Origin: Flavobacteriales bacterium
GTDB taxonomy: Bacteria > Bacteroidota > Bacteroidia > Flavobacteriales_F > PHOS-HE28
Direction of reading: 5' to 3'
Length of the DNA stretch: 64,000 bases
Assembly (NCBI GenBank): GCA_041391785.1
Contig: JAWKNI010000005.1
Span: 107,945-171,944 of the forward strand
Shown here: positions 1 to 64,000 of the stretch, piece after piece
Position numbering within the stretch: the first letter of the stretch is position 1
Layout: each line of letters starts with the position of its first letter
Translations under genes and position numbers: made by a program
The notes under the pieces: model-generated
What the model saw: the letters and a program-made list of their open reading frames with translations, nothing else
Told to the model about the DNA's origin: nothing
Database searches by the model: none

Positions 1-59
1 ATTATGAGCGTGCCTCGAAATTGAGGGACGAGATCAAGCGACGTGAGGGCACCAACTAG
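1..59 (+). CDS. 3' end of a UVR-domain protein (UvrB-like C-terminus), truncated by window start
   Basis: Frame 3 reads ...YERASKLRDEIKRREGTN* ending at TAG 57-59; 'A(S/R)KLRDEI' resembles the UvrB/UvrC UVR-motif C-terminus. Only 19 codons visible. Confidence 0.4.
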   Translation, partial: YERASKLRDEIKRREGTN

Positions 60-149
60 GTGCGCACAATGCCCGCATCGGTCCTTGGTCGGCACAGGTA
101 CCGTTCCGCCTGCGATAAGTCCTACATTGGCGCAAACTGAACGCTGCGC

Positions 150-1823
150 ATGTCGAACACTGAATCCTGGGGCTCGCGCGTAGGATTGATCCTGGCCATG
201 GCAGGGAACGCCGTGGGGTTGGGGAATTTCCTGCGGTTCCCGGTACAAGCCGTGAACAACGGAGGCGGTGCCTTCATCATTCCCTACCTGGTGTGCTTCC
301 TGCTCATGGGCATCCCCCTGCTATGGATCGAATGGAGCATGGGCCGGTTCGGTGGGCGCAACAACAACCACAGCACCCCCTTCATTTTGGACACCATGAC
401 CAGGCGCCGGTTCTGGAAGTACTTCGGGGTGTTCGGGATCTTCACGAACATTGCAGTGGCGGCCTACTACTGCTACATCGAGAGCTGGACGATGAGCTAC
501 GTGTACCACAGCATCGTGGGCACCTTCGATGGCCTCAGCCAGGTGCAGGTGGCCTCTTTCTTCGATGCTTATGTGGATGTGGGGCACAGTACCACGGGCA
601 TTCCCTATGAGGCGGTGGTGTTCTTCGTGCTGTGCCTGGCCCTGAATACGTGGATCCTCTCCCGCGGCCTTGCCGGTGTGGAGCGTGCCGCGAAGATCGG
701 GATGCCACTGCTCATCCTGTTCGGCATCTTCCTCGCCATTCGCGGGCTTACACTGGGCACCAGTGGAGCGAGTGCCGAAGTGCCCACGGCAAGCGCCTGG
801 GACGGGCTCAATTTCCTCTGGACACCACAGTTCAGCAGCCTGAGCGATCCGAAGGTCTGGCTTGCCGCCGCTGGGCAGATCTTCTTCACGCTCAGTGTCG
901 GGATGGGTACGATACACTGCTACGCCGCTTATGTCCGCAGCAAGGACGACATCGCGTTGAACGCGGTGAGTGCAGGCTTCACGAACGAGTTCGTTGAAGT
1001 GGTGCTGGGCAGCATGGTGGTGATCCCCATCGCTGCCGGCTACCTCGGCCTGGACTGGGTGAAGGAGAATGCAGGCTTCGGCATGGCTTTCCAGACCATG
1101 CCGTTCCTGTTCGAGAAATGGGGACCGATCCTCAGTACCGTTGCCGGGGTCATGTGGTTCGGGCTCCTGTTCTTCGCAGGGATCACCTCAAGCCTGGCGA
1201 TGGGCACACCGTGGATGGGCTTCATGCGCGATGAGTTCAATTGGGACCGGCGGAAAGGTGCATGGAGCTTCGGGCTGATCGTGCTCATCCTCGGCCTGCC
1301 CACCGTCCTGTTCTACAACCAGGGTGTTTTCGGCGAATACGATTACTGGGCCGGGACCGTGGCGCTGGTGGTCTTCGCTTTGGCCGAGACCATTCTCTTC
1401 GCCTGGATCTTCGGCATGGACAAAGGATGGAAGGAACTCCTGAGCGGCTCAGACCTGAAGGTGCCTGGGATCTACCGCTTCATCATCAAGTACATCACAC
1501 CGGCCATGCTCCTGGTGGTCTTTTTGGGTTCGGTGTTCACACCGGCAGGCAATGACTGGACCGGCGCCTTCCAAAGCCTGTTCAGTGGGAACGGCTGGGT
1601 ATTGGACAATTCCTCGATCGTGCTCACCATCGCGAACACCGGCCTGCACGAACAGTTGGCGGGTGCCACCGACCCGGCCGAGATCGTACAACTGAACGAC
1701 CGGTTGTTCTATACCAACCTTGCTCGCGTGCTGCTCGTGCTCACTTTCACGGGCCTTGCGTTGCTCGTGTACATCGCAGCGCGACGCAGGCTGAAGAACG
1801 AAATGGACACCTCGAACGCATGA
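150..1823 (+). CDS. Sodium-dependent transporter, neurotransmitter:sodium symporter (SNF/NSS) family
   Basis: N-terminus WGSRVGLILAMAGNAVGLGNFLRFP...GGGAFIIPYL is the NSS signature; 557 aa multi-TM protein. Confidence 0.9.
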   Translation: MSNTESWGSRVGLILAMAGNAVGLGNFLRFPVQAVNNGGGAFIIPYLVCFLLMGIPLLWIEWSMGRFGGRNNNHSTPFILDTMTRRRFWKYFGVFGIFTNIAVAAYYCYIESWTMSYVYHSIVGTFDGLSQVQVASFFDAYVDVGHSTTGIPYEAVVFFVLCLALNTWILSRGLAGVERAAKIGMPLLILFGIFLAIRGLTLGTSGASAEVPTASAWDGLNFLWTPQFSSLSDPKVWLAAAGQIFFTLSVGMGTIHCYAAYVRSKDDIALNAVSAGFTNEFVEVVLGSMVVIPIAAGYLGLDWVKENAGFGMAFQTMPFLFEKWGPILSTVAGVMWFGLLFFAGITSSLAMGTPWMGFMRDEFNWDRRKGAWSFGLIVLILGLPTVLFYNQGVFGEYDYWAGTVALVVFALAETILFAWIFGMDKGWKELLSGSDLKVPGIYRFIIKYITPAMLLVVFLGSVFTPAGNDWTGAFQSLFSGNGWVLDNSSIVLTIANTGLHEQLAGATDPAEIVQLNDRLFYTNLARVLLVLTFTGLALLVYIAARRRLKNEMDTSNA

Positions 1824-1963
1824 ATACCTCCGCGATCATCCTCATGGCAGGCACGCAGATCACGGTGATCTGTGTTACGGCCTATTTCTTCTACCGCGTC
1901 TTCACCTCTCCCCCGAAGCCCGAACCGGACAGTTATACGGATAACGACCCGGACCCCTCCTAA
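1820..1963 (+). CDS. Small single-TM ORF (47 aa) overlapping NSS stop by ATGA; candidate NSS-transporter small subunit (MetS-like)
   Basis: ATG at 1820 overlaps the TGA of the NSS gene (gcATGAat). Encodes MNTSAIILMAGTQITVICVTAYFFYRVFTSPPKPEPDSYTDNDPDPS*, one hydrophobic helix plus acidic tail. Below the ORF-track size cutoff. Next gene starts 6 nt after its TAA. Confidence 0.45.
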   Translation: MNTSAIILMAGTQITVICVTAYFFYRVFTSPPKPEPDSYTDNDPDPS

Positions 1964-1968
1964 CGGCG

Positions 1969-3048
1969 ATGACACCGGTGGACCAGGATGCCGACAGGTT
2001 CCTCCGCGCATTCAGCATGCGCAAGGTCCTGTTGCCCGTGGCCATCGGCCTGGGCATAACGGGCTTCCTCATCTGGCGCGGCGCGGACCTTGACGCACTG
2101 GAACGTGTGGAATGGACCTGGAACAGCACGTTCTGGATGCTCCTTGCGACATTGAGCGTCGTGGTGCGTGATTACGCGTACATGGCCCGGATCCGCCACC
2201 TTACTGACAAGCAGCTCACGTGGTGGCGCGGGTTCGTGGTCATCATGCTGTGGGAATTCGCATCGGCCCTGGCCCCGGGCATGATCGGTGGCGGTTTCCT
2301 CTTCGCCATCTTCATCCTCACCCGAGAAGGGATCGAGGCGGGCAAGAGCATCACGATCATCACCTTCACATCATTCCTGGACGGCATCTTTCTCGCCGTG
2401 ATGGCCCCCTTGCTTTACTGGATCGTGGGTCGTGATGCGCTCTTCAGTGGGATCGAACCCGAGGATTCCACGATCGGCAGCGGGTTCTTCCTCTCCTTCT
2501 GGACCGTGTATTTCATCATTCTGGGGTACAAGCTGTTCGTAGCGTACGCCCTTTTCGTGAATCCGGTGTTCGTGAAACGTGCCCTGGTAGGGATCTTCTC
2601 CGCCCCGCTGCTGCGCAGATGGCGACGCAACATGGTCACCACGGGCGATCAACTGATCACGGCCGCCAACGGTCTGCGCCGGAAGAAATGGGACTATTGG
2701 TGGCCTGCCCTACTTGCCACGTTCATCTCCTGGACCGCCCGCTACTCCATCGTGAACTGCATCCTGCACGCCTTCCAACCGGGCGCACACCTGAACGATG
2801 TGGTGATCTATGGGAAACAAGTGGTGATGGGCATCATCATCCTGTTGAGCCCCACTCCCGGCGGCAGCGGACTGGCCGAATTCATCTTCAACGATTTCCT
2901 CAGCCTCTTCATCGCCACAGGCCTCGCGCCCGCATTGGCGCTACTCTGGCGCCTCATGAGCTACTATCCGTACATCGTGGTGGGCGTGATCCTGCTGCCC
3001 CGCTGGGTACGCAGGAACATCCTGAGACCGACCACCACCCACGGCTGA
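1969..3048 (+). CDS. Flippase-like / lysylphosphatidylglycerol-synthase-TM-region family membrane protein (UPF0104)
   Basis: Polytopic membrane protein with ...LLSPTPGGSGLAEFIFNDF... motif characteristic of the LPG_synthase_TM/flippase-like family. Confidence 0.65.
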   Translation: MTPVDQDADRFLRAFSMRKVLLPVAIGLGITGFLIWRGADLDALERVEWTWNSTFWMLLATLSVVVRDYAYMARIRHLTDKQLTWWRGFVVIMLWEFASALAPGMIGGGFLFAIFILTREGIEAGKSITIITFTSFLDGIFLAVMAPLLYWIVGRDALFSGIEPEDSTIGSGFFLSFWTVYFIILGYKLFVAYALFVNPVFVKRALVGIFSAPLLRRWRRNMVTTGDQLITAANGLRRKKWDYWWPALLATFISWTARYSIVNCILHAFQPGAHLNDVVIYGKQVVMGIIILLSPTPGGSGLAEFIFNDFLSLFIATGLAPALALLWRLMSYYPYIVVGVILLPRWVRRNILRPTTTHG

Positions 3049-3087
3049 ACGCCGCCACCTTATTTTCCACCGCTGAACGAACGCACG

Positions 3088-4488
3088 ATGCACAGCCCCA
3101 CACCGCTGAAAAGGTCCGCCCGCCGCGCGGCCCTGTTGCTGCCATTGCTCCTTCCGATGCCGGCACTGGCCCAAAGCACGCCGGCCCCGCTCACCGGTCT
3201 TTCCGTGGAGAGCCTTTTTCGCGGGCTCCTTGGAATGGCCTGCATCATCGCGATCGCATGGGTCTTCAGTGCCAAACGAAAGCACGTGGATTGGAAAGTG
3301 GTGGGCATCGGCCTGTTGTTCCAGCTGGTCCTCGCACTGGCCATCCTGTACGTTCCCTTCGTGCAGACGGGGTTCGAACTGGTCGGTAGGCTGTTCGTGA
3401 AGGTGCTGGACTTCACGCGCATCGGAAGCGAGTTCCTGTTCCGCGACCTGATGGATGTGAAGAGCTCGGGGTTCATCTTCGCCCTGCAGATCCTGCCCAC
3501 GATCATCTTCTTCAGCGCACTCACCAGTGTGCTGTTCTACCTGGGCATCATCCAAAAAGTGGTCTACGCCCTGGCCTGGGCCCTCAACCGTACCATGCGC
3601 CTCAGCGGTGCGGAAAGCCTCAGTACGGCAGGCAACATCTTCCTGGGTCAGACCGAGGCACCGCTGATGATCAAAGCCTACCTGGACAAGATGAATCGCT
3701 CCGAGATCTTCCTGGTGATGACCGCAGGCATGGCCACCGTGGCAGGCGGTGTACTGGCCGCTTATGTGAGCTTCCTGGGTGGTGACGACCCGGTGCAGCG
3801 CCTGTTCTTCGCCAAGCACCTGCTCACCGCCAGCGCGATGGCCGCACCGGGGGCCGTGGTGGTGGCCAAGGTGCTCTTCCCCCAGACCGAACCGATCGAG
3901 CAGAAGCTGGAAGTGAGCATGGATCGCGTTGGAAGCAACTTCCTGGATGCCATGAGCAATGGCACCACAGAGGGCTTGAAGCTGGCCGCGAACGTGGGCG
4001 CCATGCTGCTGGTGTTCTTCGCATTCATCGCGATGTTCAACTTCGTCTTCCTGCGGATCGGGAATGCGATCGGCATCAACGATTGGGTGGTGCAGGTCTC
4101 AGACGGGAATTTCCAAGGCTTATCCCTGGAATTCATCCTGGGCTACCTATTCGCCCCGCTGATGTGGCTGATCGGGGTGGCCACGGAGGACATCACGCTG
4201 ACCGGTCGGTTGCTGGGCGAAAAGATCATCGCCAGTGAATTCGTGGGATACGAAAGCCTGGCCACCTTGAAGGCCGAAGGGGCGTTCGCCTACCAACGGA
4301 GCATCGTCATGGCTACGTACATGCTTTGTGGCTTCGCGAATTTCGCCAGCATCGGTATCCAGATCGGGGGCATCGGCTCGCTGGCCCCATCCAAGCGTGC
4401 ATGGCTCAGCGAGTTCGGGTTCAGGGCATTGCTCGGGGGCACCCTGGCCTCGCTCCTGAGTGCCACCATTGTCGGCATGCTGGTGTGA
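3088..4488 (+). CDS. Concentrative nucleoside transporter, NupC/CNT family
   Basis: Motifs GFIFALQILPTIIFFSALTSVLFYLGIIQKVV and C-terminal GxANFASIGIQIGGIG typical of NupC/CNT. Confidence 0.85.
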   Translation: MHSPTPLKRSARRAALLLPLLLPMPALAQSTPAPLTGLSVESLFRGLLGMACIIAIAWVFSAKRKHVDWKVVGIGLLFQLVLALAILYVPFVQTGFELVGRLFVKVLDFTRIGSEFLFRDLMDVKSSGFIFALQILPTIIFFSALTSVLFYLGIIQKVVYALAWALNRTMRLSGAESLSTAGNIFLGQTEAPLMIKAYLDKMNRSEIFLVMTAGMATVAGGVLAAYVSFLGGDDPVQRLFFAKHLLTASAMAAPGAVVVAKVLFPQTEPIEQKLEVSMDRVGSNFLDAMSNGTTEGLKLAANVGAMLLVFFAFIAMFNFVFLRIGNAIGINDWVVQVSDGNFQGLSLEFILGYLFAPLMWLIGVATEDITLTGRLLGEKIIASEFVGYESLATLKAEGAFAYQRSIVMATYMLCGFANFASIGIQIGGIGSLAPSKRAWLSEFGFRALLGGTLASLLSATIVGMLV

Positions 4489-4494
4489 TCGGCA

Positions 4495-5070
4495 ATGCGC
4501 AAGGCGTTCCTCCTCCTTGCGACCGTTGCCGCTGTCCTCGCAGGTGCGCTCTTTTGGAAAAGGTCCGCGACCGGATCTTCACCAACGGAGGCCGGCGCTC
4601 CATTGGACAGTCTTGATGGCGTGGTCGTACGACACAACGATGGCTTCGGCCAGGTGCATGGTCGCAATGTGGTGGACGGATACAATGTGGGCCTTCGCTA
4701 CCAATGTGTCGAATTCGTGAAGCGGTACTATCTGGAGCGCTTCGGGCATCGGATGCCGAACAGTTACGGACATGCGCGTGACTTCTTCGACCGGACCATT
4801 GCGGATGGCGCCATGAACAGTGACAGAGGGCTCCTGCAATTCACCAATGGGAGTGCAGCCCCACCCAAGCGCGGCGACCTTATCGTATTGGACGGGTGGA
4901 AAGGGAACCGCTACGGGCACGTGGCGATCGTGAGTGCTGTGGAGGATGGTGAGGTGGAGGTGATCCAGCAGAACACGCGCAGCACACGGGCACATTACGA
5001 CCTGGACCTTGTCGCTGGAAAATGGCGGATCGATCATGACCGTATCCTCGGCTGGTTGCGCATTCCCTGA
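4495..5070 (+). CDS. Secreted CHAP-domain protein (Cys/His amidohydrolase/peptidase)
   Basis: Signal peptide; catalytic-type Cys in YQCVEFVKRYY and His in GHVAIVSAV with GDLIVLDGWKGN...; CHAP-like architecture. Confidence 0.65.
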   Translation: MRKAFLLLATVAAVLAGALFWKRSATGSSPTEAGAPLDSLDGVVVRHNDGFGQVHGRNVVDGYNVGLRYQCVEFVKRYYLERFGHRMPNSYGHARDFFDRTIADGAMNSDRGLLQFTNGSAAPPKRGDLIVLDGWKGNRYGHVAIVSAVEDGEVEVIQQNTRSTRAHYDLDLVAGKWRIDHDRILGWLRIP

Positions 5071-5141
5071 CCCCGGCGCACGGCGATCGCACCGGGAATG
5101 TCCCCCGCGAAAAGAGGGAACCTACTTTTGGCCCTCGTTGC

Positions 5142-6554
5142 ATGGACGGACCGTGGTATAGGACGCTGCCGATACGGGTGCAGCAATACGTCTGGGCGCA
5201 GCTCGAAAGGGTCCGCCAATGGGTATTGCACAGCAACGCGAAGAATTTCGTGCTGCTTGCGCTACCCTACCAGATCAGCGCGATCCTCACCGCTTTGGTG
5301 GCCGTGGGCTACACCAAACTGTTCCAATGGGCGCACCACTGGAACAGCGCTGCGATCGTGGACACCCCGGAGCTGATCTTCCTCAGCGCACCCATCGCCT
5401 TCATCCTCAGCTGGTGGATGGTCCGGTTCTTCTCCCCCATGGCCGGTGGCAGCGGCATACCGCAGTTGATCGCCGCGGTGGAGACCGGTAATGATGAGGA
5501 AAGGAACGATGGCAGCTGGCGGTTCCTGAACCTGCGCATCATCATCGTGAAGATCGTGGCCAGCGTGACCCTGGTACTTGGTGGTGGCGCCATCGGCCGG
5601 GAAGGTCCCACCCTGCAGATCGCGGGTAGCATCTACCGCACGGTGCACAAGCTGCTACCGCCCTTCTGGCCGAAGGTGAGCCGCAAGGTGATGATGGTGA
5701 CCGGCGGTGCGGCGGGGTTGAGCGCTGCCTTCAACACCCCGCTGGGCGGGATCGTTTTCGCCATCGAGGAACTCACGCGAACACACATCGCCAAGTTCCG
5801 CACTGCGGTGCTCAGCTCCGTGATCCTGAGCGGGATGACCGCCCAGTGGTTGCTCGGCCCCTACTTGCTCTTCGGGTACCCCAAGGTGGCCACTGTCGGC
5901 ATCTCGTTCATGTACAAGCTGCTGGCCATAAGCCTTGTCTGCGGAGCCATCGGCGCCATCTCCTGCCGGGGCATGCTGGTGCTCGATCGCCTGCGCCAAC
6001 GGATCAAAGGCTGGACCCCGCAGATGTTCTTCGTCCTTGGCTGCTCGCTCATCTTCGCGACCATCGTATGGACCTTCGGGCCCACTTCGCTGGGCAGTGG
6101 AGAGGCACTGCTGGACAGCTACCTCTTCGACCCTTATCCGGACCCGACCATCGGCAATGCGTTCGGCCGCGTGCTGGGCAACATGTTCACCATGGGCGGT
6201 GGTGGCGCCGGTGGCATCTTCGCTCCTTCGCTCAGTTCCGGTGCGGCGATCGGTGGCCTGCTCGGCTCCTGGTTCGGTGTGGAGCGCGGTGAACTGAACA
6301 TGATGATCCTCGGCGGCATGTGCGCCTTTCTGACGGGCGTCACGCGATCCCCTTTCACAAGCGCGATCCTGGTGCTGGAGATGACCGACCGCCATAGTGT
6401 GATCTTCCAACTGATGTATGCCTCGATGATCGCCTCGGTCGTGGCGCATACGATCGACAACCGGTCGGTATACGACCGCATGAAGAGCCGGATCCTGGAA
6501 CAGACGCGCACACTGCAGCGCGACACCACCGCATCGGCCGAGGGTCGCCCTTGA
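5142..6554 (+). CDS. ClC family voltage-gated chloride channel / H+-Cl- antiporter
   Basis: [14 protein letters not shown] and [23 protein letters not shown] selectivity-filter motifs of ClC proteins. Confidence 0.85.
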
Positions 6555-6595
6555 CCCGCTGCGGGGAAGTACCTTCGTCAGCGCATCCACTCCCC

Positions 6596-7390
6596 ATGAA
6601 ACAATACCACGACCTCCTGCGCCACATCCTGGACAACGGAGTGCGCAAGGAGGACCGCACCGGCACAGGCACCCTGAGCTGTTTCGGCCACCAGATGCGG
6701 TTCGATCTTGCGGAAGGCTTCCCGCTGCTCACCACCAAGAAACTCCATACCCGTAGCATCATCCATGAACTGCTCTGGTTCCTGAAGGGCGACACCAACA
6801 TCGCATACCTGCAGGAGAACGGAGTGCGGATCTGGGACGAGTGGGCCGATGCCAACGGTGACCTGGGGCCGGTATATGGCTACCAGTGGCGTTCCTGGGC
6901 CACCCCGGACGGTCGCACGATCGACCAGATCAGTGACCTGGTGGCCATGATCAAGAAGAACCCGGACAGCCGACGCCTCATCGTCAGCGCCTGGAACCCG
7001 GCTGACGTGCCGAACATGGCACTGCCCCCCTGCCACTGCCTCTTCCAGTTCTACGTGGCGGAAGGAAAACTGAGCTGTCAGTTGTACCAGCGCAGTGCGG
7101 ACACATTTCTCGGTGTGCCCTTCAACATCGCCAGTTACGCACTGCTCACGATGATGGTGGCGCAGGTGTGCGGGCTGCTACCGGGGGAGTTCATCCATAC
7201 GTTCGGCGACGTGCATCTGTACCTGGACCACCTGGAGCAGGCACGGCTGCAATTGACGCGGGAATGCCGCCCACTCCCCCGCATGGAGATCGACCCCACC
7301 GTAACGGACCTGTTCGACTTCCGCTTCGAGCATTTCACGCTGCACGACTACGATCCTCACCCGCACATCAAAGCCGCCGTGTCGGTATGA
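6596..7390 (+). CDS. thyA: Thymidylate synthase
   Basis: [38 protein letters not shown]... ~264 aa; canonical ThyA. ORF-track start 6551 is likely too long. Confidence 0.95.
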
Positions 7391-7896
7391 TCGTCTCAGC
7401 CATCGCCGCGGTCGCGGACAACGGTGTGATCGGCCGCGATGCCGACCTGCCTTGGAACCTGCCTGATGACATGCGGTACTTCCAACGCACTACGCGCGGC
7501 CACCACATCATCACCGGGCGCAAGAACTACGAGAGCATCCCCCTCAAATACAGGCCCCTGAAGGACAGGGTGAACCTGGTCGTGACCCGCAATGCCGCAT
7601 ACCAGGCACCGGGCGCCAAGGTGGTGGGGTCCCTCACGGAAGCGTTGGATGAGGCTCGTGCGGCCGGCGAGAAAGAGGTTTTCGTGATCGGTGGCGGTGA
7701 GATATTCGGCCAAGCCTTGCAGCATGATATCGTGGACCTGTTGTACCTGACCCTGGTGCATGCCGAAGTGCCCGGCGATGTTCATTTCCCGATCGTGGAC
7801 CCTGCGGATTGGAGCGAGCGGAGCCGCATCCATCATGAAGCGGATGACACACATGCATACCCCTTCAGCTTTGTGATCCTGGAACGCAGGCGTTGA
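7387..7896 (+). CDS. folA: Dihydrofolate reductase
   Basis: [36 protein letters not shown]...; ATG overlaps thyA TGA (ATGA). 169 aa. Confidence 0.9.
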
Positions 7897-7940
7897 ACCT
7901 TGGCACGAAGAATGCATCCAAGGCAGTAGAACCCTTTCTC

Positions 7941-8729
7941 ATGAGCATCCTCAAGAACCTTCTCCCTTTCCTGGCCATGGCGGTCACCTTGGCCGCCTGT
8001 CGGAAGGAAAGCGACACCTCCCCCACGGATCGGGACTACGTCGTTGCGGTCGACAACAGCCGGGCGGAACAGTACTTCAACGATGCGTTGAAACTGAGCG
8101 ACGCCGCCTACAAGGACCTGGATCTGCCTTGCGCCGTCTCCGTCACCCTGGACACCGTGGCAAACCCGCATACCCTGCTCATCGATCTCGGTCCCACCAA
8201 CTGTACCGCAGCGGACGGGTGGGCACGCCGCGGGCGCCTGCTCGTCTCCTTCACCGGAGCGTACCGGGCTCCGGGTACGGTGATCACCATCACACCGCAG
8301 GATTACTACGTGCAGGACCACCATGTGCAGGGTACCAAGACCGTGACCAACGGCGGCACGAACGGCAACGGCCAGACCTACTTCACGGTGGCCGTGGATG
8401 GGACGGTCACGGCACCGGATGGCAGCTGGACGAGCTCACACCACTACGAACGGACCCGGACATGGGTCGCCGGCGAAGGCACCTTGAACCTGCTGGACGA
8501 CGTGTACCTGATCACCGGCGGCGGCAATGGCGTCAATCGGAACGGTCTGGCATTCACCCTGAACATCACCTCGCCCCTGCGCGTGGAAGTGGGCTGCCCA
8601 TGGATCGTGAGCGGAGTGGAACAGATCACCCCGGCGAACAGCGCCGTGCGCACCGTTGACTTCGGGAATGGTGCATGCGACGCGCAAGTGAGCGTTACCG
8701 TCAACGGCTTCACGTTCACCTTCGGCTGA
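7941..8729 (+). CDS. Hypothetical lipoprotein
   Basis: MSILKNLLPFLAMAVTLAAC lipobox; no recognisable domain. Confidence 0.5.
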   Translation: MSILKNLLPFLAMAVTLAACRKESDTSPTDRDYVVAVDNSRAEQYFNDALKLSDAAYKDLDLPCAVSVTLDTVANPHTLLIDLGPTNCTAADGWARRGRLLVSFTGAYRAPGTVITITPQDYYVQDHHVQGTKTVTNGGTNGNGQTYFTVAVDGTVTAPDGSWTSSHHYERTRTWVAGEGTLNLLDDVYLITGGGNGVNRNGLAFTLNITSPLRVEVGCPWIVSGVEQITPANSAVRTVDFGNGACDAQVSVTVNGFTFTFG

Positions 8730-8748
8730 CCATGATCCGCCTCCAGTG

Positions 8749-8779
8749 AAAGGCCCATGATAGGGCCTTTCTTGTTTTC
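8749..8779 (+). terminator. Rho-independent terminator candidate
   Basis: aaaGGCCCatgataGGGCCtttcttgtttt immediately after lipoprotein stop. Confidence 0.5.
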
Positions 8780-9005
8780 CGGCAGGTACCGTTCCTCATG
8801 CGTGCAGCAGTTCAAGCTCCGGCCCGGATGCCGCGCCCGACAAGGCGTTGCGCCCGCTTCCCAGGCAAACCGTTCATCCCACTCGTTGCCGTTCATCACG
8901 TTCCCGTTGTGCCCGGGATGGGGCCGGGCTAGCTTGCCTTGCCTTGCGGCGATCCCCAGCGATCGACCCGTAGAACACAACCCGCCCGCTGATCCCTTCG
9001 ACCCG

Positions 9006-10133
9006 ATGTCGTATTTCTCCCGTACCCCGATCAGCTACCGCTACATCCTGATCACCGGCGGCGTACTGGCCACGCTCTTCCTGTTCCAGGCGTACATGCA
9101 CTTCTACGTGTACCAGGATGTGAAGGAGATGGGTGAGTTCAACTGGTGGCGCGAAGCACCTGTACCGTACCTGAACTTCCTGTTCTGGGCACTCCTCTGC
9201 CCACTCGTGTACTCCATCTTCAAGAAATGGCCCTTCCAGGGCGGATCGACCTTCCGCCTGGTCCTGATCCACTTGGGCCTCAGCATCCTCATCGCGGGGC
9301 TTCACGAGGTCGTCACCTCGGCGATCTACTACAGCATCCTTGCACGCATGGGGGATTTCGACTTCTCCGACCCCATTTACCGGAGCTGGGCCTACCACGC
9401 GCTCGTGCCCGCCATTTTCACACGCACCATGGAATACTGGGTGCTCATGGGCGTGCTGATCGCCCTGGACAATGCCCGGTTGCGCAGGCTGGAGCACGAG
9501 CAACTGTTGAAGCTGCGCACGGAACTGCAGATCAGCCAGCTCAACGCGCTGAAGAAACAACTCCAGCCGCATTTCCTGTTCAACACCCTGAACACCGTGA
9601 GCGCACTCATGGATGAGGAGGTGCGCGACGCCCGCAAGGTGTTGAGCCGATTGGGCCAGTTGCTGCGCATGACGTTGGAGAAGACGCAGCGCGACAAGGT
9701 CCGGCTGGAACGTGAGGTGGATTACATCGAGAACTACCTGGGGATCGAATCCGTGCGGTTCAGGGACCGGTTGCACGTGACCTACGACATACCGCTGGAC
9801 CTTCAAGGTGTGATGGTGCCGAGCATGGTACTGCAACCGCTCGTCGAGAACGCCATCAAACACGGAACGGACGAGAACAACGAGACCGTTGCTATCGCGA
9901 TCGAGGCCAGCCGCCAGGGCGATTCCATCCTGCTCTCCGTCGCGGACAACGGCAAAGGCTGCGCAGACCCCACGAAGGCCATGGATACTGGAGGGATCGG
10001 CCTGCGCAACGTGCGCGACCGCATCAACCTGCTTTACGGGGATGCGGCCTCCTTCTCCATCCATTCCCCCGGGGCGAAAGGATTCCGGGTGGAGATCATG
10101 CTCCCGATCGAACGAAATGAACCTGCACCATGA
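9006..10133 (+). CDS. Sensor histidine kinase, LytS/YehU-like (His_kinase internal region + HATPase_c) with membrane sensor
   Basis: QLNALKKQLQPHFLFNTLNTVSALM (PF06580-type) and C-terminal ATPase G-boxes; ~4 TM N-terminus. Start chosen at ATG 9006 (MSYFSRT), upstream part of track ORF judged noncoding. Confidence 0.8.
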   Translation: MSYFSRTPISYRYILITGGVLATLFLFQAYMHFYVYQDVKEMGEFNWWREAPVPYLNFLFWALLCPLVYSIFKKWPFQGGSTFRLVLIHLGLSILIAGLHEVVTSAIYYSILARMGDFDFSDPIYRSWAYHALVPAIFTRTMEYWVLMGVLIALDNARLRRLEHEQLLKLRTELQISQLNALKKQLQPHFLFNTLNTVSALMDEEVRDARKVLSRLGQLLRMTLEKTQRDKVRLEREVDYIENYLGIESVRFRDRLHVTYDIPLDLQGVMVPSMVLQPLVENAIKHGTDENNETVAIAIEASRQGDSILLSVADNGKGCADPTKAMDTGGIGLRNVRDRINLLYGDAASFSIHSPGAKGFRVEIMLPIERNEPAP

Positions 10134-10906
10134 AACACATACGCACCATCATCGTCGATGACGAACCCGCGGCCCGCACCCGCATCGCGCGCCTGCTTTC
10201 CCAGGACCCGGAAGTGGAACTCGTGACCGAGTGCCGGAACGGCCAGGAGGCTGTCGAAGCCGTGAACAAGCACCGTCCGGACCTGCTCTTCATGGACATG
10301 CAGATGCCGCAGATGAACGGCCTCGAAGCCGTGCAGCGCATCCAGAACGATCGCATGCCCTTCGTGGTATTCGTCACCGCACATGACCAGTACGCATTGC
10401 AGGCGTTCGATGTGAACGCGGTGGACTACCTCCTGAAGCCGTATGACGACGACCGGTTCCACTCTTCACTGGAAAAGGCGAAAAGGCACCTGGACATGCG
10501 CATGAACAGCAAGCTGACCGGCAAACTGCTGGACCTGATGCGCGAGCACATGCATGCCAAGAGCGAGTACACCGAAACGTTCGTCATCAAGGAGAAAGGT
10601 CGCGAGCACAAAGTGGCCGTGGACGACATCCATTACCTGCGCGCCGAAGGCAACTACCTGTGCCTTCAACTGAAGGAACGCCACTTCCTGCACCGCATGA
10701 CCATGAATGCTGTGGAGAGCGAATTGGACCCGGCTCGTTTCCTGCGCATCCACCGCAGCTACATCGTGAACATCGCGCACATGCGCAATGCCCGATACAG
10801 CGGCAACAACGAGTTCATCTTCACCATGGCGAATGGAGAGCGCATCGTGAGCGGCCGCAGTTACAAGGAACACATCGCCAAAGCGCTCCAGGAACAGACC
10901 GCTTGA
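10130..10906 (+). CDS. LytTR-family response regulator
   Basis: Receiver domain IIVDDEP...DLLFMDMQMP plus C-terminal LytTR DNA-binding domain; ATGA overlap with the kinase. Confidence 0.9.
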   Translation: MKHIRTIIVDDEPAARTRIARLLSQDPEVELVTECRNGQEAVEAVNKHRPDLLFMDMQMPQMNGLEAVQRIQNDRMPFVVFVTAHDQYALQAFDVNAVDYLLKPYDDDRFHSSLEKAKRHLDMRMNSKLTGKLLDLMREHMHAKSEYTETFVIKEKGREHKVAVDDIHYLRAEGNYLCLQLKERHFLHRMTMNAVESELDPARFLRIHRSYIVNIAHMRNARYSGNNEFIFTMANGERIVSGRSYKEHIAKALQEQTA

Positions 10907-10999
10907 GCGGACCACCATTCACCCCTGATCGCACGGACCCGCAACGCGAACCATTGACCTCATCCGATCACGACCGACTTCCGCACAAATCCCCTCATC

Positions 11000-12079
11000 A
11001 TGCGCTCACTCCCCCTCCTTGCCCTGTCCGCCTTCACCCTGATGGCATACCCGCTGCGGATCAAAGCCCAATACACCCTGCTGGATCTTCCTCGAGCGAG
11101 CCAGGCAGCGACCGTGCAGCAACGGATCGGCATCACTGAACTCGCCGTGGCGTACAGCAGGCCCGGTGCGAAAGGCCGCACGATCTGGGGCGATGTGGTC
11201 CCATACGATCAGGTATGGCGGGCCGGCGCGAATGAGAATACCACCTTCACCTGCACGGACCCGATCACCGTTGAAGGGACCAGGCTGCCGGCCGGGACCT
11301 ACGGTCTTCACATCATCCCCACCGAAGGGGAGTGGACCTTCATCCTCAGCACCGACCATACCGCTTGGGGATCCTATTTCTACAAAAAGGAGAATGATGC
11401 CGTGCGTGCCAACGTGGCAACGCGGCCCTGCACCATGACGGAACAGGTGACCTATGGCTTTTCGGAAGTGACGGACAGCAGTGCCGTAATGACCATGCGG
11501 TGGGGCACCACCGAACTGCCCATCCGGATCGGCGTGGATGTGCACGGGATCATCCTTGCGGGGCTAGAAGACCAGCTGCGCGGACTGACCGCCTTCGGGT
11601 GGGAGGCCTGGTACGAGGCGGCGCATTACTGCCATGAGGAAGGCATCGCTCCGGAACGTGCCATGAAATGGGTGGACATCAGCATTGCACGCCAGCCCAA
11701 TTTCGAGAACCGCACCCTGAAGGCCACCTTGCTGGAGGAGCAGGGCAAGACCACGGAAGCGGCTGCCCTGCGCAAGGAGATGATCGATGGCGCCACGAAT
11801 GCACAACTGAACACCTATGCCTATCAACTGGCGAACCGGGGCAATGTGGAAGAAGCCGTCAGGATGTTCGCGTTGAATGCGAAGCGTCATCCAAAGGACC
11901 CGAACGTGCATGACAGCCTCGGAGAAGGCTACATGATGATGGGCAACAAGGCTGCGGCGATCAAGGCCTTCAAGAAGAGCCTGGACATGAACCCACCGGA
12001 GAACGTGAAAGCCAACTCCGTGCGTTGCCTGAAGAAACTCGGTGTGGACACCAGCGGCTACGAGACGGCGAAGAAGTGA
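11000..12079 (+). CDS. DUF2911 domain protein with C-terminal TPR repeats (secreted)
   Basis: Signal peptide; YSRPGAKGRTIWGDVVPYDQVWRAGANENTTF...RLPAGTYGLHIIPTEGEWTFILS matches DUF2911; C-terminal TPR-like helices. Paralog at 22216..23052. Confidence 0.7.
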   Translation: MRSLPLLALSAFTLMAYPLRIKAQYTLLDLPRASQAATVQQRIGITELAVAYSRPGAKGRTIWGDVVPYDQVWRAGANENTTFTCTDPITVEGTRLPAGTYGLHIIPTEGEWTFILSTDHTAWGSYFYKKENDAVRANVATRPCTMTEQVTYGFSEVTDSSAVMTMRWGTTELPIRIGVDVHGIILAGLEDQLRGLTAFGWEAWYEAAHYCHEEGIAPERAMKWVDISIARQPNFENRTLKATLLEEQGKTTEAAALRKEMIDGATNAQLNTYAYQLANRGNVEEAVRMFALNAKRHPKDPNVHDSLGEGYMMMGNKAAAIKAFKKSLDMNPPENVKANSVRCLKKLGVDTSGYETAKK

Positions 12080-12306
12080 ATACGCCTTTGACTCGGGGCT
12101 GCTAGCCCTTTGCCAAACCCGCACGGATCAAGGTCACTCCGGGCGAAGGGAGGCTTTGCGACGGAAGACCCGGAGTCTCACCAGATGACCTTGAACATCG
12201 GTGAGACACCGGATAGCCCACCACACACACAGATCCGCACCCGGGCTTCCGGCGTGACGATCACGGTGGCGACCCGAGCTCGTAGCCAGCATTCTACCTT
12301 AGCCCC

Positions 12307-14829
12307 ATGCACCTCGTCCATTTCCGCGCACGGCTTACCCGTGTCGCACTCCTCGCTTTCGCCCTTCACTTCGTACCGCTCCACACCACCGCCCAACGCC
12401 CGCCCGCACAACCCGATGCCGCCGAGATCCTGCACAAGATGCAGAAGCTCCAGGTGCTGGGCAGCGTGCTCTACATCGTGGCCCACCCCGATGACGAGAA
12501 CACCCGCCTGATCGCGTGGCTAGCCAACGGAAAGAAGGTGCGCACCGGCAACCTCAGCCTCACACGCGGCGATGGAGGACAGAATCTGATCGGACCCGAA
12601 CTCGGTGACGCACTGGGCATCATCCGTACGCAGGAGTTGCTGGAAGCACGACGCATCGATGGCGGCGAGCAGTTCTTCACCCGGGCGGTGGACTTCGGCT
12701 ACAGCAAGAGCGCCGAGGAAAGCTTCGAGAAATGGGGCAGGCAGGAAGTGTTGAGCGATGTGGTGCGTGTGATCCGCATGTTCCGGCCGGATATCATCAT
12801 CACCCGCTTCTCGCACATCCCCGGTGGCACGCACGGACACCATACCGCCAGCGCCATCCTCGCGCATGAGGCATTCGACCTGGCCGGTGACCCAAAGGCT
12901 TTTCCCGAACAATTCGAGGAGGGCCTTGAAGTGTGGCAACCGCGCCGCCTCTTCCACAACGGCAGCACCTGGTGGCGCAAGGACCTCGCGGACATTGTGA
13001 AGACCGACCCCGATTGGTTCGCGGTGGATGTGGGTGGCTACGACCCGCTGCTAGGACTGAGCTACACCGAGATCGCCGGGCGCAGCCGCAGCATGCACAA
13101 GAGCCAAGGCTTTGGCGCTGCCGAAACACGTGGCGAGCAACTCGAATACCTGCACTTCGAGAAAGGCGACCGACCGAAAGGCGATGACATTTTCGAGGGG
13201 ATCGATATGACGTGGGGGAGAGTGAAAGGGGGATTGGAATTCGCCAATATTATTTCGACTGCGATAGATGAATTCAACCCACTCTCACCTGAGACCTCAA
13301 TAAGACATTTGGTTAATGCTGATGGCGTATTGAGAGGCGGTCTTATGGGTCATGATCAATGGTTCGGCTACAAGGTCATTGATGTCCAGCAACTGGGCAA
13401 TGCATCTTCGGGCGTCTATGTTGAGGCGAATACAGACCAATCTTTCGTATCGGTCATTGACAGTGTATCAGTTGAATTGACTGCAACAAATCGCGGTAAC
13501 GCCGATCTGGTGGTATACGAGGTGGATGGAAATTGCAATGGCTGGAAGAACGAGGTTCCGTCCTTCGTCAGAGGTGTCTGGTCGGAATCCCTGATGTGCA
13601 CGATCCGTTCGATGAATGCCCCATATTGGCTTGAACATCCACATTCCACCCTCTACACCATACCCAATGTAAAGGCCATCGGCTCTCCTGTTCGAAATGC
13701 AACCCATCATTTTCGAATGAGCTTAGGATACAATGAGTTGGCCTTCACGGAGTATCCCATTTTGATGCACAAATGGGTTGACCGCGTCGATGGCGAACGC
13801 ACCCGTCCGGTCTACATCACGCCTGTGGCATCAATCATTCCTAAGACCAACATCCTGATCGCACGCGGTGGCACCCAGACCATCACCGTGGAAGTGGAAG
13901 CGCTCACCGACAGCTTGACCGGTCAGCTCGAAATGAAGCTTCCACTGGGCTGGGTTGAAGTCATGGAACCAAATCCTGTGAACATACCAAGGCGGAACGA
14001 CCGACAGTCGTTCACGTTCAAGGTGATGCCCTCAACTCATGCCACCAGGGGCCCGGCACGATTCGAGTTCAGCGGTTCCAAGGGTAAGGCGGACCGGACA
14101 CTGCACGAGATCGACTACCCGCACATCATGCCGCAGGTGTACTACACGCCCGCCGAGGTGCAGCTGATCCCGCTGGATGTGAAGGTGAACGCGGAACGCG
14201 TAGGCTACATCAAGGGCGCCGGTGATGATGTGCCGCAAGCGATCGAACGCCTCGGTGTCACCGTGGACATGATCGACCCCGCGACCGCCACCTTGGAGAG
14301 TCTTGCAAAGTACGATGCGATCGTGGTCGGCATACGCGCCTACAACACCGAGAAGGCGATGGCGCAGTTCAATCCCGTGCTGATGAAGTACGTGGAGAAC
14401 GGCGGCACCGTTGTGGCCCAGTACAACACGCTGAGCCGCGACATGATGGTGGAGGCGAACAAGATCGGTCCTTACCCCTTCGAACTGACCCGCAACCGCG
14501 TGACCGTGGAGGAAGCGTCACCGACCTTCCTCGATCCGAAACATCCCTTGTTGAACACACCGAACAAGATCACACTGGCCGACTTCGAGGGTTGGGTGCA
14601 GGAACGCGGTCTCTACTTCGTGGGTGAACGCGATCCGAAATACACCGCGCTTATCAGCTGGAACGATCCGGGCGAAGACCCGCTGGACGGTGCCTTGATC
14701 ACCTGCGACCACGGCAAAGGGCGGTATGTGTACACGGGCATCAGCTTCTTCCGGGAGTTGCCGGCCGGGGTACCGGGGGCGTATCGGCTGTGGGCGAACC
14801 TTATCTCTCGGAAGGAGGAAGGGAAGTAG
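12307..14829 (+). CDS. PIG-L/LmbE family deacetylase fused to ThuA-like (class I glutamine-amidotransferase-like) C-terminal domain, secreted
   Basis: VLYIVAHPDDENTRLIAWLA...LTRGDGGQNLIGPE LmbE motif; C-terminal YDAIVVGIRAYNT...NGGTVVAQYNT ThuA-like. Contains low-GC in-frame segment ~13200-13860. Confidence 0.8.
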   Translation: MHLVHFRARLTRVALLAFALHFVPLHTTAQRPPAQPDAAEILHKMQKLQVLGSVLYIVAHPDDENTRLIAWLANGKKVRTGNLSLTRGDGGQNLIGPELGDALGIIRTQELLEARRIDGGEQFFTRAVDFGYSKSAEESFEKWGRQEVLSDVVRVIRMFRPDIIITRFSHIPGGTHGHHTASAILAHEAFDLAGDPKAFPEQFEEGLEVWQPRRLFHNGSTWWRKDLADIVKTDPDWFAVDVGGYDPLLGLSYTEIAGRSRSMHKSQGFGAAETRGEQLEYLHFEKGDRPKGDDIFEGIDMTWGRVKGGLEFANIISTAIDEFNPLSPETSIRHLVNADGVLRGGLMGHDQWFGYKVIDVQQLGNASSGVYVEANTDQSFVSVIDSVSVELTATNRGNADLVVYEVDGNCNGWKNEVPSFVRGVWSESLMCTIRSMNAPYWLEHPHSTLYTIPNVKAIGSPVRNATHHFRMSLGYNELAFTEYPILMHKWVDRVDGERTRPVYITPVASIIPKTNILIARGGTQTITVEVEALTDSLTGQLEMKLPLGWVEVMEPNPVNIPRRNDRQSFTFKVMPSTHATRGPARFEFSGSKGKADRTLHEIDYPHIMPQVYYTPAEVQLIPLDVKVNAERVGYIKGAGDDVPQAIERLGVTVDMIDPATATLESLAKYDAIVVGIRAYNTEKAMAQFNPVLMKYVENGGTVVAQYNTLSRDMMVEANKIGPYPFELTRNRVTVEEASPTFLDPKHPLLNTPNKITLADFEGWVQERGLYFVGERDPKYTALISWNDPGEDPLDGALITCDHGKGRYVYTGISFFRELPAGVPGAYRLWANLISRKEEGK

Positions 14830-14840
14830 GAAGAATGTTC

Positions 14841-14863
14841 AAGACTCAAGTCACAAGTCACAA
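14841..14863 (+). repeat. Left terminal inverted repeat of 4HB element (aagactcaagtcacaagtcacaa)
   Basis: 21/23 nt identical to reverse complement of 15421-15444; third direct copy at 15272-15295. Confidence 0.55.
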
Positions 14864-14907
14864 TTAGGAAGGGTTCAAGAGCGTGTGACCTTAGGCAACG
14901 AGACGCG

Positions 14908-15318
14908 ATGAACGAACAGCGGAAATACGATCTCGAAGAAAGAACCACGGTGTTCGGGTCGGCTATCATTCGTTTTGTGGACCGGTTGCCCAATACCGTG
15001 GCTGGCCGGCACATGGGTGGGCAGTTGATCCGCTGCGGAACTGCGCCGGCTTTTCATTATGGTGAATCGCAAAGCGCGGAATCGCCAAAGGATTTCATCC
15101 ACAAGATCCGGATCGCGCACAAGGAGCTGAAGGAAAGCCGATCGAATGTCCGCATGCTGAAAGGAGCGGAACTACTTCCAGCAACCGACGAGGGCATGAA
15201 CTGGCTGCTCAACGAACTCGAAGAATTGATCAAGATCTTCGGAAAGATCCTCGCCACTGCGAAGAAGAACCAGACTCAAGACCCAAGTCACAAGTCTCAA
15301 GGCTCAAGACCCATGTGA
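14908..15318 (+). CDS. Four-helix-bundle protein (23S rRNA intervening-sequence protein family, TIGR02436-like)
   Basis: YDLEERTTVFGSAIIRFVDRLPNT...AGRHMGGQLIRCGTAPAFHYGESQSAESPKDFIHKIRIAHKELKESRSNVRML matches the 4HB/23S_rRNA_IVP family. Confidence 0.8.
   Translation: MNEQRKYDLEERTTVFGSAIIRFVDRLPNTVAGRHMGGQLIRCGTAPAFHYGESQSAESPKDFIHKIRIAHKELKESRSNVRMLKGAELLPATDEGMNWLLNELEELIKIFGKILATAKKNQTQDPSHKSQGSRPM
15272..15295 (+). repeat. Internal direct copy of the same motif inside the 3' end of the 4HB gene
   Basis: gactcaagacccaagtcacaagtc; encodes the odd C-terminal tail ...QTQDPSHKSQGSRPM. Confidence 0.5.
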
Positions 15319-15420
15319 ATGCACCTCAGTATTCTACTTCCATTTGTCCTTACAATTCAGTCTTCACATGCACGCGATCATCACTGCTCGATCGGGGGTA
15401 CACCTATTCAGTAGTTGGCA

Positions 15421-15444
15421 CTTGTGTCTTGTAACTTGAGTCTT
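15421..15444 (-). repeat. Right terminal inverted repeat of 4HB element
   Basis: cttgtgtcttgtaacttgagtctt = reverse complement aagactcaagttacaagacacaag. Confidence 0.55.
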
Positions 15445-15453
15445 TGAGTTCCC

Positions 15454-17190
15454 ATGCATTGGCTCGACTGGCTCATCCTACTCGGTACCCTCGGCTTCAT
15501 CGTCGGCTACGGGGTATGGAAGACGCGTGCATCGCACACCAGCGACAGCTTCCTGCGCGGCGGTACCGATAACAAATGGTGGGCCGTCGGACTGAGCGTG
15601 ATGGCCACGCAGGCCAGTGCGATCACCTTCCTCAGCACGCCAGGCCAGGGCTTTCTGGATGGTATGGGCTTTGTGCAGTTCTACTTCGGACTGCCACTGG
15701 CCATGCTGGTGATCGGCTTCGTGTTCATCCCGCTCTACTACAAGTGGAAGGTGTACACGGCCTACGAGTTCATCGGCAAGCGCTTCGATGGGCGCACGCG
15801 GCTGCTTACGGCCGGTCTCTTCCTGGTACAGCGCAGCCTGGCCGCAGGCATCACCATCTACGCGCCCAGCATCATCCTGAGCAAGGTGCTGCACTGGCCG
15901 CTCAGCTGGACTTGCGCGTTCATCGGTGCGCTGGTGATCATCTATACCACCACCGGTGGGGCCCGTGCCGTGGGCGTGACCCACAAGCAGCAGATGGCCG
16001 TGATGTTCCTTGGGATCTTCGCCGCCTTCGGTCTCACGGTCCACTACCTGGGTGATCACGCCTCCTTTGGCGAAAGCCTGGCCCTTGCCGGAGCACTGGG
16101 CAAGATGAACATCGTGGACACCTCCTGGGACCCCTCCACCAAGTACACGCTGTGGAGCGGCCTGATCGGTGGTTTCTTCCTTCAGCTTTCCTACTTCGGG
16201 ACGGACCAGAGCCAGGTGCAGCGCTACCTCGGCGGACAGAATGTAGCGCAGGCGCGGCAGGGGCTCTGGATGAACGCGCTGCTGAAGATCCCCATGCAGT
16301 TCTTCATCCTGCTCACCGGTGTGCTGGTGTTCGTGTTCTACTTGTTCAATGCCTCGCCGGTGCATTGGAACGCGGCCAATGTGGAGGCGATGGCGACATC
16401 ACCGGTCTCTCCGGAACTGGCCGAGCTGCGTAAGATGCACGCGGAGAACCAGACACTGTTGGAGGAACGCTCCATGGCCTGGGTGAAGGCCCGCAGGTCC
16501 GGCGATGCGGCAGCGGAAGAGCAGGCCAAGGCCGCACTGGAAGAGCGCCTGACCACCGACAAGGCGCTCCGGGAGGAGACGACCGCATTGCTGCGCAACG
16601 AATTTCCCGACCGCGAGGCGAACGATAAGGATTACATCTTCATCAGTTACGTGATGGACCACCTGCCGGTCGGCATCGTGGGCCTGCTGCTGGCCATGAT
16701 CTTCAGCGCGGGCATGAGCAGCACGAGTGCCGAATTGAGCGCACTGGCAACGACCAGCGTGGTGGATGTGGTCCGGAAGGAACGTAACGACGGTCAACAG
16801 GTCCTGGCGACACGCCGCGCCACAGCACTTTTCGGGGTGATGGCACTGGCCTTCGCCGCGATCTTCTCCCTCTTCGAGAACCTGATCCAGGCCGTGAACA
16901 TCCTCGGCTCGTTGTTCTATGGCACCATCCTGGGCATCTTCCTGGTGGCCTTTTTCCTACGCTGGGTGCAGGGCACGGCGGTGTTCGTGGCTGCGCTGAT
17001 CGCCCAGTGCCTCATTCTTGTCCATTTTGGCTTGGACCACTGGAACGTACTGGCGACCGAACTGCCGGACGGTACGATCCGCGATCCGATCGCGATCGCC
17101 TTCCTGTGGTACAACCTGATCGCACCGGCCATCGTGGTGGGGATCGCCATCCTGGCCCAGGCCGTTCTTCCCGGCCCGAGGCACGCGTGA
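15454..17190 (+). CDS. Sodium:solute symporter (SSS family)
   Basis: ~13 TM helices; SSF-family features (N-terminal GG..RxxxxxxxF-like region, large hydrophilic insertion near residue 300-400). Confidence 0.8.
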   Translation: MHWLDWLILLGTLGFIVGYGVWKTRASHTSDSFLRGGTDNKWWAVGLSVMATQASAITFLSTPGQGFLDGMGFVQFYFGLPLAMLVIGFVFIPLYYKWKVYTAYEFIGKRFDGRTRLLTAGLFLVQRSLAAGITIYAPSIILSKVLHWPLSWTCAFIGALVIIYTTTGGARAVGVTHKQQMAVMFLGIFAAFGLTVHYLGDHASFGESLALAGALGKMNIVDTSWDPSTKYTLWSGLIGGFFLQLSYFGTDQSQVQRYLGGQNVAQARQGLWMNALLKIPMQFFILLTGVLVFVFYLFNASPVHWNAANVEAMATSPVSPELAELRKMHAENQTLLEERSMAWVKARRSGDAAAEEQAKAALEERLTTDKALREETTALLRNEFPDREANDKDYIFISYVMDHLPVGIVGLLLAMIFSAGMSSTSAELSALATTSVVDVVRKERNDGQQVLATRRATALFGVMALAFAAIFSLFENLIQAVNILGSLFYGTILGIFLVAFFLRWVQGTAVFVAALIAQCLILVHFGLDHWNVLATELPDGTIRDPIAIAFLWYNLIAPAIVVGIAILAQAVLPGPRHA

Positions 17191-17280
17191 AATTCCCGGG
17201 GCTCCCCAATATTGGTGACCGCTTCGGAACGGTCCGTTGGCATACATTTGAACGTTCTGACACTTAACCGATCAAAACCC

Positions 17281-18267
17281 ATGAACAGACTCTTACTCTC
17301 TCTTACTGCAGCCAGCCTCATTTCAGGCTTGAGCGCCCAACGTCAGGTTGGTCGTGTGCAACTCTTCGAACCGCTGCAACACAGCGGCGAACGGGCCACG
17401 GACACCATTGGTTCCCCGATCCTTTATCAGCAAACGACCATTCCAGCACTGTACGGTGTCACGGATGGTGGCTGGTTAACGGGTTCGAACAGTTACGGTG
17501 ACCTTGCCAAGGCTCAGACCTTCAGCATCTCCAGCTCCGTGATGGCCGAGGGCATGGGCGTGTGGATCCCTGCGAAGATCCAGACCAACGGCAACCCGAA
17601 CTCGAAAGTGACCTTCAACATTTACCCGGCCAATGGAGCAGGTTCCGCCAGCACCGGTGCCGTGACCACGGCCCCGGGCAACTCGATCGCAAGCGTCGAC
17701 GTGCCCATCGCATCCATCGATACCTCGATCGCAGGTGGTGGTGGATTCACCTGGAGGAACTTCTCCCCGGTGAACGTATCCAACCTGTTCTGTGCTGGTG
17801 TGGACCTTTCCACACTTGCCGCTGGTGACAGCATCGGGATCATGAGCACCCGGGACAGCGTGGTGACCACCCCGGACTATTCCTGGGAGAAGTGGAGCGA
17901 CGCGTCCTGGCACACCCTGCTGCAGGCATGGCCGATCAATTGCGACCTGTACATCTTCGTGATCATCGACGAGGGTCCGATCGGCATCGAGGAAGCGGCC
18001 TCCATCAATGGCATGCGCATGGTGTTCCGCACCGGTAACGTCATCACCGACCGTATCGACCTGCAATTCGCACTGGACAATGCAGCGCGCACGCGCCTGG
18101 TGATCAGCGATCTCAGCGGTCGTACCATGCTCGATGAGGACCTGGGCCAACGGGCTCCCGGCACCCATGACCGGAACATCGATGCTTCCAGCTGGAGCGC
18201 TGGCACGTATCTGGTCTCGCTCATCAGCAATGGAAAGACCATCACCAAGAAAGTAGTGAAGAACTGA
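17281..18267 (+). CDS. T9SS type-A C-terminal sorting domain protein (secreted cargo), paralog of 20559..21587
   Basis: Signal peptide MNRLLLSLTAASLISGLSAQ; C-terminus ...DASSWSAGTYLVSLISNGKTITKKVVKN typical T9SS CTD; shares GSNSYGD(L/K)AKAQ and SWEKWS(D/N)xSW(H/N)TL blocks with the paralog. Confidence 0.7.
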   Translation: MNRLLLSLTAASLISGLSAQRQVGRVQLFEPLQHSGERATDTIGSPILYQQTTIPALYGVTDGGWLTGSNSYGDLAKAQTFSISSSVMAEGMGVWIPAKIQTNGNPNSKVTFNIYPANGAGSASTGAVTTAPGNSIASVDVPIASIDTSIAGGGGFTWRNFSPVNVSNLFCAGVDLSTLAAGDSIGIMSTRDSVVTTPDYSWEKWSDASWHTLLQAWPINCDLYIFVIIDEGPIGIEEAASINGMRMVFRTGNVITDRIDLQFALDNAARTRLVISDLSGRTMLDEDLGQRAPGTHDRNIDASSWSAGTYLVSLISNGKTITKKVVKN

Positions 18268-18289
18268 ACCTGACCTTATCCCGGGAAAA

Positions 18290-18320
18290 GGGCTGCCTCG
18301 ATCGGGCGGCCCTTTTCATT
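18290..18320 (+). terminator. Rho-independent terminator
   Basis: GGGCTGCCtcgatcgGGCGGCCCtttt. Confidence 0.6.
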
Positions 18321-18497
18321 TCATCCCAGCGCGTGGCAACCATATGTCCCAAGGCCAGGGTCATCCTTGCCTCATGATCATGGGAGAATTCCCAAGAATG
18401 GCGCGGGATTCGTCACGGGACGAACTTGGAATTGCGTGACGAAAGGGTTTCCTTTGTGCTTCCCTGACCTCGCTAAGAACACTTAACCAACCCTGAT

Positions 18498-20312
18498 ATG
18501 AAGAAGATCTACACTACCGCGCTGGCCGCTTTGGTCGCCAGCACCGGTGTGATCGCCCAGTCGTCCTCTGCGACGACCGGTCACCCGGTCAAAAAGGAGC
18601 GTTTCGCCCGTGTGAGCTCCGAACACCAGCTTCCGGCGTATGGCGCCGACCGCGTCACCATCTGGTCCAGCGATTTCTCCGACCCTTCGGAATGGACCAT
18701 CGGGAACATCAGTGACCCGAACAACGACAACTGGGTGATCGGCACCGCGGTCCCCAGCGGAGCCTTCGCCATCCCGGGCATCATGTCCACCACCGCCGCC
18801 AACGGTTTCGCGCTGTTCGACTCCGACTTGCTTTGCGGGGGTACCCAGAACGCCTACGTGCAGATGGCCGACCCGATCGACCTCAGCACCTACCCTGGCG
18901 CTGTATTGCAATTCGAGCAGTACTACCGCAATTTCCAAGGCGATTGCTGGGTGGATGTGAGCAACAACGGCACGGATTGGACCGAATATCAAGTGAATGC
19001 GGACGTGGCCGTGAACGCTTCCACCCCGAACCCTGAATTGATCAGCGTGAACATCTCGGCCGTGGCAGGTGGACAGGCCACCGCATGGGTGCGTTTCCGC
19101 TACACGGGCGGTTGCGATTATGCATGGATGGTGGACGATGTGGCCATCATCGAACTCCCGGAGAACGACCTGATCATGAATTCCGCCTACTTGAGCCACC
19201 TGGGTGGTGCTGAGGAATACTGCCGCATTCCAACCGGCCAGCTGGTCTCCACGATGTCCGTGGGCGGTGTATTCGAGAATTTCGGTTCCGCCGAACAGAC
19301 CAACGTGATGGTGAACATGGAAGTGCGCAACAGCGCCAACACCGTGGTATTCACCGCTTCCACTACGCTTGCCACCATGGCCGGCTCCACCACCGCGAAC
19401 ATGGATGAGGTGGTCACCCTGCCGACGCTCGATCCGGACGTCTACACCGCGACCTTCACTGTTTCCTCGGACCAAAGCGCCAGTGATGCCACACCTGCGG
19501 ACAATGTGTACCTGCGTACGTTTGAGGTGAATGATGACCTCTTCTCCCTGGACGGTGTGGGCAACCACCCTGCCGGTTACGAGACCCTGACCTCTTTGGG
19601 AACAGCTTCATTCATGGATGACACGGATGGGGTCATTTCTCTCACTCAATACAACATCAGCAGCGATGTGATGGTCTACGGCATCGAATTCGACATCACA
19701 GCGACCTCCGAGGCCGGTGCCGGTGTAACCGTTGCTCTGCGCGACACGGCAGATGTTTTGGCAGTTACTCCGGCCATGACGAACCTGCTGGCGGAGAGTG
19801 ATATCTACGCCCTTACCGCTGCGGACATCACCGCTGGTATCGTTCAACTGCAGTTCATCACACCTTACCTGTTGAATCCCGGTGGATACTACGCGGGCGT
19901 GGAGATGTTCAGCAATGTGAACACGAACGATGTGGCCATCATCGATGACCTCACCGTTCCAGAACCGAACAACGCAAGTCTGTTCTACAGCCTTACGGAC
20001 AATACCGTTTATGGTAACGGGAACGCCATGGCCATCCGGCTGATCACCGACCCGACCGTGGGCGTGCGCGATCTGGACGAGCTCACCGGTGTGACCCTCT
20101 TCCCGAACCCGAGCAATGGATTGGTGCGCATCAACACCGAAGCGTTCGATGTGTACACCGTGGAAGTGATCAACACCATGGGGGCCACCGTGCAGGCCAC
20201 CCGCATCAATGGCAATGCCGTGCTCGACCTGAGCAATGAGGCCAAAGGCGTCTACATGGTGCGCATCTCCAACGAGAAGGCCGCCACTGTGCAGCGCGTA
20301 ACGCTGTACTGA
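18498..20312 (+). CDS. T9SS type-A C-terminal sorting domain protein (secreted cargo), 604 aa
   Basis: Signal peptide; C-terminus ...LSNEAKGVYMVRISNEKAATVQRVTLY = T9SS CTD. Confidence 0.7.
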   Translation: MKKIYTTALAALVASTGVIAQSSSATTGHPVKKERFARVSSEHQLPAYGADRVTIWSSDFSDPSEWTIGNISDPNNDNWVIGTAVPSGAFAIPGIMSTTAANGFALFDSDLLCGGTQNAYVQMADPIDLSTYPGAVLQFEQYYRNFQGDCWVDVSNNGTDWTEYQVNADVAVNASTPNPELISVNISAVAGGQATAWVRFRYTGGCDYAWMVDDVAIIELPENDLIMNSAYLSHLGGAEEYCRIPTGQLVSTMSVGGVFENFGSAEQTNVMVNMEVRNSANTVVFTASTTLATMAGSTTANMDEVVTLPTLDPDVYTATFTVSSDQSASDATPADNVYLRTFEVNDDLFSLDGVGNHPAGYETLTSLGTASFMDDTDGVISLTQYNISSDVMVYGIEFDITATSEAGAGVTVALRDTADVLAVTPAMTNLLAESDIYALTAADITAGIVQLQFITPYLLNPGGYYAGVEMFSNVNTNDVAIIDDLTVPEPNNASLFYSLTDNTVYGNGNAMAIRLITDPTVGVRDLDELTGVTLFPNPSNGLVRINTEAFDVYTVEVINTMGATVQATRINGNAVLDLSNEAKGVYMVRISNEKAATVQRVTLY

Positions 20313-20333
20313 TCCCAACGCTTCTGCTGAAAG

Positions 20334-20364
20334 GGCCATCCACATGTGTGGATGGCCCTTTTTC
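20334..20364 (+). terminator. Rho-independent terminator (perfect 12-bp stem)
   Basis: GGGCCATCCACAtgTGTGGATGGCCCttttt. Confidence 0.7.
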
Positions 20365-20558
20365 GTTCACGGTACATCCCAGACGAATCCGGACGAGCGA
20401 GCAGCACCCGCCGATGGCCCCGGATCCAACGCTCCGCCACCGCCAGATAGCCACCATTGCCCGGGGGTGTAACGTTACCGCACCTTCCCAGGCATCAGGG
20501 ATGAGCGGCGCAACGGCCCAGGTTGATTTGTGGAATGCAACTACCAATACACATTCCC

Positions 20559-21587
20559 ATGAAAAAGCCACTGCTATCCATGTTGTTCGCCACCGCCACA
20601 CTGGCCCTGTGCGCCCAGAAGCAGGTCGGCTCGATCCATTCCCGGGCCATCGGCCACCTCGCGCTTTCCCAAGCCAAAGCCGTCACGGACACCGTGGCAC
20701 CCGGCGACTGGGCGAACGACCCCAATACACAACTCACGCAATTCGGCGCCCTGTGTGATGACGGCAGCGGCGGTGAGGTGAATTGCGGGTACATCGTCGG
20801 CACGAACGGTTATGGCGACAAAGCGAAGGCACAACAATTCCTGCTGTTGGACAATACCACGGCCCTGGTGGAAGGCGTGATCTTCTGGTTCTATGCCAAA
20901 AGCGGCGACGACAATGCCGTGGTGCACGCCCGGCTGTACAATACCACGGGCAATGGCAATATCTCCACCGGCACGGTGACCAACGCACCCAGCACGGTGG
21001 CGGCGAACAAGGACTTCACACTGGCCGAGGTGGACACGACCAATGCCGACGGATTCACCGCCGTGATGTTCGACAGCCCGACCTGGGTGCAGAATGAATT
21101 CGCCCTTGGTTTCGATATCGCGGACCTGGGCACCACGGATTCCATCGGTCTGCTCTGCACCTCCTCCGGCATTGTCGGCTTCCCGGACCTTTCTTGGGAG
21201 AAGTGGAGCAACAACAGCTGGAACACACTGGCATATTCCTGGGATCCCGTGAACCTGAACGTGGACCTCTGCATCTTCGCATTGCTCGACTTCAGCAGTG
21301 TCGGTATCGACGAGCCCGGAGCTCTGAACAACATGCGCCTGAGCATCCTGTCCGGGAATATCAGCACCGGACAGCTTGCGATCGCCTACGACGTGGTCCG
21401 CAACGGTGATGTACGCCTGACGGTGCATAACAGCGCCGGCAAGGTGATGTACGAGGAGCGTTCGGGCGCGCGTGCTGCGGGACGGTACTACGAGGATGTG
21501 AACACTGCTGGATGGGCCGAGGGCACGTATTACCTCACGTTGTTCCATGATGGACTGCCGATCACCAAGCGGTTCCTGGTCCAATGA
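20559..21587 (+). CDS. T9SS type-A C-terminal sorting domain protein, paralog of 17281..18267
   Basis: MKKPLLSMLFATATLALCAQ signal; C-terminus ...GTYYLTLFHDGLPITKRFLVQ. Track ORF begins at an upstream TTG; ATG 20559 preferred. Confidence 0.7.
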   Translation: MKKPLLSMLFATATLALCAQKQVGSIHSRAIGHLALSQAKAVTDTVAPGDWANDPNTQLTQFGALCDDGSGGEVNCGYIVGTNGYGDKAKAQQFLLLDNTTALVEGVIFWFYAKSGDDNAVVHARLYNTTGNGNISTGTVTNAPSTVAANKDFTLAEVDTTNADGFTAVMFDSPTWVQNEFALGFDIADLGTTDSIGLLCTSSGIVGFPDLSWEKWSNNSWNTLAYSWDPVNLNVDLCIFALLDFSSVGIDEPGALNNMRLSILSGNISTGQLAIAYDVVRNGDVRLTVHNSAGKVMYEERSGARAAGRYYEDVNTAGWAEGTYYLTLFHDGLPITKRFLVQ

Positions 21588-21608
21588 GTTTCCAAGGAGA
21601 ACGAACCG

Positions 21609-21640
21609 AAAAGCCACCCGTTCGGGTGGCTTTTCGCCTT
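21609..21640 (+). terminator. Rho-independent terminator
   Basis: aaaaGCCACCCgttcGGGTGGCttttcgccttttac. Confidence 0.6.
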
Positions 21641-21752
21641 TTACAGGGCGAACATAACGTACCCTGATCCGGTTGGGTTCGCGACCGAGCGCTTGGGAAG
21701 TCGTAGGGATCAGGCCGTTCACACCCTATCTTCAGAGATCAACCCCGATGCC

Positions 21753-22154
21753 ATGGATGTGACGACCATTCGCCAAAGTGCCACGATCCCCGCCTCTCCC
21801 GGCGAAGTGTACGATGCGTTGATGAACACCCGGCTGCATAGCCGATTCACGGGTCAGCGTGCCCGTATCGGCAGGCGTGTCGGTGATCCGTTCTCCACAT
21901 ATGACGGGTACATTGATGGGGTGACCCTGGACCTGGAGCCTGGGAAGCGGATCATCCAGAGCTGGCGGGCGCACGAGGCCGGCTGGCCGGACGACCACTA
22001 CTCCCAGGTCAGCTATCGCCTGGAACCCACCGTCTCCGGCACCAGGCTCGTGTTGCAGCACGAGCGGGTACCCAGCCGCCTGGCGGATAGCTTCCGCAAA
22101 GGCTGGAAGGAGCACTATTGGACCCCGCTGAAGGCCATGTTCAGTCAAGGGTGA
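21753..22154 (+). CDS. SRPBCC-superfamily protein (AHSA1/polyketide-cyclase-like)
   Basis: ~135 aa, ...ATIPASPGEVYDALMNTRLHSRFTG...pattern typical of Activator-of-Hsp90-ATPase-like SRPBCC proteins. Confidence 0.55.
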   Translation: MDVTTIRQSATIPASPGEVYDALMNTRLHSRFTGQRARIGRRVGDPFSTYDGYIDGVTLDLEPGKRIIQSWRAHEAGWPDDHYSQVSYRLEPTVSGTRLVLQHERVPSRLADSFRKGWKEHYWTPLKAMFSQG

Positions 22155-22171
22155 GACCATCTGAAACAATG

Positions 22172-22192
22172 AAGCCCTCCAATGGAGGGCAT
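22172..22192. terminator. Hairpin between convergent genes (bidirectional terminator candidate)
   Basis: GCCCTCCaatGGAGGGC; U-run on the minus-strand side. Confidence 0.4.
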
Positions 22193-22215
22193 CATCATTC
22201 GGAACGCGCAGCGTC

Positions 22216-23052
22216 CTACTTCTTACCGGACCACTCCGCGATGCGCTCGCGATTCATCTTCATGTAGGCTTCGTTCTTGGCCTCTTCTGCGAGCTTCATG
22301 CTCATTTGGGCCGTGGAGATCGCCTCTTTGGTCATTCCATTCGCAGCTTGAGCCAACGCCAGGGTGTGGATGTTCCAGAACTTCTTATCCATCTCCACGC
22401 TCTTTTGTGCCCACGCAAGGGCTTCCTTCGTCATCACCCCGCGGTCCACGCAGAACCGTGCACTGCTGGCATAGGCCCTGAAGTCGGCATCCGGCTTCGC
22501 CAGTGCCTCCTTGATGTTGGCAAGTGCCTTGTCCGTTGAGTTGGTCTTGATGTTCACGCTGGCACGGGTCTTCTCCCACCGGAGGTCCAGGCGCGCGACA
22601 TCACCGATCACGTTCTGGAACTCGATCGTGAACGTTTCCGTGAAATCGGCCGCTTGCGGGGCCACCTTCACTTTCAACACATCCTCTTCCTCCTTGCGGT
22701 CGCCTTCGCCCCACAGTTCTGTGTTGCGGTTGAAGATGATCATCCAGGCATCCGGTGTGGGCATGGTGAACAGGGAATACTTGCCGGCGGGCAACTCCTG
22801 CCCTTCGATCATGACCGGTCCGTCGTTCTCGAAGGTGGTGCACTTGTTCGCCCCGGTGCGCCAGACGGAACCGTACGGCACGAGATCACCGAAAATGGAA
22901 CGCCCCTTCACGCTCGGACGGGAATACTCCACCTCGATCTTCGTGAGGCCAACGACTTGTTCCACCTCGCCTTTCGGGCTCGGCTGCGGGAGTTCCTGGG
23001 CGTTGAGGGTGGTCGATGCGAACAGCAGGATGGGGATCGAGATCCTATACAT
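22216..23052 (-). CDS. DUF2911 domain protein with TPR repeats (secreted), paralog of 11000..12079
   Basis: YSRPSVKGRSIFGDLVPYGSVWRTGANKCTTF...LPAGKYSLFTMPTPDAWMIIFN aligns with the first paralog. Confidence 0.7.
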   Translation of the reverse strand: MYRISIPILLFASTTLNAQELPQPSPKGEVEQVVGLTKIEVEYSRPSVKGRSIFGDLVPYGSVWRTGANKCTTFENDGPVMIEGQELPAGKYSLFTMPTPDAWMIIFNRNTELWGEGDRKEEEDVLKVKVAPQAADFTETFTIEFQNVIGDVARLDLRWEKTRASVNIKTNSTDKALANIKEALAKPDADFRAYASSARFCVDRGVMTKEALAWAQKSVEMDKKFWNIHTLALAQAANGMTKEAISTAQMSMKLAEEAKNEAYMKMNRERIAEWSGKK

Positions 23053-23128
23053 GGGTATTGGGTTGTGGTATGCACAGGCCAGGGCAGCCTGCGATCGTTA
23101 AGGGTAGGGCGAAGGTAAGCAGCCGGGG

Positions 23129-24367
23129 TCAGGCCACCTTCAGTGCACTGAGGCGTGACCGATCGAACTTCTCCCGGGCATAGCTCAGCGTGATCCGCAA
23201 TTCGGTAGGGCGCTCGGAGGCTCCGGGCATCTCGTACATCGCATCGGTCATGATGGCCTCACAGATGCTGCGCAATCCACGCGCACCAAGCTTGTAATCC
23301 ACGGCCTTCTCCACGATGAAATCAAGCACCTTCTTGTCCAGGGTGAGCTTCACCTTGTCCATGTCGAAGAGCTTCACATACTGCTTGATCAAGGCGTTCT
23401 TCGGTTCGGTAAGGATGCGGCGGAGGCTCTCCCGGTCCAATGGATCCAGATAGGTGAGCACCGGGAAGCGCCCGATCAGTTCGGGGATGAGCCCATAACT
23501 GCGCATGTCCGTGGGGCTGACGTACTGCAGCAAGTGTTCATCGTTGATGCGCTGCTCCTTGCTCGCACTATAACCCACGGCACTGCTCTTCACCCGCCGG
23601 GCGATGATCTTCTGAATGCCATCGAAGGCGCCACCGCAGATGAACAGGATGTTCTTGGTATCGACCTGGATGAGCTTCTGCTCCGGATGTTTCCTGCCAC
23701 CCTGCGGAGGAACGCTCACCGTACTTCCCTCCAGCAGTTTCAGCAGGGCCTGCTGCACTCCCTCACCGCTTACATCCCGCGTGATGCTGGGAGTGTCGCT
23801 CTTGCGGCTGATCTTGTCGATCTCATCGATGAAGACGATGCCCCGCTCGGCCTTGCTCACATCGTAGTCCGCAGCCTGCAGCAACCGGCTCAGGATGCTT
23901 TCCACGTCCTCGCCCACATAACCGGCCTCGGTGAGCACGGTCGCATCGGCGATGGCGAAGGGTACGTTGAGCATGCGCGCGATGCTCTTGGCCAGCAGGG
24001 TCTTTCCGCTCCCCGTTTCACCGACCAGGATGATGTTGCTCTTCTCGATCTCCACATCATCGGCCGTGTTCACCGGCTTCTGCAATAGCCGTTTGTAGTG
24101 GTTGTACACCGCCACACTGAGCACTTTCTTGGCATCCTCCTGGCCGATCACGTATTCGTCCAGGAACCGCTTGATATCCGCAGGGCGCTGCAGGATCAGG
24201 CTTCCCTCCATCTCCGAGCGCGAGCGCTGGCTCAGCTCCTCGGAAATGATGTTCTGCGCCTGGGTGATGCAGCTATCGCAAATATGGCCGGTGATGCCTG
24301 CGATGAGCACATTCGTATCCTGCTTGTCCCGTCCGCAGAACGAGCATTTGATCTCTTTCTTTTCCAT
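23129..24367 (-). CDS. clpX: ATP-dependent Clp protease ATP-binding subunit ClpX
   Basis: [24 protein letters not shown]...C4 zinc finger, Walker [12 protein letters not shown]. Start at ATG 24367 (track ORF extends further). Confidence 0.9.
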
Positions 24368-24485
24368 CGGCCTTATATCCTGCTCGTCCGTTGTACGCGG
24401 TTCAGGGTCCATAAAGATACGCCGAAGCCGGGAGGGATCGCGCAGCGCACTGCACAACCGGCCTCCCGGCTTGGGATCACAAGGG

Positions 24486-25166
24486 TCACTTCGTGTTGCG
24501 GACCAGCAATTCGTCGATCATCCCATACGCCTTGGCCTCCTCGGCCACCATCCAGTAGTCGCGGTCACTGTCCTTCTCCACTTTCTCATACGTCTGGCCG
24601 CTGTGCTGGGCGATGATGTCGTACAATTCCTTCTTCAACTTCTGGATCTCGCGCGCTGTGATCTCGATGTCGCTGGCCTGACCTTCGGCCCCACCCATGG
24701 GTTGGTGGATCATGACGCGGGCGTGCTTCAGTGCACTGCGTTTGCCCTTGGCGCCGGCGCAGAGCAGCACCGCCCCCATGCTCGCGGCCATCCCGGTACA
24801 GATCGTCGCCACGTCCGGATTGATGTACTGCATGGTGTCGTAGATCCCCAGGCCGGCGTAGACGCTGCCGCCCGGTGAATTCATGTAGATCTGGATATCC
24901 TTCCGGGCATCGACGCTTTCCAGGAAGAGCAGCTGCGCCTGGATGATGTTGGCGACCTGGTCATTGATGCCGGTGCCAAGGAAGATGATGCGATCCATCA
25001 TCAGCCGGCTGAACACGTCCATCTGTGCGACATTCAACTGCCGTTCCTCAATGATGTACGGGGTGACCGAGGAGGTGATGGACGCCGAGGTGTAGCTGTG
25101 CAGCGTGTTGCTGCTGATGCCGCGATGCTTCACGGCGTACTTGGTGAATTCGTCTGGTGGGAACAT
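24486..25166 (-). CDS. clpP: ATP-dependent Clp protease proteolytic subunit
   Basis: ...[23 protein letters not shown]...MIHQPMGG canonical ClpP. Confidence 0.9.
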
Positions 25167-25214
25167 CGTGTGGTCCTGTTATGGGCTAAAGAACGGGCGT
25201 GACCGGCCAATACT

Positions 25215-26567
25215 TCAAGTGGTGCGTGCCAAGTTTACGAACTCATCGAAGCTCACTTTCCGTTCCTTGGGCTCCAGCAGGGTCCGGAAATGCACCATGA
25301 GCTTCTGTTCCACGATGCTTCCGCGCATGCGGCCGATCTGTTCGCGATCGCCCAGCAGCCTGCCGGCCATCTGCTGCAACTGTTCACCTTCAGGGGCGGG
25401 CATGCCGTACTGCATGAATTGGTCGCTCACGTACCGTTTGGCGAAGGCATCCAGCTCCTCCCCTTTCGCCTCCAGGCCGTATTTCTCGATCACACGGTCC
25501 TCCAACAACTGGCGCTTGAGGCTCTCCGCGTATTCGCCATATCCTTTCTCCACCTCCTCGGGAGTAACGGGCTTTTCGCTGGTCTCCGCGATCCACCGCT
25601 TTAGGAAGCCATCCGGCAATTCAAGTGGTGTACGCTCATACAAGGCCTTCATCACCGATCGCTTGTACACACGATCACTGTCCCTCCGGAACATCGCTTC
25701 CAACCCTTCCTTCACTTTCGCGCGGAATCCGGCTTCATCGCTCACCGCATCCTTGCCGTAAACCCGGTCGAATAGCGCCTGGCCCAGCGCTACAGGCACC
25801 ATGCGCTTGATCTCCGCGACCCGGAACAGGAAGGTGTTGGCAAGGTCATGCACCTGCGCATGTTCGACCCCGAGCATGCGGGCCAGGTCATCGTGGTCCT
25901 TGCTCACCTTGTGGGGATCCACCTGCACCTCCGCGCCTTTGGCAAGACCCACAAGGCGTTGACGCGTGGCCTCATCGGAGATGAACTCGAGGCTGATCGT
26001 CGCGCGGTTCATGATGCCGCCTTCCTTGATGGTGCCGTCCGCCGCCAACTCGATCATGTCGCCCAACAACATGTCCTTGTCACCGCTCACCTCAGCGTCC
26101 TCCACCGAGCCGAATCGACGCTGCATGTCGGAGACCTCGCGCTGCACGAGTTCATCATCGACGTCCACCACCGGGTATTCCACCTTCACCTTGTCCAGTT
26201 CCACTTCGAAGGCGGGTGCCATGCCCAATGCGTAGGCGAATTGGAACTCACCCGGCTCGTCCCAATTGTTGTCCGGTGCCTGCTCCTTGTCCGGGAGGGG
26301 TTGGCCCAACACGCGGATGGCATTGTCCTGCAGGTAGCTACGCAGGTTCTCGTCGATCAGACGCTCCACCTCGTTCACCAGGACCGCCTTGCCGACCCTT
26401 TTCCTGATGATGCTCATGGGAACCTGCCCCGGCCGGAAACCCGGTAGTACCGCGGTCTTGCGCTGTGCCTTGAGGGCTTTCTCGACTCCCGGGGAATAAT
26501 CCTCCGGAGTGACTTTTACTTTGATGGTGGCGGTCAGTGTGCCGGTCTCCTCGCGTTCGATATTCAT
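25215..26567 (-). CDS. tig: Trigger factor
   Basis: 450 aa; N-terminal ribosome-binding GFRPGQVP-type motif (LPGFRPGQVPMSI). Confidence 0.9.
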   Translation of the reverse strand: MNIEREETGTLTATIKVKVTPEDYSPGVEKALKAQRKTAVLPGFRPGQVPMSIIRKRVGKAVLVNEVERLIDENLRSYLQDNAIRVLGQPLPDKEQAPDNNWDEPGEFQFAYALGMAPAFEVELDKVKVEYPVVDVDDELVQREVSDMQRRFGSVEDAEVSGDKDMLLGDMIELAADGTIKEGGIMNRATISLEFISDEATRQRLVGLAKGAEVQVDPHKVSKDHDDLARMLGVEHAQVHDLANTFLFRVAEIKRMVPVALGQALFDRVYGKDAVSDEAGFRAKVKEGLEAMFRRDSDRVYKRSVMKALYERTPLELPDGFLKRWIAETSEKPVTPEEVEKGYGEYAESLKRQLLEDRVIEKYGLEAKGEELDAFAKRYVSDQFMQYGMPAPEGEQLQQMAGRLLGDREQIGRMRGSIVEQKLMVHFRTLLEPKERKVSFDEFVNLARTT

Positions 26568-26697
26568 CTTGATGAGCTACCCGCTATGCAGGGCTGTATT
26601 ATGGTCCAGTAACAGATCTCCATCGGGGCCGGTGCCGGTGTGCGCGGTACGGCGACCATGGTCTTGAACTTCCCCATCACCCGGTGATGGGAACTTG

Positions 26698-26779
26698 TAC
26701 GGACGGGGGGACTCGAACCCCCACACCTTGCGGTACTGGTTCCTAAGACCAGCGCGTCTACCAATTCCGCCACGTCCGT
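26698..26779 (-). tRNA. tRNA-Leu (anticodon TAG)
   Basis: Minus strand reads ACGGACGTGGCGGAATTGGTAGACGCGCTGGTCTTAGGAACCAGTACCGCAAGGTGTGGGGGTTCGAGTCCCCCCGTCCGTA: 7-bp acceptor, UGGCGGAAUUGGUAGACGCGC D-arm identical to E. coli tRNA-Leu, long variable arm, GGTTCGAGTCC T-loop. Confidence 0.85.
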
Positions 26780-26875
26780 GCGCTGAAAGGGCTGCAAAGA
26801 TAACCGCTATCGGGCTTGCGGAAAGGTGTTGGTGGGTGACCATTACCTTCGTCCGCACCAGCGCCGACCCGCCCG

Positions 26876-27772
26876 ATGAAGCACTTCGACCCCTCTGAAC
26901 TGGCCACACCGCAGCTGCACGGCTTCCTGGTCGGGGCCGTAGGGCCAAGACCCATCGCGCTGGCGAGCACCGTGGATGTTCACGGGAGGCCGAATCTGAG
27001 CCCCTTCAGTTTCTTCAACTGTTTCGGGGCGGCTCCGCCGATGCTCATCTTCAGTCCCGCGAGACGGGGAAGGGACAACACCACGAAGCATACCTACCAC
27101 AACGTGAAGGCCGTTCCTGAGGTGGTGATCAACGTGGTGACCTATGCGATGGTGCAGCAGATCTCCGTTGCGAGCGGAGAATATCCCGAAGGTGTTGACG
27201 AGTTCCGGAAAAGTGGCCTTACACCGGTCGGCTCCACCAAGGTGAAGCCGTTCCGGGTGAAGGAAAGTCCGGTGCAGTTCGAGTGCGTGGTGGACCAGGT
27301 GATCGAGACCGGCACGAGTGGTGGTGCCGGGAATCTCGTGCTGTGCCGGGTGGTGATGATCCACATCGATGAGGATGTGCTGGACGGCGAGGGACGCATC
27401 GATCAGCACCGGATCGACCTCGTGGGCCGCATGGGTGGCAGCGTGTATGCGCGGGCACACGGCGAAGCCCTTTTCGAACTGGCACAACCGAACACGCATG
27501 TCGGCGTTGGCGTGGACGCGCTTCCGGCGGAAGCCCGATCGAGCGACGTGCTCACCGGAAGCGACCTTGGCAAACTGGCCTCGATCACACAGGTGCCGGA
27601 CGAGACGAGCGTGAACGAATACAAACTCACCGAGCTCAGCGCGACCTTCATCGCCCTGCAAAAGGATCCCGATGGACTGAAACGCGCGCTGCACCAACAC
27701 GCCAGGGAGCTCCTTGCCAGCGACCGCAAGGAGGATGCCTGGAAGACCCTGTTGGCCTTTAACGCACGATAA
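26876..27772 (+). CDS. Flavin reductase-like (FMN-binding split-barrel) domain protein with C-terminal extension
   Basis: LVGAVGPRPIALASTVDVHGRPNLSPFSFFNCFGAAPPMLIFSP matches Flavin_Reduct domain. Confidence 0.65.
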   Translation: MKHFDPSELATPQLHGFLVGAVGPRPIALASTVDVHGRPNLSPFSFFNCFGAAPPMLIFSPARRGRDNTTKHTYHNVKAVPEVVINVVTYAMVQQISVASGEYPEGVDEFRKSGLTPVGSTKVKPFRVKESPVQFECVVDQVIETGTSGGAGNLVLCRVVMIHIDEDVLDGEGRIDQHRIDLVGRMGGSVYARAHGEALFELAQPNTHVGVGVDALPAEARSSDVLTGSDLGKLASITQVPDETSVNEYKLTELSATFIALQKDPDGLKRALHQHARELLASDRKEDAWKTLLAFNAR

Positions 27773-27811
27773 CCAGACCGCCCGTAACAGCGGGCGAGCA
27801 ATACCGAACAG

Positions 27812-28189
27812 ATGGCACAAGTGACGATCACCGGCAAGATCCGGCAGGTAGGCAAGGTCCAGGATGTGAGCGCTTCCTTTCGCAAGCGTGAATTGATCAT
27901 CACGGAACCTTCAGGACAACGCGAACAGCACATTCCAGTGGAGTTCACACAGGACCGCTGCGGTCTGCTCGATGGCTTTGCCCCCGGCGAAGAGATCACG
28001 GTGACCGCCTTCGTGAATGGAAGGGAATGGACAGGCCGCGATGGTGTAACGAAGTTCTTCCTGAGCCTATCCGGCAACCGCATCGAACGCACCGGGGCGG
28101 CAAAGGATGGCGGCTACCAGGCCGCACCACCTCCCACGGCGGCCGACATGCCGCCGATCGGCGGGGACGACGACGACCTGCCGTTCTAG
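27812..28189 (+). CDS. DUF3127 domain protein with SSB-like acidic C-terminal tail
   Basis: MAQVTITGKIRQVGKVQDVSASFRKRELIITEP...IPVEF..DRC..LDGFAPGEEITVTAFVNGREW.GRDG matches DUF3127; ends ...GGDDDDLPF. Confidence 0.65.
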   Translation: MAQVTITGKIRQVGKVQDVSASFRKRELIITEPSGQREQHIPVEFTQDRCGLLDGFAPGEEITVTAFVNGREWTGRDGVTKFFLSLSGNRIERTGAAKDGGYQAAPPPTAADMPPIGGDDDDLPF

Positions 28190-28190
28190 G

Positions 28191-29354
28191 TCAGGTCCTC
28201 CTCCCTTTCCACCGCGGTCGGACCGCCAAGGACAGCAGCGCCACCAATGGTGCGTACACCACGTAGGCCATCAACGCAATGAGAGCCCATGCCGCTGCGC
28301 ACCGTTCCCGACCGTGATGCGGATCCGCCCGGCTGAAGAACATGCGCATCGCTCCGCCGAGGAGCAATGTGGGGAACAGCCATGCGCACCATGCGGCCGC
28401 CAGTACGGTTGCTGTATGGAACAGGCCGTTGCCGATCCGCGCATGCAGGAACACCTGGACCGTAAGGACCGCCAGCCCCCATGGTAGCAGGATGGTGGAA
28501 AGTGCCGCCAGGAGACCGGAGAAGTCGTGATACGCACGCATCTTACCGGCCCACCGCAGCCGCTGCCTGATGAACCCGGTCCAGGTCATTTCCGCCTGTA
28601 CGCTCACGACCACTGCTGGCTCGAGCAGGTAGCGCACCTCCCGACGCGCTTTCCGCATGCGTCCCAGCAGGAACATGTCATCCCCGCTGGCCCAGCGATC
28701 CCCGGCATAACCGCCGACCGCAAGGAACGCTTTGCGATCGAAGGCAAGGTTGGCACCGTTGGCCAATGCCGGTGTCCCACCCAATGCACTACCTGCCGTG
28801 GCACCTTGCAGGGCATATTGCTCCTCCTCTTGCAGGCGTCCAAGCGCTGAAGGTCCACCGACAGTGCGGACCGGCATCAGCATCAACGCGGGCTTTTCGT
28901 GCTGCCAGGCGCGCGCCAGGGACGCCGCACGCTCGGCACCACAACGTGCATCCGCATCGGTGAGCAGGATCAGATCACCCGTTGCATGGCTCACTCCGGT
29001 GGTGATCGCCGCCTTTTTTCCATTCCCCTGGGACCGTACCAGCCGGGCTCCGGGCCAGTGGCGCATCAAGCCTTCCACGAGTGCCGCTGTGCCATCCGTA
29101 CTTCCATCATCGACAACAATGGTCTCCAACAGGTCTTTCGGGTAACGCTGCGCATGGAGGTCCTGCAACAGCGGCACGATGGAGGAAGCGGCATCACGCG
29201 CCGGAACGATCATCGATATCCGGACCGGCTCCCGATCGTTGCCGACCGGCATGGTCACGTTTCCAGCGATCCGTCTGCGCCACCCTGCCAATACCGAGGC
29301 ATACATCAGCGCGGCCGCAAAGGCCAGCAAGGCGAGAACGGTCCAAAGGGTCAT
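28191..29354 (-). CDS. Family 2 glycosyltransferase (membrane-anchored)
   Basis: ISMIVPARDAASSIVPLLQDLHAQ...ETIVVDDGSTDGT GT2 DxD-type motifs; start ATG 29354 (MTLWTV...). Confidence 0.85.
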   Translation of the reverse strand: MTLWTVLALLAFAAALMYASVLAGWRRRIAGNVTMPVGNDREPVRISMIVPARDAASSIVPLLQDLHAQRYPKDLLETIVVDDGSTDGTAALVEGLMRHWPGARLVRSQGNGKKAAITTGVSHATGDLILLTDADARCGAERAASLARAWQHEKPALMLMPVRTVGGPSALGRLQEEEQYALQGATAGSALGGTPALANGANLAFDRKAFLAVGGYAGDRWASGDDMFLLGRMRKARREVRYLLEPAVVVSVQAEMTWTGFIRQRLRWAGKMRAYHDFSGLLAALSTILLPWGLAVLTVQVFLHARIGNGLFHTATVLAAAWCAWLFPTLLLGGAMRMFFSRADPHHGRERCAAAWALIALMAYVVYAPLVALLSLAVRPRWKGRRT

Positions 29355-30319
29355 GCGTTGTTGGTACGGACGCGTGCCATGAGAAGAATGACGCTGCCCA
29401 CCATTGCCGGTAGCACCACATTGATCGACCACAGGATCGCCGTTGCGAAGAGCACGGGTACCTCTTCACCCCCCAAAGGCACCAGCAATGAGACCGCCGC
29501 GGTGCCCCGTATCCCAAGCTCGGTGATCATGACGGTGGGGATCAATGTCGAGACCAGGTAGATCACCGGCACTGCGCACGCCGCGTCGACAACGCTCAGG
29601 CCGGGATCGAACGTCGTCAAGAGTAGCACGAACTGTCCGGTGAAGACCACATATCGCAACGCGCTCAACGCCAACACCCCGTACAGCCGTTCGGGTTCGT
29701 AGGCATTCAGGACCGCCGATGCGCGCTCCGCGCGGTGCAGGAAGGGGATCAGCAGGAGCAACTGCCGAAGCAACCCGGGATGCAGGTACAGGGCCAGCGC
29801 ACCTGTGGACACCAGCACCGTAAGGCTGAGGATGGCGGTGGTGACCCATCCGCTCGTCCAAGGGAAAGGTCGACCAAGACCATACAAGGCCAGCAAGCCG
29901 AGCCCGCCCATGACCAACGTGATCACGAACTGGGCCACGCTGCCCAGGGCGGTCGCAAAACCGCCCTGCACCCTGTGATGTGGTTCCAGGAAGAGCACCC
30001 GTCCAAGGAATTCGCCGGTCCGGTTGGGGGTGATGAGCCCAACACTCGTGCCCGCGACGGTCGCCAGCAGCGATCGCCCTGCACCGATGCGTTCCACCGG
30101 CAGCATGAGCCATCGCCATTTCCGTGATTCGATGCTCCAGTTCACCACCATCAGCAGTACCGTTACCAACAGTACGATCGGAAACAGGCCATTCTCCCGC
30201 ATGCGCCGGAAGGCCTCCAGCGCCGCTGTACCTTTGACCGTGGTGAGCTGCGCGTGCAGGAACGCGCAGGCAAGGAGAAACACCCCCCATCGGAAAACGA
30301 ACAAAAGCTTGCGTCCCAC
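29351..30319 (-). CDS. Flippase-like / LPG-synthase-TM-region family membrane protein, translationally coupled (ATGA) to downstream GT2
   Basis: Polytopic protein RKLLFVFRWGVFLLACAFL...SIESRKWRWL...; stop TGA overlaps GT2 ATG. Start uncertain: GTG 30319 gives typical ~322 aa; in-frame ATGs at 30382 and 30541 would overlap ruvC. Confidence 0.6.
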   Translation of the reverse strand: MGRKLLFVFRWGVFLLACAFLHAQLTTVKGTAALEAFRRMRENGLFPIVLLVTVLLMVVNWSIESRKWRWLMLPVERIGAGRSLLATVAGTSVGLITPNRTGEFLGRVLFLEPHHRVQGGFATALGSVAQFVITLVMGGLGLLALYGLGRPFPWTSGWVTTAILSLTVLVSTGALALYLHPGLLRQLLLLIPFLHRAERASAVLNAYEPERLYGVLALSALRYVVFTGQFVLLLTTFDPGLSVVDAACAVPVIYLVSTLIPTVMITELGIRGTAAVSLLVPLGGEEVPVLFATAILWSINVVLPAMVGSVILLMARVRTNNA

Positions 30320-30923
30320 GGATAACGGTTCAGAGCACGGTGCCCCCACCAAAAGTAGGCCGGTACCAACGGAGCGCATCATCCTGGGCATCGACCCCGG
30401 GACCACGGTGATGGGGTTCGGGGTGTTGCTGGTGCATGGACGCAGCATTCGCTTGTTGGAGGCCGGATCGGTGCGGTTCCCCACAGGTGACGACCATACG
30501 CTAAAGCTGCGGGCCATTTTCGATCGGACGATCGAGATCATTGAACGGCATCATCCGGATGAATTGGCGATCGAAGCGCAGTTCTTCGGAAAGAACGTAC
30601 AGAGCATGTTGAAGCTCGGCAGGGCCCAGGGCGTGGCCATCGCAGCAGCGTTGCACCGTGAACTTGCCGTGGTGGAGTATGCACCGAAACGGGTGAAGAA
30701 GAGCATCACAGGGAATGGCAGCGCCAGCAAGGAACAGGTGGCGGCCATGCTGCTCGGCATCCTGGGCCTGCGCACGCTACCGGAGAGCACGGATGCCACC
30801 GATGCCGTGGCCGTGGCCGTCTGCCACCATTTCGCGAACGCCGGGAACAGGTCGCAGGGCACAGCTGCCGCTGGCAGGAATTGGAAGGCCTTCCTGCGCG
30901 ACAACCCGGACCGTATCCGTTAA
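30309..30923 (+). CDS. ruvC: Crossover junction endodeoxyribonuclease RuvC
   Basis: ...ERIILGIDPGTTVMGFGVL...EAQFFGKN...DATDAVAVAVCH canonical RuvC. No ATG/GTG within 15 codons upstream of ERIILG; nearest in-frame canonical start is TTG 30309. Confidence 0.75.
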   Translation: MRPTDNGSEHGAPTKSRPVPTERIILGIDPGTTVMGFGVLLVHGRSIRLLEAGSVRFPTGDDHTLKLRAIFDRTIEIIERHHPDELAIEAQFFGKNVQSMLKLGRAQGVAIAAALHRELAVVEYAPKRVKKSITGNGSASKEQVAAMLLGILGLRTLPESTDATDAVAVAVCHHFANAGNRSQGTAAAGRNWKAFLRDNPDRIR

Positions 30924-31309
30924 GCGTTGCGCAGGCGTTCCGCCGTCGCGGCAAGCGCCTCGTTGCTCATCGGGGCCCTTGGCCGGCTGAACTCCATGTC
31001 CGCGATACCGTTGATGGGCACCAGGTGGATGTGTGCGTGTGGCACTTCCAGGCCGATCACGGTCAGGCCCACGCGTTCACACGGCACCACGGCCTCTATC
31101 CTCCGGGCCACGCCACGCGCGAACAGCAGGATGCCCGAGAGGTCCTCATCCGGCAGGTCGAACAGGCGATCCACTTCCCGCTTCGGAATGACCAACGTGT
31201 GCCCTTCACGCAGCGGCTCGATGTCCAGGAACGCGAGGAAGCGCTCGTCCTCTGCCACTTTGTGGCAGGGGATCTCGCCATTCACGATCCTGGTGAAAAT
31301 GCTCGGCAT
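30920..31309 (-). CDS. HIT-family (histidine triad) hydrolase
   Basis: ...VPHAHIHLVP histidine triad; 129 aa. Stop overlaps ruvC stop (TTAA). Confidence 0.85.
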   Translation of the reverse strand: MPSIFTRIVNGEIPCHKVAEDERFLAFLDIEPLREGHTLVIPKREVDRLFDLPDEDLSGILLFARGVARRIEAVVPCERVGLTVIGLEVPHAHIHLVPINGIADMEFSRPRAPMSNEALAATAERLRNA

Positions 31310-31312
31310 GCC

Positions 31313-31786
31313 TCAGCGTGTGATCTCCAACACCTCGAATTTCGTGCTGCCCGTCGGCGTGATCACCTCGGCGACCTCGCCTACGCTCTTGCCCAGCAAA
31401 CCCTTGCCGATCGGTGAGGTGACACTGATCTTGCCGGTCCGCACATCGGCCTCACTCTCGGCCACGAGTGTAAAGCTGCGCTCCGATCCGTTGACCACCA
31501 TCCGCACCTTCACCGTTGTGTGGATGTACGCCTTGCTGGAGTCCAATTGGTCCGTATCGATCACACGCGCACTGGCCACCACCTCCTCCAGCTTTGCGAT
31601 ACGGGCCTCCAGCAATCCCTGCTCCTCCTTGGCGGCATGGTACTCGGCGTTCTCGCTCAGGTCGCCCTTGTCCCGGGCATCAGCGATCTGCTGGCTCAGG
31701 TGGGGACGGTCCACGGTCCGCATCTGGTGCAGCTCGTCCAACAATTTCTTGAGCCCTTCTTCGGTGTAGTAGGCCGTCGTACTCAT
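31313..31786 (-). CDS. greA: Transcription elongation factor GreA
   Basis: MSTTAYYTEEGLKKLLDELHQMRTVDRPHLSQQIADARDKGDLSENAEYHAAKEEQ... 157 aa; track ORF over-extended upstream. Confidence 0.9.
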   Translation of the reverse strand: MSTTAYYTEEGLKKLLDELHQMRTVDRPHLSQQIADARDKGDLSENAEYHAAKEEQGLLEARIAKLEEVVASARVIDTDQLDSSKAYIHTTVKVRMVVNGSERSFTLVAESEADVRTGKISVTSPIGKGLLGKSVGEVAEVITPTGSTKFEVLEITR

Positions 31787-31856
31787 GGCCGATGTGTTTG
31801 GTGATATAAGCAGAGAGGACCCCGAAAGGTCCTCTCCCAAAGTTAATGATCCAGTG

Positions 31857-32912
31857 TCAGAGGCTGATCCGGATACCGATGGTATGCACCCCCGAGAACG
31901 GGTTGGTGGTGCGGTAACCGTAGTCCAAAGCCAGTGCGGACTTCTTCTCCTCCCCGAAGGGGAAATCGACGCTGATACCGCCTGAAGGACCCGTGAACAC
32001 CGTGGTGCGGTCCTCGTCGCCGGTGATGCCCTTCTCGTAAAGGTAGCCGCCGCGCAGGTGGAACATCTTCTTGAAAGCGTATTCGACACCCACGACACCC
32101 TGGTCCTTGGTGAACGAGTTGGACACGAACGTTCCTGCGAACGTGATGCGGTGCATCTCACCCACATTCAGGTCGTATGCCGCCCCGATGTTCAGCAACG
32201 AGGGGATCTCGAAATTGTCCGAACGCTGCTCCAGTGTGAGCTGATCGCTTCCCTGGACCAACAAGCCCTGCACTGCCAGACCATCCCCGGAGAACTGCAT
32301 GGCAGGACCGACGTTCTTCAGCGCGATGCCGAAGTGCACGTTATCCGTAGGGCCGGTCACGTAATGGATGCCTGCATCAAAGCAAACACCTTGCGTGCGC
32401 ACGTTCGCGATCGACTCGGAAACCACGCGCACCAACAGCCCGCCATGGATGCTGTTGGAGAAGCTCTTCGCATACGACAAGCCGATGTTCGCCATGCTCG
32501 GGCTGAACGTGCCCCGACCACCTTCCGGCGAGTCGTATGTGGTCACTTCCAGGTCACCGAAGGACATGGTGGTCGCCGAGATGCCCAGCACTCCGGACTC
32601 CCCGAGCTTCTGCCCGATGCCCACGCTGTTGATGGTGACACCGGAACCTTCGAGCCAACGCGTGTTGGTGAAGAGCACCTCGGTCTTGTTCACCATGGCG
32701 AGCCCGGCGATGTTCCCGTACATCGCCTCGACCCCGCGCACCGATGCCGAGTTGGCAAGGCCCCAACCGGCAGAGCGTGCCCATGGGTTGATCAGCAGTT
32801 GCGTCGCACCGGCCGAACCAGCACGGTCCGGATTACCCGCATGCGCAGGCTGGCTCGCGACAGCTGCGATCACCCCGAGGATCGCTGTGGACCATTTCAT
32901 CGTTCGAATCAT
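31857..32912 (-). CDS. FadL/TodX-family outer-membrane beta-barrel, T9SS-associated (PorP/SprF- or PorV-like)
   Basis: Signal peptide; N-terminal LLINPWARSAGWGLANSASVRGVEAMYGNIAGLA resembles the FadL/PorV-family N-terminal motif; ends aromatic-rich ...GIRISL; 27 bp downstream of a T9SS cargo gene. Confidence 0.6.
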   Translation of the reverse strand: MIRTMKWSTAILGVIAAVASQPAHAGNPDRAGSAGATQLLINPWARSAGWGLANSASVRGVEAMYGNIAGLAMVNKTEVLFTNTRWLEGSGVTINSVGIGQKLGESGVLGISATTMSFGDLEVTTYDSPEGGRGTFSPSMANIGLSYAKSFSNSIHGGLLVRVVSESIANVRTQGVCFDAGIHYVTGPTDNVHFGIALKNVGPAMQFSGDGLAVQGLLVQGSDQLTLEQRSDNFEIPSLLNIGAAYDLNVGEMHRITFAGTFVSNSFTKDQGVVGVEYAFKKMFHLRGGYLYEKGITGDEDRTTVFTGPSGGISVDFPFGEEKKSALALDYGYRTTNPFSGVHTIGIRISL

Positions 32913-32939
32913 TTTCCTAGATCTCGTTAGGTCGTCCGC

Positions 32940-35900
32940 TTAGAAGTTCTGGAGGTCCAGTGGTCGCAATGCGCCGAACCATTTGAGCACCTTCTCCCCT
33001 ACGCCGGGAACGTCGATGTGACAGATGTACACACCACCCGCGATCGGGATGTTGCTGGCGTTCTTCAGGTCCCAATCCAGGTAGGTCAGGTCATTGTCCT
33101 TGCGGAACTTGCGCACCAGCGTACCACTGACGTTGTAGATGCTGATCGTGCAGACCTGTGGCAGGTTGATGAACTTTACCCGGTTGTCCAAACGGGTCTG
33201 CTCATAGCCGCTGAATCCGTAGTAAGGGTTGGGCACCACATTGATGATGTCCAGGGATGCATCGGCCACGGCATTGTCGTTCGTTCCCACCTCGTAGCCC
33301 GCTGTACCGAAGGTGTACAGCGGCAGTCCGTTGTTGCGGGTGGGACCGATGGGCTGCGGGGTACCGGCGTAGTCCCCGTAGCTCTTGTACGGCTGTTTGG
33401 TGTTCAGTACGATAGTAACATCGGTCGCCAGCAGCTCCGTGCCCGGCAGCCTGATGGCACTGCCCACCCAGGAGACCGCGCGGAACAGACGGCGCAGGGG
33501 CTCCGGCTGGGTGGTCTGGATCAGCCCGTGGATGAACCGGCACTCGTCGTAGGCCGGCACACGGTTGTCCGCATTCGCCAGGCGACGGTCGTTCTTGAAC
33601 ACATAGATCCAATGGCAGCCACCGAATACGGGATCGCCATTGCTGGTGTAGAGCACATCGCTCGGGTTCCAGATCATGTCCCGGCCGATCTCACCACCCC
33701 AGAAGCTGTTCTCACCGTAGGCCATGTTCAGGCGCTCTCCGGTCTCGAGGTCGATGGCATAACCGGGGAACCAACCAGCTCCTGTGGGTTGCGCACCGCC
33801 AAGAGTGGCCTCATCCTCGTTCACACCGGGCGAGCCGGACTTGCGACCGTTCTTGTCGATGCTGGGCGAGGCACGCAGCGAAAGCTTCGCAGCACCGCCT
33901 TCGGAGAGGCTCACATCGGCCTCCTGCTCAAGCACCACGGCGCGCGTCCATTTGCTCTTGTCCGCGGTGATCACCAACTGGATGCTCGGGGTCTCCGCGA
34001 TCGGTGATACGCTGGACTGCGAGAGCGAGACCTGCTGGGTGTTGCTCGGTTGGAACGGTGCCTGCCCGACCAATGCCCATGGCGCCCATGTACCACCGAG
34101 GATGGCCTCGTACAACTGATCGTTGTCCTTGCCCACACGGTCGTTGTAGATCACATCCGCATCCAGTGCTTCGAAGATGCCGGAACGGATCCAGTTCTGT
34201 GGATTCACACCTTCAGCGTCGGAGATGCCACCGAACCAGGCCAGGGATTGATCCTTGTGAACAAGCGTACCGGAGCCGATGGGTTCCGTGAAGATGTCAC
34301 CGGTACCACCCGAACCCGTGGCCGTGTACTGCACCTGCCCGATGCGGACACTGAGGCCCCACTTCAGCAGCAACTGCTCATAGCGCAGGTCGATCGCACG
34401 ATCGCTGAACACGGTGTCGTTGGTACTCAGGTTCACGATGTACCAGTAGGCGTCATTCAAGTCACCCGGTGTGATGCTGTCCTGGAACCACACCTCGAAC
34501 TGTGCATCGGGGACGGCCAACGGATCGACCACGCGCACTTCGATGGGTCCGGAACCGACCTTGTACTTCAGCTGGTCCTGGCGCCATGGCGAACCGGAAA
34601 GGATCGCGTCCACGGTGCTTTGCTCCATCTCCAACCGCAGGCCACCATTGCCCTGGCCTTCAAGGCGTGTGATCTGCATGGCATCACCGAAGTCGGCATT
34701 CTGTGCGGTGCCTCCCTGCTCGGGGGATGGCTTGTGCGGAATGCCAACGTAGGAGCGGATCGAACCGAACGCTGCCTTACGACCCGCCACGTACGGGAAG
34801 GCCTGGCCCGTACCGTCCGCAGGGTTGAATGGTGCGTAATTGTTGTATCCGTAGCTGATCGCCAGGTAGTAGTACGACTTGAAGTTCACCAATGCCGGAT
34901 TGCCTTGAGCGAACCTGTCCTCCGTGATGCGGATCGCGTGCACCACCCCGGCATCAGCACCATTCACCTGCTCACTCGGAACGGTGAGTCCCAACTGATC
35001 ATTGAAGTCGTAGTTGATCAACTGACCGACGCCGTCCTCAAGGTCACCTTGATAGACCAGTCGGGCACTTTCGATATCGTCCAGGTCGGCCACACTCACG
35101 GTCGCATCGCGCAACTGATACACCTTGTACCCCTGGAAGCGGTACTCGCGGTCGTACATCTCACCATTCGGGCCTTGCTCCGGGATGATGGGGTCCACTT
35201 CCACATACTCTTCGTTCTCGTTGTTGCTACCCTGCGGGTTGACCAGGTAAATGATCAGCTCCTTGTCCAACTCCTGGATCACGAGGTCCGGTGCATCGGG
35301 ACCATCAAGGATCTTGAAGCAGTTGTCGAACAACGCCTGGGCCTTGTCATCCGCAACGCGCAGCGGGCCTACGCTGGCTGCCGCACCACCGGAGGAGGCG
35401 CGTGCGAACACGACACCCACGGTAACGTTGTTGTATGCACCGGGCTCCAAGGTGAAGGGACCGGCACTTTGCACGAAACGACGGTCCGGCAATGCAGGGG
35501 TCGGCGTGGTCTCGCGCCAATCCGCCTGGGTCACACAGTTCGTACCCCAGCCCACCACATCGGAGTCCCATGGGAACATGTAATAGGCCCGCACTGCATT
35601 CGGATCCTCCGAATAGCCATTGCCACCATAGGTCTGTGGGCGGTTGTTCTTCCAGACGCTTTGCAGGTAATTGTAGAAGTGCGAGGCATTGTCCGGGTCG
35701 GTCAGGTTGGCGTTCCCCTCGCGGTTGAAGTAGATGAAGGCACGCATGCCGAAGCGCTCGTTGTCGGGAACCGAGTCTCCATAGCCGATGCCCAGGCCTT
35801 TGTACGGGATACCATCCTGGTCACGAGCGATGATGCAATCCAACACCTCAGCGTTCGTGAGTGGACCAGGGTTGTCCACGCCGTCCGCATCCTGGTAAGG

Positions 35901-37052
35901 ACCTTCGAAGAAGTCCACCCCGATGGCCGGGGGTTGCGCGCCATAACCGATGCTCTGCCCTTGCTGGCACGTGGCGTCAACGTCCTGCCAGTTGTACGCG
36001 AAGCCGAGACCGCGTTGGATGTCGCAACCCACGAAGTCATCATCCGGGCAACCCAGATCGGCATCAACGAAGTGGCCGAAATAGGTGTTCGTCAGGGTCT
36101 GTGAACCCTGGTTGATGACCGTGTAGTTGTAGAAGGTCATGTTGTTGATCTCGTCGTTCGCATTGAACGAGAAGGCCTGAGCACGCACTTCCAGACCGAT
36201 CGGCTGCCCCAAGGTCTCCGTGTGGGCATCGCCTTTGTCATTGAAGATCCAGTAGATGTTGTTGTCACCGAAGAGGGATACAGGGTCCTCACGACGCTTG
36301 TTCTTGCAGTCCTCCACCGAGGTCTCGAACCCGTAGTCGGGATAATCACCGGAGAACGGGTCGTAGAATTCATCGCCATCCACGTCGATGAACGGGGCGA
36401 GGTGCAGGTCCTGTCCGGCATCCACGTTGCCGTTCGCCGGCCACTCCACGAAGGCTGGGGGCACGCTGTACCCGTCCGGGAAGATCTCATCGAGGTCGCA
36501 ATCCGGATCCTGCTGGCAGTTGTACCACTGGATGTGTGCTTCCGCCTGCGCCCGGCTGGTGGTGTAGAACTTGTCGTACTCTGCGCACACATCGGAAGTG
36601 ACGGACGCAAGACCATCATTGGTCAGGGGCCCGGGCCAGAAGTCGTTACCGTCCGCCCGATAGAGCACCGCCGCGATCTTCAACTGACCCGCACTGGAGA
36701 GGCCACCCATCCACAGCGAACCGGCATAGATGGCGTTCGGACCGCTGAAATCATCGGTCTTCGGCACTTCATAACCGGAGCGCGCGGTACCACCACGACG
36801 GGTCCATACGTTGCCACCGTTCTCGATCACCGCACGCACGTTGTTGAAGTTCAACTGCGTCACCTGCGATGCCGGTGAACAAGCGGCCGCCTTGGCAGCA
36901 CCCACCGCGCCGGAGTTGCCGGCCATGCCTGCCTGGCGTGGCGGTTCCTTGGCGTGGACGATGGCGCCCAGGGTCAACGCGAGGCACAGAGCGAAGGTTC
37001 TGGTAGGAATTGCGCTGTGTAAGCCTTTCATGATCTGCAGTCGTTTGTTCAT
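32940..37052 (-). CDS. Very large (1370 aa) secreted T9SS cargo protein with C-terminal sorting domain (type-B-like)
   Basis: Signal peptide; last ~100 aa VVPNPYYGFSGYE...FINLPQVCTISIYNVSGTLVRKF...LDWDLKNASNIPIAGGVYICHIDVPGVGEKVLKWFGALRP resembles T9SS CTD (xPNxxxG.., NLP..IY..G, W....P..GxY pattern of gliding-motility-type CTD). ATG overlaps upstream TBDR stop (ATGA). Confidence 0.7.
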   Translation of the reverse strand: MNKRLQIMKGLHSAIPTRTFALCLALTLGAIVHAKEPPRQAGMAGNSGAVGAAKAAACSPASQVTQLNFNNVRAVIENGGNVWTRRGGTARSGYEVPKTDDFSGPNAIYAGSLWMGGLSSAGQLKIAAVLYRADGNDFWPGPLTNDGLASVTSDVCAEYDKFYTTSRAQAEAHIQWYNCQQDPDCDLDEIFPDGYSVPPAFVEWPANGNVDAGQDLHLAPFIDVDGDEFYDPFSGDYPDYGFETSVEDCKNKRREDPVSLFGDNNIYWIFNDKGDAHTETLGQPIGLEVRAQAFSFNANDEINNMTFYNYTVINQGSQTLTNTYFGHFVDADLGCPDDDFVGCDIQRGLGFAYNWQDVDATCQQGQSIGYGAQPPAIGVDFFEGPYQDADGVDNPGPLTNAEVLDCIIARDQDGIPYKGLGIGYGDSVPDNERFGMRAFIYFNREGNANLTDPDNASHFYNYLQSVWKNNRPQTYGGNGYSEDPNAVRAYYMFPWDSDVVGWGTNCVTQADWRETTPTPALPDRRFVQSAGPFTLEPGAYNNVTVGVVFARASSGGAAASVGPLRVADDKAQALFDNCFKILDGPDAPDLVIQELDKELIIYLVNPQGSNNENEEYVEVDPIIPEQGPNGEMYDREYRFQGYKVYQLRDATVSVADLDDIESARLVYQGDLEDGVGQLINYDFNDQLGLTVPSEQVNGADAGVVHAIRITEDRFAQGNPALVNFKSYYYLAISYGYNNYAPFNPADGTGQAFPYVAGRKAAFGSIRSYVGIPHKPSPEQGGTAQNADFGDAMQITRLEGQGNGGLRLEMEQSTVDAILSGSPWRQDQLKYKVGSGPIEVRVVDPLAVPDAQFEVWFQDSITPGDLNDAYWYIVNLSTNDTVFSDRAIDLRYEQLLLKWGLSVRIGQVQYTATGSGGTGDIFTEPIGSGTLVHKDQSLAWFGGISDAEGVNPQNWIRSGIFEALDADVIYNDRVGKDNDQLYEAILGGTWAPWALVGQAPFQPSNTQQVSLSQSSVSPIAETPSIQLVITADKSKWTRAVVLEQEADVSLSEGGAAKLSLRASPSIDKNGRKSGSPGVNEDEATLGGAQPTGAGWFPGYAIDLETGERLNMAYGENSFWGGEIGRDMIWNPSDVLYTSNGDPVFGGCHWIYVFKNDRRLANADNRVPAYDECRFIHGLIQTTQPEPLRRLFRAVSWVGSAIRLPGTELLATDVTIVLNTKQPYKSYGDYAGTPQPIGPTRNNGLPLYTFGTAGYEVGTNDNAVADASLDIINVVPNPYYGFSGYEQTRLDNRVKFINLPQVCTISIYNVSGTLVRKFRKDNDLTYLDWDLKNASNIPIAGGVYICHIDVPGVGEKVLKWFGALRPLDLQNF

Positions 37053-40000
37053 CAGAAATCGAAACGGACACCAAGACGGATGGTGCGGGGTGCACCGTAG
37101 TTATCGGGAGTATTGATCTTCAGCGCGTACAGGTCGCGGAACGAATCGGGATCGATCTGGGAACGATCCGTGAGCTGGGCGAGGTAGCCATCGTTGTCCG
37201 GCGAACCCGTGTAGCGATACACCCCGGTGATGTTCTGTGTGTTGAAGACGTTCGTCACCAGGAGGTAGATGTTCAGGTTGGCGCTCTTGGCCTTGTCCCC
37301 TTCCTCACCACCGAAGCTCAGGGTGATGTCGCGGTCCAGCTGAAGGTCGGTGGTGAACTGCCAGGGTAGACGCGCACCGTTCAGCGTACCATCCAGGCGG
37401 TAGTTCGTGTTCTCCACGGCCTCGTTCACCACCTGGCTGCTGCGGCTGTACGGTGTTCCGCTTCCGAGGATGCCCACCACGTTCAGACCGGTGCGCTGGA
37501 AGATGGGCTTGCCGAAGAGCATCGGACCGTTGTAATCCTTGCCGGCACCATAGCGGAAGTCCATCGTCGCGGCGAAGCGGTGGCGCTGGTCGAAGTCGAG
37601 CGGCACGATGGTCCGCAGGTTGGCCTGGCCGGAGTTCACCAGGCTCACGCCGGTGTTCGGACCTGAACCGGTACCGTCGGCGAACTGCAGGGTGTAGCTC
37701 GCGCGCATCCACACGTTGCCGGTGCGACGGAGGTCGAAGGATGCGGTGAAGCCCTTCACCGTACCGAAGTCGATGTTCTCATAGGTGCGGTAGGAACGCG
37801 GCCATGCGTTGTTGCGGTTCACGATCTGGATCTGGTCGCGCAGTTCGCGGTAGAACGCGGAAAGCTTCAATGAAGAGGATTTGCTCAACACCTGCTGGAA
37901 GCCCAGTTCGTAGTCGATCGTCTTGGTGGGGCTCAGGTCCGGGTTGTTCAGGATGTTGCCCGTGGTGAAGTTGTAGGCATACTCCAACAGGTCACCCCGC
38001 GATTGCAGCGCGTTCGGACGCTGGGTGAGGACATCGTAGTGGGCGAAGAACACGGCCTCATCCGAGATCGGGAAGGAGAATGCGACGCGGGGCATCACGT
38101 TCACCACCGGGGTGTAATCCCGGAAGGCCTTGCGGCTCAATTCGGAACCCGGCAGGTCATCCGCATCGCCACCCTCGATCAGGTACGGGCGGATCTGGCC
38201 GGCCTCCTGCACGGAGTTGCCTCCATCATTCAACTCCACACCGGTGGGGCTGTACCAGATGTCGCCATCGCGGTAGCCCTTGATCGTGTTCGGTGAGCCG
38301 AAGTTGTCCACATACACTACGAAGTCATCGCCGATGTTGCCCGGGCGGTTCGCCAATTGTGCGGCGATGTCAGCATCGGGCACAGCCGATCCGGCGGTGT
38401 ACGCCTCCTGCCACAGGTACGGATCCGTGAGCACGTTCTGGTTCGCATCGTAGCGGTCCACACGTACCCCGACGTTGAAGATGATGTCGTCGAAGGCGAA
38501 CTTGTCCATCACATATCCAGCGATGTAGATCGGCTCGAACGGCGCCTGCAGACGGGTGAAGTTCCCCTTCTCGTCCTTGGCGGTGAAGAAGCTGTCGAAG
38601 CTGGGTTTGCTGGTAAGCTTGTTGCCCAGGTGGTCATAACCCACGTAGCTCACGAGGTTGTTCCCGTTGTTGATCAACTCATCCGGTGCGAACATGTCCA
38701 GGGAGAAAACACCCGGATCGAGGGCATCGATGTCGATGAAGTCCGCTCCGTTCGGATCCAGGCCGAGCGCTTCACGCAGGCTGCGATCGAACGTGGACTG
38801 GCGGGAGAGGTCGTTGTTCCGGGAGTAGAAGTAGAACGGCAGGGAGTTGGGGATCTGCACGATGTTCGTCACAGCGGTATCCTGCCACTCCAGGATGTGG
38901 GCATTGCCCAGTGCGCGCGCCCGCGTCCACAGGCCGATCGGGGCCAGGTCGTAGCGGCGCTGGGTGAGCTGTTCATATTCCACCCCGACCGAAACGGCGT
39001 GCTGGTTGATGTCCGCACTACCAAACGCCGTGAACCGGATCTGATCGTTCTGGCGCTTGCGGTACTCCGCCCCGTTGGGGTCATCGATGAAGCCGATGTT
39101 GTTCCAGATGTCGTAAAGACCCCGTGGACGCAGACCGTTCCAGATCACCCCACGGGACTGGGTCTCGGCGAAGTTCTGGTAAAAGCCGACGTAGTTCGGA
39201 TCGGAACCTTGCGGCGCACCGAAGAGTTCCTGGATGGGGAAGTTCTCCTGCGGGAAGGCGTTGAAGTAGAAGTTGTTGATCGAGGCGAGGTCGGGGTTCT
39301 GGGTACCCGGTGTGAAGGTGACGAGGGTGTCGCGCTCCCCGATCTGCACCCACCGCGAATCACGCAGTTCGAACCGCGGTGCACGGTAGGTGTTGAACCG
39401 ACCGACATAACCGTAGTCGAAGAAGTTGTCGCCGTGCACGAAATCCTCCACATTGCTTTGGTAGCGTGAGTAATCCAACTGCAGCGAGTAGAAGGCGTTC
39501 TGGATCGTGGAGCGCTTCTCCTCCTCCTCGGTACGGTTGAGGAAGCGTTGGGTGAACTTCACGAAGCCCCTCCAGGTGGTCTCCTTCACCCGGTAGTTGT
39601 TCTCCGCGTTCAACAGCGCGTTCTTCCGGTTGTAGTCCTGGCGGTTACCGTAATCGAATGACCCACCCACGGAGAGGTTGATGGTGGGCGTGGTGGTGAT
39701 GTCCAACTTGCCGGATGCCAGGTAGCTGGTCTTACCTGCGTTCTGGCGGGTCTTCAAGGTCTCCGTGTCGCCGGTGCGCAGGAATTCGCTGCTGTACCCA
39801 AGGGTGAAATCATTTGCACCGCTGGGGAGCAGGCGGGCGGGGTCGGAAAGAATGGCATCCCGCACCTCGGGTCGCACGCGGATGTCCCCGATGTAGGACG
39901 GGGCATCATCGACGACATCGGTGAACTGACCGGAAACGAAGAACCCGATCAGGGGCTTGTCCTTGTTGCCAAGGCTGTCCTTCTTGAAGAGGATAGGACC

Positions 40001-40813
40001 CGAGAGGCTGGCTTCCACCTGATTGAAGGCGAACTTGTCCAGACCGACGATGTCCGTGATGTCCTTGCCGACCTTGTAGCCGGAGGTAAGGTATTCGACG
40101 CCTCCGAAGAAATTGCGGCTGGGACCACGCGTGGTGATGTTCACCAGACCACCGGTCACGTCACCGTAGTTCGCAGGCACACCACCGGTGATCACCTGCA
40201 CCTCCTCGATCGCGCTCTTGGGCAGGCCCGTGCCCGCACCGGCCGGCACTTTCACACCATCGATATAGTAATAGGTGTTCTCCGTACGTGCACCGCGAAT
40301 GCTGATGCCACCATCGGTACCGGCCGTGCTGGCGCCGGCAACGGTCGTCGCAATGCTGGCCGCCGAACGACCGGGCATCTTGGCGATGTCCTCCCGGGTC
40401 ACGGTACCACCGGATGCACCACCATCGCGCTGGATCAGCGGAACATTGTACTGCACCACTTCGAACTCCTTCAGTTCGATACCGGAATTGAGGCCGATGT
40501 TGAGGAAGGTGATGGTGTTGCTGTTGACGACCACCCCTTGTTGCTTGGACGGCTGGTACCCGGTGTATGCGACGATCACGTCATAGGTACCCGGTTCGAT
40601 CGGTTTGATGAAGTATTCCCCGTCGAAGTCCGTGGACCCGCCGGTCACCTGAACGCCATTGCGTTCGATCACGACACTTACGAACGGAAGAGGTTCACTG
40701 GTCTTCTTATCGGTGACCTTGCCCTTGAGGCTGCCGGAACCCGTTTGGGCACTTGCGGCGAGCACACAGCAGATGGAAAGGGCGATTGTAGAGAATAGTC
40801 TTCTCAACATCAA
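37052..40813 (-). CDS. Oversized TonB-dependent receptor (1253 aa) with N-terminal CarboxypepD_reg domain
   Basis: Signal peptide, GSLKGKVTDKKTSEPLPFVSVVIERNG (CarboxypepD_reg), plug domain (TVTREDIAKMPGRS...ISIRGARTENTYYYIDGV), C-terminal ...RTIRLGVRFDF. Confidence 0.85.
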   Translation of the reverse strand: MMLRRLFSTIALSICCVLAASAQTGSGSLKGKVTDKKTSEPLPFVSVVIERNGVQVTGGSTDFDGEYFIKPIEPGTYDVIVAYTGYQPSKQQGVVVNSNTITFLNIGLNSGIELKEFEVVQYNVPLIQRDGGASGGTVTREDIAKMPGRSAASIATTVAGASTAGTDGGISIRGARTENTYYYIDGVKVPAGAGTGLPKSAIEEVQVITGGVPANYGDVTGGLVNITTRGPSRNFFGGVEYLTSGYKVGKDITDIVGLDKFAFNQVEASLSGPILFKKDSLGNKDKPLIGFFVSGQFTDVVDDAPSYIGDIRVRPEVRDAILSDPARLLPSGANDFTLGYSSEFLRTGDTETLKTRQNAGKTSYLASGKLDITTTPTINLSVGGSFDYGNRQDYNRKNALLNAENNYRVKETTWRGFVKFTQRFLNRTEEEEKRSTIQNAFYSLQLDYSRYQSNVEDFVHGDNFFDYGYVGRFNTYRAPRFELRDSRWVQIGERDTLVTFTPGTQNPDLASINNFYFNAFPQENFPIQELFGAPQGSDPNYVGFYQNFAETQSRGVIWNGLRPRGLYDIWNNIGFIDDPNGAEYRKRQNDQIRFTAFGSADINQHAVSVGVEYEQLTQRRYDLAPIGLWTRARALGNAHILEWQDTAVTNIVQIPNSLPFYFYSRNNDLSRQSTFDRSLREALGLDPNGADFIDIDALDPGVFSLDMFAPDELINNGNNLVSYVGYDHLGNKLTSKPSFDSFFTAKDEKGNFTRLQAPFEPIYIAGYVMDKFAFDDIIFNVGVRVDRYDANQNVLTDPYLWQEAYTAGSAVPDADIAAQLANRPGNIGDDFVVYVDNFGSPNTIKGYRDGDIWYSPTGVELNDGGNSVQEAGQIRPYLIEGGDADDLPGSELSRKAFRDYTPVVNVMPRVAFSFPISDEAVFFAHYDVLTQRPNALQSRGDLLEYAYNFTTGNILNNPDLSPTKTIDYELGFQQVLSKSSSLKLSAFYRELRDQIQIVNRNNAWPRSYRTYENIDFGTVKGFTASFDLRRTGNVWMRASYTLQFADGTGSGPNTGVSLVNSGQANLRTIVPLDFDQRHRFAATMDFRYGAGKDYNGPMLFGKPIFQRTGLNVVGILGSGTPYSRSSQVVNEAVENTNYRLDGTLNGARLPWQFTTDLQLDRDITLSFGGEEGDKAKSANLNIYLLVTNVFNTQNITGVYRYTGSPDNDGYLAQLTDRSQIDPDSFRDLYALKINTPDNYGAPRTIRLGVRFDF

Positions 40814-41060
40814 CGGTAGGTTTTACGTTCTTCGGAACTGCGCAACGAGGGGGCGCTAATATAGCAAGTTCCCGTAACCGCAAGAATTTCATTCTGCCTT
40901 GTCAGTCGCGGGCTGCGTGAGGTGCCAATGCTCTTCGCACGGATGGATATGGAGCAGGACATGGGCATCGCCGGTGTCGTTGCGCTAAAGATATCGTCAA
41001 TGCAATGTGAAGAAGGACATTCCGATCCGCGAAGCTTCGCCGATCCTATACATGTCCACC

Positions 41061-41357
41061 TCAGCGCTTGCGGCTGAACAACCGGCTGAAGAAGCCGTCC
41101 GTGTGCCTTCCGGACCCCTTGCGCTCGGCGCGCTTGGTGTTGCGCTTGATGCGCTTGCGGGTGTCCTTGCTCTGGATGTCCAGGTGGCGCTTGCGTCCTT
41201 CCTTGTCCCGCTTCTTGTCCGCCTTCTTTTCTTCCTTGGCCTTCTTCTCCAGCAATTTCTCCTGCTTCTTCCGGCTGATCCCGTCCTGGGCATGGTTCGC
41301 CGCAGGAATGGCAGTGATCAACAGGAGTACCAGTATGGATCGAAGAAATGCGCGCAT
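41061..41357 (-). CDS. Small secreted Lys/Arg-rich protein (98 aa), hypothetical
   Basis: Convincing signal peptide MRAFLRSILVLLLITAIPAANHAQ followed by KKQEKLLEKKAKEEKKADKKRDKEGRKR...; could also be a high-GC frame artefact. Confidence 0.35.
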   Translation of the reverse strand: MRAFLRSILVLLLITAIPAANHAQDGISRKKQEKLLEKKAKEEKKADKKRDKEGRKRHLDIQSKDTRKRIKRNTKRAERKGSGRHTDGFFSRLFSRKR

Positions 41358-41426
41358 GTTCGGTACAAGGATAACGCACCGATCCTTCGCAACGTACTTC
41401 CCTACATTTGTGTGCGTTACCCGAAC

Positions 41427-41855
41427 ATGTTCGTGAAGTCCGGATACCTCTTCCTGCTGACAATTGCGGTGGTACTGACGGCCTCCTGCCGGAAGACCGA
41501 ACGCGCTGGTGTGCCCCTGACACCGGTGGACATCAGCATCAATGTGAACAATCCATCCTATGCGGACATCGCCGTACCCGGCGGGTGGCTCTACCTCACC
41601 GGTGGATCACAGGGGATCATCGTGTACCGCACTTCGCCGGACGCCTTCGTTGCCATGGACCGTCACTGTCCCTACCAACCGGCTGAACTGTGTCGCGTGG
41701 TCGTGGATGAGAGCGAGATCATAGCCCGGGACACCGCCTGCTGCCATTCCGCATTCCTGATCGTCGATGGCAGCGTCTCTGAAGGTCCGTCGGCGCTTCC
41801 GTTGCAGCGCTACAACACCTCCTTCAACGGGACCACGCTGCGGATCTACAACTAG
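41427..41855 (+). CDS. Hypothetical lipoprotein (142 aa) with Cys/His-containing C-terminal half
   Basis: MFVKSGYLFLLTIAVVLTASC lipobox; ...DRHCPYQ...TACCHSAF...; the upstream 140 codons of the track ORF are considered noncoding. Confidence 0.5.
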   Translation: MFVKSGYLFLLTIAVVLTASCRKTERAGVPLTPVDISINVNNPSYADIAVPGGWLYLTGGSQGIIVYRTSPDAFVAMDRHCPYQPAELCRVVVDESEIIARDTACCHSAFLIVDGSVSEGPSALPLQRYNTSFNGTTLRIYN

Positions 41856-41870
41856 TGCATTGCCCTGCCC

Positions 41871-41912
41871 ATGAACAGGAACGCCCGGCTCTTGCCGGGC
41901 GTTCCTGTTCAT
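41871..41912. terminator. Perfect 19-bp stem hairpin between convergent genes (bidirectional terminator)
   Basis: ATGAACAGGAACGCCCGGCtcttGCCGGGCGTTCCTGTTCAT. Confidence 0.6.
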
Positions 41913-41923
41913 GCCATTGCGGA

Positions 41924-43246
41924 TCAGTAGCGGTACTCGTCCGACTTGAACGGCCCGTTCTTCGGGACCCCGATGTACTTGGCCTGCGCATCGGTGAGCT
42001 CCTCCAGCTCCACACCGATCTTGCTCAGGTGCAGCTTGGCCACCATCTCATCCAGGTGCTTGGGCAGCACATACACCTTGTTCTCGTACTTGCCGTGGTT
42101 CTTCCAAAGCTCCAGTTGCGCCAGGGTCTGGTTGGTGAAGCTGTTGCTCATCACGAAGCTCGGGTGGCCCGTGGCGCAGCCCAGGTTCACCAGGCGACCC
42201 TCCGCGAGGATGATGATGTCCTTGCCATCGATGGTGTACTTGTCAACCTGCGGCTTGATCTCCACCTTGGTGTGGCCGTGGTTCTTGTTCAACCAGGCCA
42301 TGTCGATCTCGTTATCGAAGTGGCCGATGTTGCAAATGATGGTCTTGTCCTTCACCGCACGGAAGGCCTGTTCCGTTACGATGTTGAAGTTGCCGGTGGT
42401 GGTGATGATGATGTCCGCCCGGTGCGCATTCGGCACCAGCTTCTTCACCTCATACCCGTCCATGGCGGCCTGCAATGCGCAGATCGGATCGATCTCGGTG
42501 ACGATCACGCGCGCACCGGCCCCACGCAACGATGCAGCGGTCCCCTTGCCCACATCGCCGTAACCACAAACGATGGCGACCTTGCCGGCCATCATCACAT
42601 CGGTGGCGCGGCGGATGGCGTCAACGGCACTCTCCTTGCAACCGTACTTGTTGTCGAACTTGCTCTTGGTAACGCTGTCGTTGATGTTGATGGCGGGCAT
42701 CACCAGCGTGCCATTCCGTTCGCGGTCCTTCAACCGGAGCACTCCGGTGGTGGTCTCTTCGCTGAGCCCCTTGATGTCCTTCACCAGCTCCGGGAACTTG
42801 TCGAAGACCATGTTGGTGAGGTCGCCGCCATCATCGAGGATCATGTTCAGCGGCTTGCCCCCTTCAAAGGCGAAGAGGGTCTGCTCGATGCACCAGTCGA
42901 ACTCCTGCTCGGTAAGGCCCTTCCATGCGAACACGGGGATCCCGGCCTTGGCCATGGCGGCAGCGGCATGGTCCTGCGTGCTGAAGATGTTGCAACTGCT
43001 CCAGCTCACCTCGGCGCCAAGCGCCTTGAGCGTCTCGATGAGCACTGCGGTCTGGATGGTCATGTGCAGGCATCCGGCGATACGCGCTCCCTTCAGCGGC
43101 TGCTCCTTGCCATACATTTCACGGAGGGACATGAGCCCCGGCATCTCGGCCTCGGCAAGTTCGATCTCTTTGCGGCCCCATTCGGCAAGGGACATGTCCT
43201 TCACCTTGTACTTGAGCTGCTCTTTGGTCTGCATGGTCGTATTCAT
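41924..43246 (-). CDS. ahcY: Adenosylhomocysteinase (S-adenosyl-L-homocysteine hydrolase)
   Basis: [39 protein letters not shown]... 440 aa; NAD-binding GYGDVGKG. Confidence 0.92.
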
Positions 43247-43279
43247 TTCGGCGGCAAAGGTAGGAAGATGTGGTGTGCC

Positions 43280-44077
43280 ATGGCAGCGCACCGCGATCGG
43301 GCATCTGGCCGAGAGGCTCCGTATGTTCGCGGTCCTTTGGGGCCCGTACTCCGGCATATCGAGACCGCTCGCGCCACCGGCAGGAAATTGCTGGCGGTAT
43401 TGATCGACCCCGACCTGGGTGAGGATGGAGCGCGGTTGGAGCGCACCGTGCAACATGCCTGCATGGCGAAGGCCGACCTGATCTTCGTAGGTGGAAGCCT
43501 GCTCACCTCGGCGGCATTCGATCGTTGTGTGGCACTCGTGAGGCAATGGAGCGATCGCCCCGTGGTCCTGTTCCCCGGCAGCCCCGCCCAACTGAGCGCA
43601 CATGCGGATGCGGTGCTTTTCCTGAGCCTTATCAGCGGTCGGAACGCCGAATTGTTGATCGGGCACCATGTGACGGCCGCACCGATCGTGAAGGCACTGG
43701 GCATCGAGGCGCTTCCCACGGGATACATGCTCGTGGACGGTGACCGACCGACCACCGTGAGCTACGTGAGCCAGACCTCCCCGATCCCGCACAACAAACC
43801 GGCCATCGCAGCGGTGACCGCCCTTGCGGGGGAGTTACTGGGCCTGCGGACCATCTATTTGGATACGGGAAGTGGAGCCGACCGGACCGTGCATCCTGAA
43901 ATGGTGCGTGCCGTGCGTGCAGCGGTCGATCTCCCCATCATCGTAGGCGGGGGGATCCGTGATGTGGATGGCGCCCGAGCACTTTGTGATGCCGGGGCGG
44001 ATGTGATCGTGGTGGGCACCGCCTTCGAGGAGGATCCCCAGCGGATCTTCATGATGAGCGAAGCCGTGCATCGCTGA
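43280..44077 (+). CDS. Geranylgeranylglyceryl/heptaprenylglyceryl phosphate synthase family (PcrB/GGGPS-like)
   Basis: ...[12 protein letters not shown]...ADLIFVGGS...[10 protein letters not shown]...IIVGGGIRD; start ambiguous (ATG 43280 leaves only 33 bp to divergent ahcY; TTG 43337 alternative). Confidence 0.65.
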
Positions 44078-44088
44078 CCGGTCCTTGC

Positions 44089-45201
44089 TCAGGCCCGCTT
44101 CCGATAGCTCAGGACGGCAAGTCCATTGATGGCCAAAGCGAATGCAGTGATCGCCCCGAAGTGCTTCGCGATGTCACGCGCACCGCTTCCTTTCAGCAGC
44201 ACCATGCGTACCACCTCGACGAAATAACTGACCGGATCGAACCAGGTGATGCGCTGCGCCCAGGCCGGCATGTTGTCGATGGAGGTGAACAAGCCGCTCA
44301 TGAGCACGAAGATCACCAGGAAGAACCAGGAGACGAACATGCTCTGCTGCTGGGTGTCGCTGATCGTACTGATGAGCAGGCCCAGCCCCAGCATCACCCA
44401 GAGGTAGACCGCTGCGAACGCGAAAAGCAATGGTATGCTCCCCTCCATCGGTATGCGGAAAGCCACCTTGCCCACGATGAGGCCGACGGCCAGGAGGAAC
44501 AAGCTGATGAACCAGAATGGAAGGAGCTTGCCGAGAATGAACTGCCACTTCCTGATCGGGGTGACATTGAGCTGCTCGATCGTACCCAGTTCCTTTTCGC
44601 GCACGATGTTCATGCTGCTCAGGAACATGCCGACCAATGTGACGAGCACGACCAGGAGACCGGGAACCATCAGGTTCTTGTAGTTCATCCGCATGTTGTA
44701 CCAGAAACGCGGGATGGCCTGCACCGGTGGACCCGTGGCAGTGGACGAATGCATGCGTTGCACGATGCTCACCTGCTCATCGGCGATGATCGATCGCACA
44801 TAGATCAGGACGAGGCTGGCGAACTGCCCATCCACTCCGTTGAGGTCGAGCATCACCGGTGCATGCATGGTGCTCCGAATGTCCTTCTCGAACCGGTTCG
44901 GTATGCGCAGGAAGGCATCCGTACGCCCACCGTCCAGTGCGTCCATGCCTTCCTTGAAACCGCCGAACCCCTCCTGCACGTGGAAGAGATCCGAGGCCTC
45001 CAGCCTGTGCACCAGCGCACGGGACATCGCGCTACGGTCCATGTCATTCACAAGCAAGCGAACGTTGCGCACCTCGAAATCCGCCGCGTGCACAAGGATG
45101 AGCAACTGGGCGACCGGTGCCACGAAGATGATCGGCAGCATGCCCTTGTTCCGGAAGATCTGCAGGAATTCCTTGCGCAGCATATGCAGCACGGTCCTCA
45201 T
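44089..45201 (-). CDS. ABC-2 family transporter permease
   Basis: MRTVLHMLRKEFLQIFRNKGMLPIIFVAPVAQLLIL...; 6 TM C-terminal domain. Confidence 0.8.
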   Translation of the reverse strand: MRTVLHMLRKEFLQIFRNKGMLPIIFVAPVAQLLILVHAADFEVRNVRLLVNDMDRSAMSRALVHRLEASDLFHVQEGFGGFKEGMDALDGGRTDAFLRIPNRFEKDIRSTMHAPVMLDLNGVDGQFASLVLIYVRSIIADEQVSIVQRMHSSTATGPPVQAIPRFWYNMRMNYKNLMVPGLLVVLVTLVGMFLSSMNIVREKELGTIEQLNVTPIRKWQFILGKLLPFWFISLFLLAVGLIVGKVAFRIPMEGSIPLLFAFAAVYLWVMLGLGLLISTISDTQQQSMFVSWFFLVIFVLMSGLFTSIDNMPAWAQRITWFDPVSYFVEVVRMVLLKGSGARDIAKHFGAITAFALAINGLAVLSYRKRA

Positions 45202-46298
45202 TGCAGGCGTACGTTGAATTTGCGAATGCTCACGGCCAGCAGGAAAAGACACATGCCGATGAGGATGACCGTCTGGGGCCAAAGCACTTCCATCCCGACA
45301 CCCTTCAACATGATCCCGCGCAGGATGATGATGAAATGCTTGGCCGGCATCACGTTGCTGACCACCTGCAACGGGAGCGGCATGCTGCTCGTGGGAAAGA
45401 TGAAACCACTGAGCAGGATCGTCGGCATCATCAGCACGAACAAGGAAAGCATCAATGCCGTCTGCTGGTTCCTGGCGATCGTACTGAACAACAGGCCCAG
45501 GCTCAACGCGGTCAGTATGAAGAGCAGGCCCTCGCCCGCCAGCAACAGGTAGCTTCCGTGCATCGGCACATCGAAGAGCAGACGGCCCACGCTGAATACG
45601 AAGGTGGCGTTGACCAGGGAAAGCAAGAGGTAAGGCACGGCCTTGCCCAGGACGATCATCACGGGGCGCAAAGGCGATACGAGCATGATCTCCATGCTCC
45701 CATATTCCTTTTCCCGCGCGATGCTGACCGATGTGAGCATCGCGGAGACGAGCATGAGCACGATGGTGATCACCCCCGGTACGAAGAGGTAGACACTCTT
45801 CATCTCAGGATTGTAGTGCATGCGGTGCTGCACGTTGATGACCTCCACGGAAGGGGCGACCCGGTACCGTCCGGACCATTTGGCGATCATCTGCCCTGCG
45901 TAGCCGGTGATGATGCTGGCGACGTTAGGGTCCGAAGCGTCGGCGATCAGCGCGATGCTGGCCCTACCTTCCTCGAAGGAGCGTGCGAAGTCGGGACCGA
46001 TCTCCACCACCATCTTCGCAGCACCTTCCTCAAAGACCCGTTGGATCTCCGGGGGCGCATGCAATGTGCCGGCATGCATGAAGTAGCCCGAGGCGAAAAG
46101 GGAATTGATCAGATCGGTGCTGCGGACGTCCCCACTGCGATCGAGCACCGCCACCTTTGCCTCCTTCACCTCGGTATTGATGGCATAGCCGAAGAGGATG
46201 ATCTGGAGCACCGGCATGCCGAACAGGACCAGCAGGGTCCGCCGATCCCGCAGAATGTGCAGGAACTCCTTTCGCACGAAGGATCGGAAGGTCTTCAT
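45198..46298 (-). CDS. ABC-2 family transporter permease (second)
   Basis: MKTFRSFVRKEFLHILRDRRTLLVLFGMPVLQIILF... Confidence 0.8.
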   Translation of the reverse strand: MKTFRSFVRKEFLHILRDRRTLLVLFGMPVLQIILFGYAINTEVKEAKVAVLDRSGDVRSTDLINSLFASGYFMHAGTLHAPPEIQRVFEEGAAKMVVEIGPDFARSFEEGRASIALIADASDPNVASIITGYAGQMIAKWSGRYRVAPSVEVINVQHRMHYNPEMKSVYLFVPGVITIVLMLVSAMLTSVSIAREKEYGSMEIMLVSPLRPVMIVLGKAVPYLLLSLVNATFVFSVGRLLFDVPMHGSYLLLAGEGLLFILTALSLGLLFSTIARNQQTALMLSLFVLMMPTILLSGFIFPTSSMPLPLQVVSNVMPAKHFIIILRGIMLKGVGMEVLWPQTVILIGMCLFLLAVSIRKFNVRLQ

Positions 46299-47035
46299 TC
46301 GTTCCTTGAGGCGCCGCGCGCCAATCGGTAGAACACTTCATCCATCGAGGATGCCTCGAACCGAAGTTTGAGCGCCGCCGGCGTGTCACAGGCCGCCATG
46401 ACACCATCCACCATGATGCTGGCACGGTGGCAGTACTCCGCCTCATCCATGTAGTGCGTGGTCACGAACACGGTGACACCACCATCAGCAGCCGCATAGA
46501 TCATCTCCCAGAACTGCCGGCGCGTGACCGGGTCCACGCCTCCGGTGGGCTCGTCCAGGAAGACCACTCGCGGCCGGTGGATCAACGCAACGCTGAAAGC
46601 AAGCTTCTGCTTCCACCCGAGGGGAAGTCCGGCAAGCCGCGCATCCGCATGACCCTGAAGTCCCAGTTCGTTGAGCAGGTCCATTGTACGTTCCTTCAAT
46701 TCGACCTTGCGCAGGCCGTACACGCCGCCATAGAAGCGGATGTTCTCCCGTACGGTAAGGTCATTGTACAGGGAGAAGCGCTGGCTCATGTATCCGATGC
46801 TTCGCTTGATGGCATCACTCTCGCTGTACACATCGTGACCGGCAACGGTGGCCTGCCCTTCAGAAGGCCGCAACAACCCGATGAACATCTTCATCGCAGT
46901 GGTCTTGCCCGCACCATTGGCTCCGAGGAAGCCGAAGATCTCGCCGGGCTTCACATCCAGGTCGATACGGTCCACTGCGGTGAACGTGCCGAAGCGCTTG
47001 GTGAGACCGCGTGCATGTATGACCGCGCCACTCAT
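46295..47035 (-). CDS. ABC transporter ATP-binding protein
   Basis: Walker A GANGAGKTT, signature, Walker B VVFLDEPTGGVD. Confidence 0.9.
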   Translation of the reverse strand: MSGAVIHARGLTKRFGTFTAVDRIDLDVKPGEIFGFLGANGAGKTTAMKMFIGLLRPSEGQATVAGHDVYSESDAIKRSIGYMSQRFSLYNDLTVRENIRFYGGVYGLRKVELKERTMDLLNELGLQGHADARLAGLPLGWKQKLAFSVALIHRPRVVFLDEPTGGVDPVTRRQFWEMIYAAADGGVTVFVTTHYMDEAEYCHRASIMVDGVMAACDTPAALKLRFEASSMDEVFYRLARGASRNE

Positions 47036-47928
47036 CCCATCAAGTGCATGAACAGGTCCTCGATGCCAGGCTCAATGGCCTGCAATCGTACTTCTCCGAT
47101 ACCGGTGCGGTCCAGCTCCGCGCGCACCCGGTCCAGATCCAAAGGAGCCTTCGCAGTGACGTGCACGGAACCACCGAACGGGTGCACATGCAGCACCTCC
47201 GGGATGGTGCGCAATGAACGCAGAAGCCGGTAGGGATCATTCGCGATCGCCTCATACAGCGGGCGGTCGAATCCGGCCGTGATCGCATCCGGCGTGCCGG
47301 TACGAAGCAAGTTCCCGTTCTGGATCAGCCCGATCCGGTCGCATTGGCCCGCCTCATCCATGTACGGCGTGCTGACCAGGATGGTGATGCCTTCGTTCCG
47401 CAGCTTGTGCAGCATGGTCCAGAACTCCCGGCGACTCACCGCATCCACCCCTGTGGTCGGTTCATCGAGCACGAGCACCAGCGGACGATGGATCAGAGCG
47501 CAGCTCAGGGCGAGCTTTTGTTTCATGCCCCCGCTCAACGCACCGGCTCGTCGGTCCGCAAAGGGTTCCAACATCACATAGATGTCCTTGATCAGGTCGT
47601 AATTCTCCTCGACCGTCGTGCGGAAGACACTGGCGAAGAACTCCAGGTTCTCGCGCACCGTAAGATCCTGGTACAAGGAGAAGGTGCCCGGCATGTAGCC
47701 CACGTGTTCGCGCACGTGGAAGTAATCCTTCACCACATCGCGGCCATTGAAGGTGATCGTGCCTGCATCGGGTAACAGGAGTGTGACGAGCGCACGGAAC
47801 AATGTGGTCTTACCCGCACCATCCGGACCGATGAGCCCGAACAGTTCACCCTTGGGCACCGAAAAGGACACGTCGCTCAGTGCAGCGGTGGCGCCGTAGC
47901 GCTTCGATACCTTGTCGATGACGATCAT
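47032..47928 (-). CDS. ABC transporter ATP-binding protein (second)
   Basis: GPDGAGKTT, LSGGMKQKLAL, LVLVLDEPTTGVD. Confidence 0.9.
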   Translation of the reverse strand: MIVIDKVSKRYGATAALSDVSFSVPKGELFGLIGPDGAGKTTLFRALVTLLLPDAGTITFNGRDVVKDYFHVREHVGYMPGTFSLYQDLTVRENLEFFASVFRTTVEENYDLIKDIYVMLEPFADRRAGALSGGMKQKLALSCALIHRPLVLVLDEPTTGVDAVSRREFWTMLHKLRNEGITILVSTPYMDEAGQCDRIGLIQNGNLLRTGTPDAITAGFDRPLYEAIANDPYRLLRSLRTIPEVLHVHPFGGSVHVTAKAPLDLDRVRAELDRTGIGEVRLQAIEPGIEDLFMHLMG

Positions 47929-48818
47929 CGTTCCGCTGGATCGAGGAATACCTCACCGGGCATACCGCTCTTCAACAGGCCTTGCGCGTTGGGCACGCGT
48001 ACCTTGAAGGCATAGACCATATCCACGCGTTCCTCGCGGGTCTGGATCGTCCTTGGTGTGAACTCGGCCTCCGTGCTGATCCAACTCACCCGCCCCGGGA
48101 TGCGGACCAGGCCGCTGTCGCCGCGATCGATGCCTACGTCGACCTGCGCGCCCATTCGCAATGATGCGAGTCGGGCGCCCGTGATGTACGCCCGCAATTC
48201 GAGCGTGTCCATCCGTGCGATCCTGTACAACGGCCTCCCGAGTGTCGCCAACTCATGCGGTTCCGCCAGCTTGCTCACGACCGTGCCACGAACCGGATTG
48301 ACAATGCGCAGATCCTCCAGTTGCTGGCGCAGGTATGCCATGCGCGCATCGAACGCCCGGATCTGTGACACGATGCCGGGATCCTGGGCCTCAAGTGCAG
48401 CCACTTGTTTCTTCTGGATGACGATCGATCCTCGCAGGTCATCCAACTGCTTGGGGGTCGCGGCCTTGCCCTCCACAAGCTTGACCATGCGCGCCTCCTC
48501 GCGCTGCAGATCGGCAAGACGCGCGTCCTGCACGGCGATCCGTGCCACCAGATCACGGGCCTTGCTCGCCATGGCCTCCCGGTTGGCGGCCACCTCCGCG
48601 GCCAATGACCCCAGCAAGGTGGTATCAATGGCACCGACCACATCACCGACCTCCAGCAGCATGCCCTCCTCGACATCGAAGGACCTCAATTCGCCCGAAC
48701 CTTTCGCGCTGATGAGCGTCTCGGCCGCTTCGAAGTTGCCGTATGCATCGGCATCCGCGCCCGTATCGCCGCAGGCCGTGAAAAGCATCGCGAGCGACAT
48801 GAATGTGAAGGTCCTCAT
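47925..48818 (-). CDS. HlyD-family periplasmic adaptor (lipoprotein)
   Basis: MSLAMLFTAC lipobox, coiled-coil region, beta-barrel C-terminus; sits between TolC and ABC genes. Confidence 0.8.
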   Translation of the reverse strand: MRTFTFMSLAMLFTACGDTGADADAYGNFEAAETLISAKGSGELRSFDVEEGMLLEVGDVVGAIDTTLLGSLAAEVAANREAMASKARDLVARIAVQDARLADLQREEARMVKLVEGKAATPKQLDDLRGSIVIQKKQVAALEAQDPGIVSQIRAFDARMAYLRQQLEDLRIVNPVRGTVVSKLAEPHELATLGRPLYRIARMDTLELRAYITGARLASLRMGAQVDVGIDRGDSGLVRIPGRVSWISTEAEFTPRTIQTREERVDMVYAFKVRVPNAQGLLKSGMPGEVFLDPAER

Positions 48819-50071
48819 CTGGCTTGTATGTCTTTTGATGTGCGGATCGCGAGCACCGCCTGTAGCTCGTGGATCTCCCTGCCCAGGCGTGCCGCATGTT
48901 CCTTGTTCAACTCATTCACGTAGTCGGCCGCAGTGGCCGTACCATTGGCGAGCTGTTCGGCCTTGGCCTCGGTCACCTCGGTCCGCAGCGCGATCAGGCG
49001 ATCATCCGAACTCCGCAAGGCGCGGAAGTGCGCCAACTCCTCCCGTTGATGCGCGAGCGCAATGGTCCATCGCTCAACGATCCTTTCACGATCCATGCGC
49101 AGCAGATCGCGTTGCAGATCGATGTTACGATCCGTGCGCTTGCGTGTTCCCCAATCCACGATACGCCATTGGATCCCCGCACCGACCAGCAGCATCGGTC
49201 GCCACTCGTCCAGGAAGGTGTTGTAACCAGGGTTGCCGGCACCAGCGTTCCCGAAGACCCTGATCCTTGGGAGCCGGGATGATCGCGCCAGATCGTGCTG
49301 GACATCCAAGGCTTGCAGGCGCAGGTCGAACGCGCGGATGTCGGGGCGTTGCTCGACCGAAAGGTCACCAGGCTCCGTTTCCACCGGTGCAACGAAGGAC
49401 GCGGTCGCGACCGCGGCAGCATCGGTGATCGTGGCGAGTTCATGCCTTGTCCGTTTCACGGTGGTGCTTACTTGCGCGATCTCCTGGTCCAGGGTGATCG
49501 TTTCGGCCTCCAATGCAGCCGCATCCGATAGCAGCGCAGCACCGGCATCGACAGCGGCAATGAGCCGTTCATGCTGCGCCAGGATGGACGCCTTACGCAA
49601 GGCAAGCAATCCCAGCTGTCGTTCGCCCAGCAGCACGGCCATATACCGCTGCGTCACTTGTCCGCGGACCTCCAACTCCCTGGACGCGAGTGCAAGGTCC
49701 TGCTGATCGACGTCCAATTGTTCCAGCCGCAGGCGCGATCGGGTCACCTGGCCATCGTATACGGTCTGACCGATCTCGATCAACGCACGGTGGAGATCGA
49801 GCGGCACCTCGGGCGGTGCGAGACCGGGGAGTCCGAACGGCAGGTCGATCTGTTCGTTCTGGTAGGTGCTCTGTACATTCAAGTTGAACTGGGGGAACCA
49901 CGCACTGTTCACCTCATCAGCTTGCAGCGCCTTCATGTCCGCAAGCAACGCTCGGGAGTCTCGGAATCCTTCGTGGCGCAGGGCAAGGGTGATCGCCGAG
50001 TCCAGGGAAAGCCCCTGCCCCGAACAGATGCACCCCGCGAGAAAGGTGATCGTACACAGAACGGACCTCAT
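48815..50071 (-). CDS. TolC-family outer-membrane efflux protein
   Basis: 418 aa, signal peptide, two OEP repeats with coiled-coil character. Confidence 0.8.
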   Translation of the reverse strand: MRSVLCTITFLAGCICSGQGLSLDSAITLALRHEGFRDSRALLADMKALQADEVNSAWFPQFNLNVQSTYQNEQIDLPFGLPGLAPPEVPLDLHRALIEIGQTVYDGQVTRSRLRLEQLDVDQQDLALASRELEVRGQVTQRYMAVLLGERQLGLLALRKASILAQHERLIAAVDAGAALLSDAAALEAETITLDQEIAQVSTTVKRTRHELATITDAAAVATASFVAPVETEPGDLSVEQRPDIRAFDLRLQALDVQHDLARSSRLPRIRVFGNAGAGNPGYNTFLDEWRPMLLVGAGIQWRIVDWGTRKRTDRNIDLQRDLLRMDRERIVERWTIALAHQREELAHFRALRSSDDRLIALRTEVTEAKAEQLANGTATAADYVNELNKEHAARLGREIHELQAVLAIRTSKDIQAR

Positions 50072-50676
50072 GGCTTCAAACTGTTCGTAAGCACGGATAC
50101 GATGTGGGTGCGGCGTTGCTCAAGGAATGCCTGCCGGTCCTTCTTCCCCATCCCGAGTGCGATGCCCACGGCAGGCAGCATGGAGAAGGTGAAGGCGCAG
50201 AGCGAGACCATGTCAAGCAGGAACTGGATACCGCTCTTGCGTTCCGGCGGCAGCTTCCGTTGCATCAGGTCAGGTTCGATGTGCGCAGCGACCTTGAGCA
50301 GTATGTCCCGCAACGGTGAATTGGCGATCATGTTCGGATCGCGCTGTACTTCGAACAGCACGAAGGCCGGTAATCCCGGGGTCTCCTCCAGCAGGTCGAA
50401 GTACCGCGCCACCATCGACCTCACCTTCTTCTCGAGCTTCCCCTTGCTCTCCAGAATGTGGAGCAGGTCAGTGTACAAGCGCCCTGCCTGGTACTGGAAC
50501 ACCTCCCTGAAGATCGCATCCTTGGTCTTGAAGTAGTAGTGCAGCAATCCCTTGTTCACCCCCGCGCGTTCCGCCAATTCACGCATGTTCACGCCGTCCT
50601 GACCGTGCTTCACGAACAGCTCTCGTGCCGCCAGAACGATGCGATCCCGTGTCCCACTATCCTGGATCTTACCCAT
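50068..50676 (-). CDS. TetR/AcrR-family transcriptional regulator
   Basis: RDRIVLAARELFVKHGQDGVNMRELAERAGVNKGLLHYYFKTKDAIF HTH; start ATG 50676. Confidence 0.8.
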   Translation of the reverse strand: MGKIQDSGTRDRIVLAARELFVKHGQDGVNMRELAERAGVNKGLLHYYFKTKDAIFREVFQYQAGRLYTDLLHILESKGKLEKKVRSMVARYFDLLEETPGLPAFVLFEVQRDPNMIANSPLRDILLKVAAHIEPDLMQRKLPPERKSGIQFLLDMVSLCAFTFSMLPAVGIALGMGKKDRQAFLEQRRTHIVSVLTNSLKP

Positions 50677-50808
50677 TTGGGTAACAAAGGAACACAGATC
50701 TACCCATACGTCCAAATACCTCGCGGACGATCCATTGGATCGATCGTATGGACCAGTGGAACACCTCGCCTACCTTCACCGCCCATCAACGAACACCGCC
50801 CGGTCCGC

Positions 50809-52770
50809 ATGCGCAAGGTCCTGTACCGCCTGCTACGCCTGCTCGCCTGCATCGCCCCGCTCTCATGCACGGCCCAGGCGGATTCGCTGTTCCGGGTGTG
50901 GAACGATCCGGGATCACCGGACAGTTCCCGCATCAGGGCCATTCAACTGCTTGCCTGGAAGGCCGTTTTCGAAGTTCCGGACAGCGGCATCAGCCTGGCG
51001 CAGAAGCAGCTCGAGCTGGCTGAACGGACCAAGGACCGCCTGGCGATCTATGAGTCCCACACCACCATGGCGGTCGGGAGTAGCTTGAAAAGCGACTTCC
51101 CAACGGCTCTTGGCCATTTCGACGTGTGCCTGCGCACGGCCCGTTCCATGGGCGATCTGAAGCGCGAAGCGAACACCTACAGCAACATGAGCAACGTATT
51201 CAGGCACATGGGCGATCTGCCGATGGCCTTGGAACAGTTGCAACGCAGCCTCCGCATCGATCAGGATCTGGGGAACAAGGAGGGATTGGCCGGCACGTTC
51301 AACAACATCGGTAACATCCATACGGAGCTTGGTGATCTGCCCGCAGCGCTTGAACACTATACCAAAAGCGCGATGCTGTATGATGCGTTGGACCAGACCA
51401 AGGGCAGGGCACAGGCGTTGTTGAACCTCGGTGTGACACACCTGGAAATGGGTGAACGGGAGAAGGCCCTTGCCGAGTTCCTCCAGAGCCTCGGCCTGTA
51501 CCGGACGATGGGCCGGAAGATGGAAGTGGGCATGGCATTGAACAATCTTGGGCGGACCTATTCACGACTTGGCCGGATCGCCGAGGCCAGGCACTCCCTG
51601 GACTCGGCGCTCGTCCTGTTCACGGAACTGGACAGCAAGCGCCAGATGGCGCGCAGCCTGTATTACCTGGGTGACCTCGACCTGCAGGAAGGGCACTCCC
51701 GAGAGGCCATCGTGCACTGCAAACGTGGGCTCGGCATCGCACGATCGGCAGGCCTGGCCCTTCAGCGCAAGGAATGCAGCGAATGCCTGATGGTGGCCTA
51801 CGAGCAGGTGAATGACCTGGGGAACGCCTTTCGTGCGCAAAAGGAATTCATGCAGGTGGGCGACTCCCTGGATGCGTTGAACAACAGCGAGGAAGTGATG
51901 CGGTTGGAGATGCAGCACAGTTTCAGAGAAGAACGCATCGCGGACAGCCTGAAGAGTGAACGCAGGCGATTCGCCGATCAGCTGGCCTATGACCAACAGC
52001 TCGGCAAGGAGCGTGAACAGCGCAACATCTTCCTGTACTCCGGCCTCGGGGTACTGCTCCTCGCTGGGAGCCTTTGGGGGAGGCTGAGGCACACCCATCG
52101 GTCACGGATCGCCATCCAACAGGAGAAGGACCGGAGTGATGCGCTGCTGCATAACATCCTGCCGGAGGAGGTGGCCCTGGAGCTGCGCCAGAAAGGTCAT
52201 GCGGAGGCGAAGCACTTCGAGGAGGTCACGATCCTGTTCTCCGATTTCAACGGATTCACACAGGTGAGCGAGCGGCTATCACCTGCCGAGCTCGTAGAGG
52301 AACTGAACGTGTATTTCAAGGCGTTCGATGCGATCATTGAAGCCCAGGGCATTGAGAAGATCAAGACGATCGGTGATGCGTACATGGCCGCCGGCGGTGT
52401 ACCCGCGGGAGGGGACGATGCCACCGGCCGTACCGTATGCGCCGCGTTGGACATGCAAGCTTTCGTGGTGGCGCGTTGGAACGAGCGCGACGCACAAGGG
52501 TTGCCGGCGTTCAGGATGAGGATCGGCATCCATACCGGACCCGTAGTGGCAGGCATCGTTGGCACCAAGAAGTTCCAGTATGACATCTGGGGGGATACCG
52601 TGAACATCGCCAGCCGCATGGAAAGCAGCGGTGAGATCGGCACCGTGAACGTCAGCGAGGAGACCTACGTGCGTCTTCGGAACGACAGCCGGTTCGCGTT
52701 CGTTCCACGCGGTCAGGTAAGCGCCAAAGGGAAAGGCGATCTTCCGATGTACTTCGTGCGCTGGGCGTGA
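50809..52770 (+). CDS. Class III adenylate/guanylate cyclase with N-terminal TPR sensor array and one TM helix
   Basis: Signal peptide, ~8 TPR-like repeats, TM, then ...FSDFNGFT...IKTIGDAYMAAGG...IGIHTGPVVAGIVG...YDIWGDTVNIASRMES. Confidence 0.85.
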   Translation: MRKVLYRLLRLLACIAPLSCTAQADSLFRVWNDPGSPDSSRIRAIQLLAWKAVFEVPDSGISLAQKQLELAERTKDRLAIYESHTTMAVGSSLKSDFPTALGHFDVCLRTARSMGDLKREANTYSNMSNVFRHMGDLPMALEQLQRSLRIDQDLGNKEGLAGTFNNIGNIHTELGDLPAALEHYTKSAMLYDALDQTKGRAQALLNLGVTHLEMGEREKALAEFLQSLGLYRTMGRKMEVGMALNNLGRTYSRLGRIAEARHSLDSALVLFTELDSKRQMARSLYYLGDLDLQEGHSREAIVHCKRGLGIARSAGLALQRKECSECLMVAYEQVNDLGNAFRAQKEFMQVGDSLDALNNSEEVMRLEMQHSFREERIADSLKSERRRFADQLAYDQQLGKEREQRNIFLYSGLGVLLLAGSLWGRLRHTHRSRIAIQQEKDRSDALLHNILPEEVALELRQKGHAEAKHFEEVTILFSDFNGFTQVSERLSPAELVEELNVYFKAFDAIIEAQGIEKIKTIGDAYMAAGGVPAGGDDATGRTVCAALDMQAFVVARWNERDAQGLPAFRMRIGIHTGPVVAGIVGTKKFQYDIWGDTVNIASRMESSGEIGTVNVSEETYVRLRNDSRFAFVPRGQVSAKGKGDLPMYFVRWA

Positions 52771-52780
52771 TCGGCCGGTC

Positions 52781-54832
52781 TCAGGGACGAAGCACCAGAC
52801 GTTGGGTGTAGGCGCGGTCACCTGCGGTGATGTTCACCATGTACATGCCTGCGGCGAGGTCGCCGTTCAGGTCCACCACGGTGTTCACGAAACCGTCCAG
52901 TGCGGCGATCGTGCGCGCGATCATGCGCTTGCCGCTCAGGTCGTAGATGTCCATGCTCACCGTGTTCACGCCTTCCTCAATTCCGCTCATGCTGATGTAC
53001 AGCTGGTCGCCATTGTTCGGGTTCGGGTACATGTTGAGCGTGGCATCGGTCGAGGCGTCCATAGCGCTGTTCTGCTGGCCACCGTTCACCGCGTTGTTGA
53101 TGGTGACGGTGCAGGTCTCCCCTGCCGTGCACCACACACCGCCTTTGAATGCCTGTACCGTCACGTCATAGTCCTCTCCCGGGTTCAGTGGAGGTGCTAC
53201 CCCGGCGCCCCAGCCGAGGGTGAGGTAGTAGGTGGTGACCTCGCGTACGATCGGAGTTTCCAGTTCCGCGTTGCTTATGGTGAAGCGGTACTTCGTTGCA
53301 CCGGAGATCGGCCGCGCATAGAGGCTGTTGATGCTCTGGTTGTTGAAGTCGCGGAACACGTTGCAGCTGATGAAGGGGTTGCCCGGCACGTCCATCAACT
53401 TGGTCGGAGGGCACAGTGCCAGGGCGTCATCACGCATGAAGCGGCAGGCCGGTCCCCAGTTCTTGGGCACGTTGTTCACCACGGCACGCACACGCACGTT
53501 CAGCGGCACCTGGTCCGGGATCCAGTTGGCGGCGGCCCAGTTGTTCACCTGCATGTGGCAGGTGCGTGCGCCGCCCACGTTGCCGAAGCCATCGGTCACG
53601 TTGTGGCGGCGCTGGCGGATGAAGCTGTAGCCACCGTTGGGATCGTAGAACCAGAAGTCGTAGCCGGTGGTGGCGCTTTGCACGGCATTGCTGCCGTTGG
53701 GGATCCACACTGCGGCCACATCCGCATCCTCGTTCACCACGATGAACTCGCCTTTTTTCCAGAAGTACTTGTCGCAGCTGGTGTAGAGCAGATCGTTCGG
53801 TCCGACGGGCAGGCAGAACCCTTGCTCCGCTGCGATCGCACTCTCCGCTCCGGAAAGGAAGTTGTTGCGATCGTCGATGATCCGTGCCCCATTCGACCGC
53901 AGGACGTAACCGCCACCTGTGATCCCATTTCCGCTGGCATCCATGACCCGGAGGCGATAGCAGCCCTCGGGCAGGCAGCAGGTCTCAAGGAGGGTACCTT
54001 CGGCAGGGTATCCGCCGCCGCCAGTGCATACCACCGAACCGGTGCCGGTGTCGATGACCTCCCAGGTGGTCTCCCCTGGTGATGCATCGGTCTCAAGCTC
54101 CAGTTCCAATGGCTCGGTGCAGGCCTCATCCACCGATGTCGTAAGGCCCTTGCTGAACCCACCAACGAGTGCCTCTCCTTCGGCGGAGATGAGGACATTG
54201 CCGTTGGCCATCACGTTGAATCGGGCCGCGGATCCACCCCCTCGCCCGGCATCGTTCGCCTTGAAGGTGAAACAGGCATCGGACCCAAGCGGTACATCCA
54301 CCACGACCACAGCGTTCTCTTCCACATAAGGGCCACCATCGGCCACCGTTTCATTCAAACTGTTGCGGATCTCCCAGGTCAGGTCACCGGGGTCGCTGTC
54401 CGTGCGCACCTCAACGGTGACGGTCGTGTTCCCTGATGCGGCAGGGACCTGATCGACAGCAGCCGTGATGATGTTGCCTTCGGCCACCTCGTCCGGAACG
54501 GTATTCACACTGATGATGCGGAACTCCAGTTCATCACCCGGCTCGATCTGCACGGCCGGAAGCGCTGGGGTGCGGGCTTCCCCTTGCAATGCCGGTACCG
54601 CCAGCTGCCAGTCGAACGAGTTCACCATGAGCCCGTTCTTCCATGTATCCACCACGCAACCGCTCATGGCCGCGGATCCCTGATTGCGGATCTTCACGAC
54701 AGGGACCACTTCGCCACCGCACGGGTACTTCAGCCCGACATATTCCTCGAATCTGGCGTCGTACGTGGCCTGTGCACTCAATGCCGTACCAACGGTGAGC
54801 AGCAACACGGAAAGGCTGGTCCTTGCGATCAT
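52781..54832 (-). CDS. T9SS type-A C-terminal sorting domain protein (secreted cargo), directly downstream of TPP-regulated TBDR
   Basis: Signal peptide; repeated D.DPG(D/E).TWE(I/V) blocks; C-terminus ...MYPNPNNGDQLYISMSG...MDIYDLSGKRMIARTIAALDG...GMYMVNITAGDRAYTQRLVLRP. Alternative start ATG 54877. Confidence 0.65.
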   Translation of the reverse strand: MIARTSLSVLLLTVGTALSAQATYDARFEEYVGLKYPCGGEVVPVVKIRNQGSAAMSGCVVDTWKNGLMVNSFDWQLAVPALQGEARTPALPAVQIEPGDELEFRIISVNTVPDEVAEGNIITAAVDQVPAASGNTTVTVEVRTDSDPGDLTWEIRNSLNETVADGGPYVEENAVVVVDVPLGSDACFTFKANDAGRGGGSAARFNVMANGNVLISAEGEALVGGFSKGLTTSVDEACTEPLELELETDASPGETTWEVIDTGTGSVVCTGGGGYPAEGTLLETCCLPEGCYRLRVMDASGNGITGGGYVLRSNGARIIDDRNNFLSGAESAIAAEQGFCLPVGPNDLLYTSCDKYFWKKGEFIVVNEDADVAAVWIPNGSNAVQSATTGYDFWFYDPNGGYSFIRQRRHNVTDGFGNVGGARTCHMQVNNWAAANWIPDQVPLNVRVRAVVNNVPKNWGPACRFMRDDALALCPPTKLMDVPGNPFISCNVFRDFNNQSINSLYARPISGATKYRFTISNAELETPIVREVTTYYLTLGWGAGVAPPLNPGEDYDVTVQAFKGGVWCTAGETCTVTINNAVNGGQQNSAMDASTDATLNMYPNPNNGDQLYISMSGIEEGVNTVSMDIYDLSGKRMIARTIAALDGFVNTVVDLNGDLAAGMYMVNITAGDRAYTQRLVLRP

Positions 54833-54908
54833 GGGGAGGGGATTCAGGATACCAAAACTACCCTCCAACCCTTTCATGCCGCAATAGAACCTTCGTTACA
54901 ACCCCAGG

Positions 54909-57290
54909 TCAGAAGCGCAGCGCTAGCGCCCCCAACACGTTCAACGGTGCTTGTGGATACAACCCCACCAGTTCCTGCCTGCTACCGCCAAGCAGGTAGC
55001 TGTAGCTCCAAGCATTGCTCTCGTACAGTTCATTCAGCACGTTGCGCACCGTAAGGTTGAACGCGACGTGCGGTATCCGGAAGAAAGCGGACAGATCCAC
55101 ATTCAATCGCAGGTCGTTGACCAGGTACGGATCCAGAGCCCGGTCGGCACTGCCACTGTTGTCGATGTACTGGCGACCCACATACTTCGTGATGAGCGTA
55201 AGGTCGGCGTTCCCTTTCCCTCTCCGCTGCCAGAAACGATAGCTCAACTCGCTTGCGGCGATCTGCTCCGGACTGAATGCGATCGGGGTGGAGGTGTAGG
55301 TGAACGCCTGCTGCCCACCGGTATCCCAGTCATCGACGAATTCCGTGAAGTCCTTGATGCGATCCCTGCTGAACGTGGCATTGCCTTTCCAGCGCAAACG
55401 CCGGGTGACCTGCGCCGCCCACGTGATCTCCACACCGGAACGATAGCTCTTCGCAACATTGGTACGGAGTGCAGCGCCCACATCATTGAGCTCTCCGGTC
55501 AGCACCAATTGGTCCGTGTAGTCCATGTAGTAGCCGTTCACGCCGAAAGCGAACCGCGCACCACGTCGTTCGTATCCCAGTTCATGATCCGTAAGCCGCT
55601 CGCTCGTGGGGCGGCTCATGGGCGTGGTCTCCTCGAAGTCGTCCCGGTTCGGTTCACGGTTCGCCACGGCAACGCTTCCGTACACGCGTCCACCTTCGTG
55701 CACGCGCCAACTCAGCCCTCCCTTCGGGTTGAAAAAGCTGAACGCGTTGTATTGGTCACGGACGTTCAACGCATCATCGAACCCGAGCAGCTCATGCTCC
55801 ACTGCACGCACCTGCACGTCGCCGTACGCTGTGAGGCGATCGCTCAACGTGTAATTCAATTTGGCGAACACGTTCGCATCCATCTTGTTCGCATCATTGT
55901 CGTAGTACCGTTGATCATTGCCATATGGCCCGGAGAAGCGCGCCCAGATCACCTCACCGAAATGTGCACCGGAATAATTGGAGTAGCTCCCGCCCAGGAT
56001 GAATTCGTGCTTTCCGAATACATGCATCAACGAGGCATTCACCCCGAGCAGGGTGTTGTCCAGCCACCGTCGGGTGATGAAGTCGTTCATGACGGCGGTA
56101 TCCGTACCCAGGACCACTGGACCAGGGAAGTAATCCAAGGTCTCTTCATCGCTCCTGAAATTCTCATAGTATCCTTTGCCATCCACCCGATAACCTGTCA
56201 GGCTCAATGTGGTGGAAGCACTCAGCTTCTCCTCGAAGAGCAATTGATAGTGGGTCTGATCGTAGTTGTCCACCTCATTGGCATAGGTGTATCCGTTATA
56301 GGTGCGCGCCGTATCGATCACCTCCCTGGGCACACCGCCCCATGCCTGGTAGGTCACCTCGCTTCCGCGGAAGGTGATGAACCGTAACGAACGCCTTCTT
56401 CCGATCCATGCCCCCTGCAGGAAATAGCTCTTCAGGTCCGCGGTCGCCCGGTCTATGTAGCCATCGCTCGTGATGGAGGAAAGGCGCATGTCGAGGCTGA
56501 AGCGATCCTCGATCACACCGGTACCTGCACTCACGCTGTAGCGTTGCGTGTTGTACGAACCCCCACTGATCCCGATGTTGGCCCATGGCTCGGGTCTCAC
56601 ACTGGTGGTGCGCAGGTTCACCGTTGCGCCGAATGCCGCAGGCCCGTTCGTGCTGGTGCCCACACCGCGTTGCACCTCGATATCCTCCGCGCTCGATGCA
56701 AGGTCCGGCAGGTTCACCAGGAATGCGCCCTGGCTTTCCGGATCGTTGAAGGGTACACCATTCAGCGTGATGTTGGTACGCGTGGCATCCGTCCCACGAA
56801 TGCGCATGCCGGTGTACCCGATACCGGTGCCCGCGTCGCTCGTGGTGACCACGCTTGGCTGCAGGTCGAGCAGATAGGGCAGATCGACGCCGGTGTTCAT
56901 CCGTGCGATGTCATCCTTGGTGACCATCGACCGCGCGAACGGTGCGGTCCCTACGCGCAACGCATGGACCTCGGCGGCACGCATCATAACCACATCCGTG
57001 CGCATGTGGAACACAAGATCCATGGCCCCGGCAAGCGCAATGGTCGTGTCGATCCCGACATGGCCCAGGCTGCTGAGGCGCATCCGGTACTCGCCCTCTT
57101 CGATGCCGCTCAGGATGAACCGGCCTTCAGCATCGGTGACCGCGCCGAACGCATGATCATCACCGAGAATGACATTGACAGCAAGCATGGGGGTGCTGTG
57201 CTCGTCCAGTACTTGTCCGGTCAGGCGCACCTGTCCGAATGCCGCAGCAAGTTGGAAAAACGCGACGAACGCGATCGATGTTCTCTGCAT
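54909..57290 (-). CDS. TonB-dependent receptor (CarboxypepD_reg + plug + barrel), thiamine/TPP-regulated outer-membrane transporter
   Basis: MQRTSIAFVAFFQLAAAFG signal, RLTGQVLDEHSTPMLAVNVIL, plug ...MVTKDDIARMNTGVDLPYLL, C-term ...LGALALRF; preceded by TPP riboswitch. Confidence 0.85.
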   Translation of the reverse strand: MQRTSIAFVAFFQLAAAFGQVRLTGQVLDEHSTPMLAVNVILGDDHAFGAVTDAEGRFILSGIEEGEYRMRLSSLGHVGIDTTIALAGAMDLVFHMRTDVVMMRAAEVHALRVGTAPFARSMVTKDDIARMNTGVDLPYLLDLQPSVVTTSDAGTGIGYTGMRIRGTDATRTNITLNGVPFNDPESQGAFLVNLPDLASSAEDIEVQRGVGTSTNGPAAFGATVNLRTTSVRPEPWANIGISGGSYNTQRYSVSAGTGVIEDRFSLDMRLSSITSDGYIDRATADLKSYFLQGAWIGRRRSLRFITFRGSEVTYQAWGGVPREVIDTARTYNGYTYANEVDNYDQTHYQLLFEEKLSASTTLSLTGYRVDGKGYYENFRSDEETLDYFPGPVVLGTDTAVMNDFITRRWLDNTLLGVNASLMHVFGKHEFILGGSYSNYSGAHFGEVIWARFSGPYGNDQRYYDNDANKMDANVFAKLNYTLSDRLTAYGDVQVRAVEHELLGFDDALNVRDQYNAFSFFNPKGGLSWRVHEGGRVYGSVAVANREPNRDDFEETTPMSRPTSERLTDHELGYERRGARFAFGVNGYYMDYTDQLVLTGELNDVGAALRTNVAKSYRSGVEITWAAQVTRRLRWKGNATFSRDRIKDFTEFVDDWDTGGQQAFTYTSTPIAFSPEQIAASELSYRFWQRRGKGNADLTLITKYVGRQYIDNSGSADRALDPYLVNDLRLNVDLSAFFRIPHVAFNLTVRNVLNELYESNAWSYSYLLGGSRQELVGLYPQAPLNVLGALALRF

Positions 57291-57334
57291 GGTACTCCGT
57301 ATCGATGTCGTTGCACGGAGGTACCCACCCACTG

Positions 57335-57420
57335 GCGGCACTGTTCCCTTCGCAGCATTACCTGCGCAGGTTCATCGGGTGTGATCTCAGCCCATGCGGT
57401 AGGGCACCCCGTTGCTTGAC
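57335..57420 (-). promoter_or_regulatory. TPP (thiamine pyrophosphate) riboswitch, THI element
   Basis: Minus strand: caacGGGGTGCCCtaccgcatgggCTGAGAtcACACCCgatgAACCTGcgcaGGTAATGCtgcGaAGGGAAc matches THI-box consensus (GGGGTGCCC...CTGAGA...ACCC...ACCTGATCNGGNTAATGCC...AGGGA); ~45 nt upstream of TBDR ATG. Confidence 0.85.
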
Positions 57421-57481
57421 GGAACAAATGTAGTGCGATGGTCTTCGGATGCATGCACCCCTCATTCGGGATGCGCGCACT

Positions 57482-58057
57482 TCAACCTTCGATCACGCGG
57501 ACCTGCGCGATGGCCGCAATGGCCTGTCGCAGGCGAAGTTCATGCGCGCCTTCGAGCACGATGAATGGTTTCTCCAGCGTCCTCAATGTCGACCTGTACA
57601 CCTCGAACAGCCGTTCACGGTCATTGGGGTTCTCGCGCAATGGATCGGGCTCCCACGGCATGTCCGGGCGGCAAAGCAGCCACAGATCGTATGGTCGCTC
57701 CATGGTCTGCTGTACGACCCAAGGATCGCTGCGTCCGAATTTCTCCTCACCCCAGATCCGTATCGTGATCAGGTCCGTATCACAACACACGAGCCCACCT
57801 CCATCCCGTGCGACATTGTTCACCACGCGATCCTCCTCCCGCACCTGCAACCCCGCGATCGATCGCAACTCGGCCTCGTCGTAGCCAGCGTACGTCCCCG
57901 GTCGCTCCGCGAAATACGTCCGGGCCATCTCCGCAACAAGACCTGCATCATGGTGCACGGCCAATGCCTTCGCAAGGGTGGTCTTGCCGCTGCTCTCCGG
58001 TCCGGTGATCACGATCTTCCTTACCACGAACGCAAAGGTGTGCCGATCGGCCGTCAT
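57482..58057 (-). CDS. AAA_28/NadR-C-terminal-like ATPase (ribosylnicotinamide-kinase-like nucleoside/vitamin kinase)
   Basis: P-loop ITGPESSGKTTLAKALA, ...VCCDTDL...DLWLLCRPDMPWEPDPLRENP pattern as in NadR kinase domain. Confidence 0.55.
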   Translation of the reverse strand: MTADRHTFAFVVRKIVITGPESSGKTTLAKALAVHHDAGLVAEMARTYFAERPGTYAGYDEAELRSIAGLQVREEDRVVNNVARDGGGLVCCDTDLITIRIWGEEKFGRSDPWVVQQTMERPYDLWLLCRPDMPWEPDPLRENPNDRERLFEVYRSTLRTLEKPFIVLEGAHELRLRQAIAAIAQVRVIEG

Positions 58058-58143
58058 CGTAACTTTCCATCACTGCATAAGCAGCGATACGCAATGCCGG
58101 GTCGTCCTCGATACAGGACCGCATACTTGTTGAACCCAAGACC

Positions 58144-59967
58144 ATGAACATGGAACGAACCTTACTACTTTCCTTCGGCGCTGCGATCGCATTCAATGCA
58201 CTCGCACAACTCCCACCGGATCGACCAGCCCCGCTCGCCGCGCACATGCAGGAGGTGAATGCTGAGTGGGACCACCACCTCGGCGCGTTGGATGCGACGA
58301 ACGGGCCGATCCGATTCAACAGTGAAGCCGAGCGCATCGCGATGCACCTGCACCTCGTGCGCAAGGAACTTTCCACCAAAGCCGGTGAAGGGATATCGGC
58401 CGAACAGCTTGCCCGGCGCAACACGCTCCTGGAGGCACTGGAACGGTATGCGGACAACGGCACCTTCCCACAGAACCATGTCCTGCCCTATCGCAATCCG
58501 ATCTTCATCGACCCCAATGGGACCGCTTGTGCGGTGGGTCATTTGATGATCACCAGCGGTGCGGGGGAACTGGCAGCACGTATCGACGCGGACATGGAGA
58601 CCGCCTATATCCGGGAAATGAAATGGCCGGAGATCGGTGCGTGGGCCGTCTCACACGGATTCACCGGGGATGAACTGGCCTGGATACAGCCGGGGTATAC
58701 ACCACCGATCCCTTGGGTATCGCTTGGAGGAGGAACGAACGGACCTGTGCTTGTGGTGAAGGAACTGGACAACGGAGAAGTGATGATCGCCGGATCCTTC
58801 ACGGAGGCCGGCGGCGTTGCCGTGAACAACGTGGCGCTGTGGGGCGCCAATGGCTATACTGCAATGGGGGCCGGCTTCAACGGAACGGCGACCTGTGCGC
58901 TGGTGGACGGAGACGATGTGTACGTCGGTGGAAGCTTCCTGAACGGCGTCAGCGACCTGGCCCGTTGGGATGGAGCGCAATGGACGTTCAGCACGGTGTT
59001 CGACAGCAAATCGCCCAAGATCAACGCGCTGTGCATGCACAATGGAACCTTGTATGCGGCCGGTGAACTGGTCGGCTTCGCCGGTGTGGATGACATTGTG
59101 CAACGCTTCACCGGATCCACCTGGGAACCGGTGGGTGGCATCTTCAACAACACCATCCTTGCCCTTGCCTCGCACGATGGGTCCCTTGTTGCAGGCGGTC
59201 TTTTCACCGGTCCTGACGATGTGACCGACCCCTTGTTCGACCACGTCGCCGTGCTGGAGGGCGATTCCTGGGCACAATTGGGCGATGGTCTGGATGCCCC
59301 TGTGCGGACGTTGCTGGATGTGAACGGTACGCTTTACGCCGGCGGCGACCTCTATGCGAACATCGTGGTGACCTTCGGACTGGCGCGGTTGGGATCCGGC
59401 TCGATGACGTGGGAGAACGTGCTGCCCAACCATGCGGATTACATGCCCACCGGTCTCGGGCCCACCTGGATCGGATCCCTTGTGTCGCACGGCGGTGCGC
59501 TGTATGTGGGCGGCTCATTCTTCTACGAGCAGTTCCTGGTGTATGGACGCAATATCGCGCGCTTCGATGGGACCTTGGACGGGCTGGAATCCTTCGGTTC
59601 TTTCTTCGGTGATGTGCGCTCGATGGCCATGAACGAGGATGCATTGGTGGCCGGAGGCGAATTCAGCGAGGGCATACCGTACGTTGCGACGACATCCCTG
59701 AGCACAGGGGTCGACGATCATGAATGGTCGGCAATGTCGCTCTCACCGAACCCGGCCACGCACGTGCTCACCATTGTACCGGCCACGCCGCTCACATCCG
59801 GAGCGAGCCTGGAGGTGTTCGATGACCTGGGCCGCAGGGTAAGCACGCCCATGAGCCGCAGCGGCACGAGCGTCCAGTTGGATGTGCGCCAGCTCCCGGC
59901 CGGCCCGTACGTCGTTCGCATGCGCGATGGACGGCAGCAGGCCACTGGCCGTTTCGTACGTCAATAA
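58144..59967 (+). CDS. T9SS type-A C-terminal sorting domain protein (secreted cargo), 607 aa
   Basis: Signal peptide; repetitive GG..Y.GG.F blocks; C-terminus ...LSPNPATHVLTIVPA...LEVFDDLGRRV...LPAGPYVVRMRDGRQQATGRFVRQ. Confidence 0.65.
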   Translation: MNMERTLLLSFGAAIAFNALAQLPPDRPAPLAAHMQEVNAEWDHHLGALDATNGPIRFNSEAERIAMHLHLVRKELSTKAGEGISAEQLARRNTLLEALERYADNGTFPQNHVLPYRNPIFIDPNGTACAVGHLMITSGAGELAARIDADMETAYIREMKWPEIGAWAVSHGFTGDELAWIQPGYTPPIPWVSLGGGTNGPVLVVKELDNGEVMIAGSFTEAGGVAVNNVALWGANGYTAMGAGFNGTATCALVDGDDVYVGGSFLNGVSDLARWDGAQWTFSTVFDSKSPKINALCMHNGTLYAAGELVGFAGVDDIVQRFTGSTWEPVGGIFNNTILALASHDGSLVAGGLFTGPDDVTDPLFDHVAVLEGDSWAQLGDGLDAPVRTLLDVNGTLYAGGDLYANIVVTFGLARLGSGSMTWENVLPNHADYMPTGLGPTWIGSLVSHGGALYVGGSFFYEQFLVYGRNIARFDGTLDGLESFGSFFGDVRSMAMNEDALVAGGEFSEGIPYVATTSLSTGVDDHEWSAMSLSPNPATHVLTIVPATPLTSGASLEVFDDLGRRVSTPMSRSGTSVQLDVRQLPAGPYVVRMRDGRQQATGRFVRQ

Positions 59968-59992
59968 GGGAACGCTCGCAATGCCCCGTCCA

Positions 59993-60586
59993 TCATTCTT
60001 GGGCGGGGCGTTGCCTTTGTCGCCTCCAGCGCAAGAAGCCCACCACCGCCAGCACGATGTAGACCACCATCAGGAGCACATAGCCATTGAAGCCGATGAG
60101 GTGGTTGTAGAAGACGGCCACAATGTCGCCCACGGTCCAGTAGATCCAATTCTCCAACACTTTGCGGCTCATCAGCCAGGTGGCGATCAGCGCGAATGCC
60201 GTGATGAAGGCTTCCATCCACAGGTGTTCACCCTCAAGGTCCATGGCCTTCATCGCCCCGAAGAGTACTGCCGTTGCGACCCCTCCCACTACGATGGCCA
60301 GGGCGTGCTCGCCAGATCCCATCGTGCGGATGCGTTCCGCTACCTCGACCCTGCCCCAGGTCCACCATCCATACAGGCCCATGGCCGCGTAGAATCCGTT
60401 CAGCGCACCCATCAACCAGGCCTGTGCCCCTGCGTACAGCACCACCCCGATCATCGAGGCCACGAAACCGAACAACCAACCCGCGCGCACTTCACGACCG
60501 ATGAGGTAGGTGAAGAGGATGTTGCCGGCCACGGAGGTCCATTCCAGACCGATGGCCAGTGCGGGCGACAAGGCGACCTCCATCAC
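59993..60586 (-). CDS. PnuC-family (nicotinamide riboside / vitamin) transporter
   Basis: ...LFGFVASMIGVVLYAGAQAW...ENWIYWTVGDIVAVFYNHLIGFNGYVLLMVVY matches PnuC fold signature (W..GD..); substrate unassigned (NR/riboflavin/thiamine). Confidence 0.7.
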   Translation of the reverse strand: MMEVALSPALAIGLEWTSVAGNILFTYLIGREVRAGWLFGFVASMIGVVLYAGAQAWLMGALNGFYAAMGLYGWWTWGRVEVAERIRTMGSGEHALAIVVGGVATAVLFGAMKAMDLEGEHLWMEAFITAFALIATWLMSRKVLENWIYWTVGDIVAVFYNHLIGFNGYVLLMVVYIVLAVVGFLRWRRQRQRPAQE

Positions 60587-61185
60587 ATCCCGCAGTTGCA
60601 GGGCTGCGAGAAATAGATCTTCGCCCGTGGCAGCAATTCCTGGATCCGGTCCATCTCCGGCTGGTCGAATTGGATCGCCCGCAGGTCCATGTACTTGAGC
60701 GCCTCCATGCCTTCGATCTCCTCAGGGAATTCCGCAAGGTCGTTGCTCCAGAGGTCCAGCGACACCAGTTCCTGAAGGCGCCCCATGCAGGGCGGCAGGC
60801 CGGTCAGTCGGTTGCGGCTCATGTCCAGCCGCTTCAGGTGCACCAATTCACAAATGGCCACCGGGAAGTCCGTCAATCGGTTGCGCGCCAACCGCAGTTC
60901 CTGGAGGTTCGTGAGCGCACCCAACCACGCCGGCACCTCCTTCAACTTGTTGCCAGCAAGGTCCAGTGCATTGAGGTTCGTAAGCTGCTTCAGGCTTTCG
61001 GGCAGCACCTTCATGCGGCTACCGCTCAGGTCGAGACGATATACCTGCTCCGGATGCTCCAGTGCCTTGGACAGGTCGCGGTAGGTGCGCATGGAGTCCA
61101 ATGCCACCGCATCGAGCAATTGGGCCATCGCCGGTCGCAGGTGAACGACCAGCAGGGAGAGTATCAGTATGCGCAGCTTCATCAC
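60583..61185 (-). CDS. Secreted leucine-rich-repeat (LRR) protein
   Basis: Signal peptide then ~6 LxxLxLxxNxL repeats (LDLSGSRMKVLPESLKQLTNLNALDLAGNKLKEVP...). Confidence 0.7.
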   Translation of the reverse strand: MMKLRILILSLLVVHLRPAMAQLLDAVALDSMRTYRDLSKALEHPEQVYRLDLSGSRMKVLPESLKQLTNLNALDLAGNKLKEVPAWLGALTNLQELRLARNRLTDFPVAICELVHLKRLDMSRNRLTGLPPCMGRLQELVSLDLWSNDLAEFPEEIEGMEALKYMDLRAIQFDQPEMDRIQELLPRAKIYFSQPCNCGM

Positions 61186-62120
61186 AGGTTCGCCAATCGT
61201 TGCTCGGTGGTCATCCGGTCGCGTTCCATTTGCGCGATCAATCCGTTCATGTCCTCGAAATGCATGTCACCCCGTATCCGGTCGATACAACGCACGGTAA
61301 GGCTCTCTCCGTACAAGGCACGGTCCACACCGAACAGGTTCACCTCGATGGAGCGACTTCCGTCCGCGGTGGCGACGGAGGGTCGCCGGCCGATGTACAT
61401 CATCCCCTTGCACGCTATTCCCGCCCCTTCCACCAGCACGGCATAGATCCCATCCGCCGGCACCAGCTTATGCGGATCGATCAATGCGAGGTTGGCGGTC
61501 GGGAAGCCCAACTCGCGACCGAGGCCTTCACCTTTCACGACGACACCGCTGAGTGAATAGCGGTATCCCAGCAATTCATTCGCTGTACGCAGGTCGCCAT
61601 CCACCAGCGCATGCCGGATCTTGGTGCTGCTCACCCGGATATGGTCCACTTCCTGTGCCGGTATCTCCTCCACGTTGAAATCATATGCATGACCCAATTC
61701 CTGCAGCAGACGGAGATCACCCTCGCGATCACGCCCGAACCGATGGTCATAACCGATGACGACCGCGCGCACCCCGATGGCGCCCACCAGCACCTCACGC
61801 ACGTAATCGGTGGCCCGCATCCGCGAGAAATCCCTTGAGAAGGGGATCACCAACAGGTGGTCCAGACCGGCCTCCTCGAGCAGCCGCACCTTCTCCTGTT
61901 GTGTGCACAAAAGCTTCAGGTCACTATCCCCCGAAAAGAGCACCATGCGCGGATGCGGATGGAAGGTGAACAGGACGCTTTCGCCCTCCTCCTTCCGCGC
62001 GGTCCCTGTCAATCGGTCCAGGATGGTGCGGTGGCCGCGATGCACGCCGTCGAAGGTGCCCGTGGTGAGCACCGGACGGTGAACGGTCCTTATGGAAGCA
62101 AGGTCGGTGTGGACACGCAT
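61182..62120 (-). CDS. ribF: Bifunctional riboflavin kinase / FMN adenylyltransferase
   Basis: ...TTGTFDGVHRGH... adenylyltransferase motif and C-terminal riboflavin kinase (GFPTANL, ...EVNLFG...); start ATG 62120. Confidence 0.85.
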   Translation of the reverse strand: MRVHTDLASIRTVHRPVLTTGTFDGVHRGHRTILDRLTGTARKEEGESVLFTFHPHPRMVLFSGDSDLKLLCTQQEKVRLLEEAGLDHLLVIPFSRDFSRMRATDYVREVLVGAIGVRAVVIGYDHRFGRDREGDLRLLQELGHAYDFNVEEIPAQEVDHIRVSSTKIRHALVDGDLRTANELLGYRYSLSGVVVKGEGLGRELGFPTANLALIDPHKLVPADGIYAVLVEGAGIACKGMMYIGRRPSVATADGSRSIEVNLFGVDRALYGESLTVRCIDRIRGDMHFEDMNGLIAQMERDRMTTEQRLANL

Positions 62121-62155
62121 GGAAAGGACAAAGGTGGCATGCGCGACCGACGTAG

Positions 62156-63814
<1,659 letters not shown>

Positions 63815-63870
63815 CCACGTGGGAGTGTGCGCCCGCCCGGATGCACATGATCACGTGACCACTTGACCAC

Positions 63871-64000
63871 ATGAGAGTTGAGATCATCACCCCGGACCAG
63901 GAGCTCTTCAAGGGCGAGGCCAGCTTCGTATCCGTGCCCGGCGTGGACGGCAGCATGGGCTTCCTGAACGACCATGCCCCGCTGATCACCGTACTGAAGG
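63871..64000 (+). CDS. atpC: F0F1 ATP synthase subunit epsilon, 5' portion (truncated by window end)
   Basis: ATG 63871: MRVEIITPDQELFKGEASFVSVPGVDGSMGFLNDHAPLITVLK matches AtpC N-terminus; follows atpD. Confidence 0.75.
   Translation, partial: MRVEIITPDQELFKGEASFVSVPGVDGSMGFLNDHAPLITVLK

Follow-up and report, generated by a model that had tools for sequence, protein, structure and literature searches.

Open reading frames (ORFs) of the S23p/PF05635 family have been described in intervening sequences (IVSs) of 23S rRNA, for example in Leptospira and Coxiella burnetii. These IVSs are 428–444 nt in size, have complementary termini pairing around the ORF into a stem of roughly 25–28 bp, and are embedded in the host transcription unit in sense orientation. 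In Coxiella, the terminal stem has 28 bp and is cut by RNase III, 2–3 tandem GACAGAT heptamers lie ahead of the S23p ORF, and the ORF itself is reported as decaying; moreover, ORF-bearing IVSs have long been suspected of being selfish or mobile (PMC4990558). The role of these ORFs and the origin of the elements have been a puzzle since the early 1990s, and the excess of heptamer repeats in intergenic regions is another old one; the two meet at the locus described here.

Other known systems share part of its features. In REP/REPIN-RAYT systems, copies of a short palindromic repeat are scattered over intergenic regions, and inverted copies flank the associated gene. This gene, like the repeats that lack one, mostly passes vertically and stays at fixed sites, and target-site duplications are not known. 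Rickettsia palindromic elements (RPEs) are palindromes able to sit in frame inside essential protein genes; they are not known to have heptamer periodicity or an associated protein gene. Cyanobacterial STRR and Xanthomonas GGGAATC repeats consist of tandem 7-nt intergenic units, often arranged as convergent inverted pairs and capable of forming stem-loops. In several bacteria, intergenic regions contain more heptameric repeats than expected, and Xanthomonas campestris alone has 186 GGGAATC arrays, of which about 70 form inverted pairs; the heptamer literature treats such repeats as simple sequence repeats or G-quadruplex formers and draws no link to four-helix-bundle (4HB) genes (PMC4692102).

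Here we analyzed a unit of 604 bp in a stretch of 64 kb from a member of the Flavobacteriales (the whole stretch is referred to as the window). In our reading, which we hold with a probability of roughly 0.6, the unit is an IVS-type 4HB cassette outside rRNA, namely a selected gene within palindromes of heptamer arrays, exchangeable and not MITE-like.

The unit and its flanking genes

According to the ORF list and Pfam, the 604-bp unit fills the gap from the end of the PIG-L ORF at 14829 to the start of the sodium:solute symporter (SSF) ORF at 15454. The upstream flank is an 840-aa PIG-L/LmbE-family deacetylase gene (12307–14829, + strand), supported by its ORF, Pfam PF02585 and orthologues, and the downstream flank is a 578-aa SSF gene (15454–17190, + strand), supported by its ORF and Pfam. 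In alignments of orthologous loci, homology breaks off at the PIG-L stop codon and restarts at the SSF ATG. Judged from these alignments, both genes lie outside the cassette, and the variable segment has its left limit at the PIG-L stop codon. The homology breakpoints agree with the ORF limits, and the statement of the first-pass annotation that the unit exactly fills this gap holds.

In GC content, the unit lies below its flanks. An Rfam scan of 14700–15600 matched no family, and a Pfam scan of the neighboring ORFs found no transposase, integrase or reverse transcriptase within about 9 kb. A scan for sigma-70 promoters and terminators gave nothing useful, the consensus being unsuited to Bacteroidota.

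The 4HB protein

The 4HB gene (14908–15318, + strand) encodes 136 aa and is the only one in the 64-kb window, so that the additional 4HB genes proposed as a target of search did not turn up there. It was assigned by PF05635, TIGR02436, structure match and dN/dS. Its scores lie above the curated cut-offs of both Pfam PF05635 (34.9 against 33.8 bits) and TIGR02436 (59 against 24 bits), and its earlier identification as a four-helix bundle of the 23S rRNA IVS type is correct. The protein matches PDB 2RLD in sequence (E=2.7e-6). The AlphaFold monomer model has a pLDDT of 90, with helices at residues 9–24, 31–55, 60–87 and 95–124; the core comprises residues 1–121, while residues 122–136 are read from a heptamer array, and the C-terminal tail has a pLDDT of 56–65. 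The best Foldseek matches are 2RLD and 2GSC, both with a TM-score of 0.86 (target-length normalised) and rmsd of 1.7–1.9. Solved homologues, e.g. 2RLD, have five chains per crystal entry, and 2GSC is the 4HB protein XCC0516 of Xanthomonas campestris. The dN/dS of the gene is 0.04–0.06, with synonymous sites saturated against the closest relatives (dS > 1.2); the protein is thus under strong purifying selection.

The four-helix-bundle fold is homologous to that of Avd of diversity-generating retroelements (DGRs) according to Foldseek and the literature, in which PF05635 proteins resemble Avd (PMC10053308). Our model aligns to the Avd chain 8UB7_E of a DGR ribonucleoprotein with a TM-score of 0.73 (target-length normalised) and rmsd of 2.8. 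The locus might then be a remnant or accessory of a DGR with the 4HB protein as its Avd, but a reverse transcriptase and a template/variable repeat pair are absent within about 9 kb and at all orthologous loci. In addition, the 4HB protein is matched best, in structure and in sequence, not by Avd but by 2RLD and 2GSC, which are free-standing members of the S23 family. DGR membership of the window locus is refuted by the absence of an adjacent reverse transcriptase or template/variable repeats, and we give this origin a negligible chance.

Heptamer arrays in the window

The 4HB gene is bracketed by inverted arms at 14841–14863 and 15422–15444, which are 23 nt long and complementary at 21 of 23 positions (91%), as noted earlier. 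The repeat is not a single 23-mer but a tandem array of the heptamer CAAGNCN, and the arms are phased arrays of about five such 7-nt units. Allowing at most 3 mismatches, the 23-mer occurs 4 times in 64 kb, always within the unit, and 0 times in 100 shuffles. Likewise, the pattern CAAGNCNCAAGNCNCAAG has 8 matches where 0.03 would be expected, and every one lies in the unit. A period scan of the 64 kb detected two period-7 arrays, the + arrays of the unit, and no others; the − arm at 15415–15444 was too degenerate to pass.

The 5′ heptamer array, CAAGACT CAAGTCA CAAGTCA CAAT (14840–14864, + strand), was recovered by repeat, pattern and period scans and ends 43 nt ahead of the 4HB ATG. It is the left arm both of the bracketing inverted repeat and of an upstream palindromic element of about 95 nt, and it aligns with the left hairpin arms of the related loci L001, L005 and L006 and of gene-less hairpins. 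Alignment with relatives places the loop remnant and the decayed right arm of this upstream element at 14865–14907 (+ strand), a segment that doubles as the 4HB 5′ leader. Compared with the same three loci, the window lacks about 45 nt here, and at the decayed arm it reads ...GAGCGTGTGACCTTAGGCAACGAGAC... where L001 has ...AGCGTAGCCGCCCTTTACCTTGACACTTGAGTCTTGTGTCTTGTGAATTGAGTCTT.

An internal array of about 6 units (15270–15315, + strand), also found by all three scans, makes up the 3′ end of the ORF and at the same time serves as left arm to a downstream palindromic element; the same arrangement inside the 3′ end of the gene exists in L006 and L020. The array contains the third copy of the arm, in direct orientation, at 15271–15300, which overlaps the final 15 codons of ORF 14908–15318, and the tail QTQDPSHKSQGSRPM is read from it. 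The first-pass annotation had attributed the 3′ end of the gene and its odd tail to such a copy and had the repeat supply both termini and part of the ORF; both points are confirmed, with arrays at the two ends and in the last 15 codons. Further downstream, a degenerate first right arm, TGTCCTTACAATTCAGTCTT (15345–15364, − strand), is 70% identical to 15425–15444 and corresponds to the first of two − arms downstream of the L006 gene, where consecutive − arms lie at 6436–6466 and 6473–6504. The 3′ heptamer array, or right arm (15415–15444, − strand; repeat and pattern scans), is able to pair with either 14840–14864 or 15270–15315. The 64-kb window has arrays only at the 4HB gene and no gene-less copies.

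Comparison with 23S rRNA intervening sequences

The architecture of the unit matches that of the ORF-bearing 23S rRNA IVSs, with a terminal stem, 5′ tandem heptamers and an S23p/4HB ORF. As in the IVSs, complementary termini enclose the ORF and the gene would lie in sense orientation within a host transcription unit; as in Coxiella, tandem heptamers (14840–14864) precede the ORF at the 5′ end. The size, 604 nt, is also comparable. Unlike the IVSs, the unit sits between the protein-coding PIG-L and SSF genes and not in helix 9, 25 or 45 of 23S rRNA, so that the window would present an intervening-sequence-type cassette outside rRNA. Its arms are complete arrays of 4–6 units on both sides, relatives also carry gene-less copies, and the strong purifying selection on the 4HB gene contrasts with the reportedly decaying ORF of the Coxiella IVS. 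Compared with STRR and GGGAATC repeats, the arrays of the window differ in that they bracket a 4HB gene.

The PIG-L/SSF site in relatives

We compared eleven orthologous PIG-L loci, including that of the window. The 4HB gene, which is single-copy in the window, is kept at the PIG-L/SSF site in most relatives, with 10 of the 11 loci holding one at the same site. Five loci have the cassette type of the window (type A) with CAAGNCN arrays, and the identity of their 4HB proteins to that of the window is 74–91%. In five other loci, the heptamers are different and the 4HB protein is just 47–50% identical, with a value of 50% for type B. The remaining locus, L132, has no gene and only an 82-nt heptamer hairpin, and is thus an empty orthologous site of the sort that the first-pass annotation had advised looking for.

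Flank identities do not follow the pattern of cassette types. On trees of the flanking genes, the three states (type A, type B and gene-less) are intermixed. In both trees the window groups with the type-B hosts L129 and L130, and the SSF of the type-A locus L006 is 97% identical to that of the empty L132 and 95% to that of the type-B2 locus L131. The PIG-L middle segment is hypervariable among relatives, and L129 was rejected as the closest relative (82% identical in PIG-L), for this figure derives partly from a shared variant of that segment. The trees were therefore built from the conserved N-terminal parts of PIG-L and SSF, and the incongruence held. Moreover, L156 has an additional 4HB cassette between DUF2911 and PIG-L, where the other loci have none; its two distant 4HB genes, 2.7 kb apart, are bracketed by their own heptamers, GCCAATG or GAATGTA.

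These comparisons show that, over longer times, whole cassettes (the gene with its own heptamer type) have been replaced or lost at this site, and that after a loss only a heptamer hairpin is left behind. A different gene comes with a different heptamer type, and gene-less hairpins persist at sites that lack the gene. Gene and flanking repeats behave as a single dispensable and exchangeable unit, and exchange between genomes would most likely proceed by homologous recombination in or near the flanks rather than by transposition.

Cassette exchange could also amount to plain allelic replacement at a recombination-prone locus.

Gene-less hairpins and mobility

The arm sequence recurs as a dispersed, multi-copy repeat in metagenome-assembled genomes (MAGs) of related Flavobacteriales, with gene-less copies on 3–4 contigs each in JADJOG01, JAXLVG01 and DAORNP01. 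A search for further copies of the motif, as proposed earlier, thus succeeded in related MAGs, while within the 64 kb it returned only those in the unit. The gene-less palindromes of about 95 nt at other loci have their unit variants ordered as in those flanking the 4HB gene, and dispersed copies have the conserved ends AAGACTCAAGTCACAAG...CTTGTGA(A/C)TTGAGTCTT. Per unit, about 4 of the 7 positions are invariant and the rest variable (p = 3e-7 against uniform decay). Gene-less hairpins are kept at orthologous sites between MAGs (e.g. L016, L025 and L035). As with RPEs, a CAAGNCN hairpin is found in frame in a protein gene, namely in dnaE between the NTPase and finger domains (L021, L039 and L044, all in related MAGs), and therefore cannot be a terminator there; unlike RPEs, the CAAGNCN elements have heptamer periodicity and an associated 4HB gene. 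Exact 18-mer hits in the non-Bacteroidota loci L008, L009, L017, L018 and L038, with 3 units only, are probably due to chance, about 17 chance matches being expected for an 18-mer in the 596 Gb of genome contigs on both strands.

The system also resembles REPIN-RAYT, in that related MAGs have dispersed palindromes with inverted copies flanking the gene (the window has only the copies at the gene), and in that gene and gene-less repeats are mostly vertical at fixed sites without target-site duplications. It differs in its partner, a 4HB protein of about 120 aa without known catalytic activity instead of a Y1/HUH transposase, and in the arms of the cassette, which are phased heptamer arrays.

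The first-pass annotation regarded the unit as a small mobile or selfish element, specifically a MITE-like non-autonomous one with 23-bp terminal inverted repeats, inserted between PIG-L and SSF; such an element would depend on a transposase in trans. In fact, inverted arms do exist, the fit of the unit to the intergenic gap is exact, its GC content is below that of the flanks, and related MAGs hold multiple copies of the arm sequence, whose ends are conserved. Presence/absence polymorphism exists at orthologous sites as well, with L132 gene-less and L156 carrying an extra cassette. However, instead of fixed termini the unit has phased heptamer arrays, which vary in length. The unit is neither non-coding nor recent, since it has a protein gene under strong purifying selection with saturated dS. 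Of the 11 orthologous loci, 10 have the gene at this site, and the 64 kb contain no second 4HB gene; among the copies at unrelated loci, only gene-less hairpins are numerous. Identical 4HB proteins are confined to one context, as seen for P0099 and P0081, distant homologues (48% identical) that occur on 24 and 13 contigs, respectively, always in one genomic context and never in several. No transposase was found nearby, and the target-site duplications that the earlier proposal envisaged at the copies are absent from about 40 element ends, including the window flanks (...gttc/AAGAC...GTCTT/tgag...). The MITE reading is largely refuted and quite improbable, and the unit is not a recent insertion. 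What stands of the earlier proposal is a dispensable, exchangeable unit. Because the design of a gene within a hairpin spans phyla and cassettes have been swapped or lost, the unit looks selfish, yet it is not the miniature transposon first proposed.

Heptamer arrays at 4HB genes in general

Of 71 metagenomic 4HB loci, 59 have an array with a period of 7, 14 or 21 no more than 300 nt from the gene; inverted orientation predominates. Arrays are present in 59 of 84 intergenic gaps adjacent to a 4HB gene and in 14 of 61 other gaps (Fisher p = 2e-8), with gap and orientation statistics based on simple ORF-based gene calling. A 10-fold array enrichment obtained from near- and far-density was rejected as unfair, most of the far sequence being coding, and this density comparison was therefore replaced by the gap-by-gap one. 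A bracketing inverted match scoring at least 18 is found at 29 of the 71 loci, against 6/71 in a cross-locus control and 0/71 in shuffles. Upstream of the gene, the median distance between arm and start codon is 31 nt; downstream, that between stop codon and arm is 21 nt. Array length peaks at 37–39 nt. The gene is co-oriented with both neighbors at 35 of 42 loci (about 50% expected). Locus pairs with an identical unit have a mean 4HB identity of 73%, against about 53% for other pairs. On plasmids of Nostoc flagelliforme, Aulosira laxa and Planktothrix agardhii, the 4HB gene is likewise bracketed.

From these data, heptamer arrays around the gene, most often inverted and bracketing, are a family-wide trait of 4HB genes. 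The gene bracketed by inverted arrays represents a general design in Bacteroidota, Cyanobacteriota and many uncultured lineages. We found no general description of the association in the literature searched, most subscription journals being outside reach, and an earlier description is possible.

The arrays and the gene might also meet by coincidence, the hairpins being generic intergenic repeats (terminators, insulators or mRNA stabilisers) and the 4HB gene an ordinary resident between them. About a fifth of the other intergenic gaps in 4HB-bearing contigs do hold arrays, which also occur at many 4HB-less loci in Flavobacteriales MAGs; this agrees with the gene-less hairpins conserved at orthologous sites and with the intergenic over-representation of heptameric repeats in several bacteria (PMC4692102). 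On the other hand, 70% of 4HB-adjacent gaps hold arrays compared with about 20% of others, and the only period-7 arrays in the 64 kb of the window are those at the 4HB gene. The association extends across phyla whose unit sequences are unrelated, the two 4HB genes of a single genome differ in unit type, and arrays and gene are replaced together, while the in-frame hairpin of dnaE cannot act as a terminator. We consider a mere coincidence improbable.

Folding of the arms and possible mechanism

In the minimum-free-energy fold of 14826–15460, 14839–14863 pairs with 15421–15444 and encloses the whole ORF. The fold of the whole unit is no better than shuffles (z = −0.8), and the upstream palindromic element is partly decayed. 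The segment 15270–15315 alone with 15415–15444 reaches −52.5 kcal/mol (z = −2.6), the fold of L131 likewise closes its ORF by the outer arrays (z = −2.7), and flanking hairpins in relatives have −38 to −46 kcal/mol (z = −5.9 to −8.0). In a test for the RNA strand, mismatches in the arms are of the G:U type in 42 cases and of the A:C type in 47. As the former do not exceed the latter, there is no support for selection on a sense-strand RNA stem; DNA-level hairpins, or a plain common origin of the arms, account for the arms equally well.

Under the IVS-type cassette reading, the unit would have no promoter of its own and would be transcribed by read-through from PIG-L. Pairing of the 3′ array with either the 5′ array or the tail array would give a stem of about 25 bp. 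RNase III may cut this stem in the manner known from rRNA IVSs, which would release the 4HB mRNA from its neighbors. The 4HB protein may recognize the phased arrays, as suggested by the five chains in solved homologues and by its relative Avd, which is part of an RNA-protein complex. That a pentamer binds the arrays would be a conjecture, drawn from just these five chains and the mode of array length.

A related reading gives the repeats the leading part, as in REPIN-RAYT or TRAP binding. The palindromes would be self-propagating or maintained, and the 4HB protein would act on them in trans as a dedicated partner that binds or protects them or assists in their copying, with its gene maintained within one copy of that repeat. 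It suits the palindromes of about 95 nt that occur both around the 4HB gene and gene-less with an identical order of unit variants, the dispersal of gene-less copies in the same MAGs, and the copy in frame inside dnaE. The preferred array length of about 5 units, the five chains per entry in solved homologues and the fold similar to DGR Avd, a member of an RNA-protein complex, are also in line with it, as is Xanthomonas campestris with its 186 GGGAATC arrays and a 4HB gene adjoining one. Unit type co-varies with 4HB type even inside one genome, but this is also expected from shared descent; about 4 of 7 unit positions are invariant (p = 3e-7 against uniform decay), but position-specific variation can stem from alternating unit variants with a period of 14 or 21. 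Against it, no catalytic activity is known for the 4HB fold, and gene-less copies are absent from the 64-kb window. We regard this reading as unlikely, although less so than coincidence or a MITE.

Slightly better, but still doubtful, are the chances of a phylum-spanning system in which each 4HB oligomer recognizes an array of about five units, the repeats are derivatives or targets, and the IVS is a special case. If this were true, the array matched by a 4HB protein would be of the type around its own gene, and the STRR, GGGAATC and CAAGNCN intergenic repeats would be gene-less derivatives or targets of 4HB proteins. The 23S rRNA IVS would be a cassette that landed in an rRNA hairpin loop, and the system would be a previously unrecognized one. 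The comparative data lead to the hypothesis that the 4HB protein recognizes its own phased array, or that the arrays are RNase III sites for a transcript-riding gene. This can be tested on proteins with solved structures, namely XCC0516 and BT_0352; GGGAATC array #15 of Xanthomonas campestris overlaps the start of XCC0516 (PMC4692102 supplement).

The 4HB gene and its heptamer arrays

The gene at the centre of the unit is an ORF of 136 aa (14908-15318, + strand), which lies between a PIG-L-family gene (840 aa, + strand, ending at 14829) and a sodium:solute symporter (SSF) gene (+ strand, starting at 15454). It passes the curated thresholds of both Pfam PF05635 and TIGR02436 'four helix bundle protein' (4HB), and its protein matches PDB 2RLD in sequence. 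The AlphaFold model (pLDDT 90) consists of four long helices with low confidence only in the last ~12 residues, and its top structural matches are the S23-family structures 2RLD and 2GSC; DGR Avd chains come next, with weaker matches. No reverse transcriptase, transposase or integrase was found within ~9 kb of the unit, whose GC content (about 0.48-0.57) is lower than that of the flanks (about 0.58-0.65).

The first-pass annotation described a MITE-like insertion with 23-bp inverted repeats around the 4HB gene. The inverted repeats are real: the 23-nt arms are 91% complementary, and the arm 23-mer has four matches in the window, all within the unit, against none in shuffles, which is far above chance. 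However, the true repeat is not a single 23-mer but the heptamer CAAGNCN in tandem arrays. Such arrays are located at 14840-14864 (+, the 5' array), 15270-15315 (+) and 15415-15444 (-, the 3' array), together with a decayed arm of this type at 15345-15364 (-), and the array at 15270-15315 is the source of the ORF tail, as had been proposed for a further repeat copy. A period-7 scan detected only the two + arrays of the unit in the whole 64 kb, the - arm being below its threshold. A period-8 tandem array near the window end (CACATGAC, ~3.9 copies, 63844-63874) has no relation to the heptamers. At the extreme end of the PIG-L ORF, 12 nt are duplicated in tandem (GGAAGGAGGAAG, two copies, 14810-14833), which gives the window PIG-L an extra RKEEGK tail compared with its relatives.

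Within type A, the window-like cassettes with CAAGNCN arrays, the 4HB protein shows dN/dS of 0.04-0.06 with dS > 1.2. Therefore it is under strong purifying selection, and the window copy is old and functional instead of a recent arrival, which speaks against a MITE.

Cassette types at the PIG-L/SSF site

Relatives of the window 4HB protein were found at 72-94% identity, and every homologue with readable context (L001-L005, L006/L007 and L020) has CAAGNCN arrays around the 4HB gene, directly after a same-strand PIG-L orthologue. Starting from PIG-L orthologues, we obtained six further loci. In two of them (L129 and L130, type B) the 4HB gene, accompanied by AGAACAG/GTAGAAT heptamers, has just 47-50% identity to that of the window, while L131, L155 and L156 have a third 4HB variant with GAATGTA heptamers (type B2). 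The empty site sought among these orthologues is present in L132, which has no 4HB gene; its PIG-L/SSF gap is an 82-nt hairpin in which a loop separates four GTGAATG-type units from four CATTCAC-type units (-38 kcal/mol, z = -5.9).

Homology between the loci stops at the PIG-L stop codon and restarts at the SSF ATG. On trees of PIG-L and SSF, built from their conserved N-terminal parts, the window is placed with the type-B hosts L129 and L130, and type-A L006 is placed beside the empty L132 (97% SSF identity) and type-B2 L131 (95%). Since the flank trees are discordant with the cassette types, cassette type is decoupled from the flanks. Replacement of whole cassettes, each gene with its own kind of heptamer, has occurred more than once, and loss at least once.

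A second 4HB gene exists in L156 (GCA_016712535.1; 2041-2394, - strand), between DUF2911 and PIG-L and on the opposite strand. It is 19-42% identical to the other 4HBs compared and is bracketed by GCCAATG/CATTGGC arrays, a unit unlike those of the other loci. The DUF2911/PIG-L gap contains no gene in the window and most other orthologous loci read; short heptamer arrays occur there in some loci (e.g. L132 3414-3477 and L001 2206-2224).

The locus itself looks like a recombination mosaic. A low-GC segment inside the PIG-L gene (window 13230-13765; 0.45-0.52 versus ~0.61 around it) has no DNA-level alignment with most orthologues and is common only to L129. L129 and L130 are diverged or unalignable over PIG-L 4414-4962 and SSF 7449-7684 and 98.8% identical elsewhere. 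The 4HB protein P0016 also looks chimeric: residues 1-51 equal the type-B2 protein of L131 but for one difference, and the rest, with its heptamer-encoded tail QDSIHKSQVSRLK, agrees with type-A relatives such as P0013, which suggests recombination between cassette types. The contig of L005 ends inside a - array downstream of the 4HB gene (6426-6510; more than 11 units, TTGTGTC and related), where the repeat probably interrupted the assembly.

Dispersed gene-less palindromes

The exact 18-mer CAAGACTCAAGTCACAAG was found in 41 genome contigs, and in 36 of them it is part of an array of at least four units. The majority come from Flavobacteriales or Bacteroidota MAGs, several of which possess 3-4 separate loci. 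The motif thus occurs elsewhere, but of these 8-kb loci only three have a 4HB gene, each time at the PIG-L site. The others are ~95-nt hairpins (+ array, loop, - array), typically located between a stop codon and the next ATG, and these gene-less hairpins fold very strongly (z = -6.5 to -8.0). They share the order of unit variants with the hairpins flanking type-A 4HB genes (71% mean column identity); because the two align, the type-A gene has two complete palindromes as flanks. Alignment with relatives indicates that the upstream palindrome of the window has lost most of its right arm. Target-site duplications were searched for at the palindromic element copies and none is visible. Of the mobile, selfish unit originally suggested, what stands is a dispensable, exchangeable, selfish-looking cassette with arms of a multi-copy repeat; it is not a MITE, is neither non-coding nor recent, and shows no sign of transposition.

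In L021 (6682-6760), L039 (6105-6255) and L044 (1235-1313), a CAAGNCN hairpin lies in frame within dnaE, between the DNA_pol3_alpha NTPase and finger domains, and adds about 30-70 residues (e.g. ...ELVGKTQVTSLKAQDTRADSDQLDAYDLNIESCDFREAV...), resembling Rickettsia palindromic elements. Other heptamer families (CTGCCAA, CCGTCAA, GGCTCAA and CATTCGC) directly adjoin CAAGNCN arrays in Flavobacteriales MAGs (L015 ~6380-6450, L048 ~5440-5540, L019 5706-5782 and L011 ~1950-1990), so these genomes have several unit types, many ending in CAA.

Association of 4HB genes with heptamer arrays across the family

The family-wide tie of 4HB genes to heptamer arrays most deserves attention. Scanning metagenomes with a 4HB alignment yielded 80 loci, 41-52% identical to the window protein, 71 of them with sufficient flanks; a period-7, -14 or -21 array lies within 300 nt of the 4HB gene in 59 of the 71. 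Arrays are present in 59/84 4HB-adjacent gaps versus 14/61 other gaps (Fisher p = 2e-8), a comparison resting on crude gene calls in which a few 'other' gaps are actually 4HB-adjacent. Upstream and downstream arrays are reverse-complementary (score at least 18) in 29/71 loci, compared with 6/71 in a cross-locus control and 0 in shuffles, and in direct orientation in 13. Median distances of the arms are 31 nt to the start codon on the upstream side and 21 nt from the stop codon on the downstream side, and the 4HB gene shares the strand of both neighbours in 35/42 loci.

The unit varies by lineage (GAACATC, GAATATC, AAATTGC, AACCTTG and others), and 4HB similarity is 73% for loci with a common unit versus about 53%. 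Array length has its mode at 37-39 nt (~5.4 units), with ~4 of the 7 unit positions invariant within arrays and the others variable. The gene is bracketed in the same way on plasmids: in Nostoc flagelliforme pNFSY05 and Aulosira laxa plasmid2, TTCAAAA x4 precedes the 4HB gene and TTTTGAA x4 or x5 directly follows its stop codon, and in Planktothrix agardhii p1 the upstream arrays are AATCGTA/AATCCCC and the downstream ones TACGATT.

In the literature searched, we found no paper that makes a general connection between the 4HB family and heptamer arrays. Rehm et al., whose survey of Xanthomonas campestris lists 186 GGGAATC arrays, about 70 of them forming inverted pairs, stated that detailed literature on heptameric repeats was non-existent (PMC4692102). 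According to the supplementary table of that paper, array #15 and the XCC0516 start codon overlap; the structure 2GSC is that of the XCC0516 4HB protein. In the Coxiella 23S rRNA intervening sequence, RNase III cuts a terminal stem of 28 bp, and the S23p ORF is immediately preceded by GACAGAT heptamers, two or three in tandem; the authors of that study refer to an old view of these elements as formerly mobile, with the ORF as mobility function (PMC4990558).

Possible mechanism

The analysis shows the anatomy of the unit, selection on the protein, polymorphism of the site, the association across the family, and that the arms are homologous to dispersed palindromes. The unit is best classed as a 4HB cassette of the intervening-sequence type situated outside rRNA. 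From its co-orientation and its position 10 nt from the PIG-L stop codon and 9 nt from the SSF ATG, we infer that the cassette would ride on read-through transcription. The arms would then pair, either the 5' array with the 3' array, as in the global fold of the unit, or the tail array with the 3' array, as in an alternative fold, and the resulting ~25-bp stem may be an RNase III substrate as in rRNA intervening sequences. However, G:U-type mismatches in the arms are no commoner than A:C-type ones and the whole-unit fold is no better than shuffles, both of which count against an RNA-specific role. A 4HB oligomer may also recognise its own phased array, so that the two would constitute a repeat-and-partner system in the manner of REPIN-RAYT or TRAP; the array length, the phased conservation within arrays, the co-variation and the dispersed gene-less array copies agree with this.

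Two genomic settings were also recorded. On Planktothrix agardhii p1 (L135, record 13309-13668), the 4HB cassette lies between DISARM drmD and MmeI-type restriction-modification genes, and a figure legend of a CRISPR survey places '23S rRNA IVP' among domains tied to adaptation modules (PMC10910872); a link of 4HB cassettes to defence islands is possible. In L136 (2344-3097), a cassette with GAATAxx arrays on both sides lies in a Rieske/cytochrome bc operon, between the cytochrome b N-terminal and C-terminal genes, all genes being on one strand, and this arrangement is identical in many samples (8 further contigs, L137-L144).

Follow-up and report, generated by a model that had tools for sequence, protein, structure and literature searches.

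Two receptor loci in the window

The stretch of DNA analysed here, a 64,000-nucleotide window from a Flavobacteriales genome, carries two TonB-dependent receptor (TBDR) genes on the minus strand, each with a CarboxypepD_reg domain by Pfam; no further receptor was found among the large open reading frames (ORFs) scanned, which included every ORF above 600 aa. Each receptor gene is followed on the same strand by one for a signal-peptide protein with a T9SS sorting domain (CTD), here called C1370 after the first receptor (TBDR1) and C698 after the second (TBDR2), with the CTD assigned through the family in C1370 and scoring above threshold in C698. Neither pair leads on to a SusD gene: the next genes encode a PorV/PorQ-family barrel (P351) and a convergent adenylate cyclase, respectively. 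The window holds six T9SS-CTD genes, four above threshold and two below. On the two receptors, their CTD-bearing neighbours, the lack of SusD and the count of six, the initial annotation of the window was borne out, whilst its further contentions, that repetition of the pairing argues for a functional adjacency and that the pairing is a recurrent one, are considered below.

TBDR1 (37052..40810, minus strand) is an outer-membrane protein of 1252 aa that resembles TonB-dependent transporters and bears a signal peptide. Its ORF spans 37052..40813 with the true ATG at 40810; a 237-aa ORF overlapping this start (40810..41523) is an artefact, which the initial annotation had not recognised. The N-terminal CarboxypepD_reg domain (53.8 bits) is followed by a plug (Plug, 38.4 bits) and a large barrel (TonB_dep_Rec, 41.4 bits) with ~400 aa of long loops, all above the Pfam cut-offs, and a profile search returned no match to SusC/RagA models. 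In an AF2 model of the protein (pTM 0.73) the plug is of very low confidence (pLDDT 25–45). Foldseek on this model retrieves PirA, PfeA, FepA, OprC, BtuB and XusA (E 1e-18 to 1e-15), and conservation along the protein peaks in the plug, at a column conservation of 0.92. As modelled, TBDR1 is a genuine TonB-dependent-transporter (TBDT) fold with a strongly conserved plug, and it is because of these classical TBDT matches and the plug conservation that it is regarded as a working transporter.

C1370 (32940..37052, minus strand; alternative start at 37031) is a Sec-exported, secreted protein of 1370 aa and ~150 kDa. Besides its signal peptide it bears a T9SS type A CTD that is PorZ-like, extended and divergent. 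Pfam identifies no domain in its beta-rich body. A beta-supersandwich domain, a carbohydrate-binding structural hint confined to ~250–300 of 1200 modelled residues, points tentatively to a ligand of glycan type. In the C1370 of this window the CTD falls short of threshold (TIGR04183, 16.7 against a cut-off of 23), and the call therefore leans on the family instead; a Pfam search of the CTD gave no match, and the sole hint from a PDB sequence search was a non-significant one to PorZ (5m11, E 0.9). Homologues are named by NCBI as 'T9SS type A sorting domain' proteins, remote homologues from loci with an identical order of genes have CTDs that match the PorZ CTD (E 3e-11 and 2e-4), and the CTD motifs VVPNP, IYNVSGTLV, GGVY and KVLKW can be read in C1370 itself. 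The CTD is also the best-conserved portion of C1370, a pattern more in keeping with a module kept for binding than with a signal that is cleaved off.

The third gene, P351 (31857..32912, minus strand), encodes a 351-aa outer-membrane beta-barrel of the PorV/PorQ family (NF033709, PorV_fam: 143.5 bits, cut-off 90, E 1e-41). Its scores lie under the equivalog cut-offs for PorQ (64 versus 220), PorV (59 versus 250) and PorV2 (33 versus 325), ruling it out as a canonical PorV or PorQ. Its place as a third member of the first pair had been overlooked in the initial annotation.

Organisation and conservation of the first locus

TBDR1, C1370 and P351 are encoded in that order, co-oriented and nearly contiguous: the TBDR1 stop codon and the C1370 ATG overlap as TGATG, and a 27-nt gap, in which a hairpin was sought and found absent, separates the C1370 stop from P351. 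Across species loci the two junctions measure -1 to +43 nt and 0 to +51 nt, respectively, and the overlap and short spacers of the first suggest co-translation or co-transcription of C1370 with TBDR1. TBDR1 lies upstream of the C1370 orthologue in 58 of 67 species loci and P351 immediately downstream of it in 67 of 77, and of several hundred Flavobacteriales species most retain the trio intact. Its order persists at 36–40% identity (loci L166 and L169), and in one variant (L168) the PorV-family barrel and an OmpA-like domain form a single fusion protein. Roughly 9–12 loci have a C1370 gene that lacks TBDR1, P351 or both as neighbours; one (L062) keeps P351 only and another (L075) TBDR1 only.

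The trio is flanked by conserved features on both sides. Alignment of nine relatives delineates an upstream region and 5' leader (40811..40885, minus strand; CTATATTAGCGCCCCCTCGTTGCGCAGTT...GAACGTAAAACCT...ATG), the last ~70 nt before the TBDR1 ATG being near-invariant and the rest of the ~250-nt spacer variable. A -7 promoter element of Bacteroidota type is probably present in this region, which matches no Rfam family. Directly 3' of the P351 stop codon, a terminator-like hairpin (GGAGAGGACC-tttcgg-GGTCCTCTCT; 31812..31837, minus strand) divides the trio from greA. An equivalent hairpin follows the P351 orthologue in 57 of 61 loci, with a median stem of 12 bp and both arms varying in sequence; at the C1370/P351 junction, a stem of at least 8 bp occurs in just 3 of 61.

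Synteny in this part of the chromosome must be read with care. In the most distant tier of relatives, greA and a downstream HIT gene are retained beside it at the same frequency as TBDR1 and P351 (21/28), so conservation of gene order alone is no proof that the three genes function together, and the case for a single unit has to be made from the junctions, together with the upstream region and terminator. The very high conservation, apparently single copy and housekeeping-like synteny of the trio are moreover unusual for nutrient TBDTs and would be compatible, too, with a role in structure or biogenesis.

The second receptor and its vitamin context

TBDR2 (54909..57290, minus strand; ORF 54909..57341, true ATG at 57290) is a 793-aa TonB-dependent receptor with a signal peptide and CarboxypepD_reg, Plug and TonB_dep_Rec barrel domains (Pfam). 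Its leader contains the aptamer of a thiamine pyrophosphate (TPP) riboswitch (57345..57411, minus strand; RF00059). The variant is short, lacking stem P3a, and all its core motifs are present; in a local scan it reaches 39.6 bits (E 2e-6) against a gathering score of 54.3. Full TPP riboswitches of 76 and 68 bits occupy the same position before TBDR2 homologues at two other loci (L147 and L131), and a strict regular expression recovers the core motif in at least 37 of 70 loci. The riboswitch had escaped the initial annotation. Directly upstream of riboswitch and receptor lies an AAA_28 kinase gene (57482..58057, minus strand; PF13521, E 1e-29), whose product resembles the C-terminal ribosylnicotinamide-kinase domain of NadR (C-terminal part of TIGR01526, E 4e-24); a gene for a PnuC-family (NMN_transporter) inner-membrane vitamin transporter is found at 59993..60586 on the same strand (PF04973, E 2e-32). 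These two, the AAA_28 kinase and PnuC-like genes, are the conserved neighbours of TBDR2 across 80 metagenome loci: the former is immediately upstream in 32 of the 64 loci with enough flank, distant ones included, and the latter adjoins the TBDR2 homologue in distant relatives, arranged as PnuC-AAA_28-TBDR or TBDR-PnuC.

In the B. thetaiotaomicron thiamine literature, Bacteroidetes are described as possessing TPP-riboswitch-controlled loci for outer-membrane thiamine transporters with PnuT. The TBDR2 locus is similar in its preceding TPP riboswitch and its linkage to PnuC-family and small kinase genes, but its riboswitch is short and under the Rfam gathering score, and its kinase is of the AAA_28 (NadR-like) kind. 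TBDR2, controlled by its TPP riboswitch, probably imports thiamine or one of its precursors across the outer membrane.

C698 (52781..54877, minus strand; likely true start at 54832) is a signal-peptide-bearing cargo of the T9SS whose type A CTD exceeds the curated cut-offs (PF18962, 36.7 versus 27; TIGR04183, 44.7 versus 23). It comprises a variable N-terminal part and a ~440-aa C-terminal module common to many paralogues in other contexts, and many homologues align over the C-terminal 65% only. By analogy with BtuG, it might be co-transcribed under the TPP riboswitch and act, within a sublineage, as a surface accessory for thiamine capture: the 31–76-nt spacer between TBDR2 and C698 holds no terminator-like structure, a C698-like gene follows the receptor in about half of relatives at or above 55% identity (~15 of 28 close loci), and surface partners of vitamin TBDTs are known from Bacteroides (PMC10404256). 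Such a role is nevertheless improbable, for the C698-like gene is found at 0 of 27 distant loci and no cargo gene accompanies the closest TBDR2 orthologues (L086 and L088, 78% identity), whilst the closest C698 orthologue (L085, 63% identity) sits without a TBDR, still beside the cyclase gene. The proteins encoded downstream of TBDR2 also vary in length (335 to 793 aa) and in their N-termini, and the C-terminal module recurs in paralogues elsewhere. We judge that C698 is not a conserved partner of TBDR2, and that their adjacency is lineage-restricted local synteny.

Chance, precedent and the proposed working of the trio

Comparison of TBDR1 with TBDR2, and of C1370 with C698, gave no cross-matches, placing them in different families. 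With unrelated receptors and unrelated cargo proteins, repetition within the window, from which the initial annotation argued for function, carries no weight. Among ORFs of 150 aa or longer, CTD genes account for ~5% in related loci and 9–14% in the window; at those rates the chance of both TBDRs having a CTD neighbour is roughly 0.2–2%, which is non-negligible for a pattern recognised post hoc, and pair 2 indeed looks like a product of chance or of local synteny. Coincidence at both loci, arising simply from the density of T9SS-CTD genes, is nonetheless very unlikely, as the first pair and its tight junctions persist at identities as low as 36%, a PorV/Q-family gene adjoins it, and it possesses its own upstream region and terminator. 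A functional link is well supported for pair 1, by an operon architecture shared across hundreds of species, by its conserved promoter region and terminator and by the PorV/PorQ-family gene right behind the cargo gene, but not for pair 2, where adjacency is unconserved and the receptor travels instead with the riboswitch, the PnuC-like gene and AAA_28. A general rule of recurrent pairing finds support in part only.

For the trio, we propose that P351 is the dedicated carrier and anchor of C1370. C1370 would cross the outer membrane via the T9SS translocon, loaded on its own carrier P351, and its CTD would stay on P351 uncleaved, tethering C1370 to the cell surface (cf. PorZ/PorQ and PorU/PorV), where it may serve as the extracellular, substrate-capturing partner of TBDR1, which would act as a TonB-energised importer. 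There is precedent both for CTDs kept on cognate PorV-like barrels (PMC10202324) and for a carrier-protein model of T9SS export (PMC10994853).

Several known systems share parts of this arrangement. PorZ-PorQ and PorU-PorV of Porphyromonas gingivalis likewise feature a large T9SS-exported protein with a type A CTD retained, as proposed for C1370, on a barrel of the PorV/PorQ family, to which P351 also belongs, and C1370-family CTDs match that of PorZ. However, no similarity could be detected between the C1370 body and either PorZ (beta-propellers) or PorU (a C25 peptidase), P351 fails both equivalog cut-offs, and the C1370 and P351 genes are adjacent, in one operon with a TBDT. In systems such as SprB-SprF and PG1035-PorP, as described in PMC9143113 and PMC10994853, the cargo gene adjoins that of a dedicated carrier or anchor barrel, but those CTDs are of type B rather than the type A/PorZ kind, the trio's barrel is of the PorV/PorQ rather than the PorP/SprF family (TIGR03519 reaches merely E 0.013, in L166), and those systems, as so described, include no TBDT. 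The placing of a TonB-dependent barrel gene directly upstream of that for a large extracellular partner recalls SusC-SusD, RagA-RagB, BtuB-BtuG and XusA-XusB: TBDR1 carries the N-terminal CarboxypepD_reg domain typical of Bacteroidota TBDTs, and its structural neighbours BtuB and XusA have been solved with surface lipoprotein partners. In contrast to those complexes, C1370 is neither a lipoprotein nor SusD-like and would use the T9SS and a second barrel as anchor, and TBDR1 matches no SusC/RagA model, its interaction with C1370 being a prediction. Finally, Oar of Myxococcus xanthus is another long TBDT whose N-terminal domain is CarboxypepD_reg and which is tied functionally to a secreted protein, being needed for secretion of the protease PopC (PMC6434023). 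Oar is itself implicated in that export. C1370, unlike PopC, has its own T9SS signal and carrier, making export through TBDR1 unnecessary.

Two other readings of the trio deserve consideration. C1370 and P351 could be a cognate cargo and carrier, the cargo a surface adhesin, enzyme or coat protein, with TBDR1 merely co-transcribed or syntenic and engaged in unrelated transport. The C1370-P351 link has an independent biochemical logic, a CTD and a PorV/Q-family barrel, whereas that to TBDR1 comes from gene organisation only; greA and HIT illustrate that unrelated genes can remain neighbours in this clade, and L062 retains C1370-P351 with no TBDR1. We consider this unlikely, if the more credible of the two, given the TBDR1/C1370 stop/start overlap, spacers of at most 43 nt in almost all loci, a conserved upstream region that precedes TBDR1 and not C1370, a conserved terminator only after P351, the converse arrangement in L075, and the outer-membrane or surface location of all three products. 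Less probable again is that C1370 and P351 form this clade's PorZ/PorQ arm of the attachment complex, or another T9SS housekeeping module, devoted to secretion or surface biogenesis and not to uptake. The resemblance of the C1370-family CTD to that of PorZ, PorQ as the top equivalog-level match of P351 (64 bits), the trio's housekeeping-like conservation and a supersandwich domain that could bind a polysaccharide such as A-LPS all speak for it.

On balance, we narrowly favour the interpretation in which pair 1 is a three-gene operon for one outer-membrane assembly and pair 2 a riboswitch-controlled vitamin importer beside a cargo gene of local synteny. The conserved TBDR1/C1370/P351 outer-membrane operon is apparently undescribed, and C1370 would fulfil within it a role parallel to that of the lipoproteins SusD, BtuG and XusB in other Bacteroidota transporters.

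Receptors and their downstream genes in the window

Scans of the large open reading frames (ORFs) in the window, which has a G+C content of 60%, against Pfam and NCBIfam identify exactly two TonB-dependent receptors (TBDRs), both encoded on the minus strand: TBDR1 (37052..40810) and TBDR2 (54909..57290). The two share a layout of CarboxypepD_reg N-terminal domain, plug and barrel. As no SusC/RagA model was returned for either in the NCBIfam scan (E ≤ 1), and no SusD-family lipoprotein gene lies near either in the window, neither is a SusC/RagA-type receptor with a SusD partner (PUL). TBDR1 is followed by the gene for a cargo protein of 1370 aa (C1370) and then by a PorV/Q-family gene; TBDR2 is followed by the gene for a second cargo protein, of 698 aa (C698), and then by a cyclase gene. 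Much of the initial annotation is thereby upheld: each receptor gene precedes a same-strand gene for a protein with a signal peptide and a T9SS C-terminal sorting domain (CTD), that of C1370 being sub-threshold with support at family level; no SusD gene was detected downstream of either receptor by Pfam and NCBIfam scans; and its total of six CTD genes was recovered, four of them above threshold and the other two sub-threshold. Other CTD genes in the window are three consecutive T9SS type A genes (17212..21587, plus strand; 351, 604 and 354 aa), the third just sub-threshold at 21.8 bits against 23, and a gene with a Rax2-like beta-propeller (58144..59967, plus strand), orthologues of which are kept adjoining the AAA_28 gene. 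The step from repetition to function did not survive, the two pairs being unrelated: functional adjacency is well supported for the first, a conserved and apparently undescribed operon, and is not supported for the second, which is local synteny in a genome with frequent CTD genes (9–14% of ORFs of at least 150 aa in the window, around 5% in related loci).

All close protein matches of the window's genes come from uncultured Flavobacteriales MAGs, and neither cargo protein had an exact match in the assembly index. The window also carries two DUF2911 genes (11000..12079, plus strand; 22216..23052, minus strand), one of them fused to TPR repeats.

Layout, conservation and products of the first operon

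TBDR1, C1370 (32940..37052) and P351, the 351-aa PorV/PorQ-family protein (31857..32912), are encoded in that order on the minus strand. The start of TBDR1 was placed at the ATG at 40810, which opens a clear signal peptide and gives a protein of 1252 aa, in preference to the TTG at 40813 proposed by the ORF lister. Its stop codon shares nucleotides with the initial ATG of C1370 (TGATG). The family consensus start corresponds to another in-frame ATG, 21 nt downstream of the initial one, and 27 nt separate the stop of C1370 from the start of P351. The P351 stop is immediately followed by a hairpin of 10 bp (31812..31837). An equivalent hairpin (median stem 12 bp), both arms of which vary in sequence, stands 3' of the P351 orthologue in 57 of 61 loci, set against just 3 of 61 with a stem of at least 8 bp at the C1370/P351 junction. 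In an alignment of nine relatives, the ~250-nt spacer upstream of TBDR1 is almost unchanged only over the ~70 nt that adjoin the ATG; no Rfam family matched this region, no riboswitch was found before TBDR1, and simple scans for sigma-70 sites and terminators gave numbers no higher than in shuffles. Together, the tight junctions, the upstream region and the terminator hairpin indicate, on sequence grounds, a single three-gene transcription unit that closes before greA. A 237-aa ORF over the TBDR1 start (40810..41523) was judged artefactual. The genuine gene upstream of TBDR1, ~250 nt away at ~41060..41355 on the minus strand, encodes a secreted, extremely Lys/Arg-rich protein of 97 aa; every close relative has it, as do about half of the more distant ones.

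The C1370 family is large. More than 3475 homologues were found, the best 120 being 54–75% identical and all ~1360–1380 aa long; a scan of a species-genome collection, with one genome per species, gave at least 598 matching stretches; and an exhaustive search of 1.84 billion representatives of 50% identity clusters with residues 61–1260 as query returned 6824 clusters at E ≤ 1e-3, of which 1735 reached E ≤ 1e-30. Among 82 loci, a TBDR1 orthologue (45–79% identity) lies directly upstream in 58 of the 67 with enough flank, and a P351 orthologue (46–81% identity) directly downstream in 67 of 77, with spacers mostly of -1 to +43 nt and 0 to +51 nt, respectively. The order persists in two loci at 36% and 40% identity (L166 and L169), where the gene downstream of the C1370 homologue matches PorV_fam at 133 bits. 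A divergent trio (L168, 6431..14138) has a PorV/PorQ-family barrel that carries an OmpA-like peptidoglycan-binding domain at its C-terminus (594 aa), and the upstream gene may be truncated or miscalled, since it encodes just 511 aa with weak TBDR-barrel matches. Gene order was nonetheless rejected as decisive evidence: greA and a HIT gene, which lie downstream, persist at the same frequency as TBDR1 and P351 (21 of 28 loci in the most distant tier), so that order alone cannot part function from inertia within the clade, and it is the junctions, the upstream region and the terminator that distinguish the two.

Exceptions to the arrangement are of two kinds. In some lineages, Parvicellaceae MAGs among them, C1370 is duplicated at full length, the second copy lying directly 3' of P351 (L061 13114..17319, L074 13289..17386, L077 12288..16445 and L072 11297..13678); in a neighbour-joining tree each copy pairs with its own locus partner, so that these are recent lineage-specific duplications. 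In around 9–12 loci the C1370 gene is separated from the trio and adjoins a UvrD/AddA-type helicase or other unrelated genes; ~1060-aa ORFs upstream of such solitary genes, considered as divergent TBDRs, proved to be these helicases. Of the two partners, only P351 is retained in L062 and only TBDR1 in L075. The possibility that these loci hold relocated second paralogues was rejected: given the recent origin of the tandem copies and the dispersal of the solitary genes over the tree, the trio has truly been broken up several times.

TBDR1 has the plug and barrel fold of a TonB-dependent transporter (TBDT) by both profiles (PF07715 at 38.4 bits against a cut-off of 23.9; PF00593 at 41.4 against 27) and Foldseek, the 22 strands of such barrels being a class figure and not an exact count for TBDR1. 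A PDB sequence search with it gave nothing significant. The AF2 model of residues 113–1252 (37055..40474; pTM 0.73) is predicted as a large barrel interrupted by five long insertions, each of 55–112 residues and partly helical. Foldseek matches this model to PirA, PfeA, FepA, OprC, BtuB and XusA at E 6e-18 to 1e-14 (target TM 0.5–0.59), of which BtuB and XusA of B. thetaiotaomicron were both solved with surface lipoproteins. Column conservation is highest in the plug (0.92, against 0.79 in strands and 0.57–0.81 in long loops), which argues for a working, gated transporter, and yet the plug (residues 113–229) is modelled with a pLDDT of only 25–45 despite this conservation and a well-modelled barrel. 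A conserved segment between the N-terminal domain and the plug, LKEFEVVQY..VPLI, is a candidate TonB box from reading of the sequence alone.

The 1370-aa product of the second gene has a signal peptide and a T9SS type A CTD that, although recognisable by eye, scores 16.7 bits against the TIGR04183 cut-off of 23 and has no Pfam match. The call nevertheless appears confirmed at family level: NCBI applies the name T9SS type A sorting to homologues, and the PorZ model is matched in its CTD portion by distant family members (E 3e-11 and 2e-4). No Pfam domain was found in C1370 at E ≤ 0.01; the family profile drew from the PDB a sole, non-significant hint of a PorZ structure (5m11, E 0.9); and the AF2 model of residues 61–1260, mainly beta (pLDDT 84.6), gave only weak, partial Foldseek matches to the PDB. 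Predicted structure offers no more than a hint that C1370 binds glycans. Conservation peaks in the last 100 residues (0.79, against 0.53–0.71 elsewhere), which end in a near-invariant tail, KWFG..RP.DLQNF; where the CTD is better conserved than any other part of a protein, a retained docking module is a better fit than a disposable signal.

The 351-aa product of the third gene belongs to the PorV/PorQ family, with NF033709 matched over residues 35–350 of 351 at 143.5 bits (cut-off 90, E 1e-41). Since it scores below the equivalog cut-offs for PorQ (64.4 against 220), PorV (58.8 against 250) and PorV2 (33.4 against 325), it is not, as far as profiles can tell, a canonical member of any of the three, and its orthologues in L166 and L169 likewise match the family without reaching these cut-offs. 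Pfam returned no domain in P351 at E ≤ 0.01, and a PDB sequence search with P351 found nothing significant.

TBDR2 and its changing neighbours

TBDR2 is a protein of 793 aa from its ATG, with a signal peptide. Between it and the AAA_28 gene (57482..58057) lies a probable TPP riboswitch aptamer of a short variant lacking P3a (57345..57411, minus strand), in which the cores CUGAGA, ACCC, UGAACCUG, GGUAAU and GAAGGGA are all present. It reaches 39.6 bits with RF00059 (local E 2e-6) because the P3a stem is missing and, as this is below the gathering score of 54.3, was missed by the default Rfam scan. Full TPP riboswitches occupy the same position before TBDR2 homologues in two other loci (L147, 76 bits; L131, 68 bits), a strict search found the core motif before the homologue in at least 37 of 70 loci, and the short form is apparently common to many close relatives. 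Across 80 metagenome loci the recurrent neighbours of TBDR2 homologues are genes for the AAA_28 kinase and a PnuC-family transporter, and at 38–48% identity they still hold as PnuC-AAA_28-TBDR or TBDR-PnuC. With this element and these neighbours, TBDR2 is best read as the putative outer-membrane component of a thiamine-regulated vitamin uptake set.

Several features surround this block. A gene for a 200-aa leucine-rich-repeat protein (60583..61185, minus strand) sits between ribF (61182..62159) and the PnuC-like gene with a 4-nt overlap with each, an arrangement kept in six other loci (L083, L084, L087, L090, L110 and L119). Between the thiamine block and the trio stands an efflux cluster (44089..50715, minus strand; TetR, OEP, HlyD, two ABC ATPases and two ABC-2 permeases). 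The distance from block to trio is only ~5 kb in L083 (GCA_016710965), where PcrB and AdoHcyase genes intervene; this suggests insertion or rearrangement in the window genome. The same efflux cluster adjoins the cyclase gene in L085.

C698 (52781..54877, minus strand) is a T9SS type A cargo protein with a signal peptide (MIARTSLSVLLLTVGTALSAQA) and a CTD above all curated cut-offs (PF18962 36.7 against 27; TIGR04183 44.7 against 23). A C698-like gene lies immediately downstream of TBDR2 in ~15 of 28 loci at 55% identity or more, and in 0 of 27 more distant ones. The closest TBDR2 orthologues, at 78% identity (L086, L088), are without it, and the closest C698 orthologue, at 63% identity (L085), has no adjoining TBDR. 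The C698-like proteins downstream of TBDR2 range from 335 to 793 aa, and the C-terminal module of C698 is found in many paralogues with other N-termini. In these comparisons, the cargo gene does not travel with the receptor. A steadier neighbour of C698 is a convergent TPR-adenylate/guanylate cyclase gene (50458..52770, plus strand), which follows the C698-like gene in most loci with enough flank and is retained in L085, where the TBDR is absent. That C698 serves TBDR2 in some sublineage-specific role is very unlikely; no terminator was found between the two genes in the window genome, so co-transcription is possible there. In T9SS-cargo-rich genomes, then, adjacency of receptor and cargo is by itself no functional signal, and TBDR2 is better labelled a thiamine-riboswitch-regulated vitamin receptor.

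A proposed surface complex and its significance

PorV-family barrels are carrier proteins that bind T9SS CTDs, and through uncleaved CTDs PorU is held on PorV, and PorZ on PorQ. To our knowledge, such pairs of a retained CTD and a PorV-like barrel have so far been known mainly from the T9SS attachment complex (PorZ-PorQ, PorU-PorV). The surface partners of Bacteroidota TBDTs are known as lipoproteins. Three products of established identity, encoded in a co-linear, tight and bounded arrangement conserved across species, are open to a reading that combines these principles. C1370 would be exported by the T9SS while loaded on P351, would stay there via its uncleaved CTD as PorZ does on PorQ, and at the surface would capture substrate for a TonB-dependent importer in partnership with TBDR1, a role filled in SusCD, RagAB, BtuBG and XusAB by a lipoprotein instead. 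The carrier-protein model of T9SS export has been laid out (PMC10994853), and cognate PorV-like barrels have been suggested in review to shield such CTDs from cleavage (PMC10202324). On balance we lean towards the model as a whole.

A private PorV/Q-family gene directly 3' of a gene for a CTD protein constitutes a functional link independent of gene-order statistics, and it is exceedingly improbable that both adjacencies are pure coincidence. The same link would fit a surface module of C1370 and P351 alone, with TBDR1 unrelated and merely co-transcribed, which we think rather unlikely. The two proteins might also represent this clade's own version of the PorZ/PorQ arm of the attachment complex, a proposal that is decidedly unlikely. 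The CTD of distant family members does resemble that of PorZ, but C1370 has no full-length match to NF052228 with its two beta-propeller domains and is not a PorZ.

Returning to the three-component model, no description of a trio of TBDT, CTD protein and PorV-like barrel was found in the literature, two papers on the Bacteroidota BAM being unrelated to it. It is a variant of two arrangements already known, the retained-CTD/PorV-like-barrel pair and the TBDT with a surface partner. The presence in one conserved operon of a transporter together with a protein bearing a PorZ-type CTD and the latter's private PorQ-like barrel suggests a third way to build surface-exposed uptake complexes, and also that docking of the PorQ/PorZ kind has been put to use beyond the secretion machinery. 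We tentatively propose, as a claim with somewhat less than an even chance, that the trio is a widespread, undescribed outer-membrane machine, in which a TBDT has as extracellular partner a 150-kDa T9SS substrate that is no lipoprotein and whose uncleaved PorZ-type CTD keeps it permanently docked on a PorQ-like barrel of its own. The C1370 family is prevalent in poorly studied environmental Flavobacteriales of wastewater, freshwater and marine systems and, being large, without a Pfam domain and without literature that we could find, would offer a concrete target for structural and genetic work. If true, the model would describe a 'T9SS-assembled utilisome', joining both signature outer-membrane systems of the Bacteroidota.

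Follow-up and report, generated by a model that had tools for sequence, protein, structure and literature searches.

Do a TPP-riboswitch-controlled TonB-dependent receptor (TBDR) and the T9SS cargo gene that follows it form a single thiamine-capture module at the cell surface, or are they neighbours under separate control? The question is raised by a 64,000-nt stretch of a Flavobacteriales genome (hereafter the window), in which the riboswitch, the TBDR and the cargo gene all lie on the (-) strand. The first-pass annotation of this DNA had placed the cargo gene in the TPP regulon and viewed its product as a thiamine-binding or receptor-capping factor. Our analysis instead favours two adjacent, separately controlled units, a riboswitch-TBDR and a T9SS cargo gene with its own promoter, and we give this reading a probability of roughly 0.62. 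The receptor side of the locus comprises the following features:

57482..58057, (-) strand: AAA_28 (NadR-type kinase-like) gene, by Pfam and NCBIfam
57425..57432, (-) strand: predicted Bacteroidota-type -7 box TACATTTG of the riboswitch-TBDR transcript, directly 5' of the aptamer, read from the letters
57345..57411, (-) strand: TPP riboswitch aptamer, a P3a-less variant with weak P1, by RF00059, core motif and covariation
57291..57344, (-) strand: expression platform with two hairpins, the first variable and the second conserved, by alignment and consensus fold
54909..57290, (-) strand: OMthi-type TBDR of 793 aa with CarbopepD_reg_2, Plug and barrel, by Pfam

The receptor matches PF07715 and PF00593 (Plug and TonB barrel) above the Pfam cut-offs, in agreement with the earlier description of a CarboxypepD_reg TBDR downstream of the riboswitch; NCBIfam gives it no specific name. 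We found 573 relatives of this TBDR. Its orthologs in Flavobacteriales MAGs are 53-77% identical to it, and homologs at 38-44% identity are found in Flavobacteriaceae, Bacteroides and Flavisolibacter, many of them with TPP elements. At the homologs that are 40-44% identical (Bacteroides, Flavisolibacter) these riboswitches exceed the Rfam threshold, and gathering-level matches were found at TBDR loci L058 and L067 (both Bacteroides) and L032. Together with the conservation and covariation described below, these matches support the proposal that a TPP riboswitch controls an OMthi-type receptor here. Genetic evidence for thiamine transport by OMthi concerns BT2390 only (PMC5613172). Neither pnuT nor the thiamine pyrophosphokinase gene tnr3 lies beside the window TBDR, whose neighbours are the T9SS cargo gene downstream and the AAA_28 gene upstream; a PnuC-like gene, located ~3.5 kb from the TBDR in relatives, was not found at the corresponding position in the window. 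At almost every TBDR locus of the clade the AAA_28 gene is the next gene upstream of the riboswitch and its TBDR, and it is outside riboswitch control.

The window aptamer scores 39.6 bits against RF00059 (E = 3e-6, Rfam E-value scan), below the gathering score of 54.3 bits, and an Rfam gathering scan of the whole window returned a tRNA as its sole match and no TPP element. The P3a-less aptamers of the orthologs are likewise sub-threshold (38.8-41.2 bits). By a core-motif regex, 21 of 24 close loci have the P3a-less element ahead of their receptor ortholog, and the same short variant is found at about half (29/59) of the distant TBDR loci. Across 22 aligned leaders the columns of the ligand-contact core (CUGAGA ... 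ACCC ... GAACCUG ... GGUAAUGC ... AGGGA) are invariant, and compensatory pair changes occur in the ortholog alignment, in P2 as CG17/UA4/AU1 and in P4/P5 as CG14/GC8 and AU20/GC2. P3 is variable in sequence and retained as a hairpin. The Rfam alignment of the window aptamer begins at model position 11; P1 pairs are marked as mismatched in L002 and L003, and P1 is absent from the consensus fold. A TAnnTTyG box occupies the matching position upstream of the aptamer in orthologous leaders. Because conservation and covariation extend over more than 20 orthologous loci, we take the TPP riboswitch to be genuine despite its sub-threshold score. The first reading had called this THI element unambiguous, which it is not by the Rfam standard (39.6 < 54.3 bits), although conservation and covariation do mark it as real; its position upstream of the TBDR ATG (57290) stands, with 54 nt from aptamer end to ATG in place of the ~45 nt given before. 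The Rfam TPP threshold overlooks this whole set of P3a-less aptamers, and thiamine regulons are therefore under-annotated in these genomes.

In the conserved hairpin of the platform, an anti-SD strand, CCUCCGU (57321-57315), pairs with ACGGAG (57300-57295) right before the ATG. No T-run follows this hairpin on its 3' side and the anti-SD/SD hairpin adjoins the ATG in all orthologs, which rules out a riboswitch of the transcription-terminator type. The anti-SD strand also has a complement in the 5' strand GUCUUGCAnCGGGGUG of the aptamer, and the two computed folds are nearly equal in energy (-51.4 kcal/mol for the bound-like fold and -48.8 for the fold with a free start site). Since the platform hairpin hides the start region and a terminator is absent, the riboswitch is predicted to be translational, working on the TBDR through sequestration of its start region. 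In the proposed mechanism, the TBDR promoter (-7 box 57432-57425) would drive a leader that folds into the P3a-less TPP aptamer. With TPP bound, the aptamer would keep its 5' strand, CCUCCGU would pair with the GGAG-containing segment before the ATG, and translation initiation of the OMthi-type receptor would be blocked; without TPP, the 5' strand would pair with the anti-SD strand and leave the start region free. The platform mechanism rests on sequence, covariation and folding, and we infer the ligand response from the TPP family. In B. thetaiotaomicron, mRNA levels were unchanged for transport riboswitches, pointing to translational TPP control (bioRxiv 10.1101/867226).

Downstream of the receptor, the following features were mapped:

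54882..54898, (-) strand: cis element TAACGAAGGTTCTATTG specific to head genes, a palindrome of TAAC-N4-GTTA type adjoining the -33 TTG
54853..54860, (-) strand: predicted cargo-gene -7 box TAGTTTTG, separated by 21 nt from the -33 TTG and by 20 nt from the ATG
52781..54832, (-) strand: T9SS type-A cargo gene, 683 aa
aa 1-20 of the cargo: signal peptide
aa 21-135 (54772-54428, (-) strand): head domain A, CARDB-like
aa 136-240 (54427-54113, (-) strand): domain B1
aa 241-335 (54112-53828, (-) strand): domain B2
aa 336-600 (53827-53033, (-) strand): stalk module common to paralogs
aa 601-683 (53032-52784, (-) strand): CTD
50458..52770, (+) strand: convergent TPR-adenylate/guanylate cyclase gene, by Pfam, its stop 10 nt from the cargo stop

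The second ATG (54832) is the predicted true start of the cargo gene, because orthologs and promoter position both indicate it. The ranges first given for spacer and protein (31-76 bp, 683-698 aa) are accordingly narrowed to 76 nt, counted from the TBDR stop codon (54909-54911) to the cargo ATG, and to 683 aa. This 76-nt spacer contains no terminator-like site, as had been noted, and some read-through transcription is possible. It does contain a putative promoter. The -7 box is conserved among orthologs as TAGyTTkG or TAnnTTTG, and a block of the form TAAC-N4-GTT / TATTG / ~20 nt / TAnnTTTG / ~20 nt / ATG is present at all six loci compared first, including the TBDR-less L001 and L004. In the wider set this cis block is found at a fixed distance upstream of 51 of 62 genes of the head family, again including TBDR-less ones, and it also precedes the second genes of head tandems. 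Within the 64-kb window the promoter block with its palindrome has a single match (0.03 expected), and the perfect palindrome TAACNNNNGTTA, searched for throughout the window as a mark of further regulon members, has no other copy there. A sigma-70 promoter scan returned nothing relevant; the sigma-70 model does not apply to Bacteroidota. Consensus and conservation thus predict that the cargo gene has its own promoter. It would be transcribed mainly from that promoter (-33 TTG, -7 TAGTTTTG), and the palindrome before it, a candidate operator or activator site, is probably bound by a dedicated transcription factor.

The cargo protein was largely as first described. A signal peptide, read from the sequence as cleaved between MIARTSLSVLLLTVGTALSAQ and ATYD, coincides with an N-terminal helix of low pLDDT; the repeated D.DPG.TWE blocks correspond to two copies of a 'TDxDPGxTTWE' domain (aa 136-240 and 241-335); and the type-A CTD spans aa 601-681 of 683 (PF18962, 36.7 bits against a cut-off of 27; TIGR04183, 44.8 against 23). 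The 600 aa outside the CTD have no match in Pfam or NCBIfam. In the structural model the protein appears as beta-sandwich domains of CARDB/Ig-like type throughout, with no pocket-type or ligand-binding fold recognised, and a Foldseek comparison of the full-length model with the PDB retrieved only generic Ig/FN3 strings (contactin, titin, complement, alpha-2-macroglobulin), which are uninformative on function. Head domain A has ~25 invariant residues over members that are 38-67% identical, which points to a specific partner or ligand that is itself conserved, possibly the TBDR or thiamine. The A+B didomain also recurs inside unrelated T9SS cargos (Omp28 proteins, redoxins, and S8 and trypsin-like peptidases), and the C-terminal module is common to many paralogs bearing other heads. 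We therefore rejected the 683-aa protein as a single conserved unit, since its C-terminal 65% is a module of many paralogs; the recurring unit is head plus CTD. Most likely, the gene encodes an adhesin or coat-type protein that is anchored to A-LPS on the cell surface. In L004, a PorP/SprF gene adjoins the cargo ortholog, which, like the number of CTD proteins in the window, is an indirect sign of T9SS machinery.

We then compared loci by the presence of receptor, head gene (a gene with this cargo head) and cyclase. The TBDR/T9SS pairing, whose absence from orthologous loci had been named at the outset as grounds for refutation, is missing from most of them: the head gene is present at 9 of 19 close TBDR loci and missing from the other 10, where the TBDR keeps its riboswitch, and it occurs at none of the 58 distant ones. 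Because the head-negative receptors are scattered over the TBDR tree, at least 4 independent separations are needed to explain them. Conversely, seven head loci have no TBDR (L001, L004, L101, L106, L108, L113 and L120), and no TPP element was found at these. Where the two do occur together the order is regular: a TBDR lies directly upstream on the same strand at ~28 of 33 informative metagenome head loci (~80%), three of five cargo orthologs stand directly behind a TPP-TBDR, and tandem head duplicates likewise remain behind the TBDR. Divergent heads were also considered for the genes downstream of the TBDR in L019 and L026 and rejected, the products being a luciferase-like monooxygenase and a methyltransferase. 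Across GTDB loci, head gene and cyclase occur jointly or are jointly absent; in L009 both are missing as a unit, and the TBDR adjoins PcrB, which normally sits just past the cyclase. The ancestral order in the clade would be AAA_28 - TPP - TBDR / head gene(s) - cyclase; many relatives have a TBDR that operates without a head gene, and head genes also persist where the TBDR is missing. The cargo gene behind the TBDR is thus probably ancestral synteny in one Flavobacteriales clade and not an operon requirement.

The joint distribution of head gene and cyclase raises the alternative that these two convergent genes are the functional pair, the surface protein being turned on by a cyclase-sensed signal through a dimeric regulator (cAMP-responsive CRP/FNR-type or other) at TAAC-N4-GTTA, with no part for the TBDR. 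We consider this possible, if unlikely. The two genes stay together even at TBDR-less loci, were lost as a unit in L009, and are separated stop to stop by only 10-63 nt; the palindrome, which on this view may be the site of a CRP/FNR-type protein, is specific to head genes and lies just upstream of the -33 element, its centre ~42-45 nt upstream of the predicted cargo transcription start, a class-II-activator-like position. Descent alone, however, can hold convergent neighbours together in a narrow clade, and head genes occur without the cyclase in L004-6 and L105. Moreover, the regulator gene was not identified, and the palindrome has no second copy in the window.

BtuG is a surface-exposed lipoprotein that captures B12 and acts with its TBDR, BtuB. 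The rival explanation built on the first-pass annotation, with this pair as its model, makes the T9SS protein an accessory of the thiamine TBDR at the cell surface, serving in capture, as a lid or in hand-off. In its expression part, this explanation has the cargo gene transcribed by read-through from the riboswitch-controlled promoter, its own promoter adding a basal level only. The same-strand adjacency with a spacer of 50-170 nt and no terminator speaks for it, as do the TBDR upstream of ~80% of informative head loci, the duplicated head genes that stay behind the TBDR, the strong conservation of domain A, and the L105 TBDR, which retains its head gene though the cyclase lies elsewhere. A precedent is IhtB of P. 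gingivalis, a surface-exposed accessory encoded with the TBDR IhtA (PMC12094164). Against membership of the TPP regulon, the predicted promoter/operator block is conserved, independent of the riboswitch, and goes with the head gene to TBDR-less sites. A translational riboswitch would exert no direct control over a downstream cistron, though any read-through into the cargo gene could still be reduced by Rho-dependent polarity when the TBDR is left untranslated, a point against fully separate control. Head genes split off from the TBDR carry no duplicated TPP element, whereas split thiamine operons of Bacteroidetes keep or duplicate the riboswitch (PMC5613172). A thiamine-binding or capping role is likewise disfavoured: the pairing is absent from 10/19 close and 58/58 distant TBDR loci after at least 4 independent separations, the head gene goes with the cyclase and not with the TBDR, the fold is a generic CARDB/Ig one without a pocket-type fold, and the A+B didomain is an interior module of unrelated cargos.

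The base rate of T9SS cargos also weighs against this explanation. The window encodes ~5-6 type-A CTD proteins, roughly 1 gene in 10, and a T9SS gene beside a TBDR is for this reason not rare by chance. A second such pair had been proposed in the window; its TBDR at 37052-40813 on the (-) strand was borne out, but the CTD-like match of its 1370-aa neighbour is sub-threshold (16.7-20.4 bits against a cut-off of 23). With T9SS cargos this common, adjacency to a TBDR is frequent, and same-strand adjacency without a terminator should not be equated with an operon. Even with its own predicted promoter, the cargo could display in its CARDB-like head a clade-specific extracellular partner of OMthi, capturing thiamine or a precursor or docking on the receptor loops, but we consider this doubtful. 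If it were true, OMthi would gain its first known accessory protein and the T9SS its first anchored vitamin-capture factor, and the view of vitamin capture at the Bacteroidota surface would change.

That the TPP aptamer is decayed and leaves the TBDR without thiamine regulation, as its low scores (38.8-41.2 bits against 54.3), missing P3a and a P1 not recovered in the consensus fold might suggest, is very improbable, given covarying stems around a ligand-contact core that does not vary across more than 20 species-level loci, a conserved expression platform, the same short variant upstream of roughly every second distant TBDR homolog, and an Rfam model that treats P3a as optional.

Two adjacent, separately controlled units remain our preferred reading. 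The riboswitch-TBDR unit carries the OMthi system into a GC-rich clade of uncultured Flavobacteriales from wastewater and freshwater, and the cargo side leaves over an uncharacterised T9SS family with a conserved head, a palindromic cis element and a lasting linkage to a TPR-adenylate cyclase.

Set beside known systems, the receptor resembles OMthi (BT2390-type) in being a Plug and barrel TBDR with a TPP riboswitch directly upstream, and in its 40% identity to Bacteroides homologs bearing above-threshold TPP elements. The riboswitch is close to the start codon and predicted to be translational, as was demonstrated for transport riboswitches of B. thetaiotaomicron (10.1101/867226). Unlike OMthi, the window TBDR stands outside any OMthi-pnuT-tnr3 operon, and its aptamer lacks P3a and falls under the Rfam gathering score. 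The riboswitch itself is like the E. coli thiM type (RF00059), with an aptamer core followed by a sequestering anti-SD/SD helix, an alternative pairing that would liberate the start site, and no terminator; it differs in the absence of P3a, in its weak or unclear P1, and in its host, a member of the Bacteroidota, where SD use is generally weak.

With BtuG/BtuB and IhtB/IhtA (P. gingivalis) the locus shares a gene for a surface-exposed protein beside a vitamin or metal TBDR on the same strand. BtuG is a beta-propeller lipoprotein, whereas the cargo is a T9SS protein of Ig-like domains; unlike in both systems, the cargo gene has its own predicted promoter and co-occurs inconsistently with the TBDR, and its product has no recognised ligand-binding fold. 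The cargo is closest to the generic type-A T9SS cargos of Flavobacteriia (CARDB/Ig/FN3 strings), having a Sec signal peptide, beta-sandwich beads, a TIGR04183 CTD, a C-terminal module in common with paralogs, and an A+B pair also found in Omp28, redoxin and peptidase cargos. It departs from them in an A+B head that belongs to no Pfam family and whose domain A is unusually conserved, and in a head family that has its own palindromic cis element and a fixed place between the TBDR and the TPR-cyclase.

The TonB-dependent receptor (TBDR) occupies an ORF at 54909-57341(-) whose true ATG, at 57290, yields a protein of 793 aa with CarbopepD_reg_2, Plug and barrel domains (ORF listing and Pfam). The first-pass annotation had described a CarboxypepD_reg TBDR preceded by an unambiguous TPP (THI) element; the receptor and the element both stand, the adjective does not. 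At curated thresholds the whole-window Rfam scan returned no RF00059 and matched only a tRNA, and a permissive scan placed RF00059 at 57345-57411(-) with 39.6 bits, under the gathering score of 54.3. In the RF00059 alignment the aptamer is without the optional P3a stem, and P1 is unaligned. We compared 80 TBDR loci from species-representative genomes, plus loci gathered via the cargo protein (the downstream T9SS product). The short aptamer lies 5' of the TBDR ortholog in 21 of the 24 close loci and also before roughly half of the more distantly related homologs. Across 22 aligned leaders the ligand-contact core is invariant, and the stems P2 (CG17/UA4/AU1) and P4/P5 (CG14/GC8; AU20/GC2) show compensatory base-pair changes. 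Judged by this conservation and covariation, the predicted TPP riboswitch at 57345-57411(-) is real.

TPP aptamers lacking P3a make up a whole clade (window and >40 loci; for example 4418-4514 in locus L002 and 4408-4500 in L003), with a weak or unclear P1 and scores of 38-41 bits. These values are far below the gathering score, and standard annotation would therefore miss such riboswitches; the window carries a variant that is overlooked at Rfam's threshold.

The aptamer is immediately preceded by a promoter element:

57432-57425, minus strand: Bacteroidota -7 box, TACATTTG

Two hairpins follow on its 3' side, the first variable and the second conserved; in the second, CCUCCGU (57321-57315) pairs with ACGGAG (57300-57295) shortly before the TBDR ATG; a T-run was sought after this conserved hairpin and none was found. 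The 5' strand of the aptamer (GUCUUGCAnCGGGGUG) is complementary to the anti-SD strand, and folding of the leader put the start-site-free fold just 2.6 kcal/mol above the bound-like fold. From these features the leader is predicted to be a thiM-type translational switch, and a translational switch has no direct control of the downstream cistron.

Between the TBDR stop (54909-54911) and the cargo gene no terminator-like site was found; the first-pass annotation had seen no clean terminator there. Every cargo ortholog, including two with no TBDR nearby, shows a conserved block before its ATG (TAAC-N4-GTT, TATTG, ~20 nt, TAnnTTTG, ~20 nt, ATG), represented in the window by:

54898-54882, minus strand: cargo-gene element
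54860-54853, minus strand: cargo -7 box

Since the first cargo ATG (54877) lies 5' of the predicted transcript, the second (54832, 683 aa) is taken as the start. The 64 kb contain the element a single time, against 0.03 expected, and in other loci it stands almost exclusively 5' of genes encoding the N-terminal head of the cargo; 51 of 62 head-family genes have it upstream, second tandem genes and TBDR-less copies among them. Many members have a perfect TAAC-N4-GTTA palindrome just 5' of the -33 TTG, a layout resembling a binding site for a dedicated dimeric regulator. The head-element pattern TAACNNNNGTTNTNNTG also matches a site in a Bacteroidales MAG (L029, 700-716(+)), ~100 nt 5' of the TPP aptamer that precedes the TBDR homolog, and this match may be due to chance.

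Downstream sequence could be read in 19 close TBDR loci: one or more head genes follow the receptor in 9 and are missing in 10, with unrelated genes downstream in three of the head-negative loci; the head is present in 0/58 more distant loci. The head-negative loci are scattered over the TBDR tree, implying at least four separations. Conversely, scanning metagenome contigs with the head alone retrieved 41 loci, 28 of them with a TBDR upstream; it is missing in five with enough upstream sequence (L101, L106, L108, L113 and L120), and the head genes of L001 and L004-6 likewise lack it. No TPP element was found near the head gene in TBDR-less loci, even at E ≤ 1. The T9SS gene thus most likely encodes a surface protein under its own promoter, and its adjacency to the TBDR most likely reflects inherited synteny in one Flavobacteriales clade.

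An alternative lead, drawn from gene order and promoter sequence, would link the head gene with its palindromic element and the convergent TPR-adenylate cyclase gene (50458-52770(+)), which is no less constant as a neighbour than the TBDR. The GTDB loci contain either both head and cyclase or neither, and the AAA_28-TPP-TBDR arrangement is always intact. PcrB lies just beyond the cyclase in L003 and abuts the receptor in L009 (closest TBDR, 77% identity), so that head and cyclase are missing there as a unit. Across the loci examined (window, L001, L003, L007, L008, L011, L014, L016-L018, L022, L088-L126), the head gene (52781-54832(-) in the window) and the cyclase were gained, lost and moved together, independently of the TBDR, with stops 10-63 nt apart. 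This joint gain and loss, together with the palindrome, hints that the two form a regulatory or functional pair, which may depend on cAMP. L105 and L108 lie ~14 kb apart on one contig (ERZ795056 NODE-104), giving two head loci in one genome: a long-form head directly behind a TPP-TBDR, without cyclase, and a short-form head beside a cyclase, preceded by a 1926-aa LamG/Ig T9SS protein with the same stalk module and CTD end.

The cargo ORF (52781-54877(-)) has a single Pfam match, a C-terminal Por_Secre_tail, and the type-A T9SS sorting domain reported earlier was confirmed (TIGR04183, 44.8 bits vs 23; NCBIfam). Its C-terminal ~65% is a module of many multi-domain T9SS proteins in Flavobacteriales MAGs, several per genome and with quite different N-terminal parts. 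The family-specific head consists of domains A (aa 21-135) and B (aa 136-240), after which B occurs a second time; many relatives are ~320-aa short forms of signal peptide, head and CTD. AlphaFold models are confident and all-beta (pLDDT 86.5 full length, 92.3 head). An exhaustive HMMER scan found about 40 close head-family representatives, and distant A+B didomains inside unrelated T9SS cargos (Omp28-domain proteins, redoxins, subtilases, trypsin-like peptidases). Head genes are split across several reading frames in L008 (9644-10301) and L022 (8392-9630), because they are pseudogenes or because the assemblies contain frameshifts; a genuine split would point to relaxed selection on the head gene even behind a TBDR. 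We found no resemblance of the cargo to BtuG or any known vitamin binder. The proposal that the cargo belongs to the TPP regulon as a thiamine-capture partner of the TBDR draws on the frequent adjacency, the terminator-free spacer and the striking conservation of domain A within the family, but is unlikely given the cargo gene's own promoter, the translational switch, the want of regulatory or structural support and a pairing so often missing, which the first-pass annotation had itself named as evidence against it.

T9SS cargos number about 5-6 in the window, roughly a tenth of its genes. Three more type-A CTD proteins cluster within 17191-21584(+) (17191-18264, 18477-20309 and 20505-21584), and a Rax2-like propeller with a CTD (58081-59964(+)) lies divergently upstream of AAA_28. 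The second TBDR (37052-40813(-)), unusually long at 1253 aa, overlaps with its stop the start of a gene for a 1370-aa protein (32940-37052(-)), and because of this overlap the two are a better operon candidate than the riboswitch TBDR and cargo. The 1370-aa protein matches no Pfam family and its C-terminus gives a sub-threshold CTD-like match (16.7-20.4 bits vs 23), so the claim that both TBDRs are followed by a T9SS protein is weakly supported for this pair.

Directly upstream of the riboswitch-TBDR, and outside riboswitch control, there is always an AAA_28 (NadR ribosylnicotinamide-kinase-like) gene (57482-58057(-)), whose product could be a vitamin-salvage kinase substituting for tnr3. Relatives carry a PnuC-like gene (NMN_transporter, possibly PnuT) ~3.5 kb further upstream (upstream genes at ~480-1100 and ~3765-4390 in L002/L003/L007), at which position the window has an LRR protein (60583-61185(-)). 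Flavo-1 sRNAs (RF01705) score above the gathering score near TBDR homologs on Lutibacter and Tenacibaculum contigs (L034 5363-5459(+), ~500 nt upstream of the TBDR; L051 3344-3504(-)).

TBDR homologs with 40-44% identity in Bacteroides and Flavisolibacter have TPP elements above the Rfam threshold, linking the receptor to OMthi, a family described from B. thetaiotaomicron (PMC5613172); the riboswitch-TBDR unit is of this known kind, and this member is new. The split thiamine operons of gut Bacteroidetes retain or duplicate the riboswitch (PMC5613172), whereas the separated head genes do not keep it. [quoted passage not shown]
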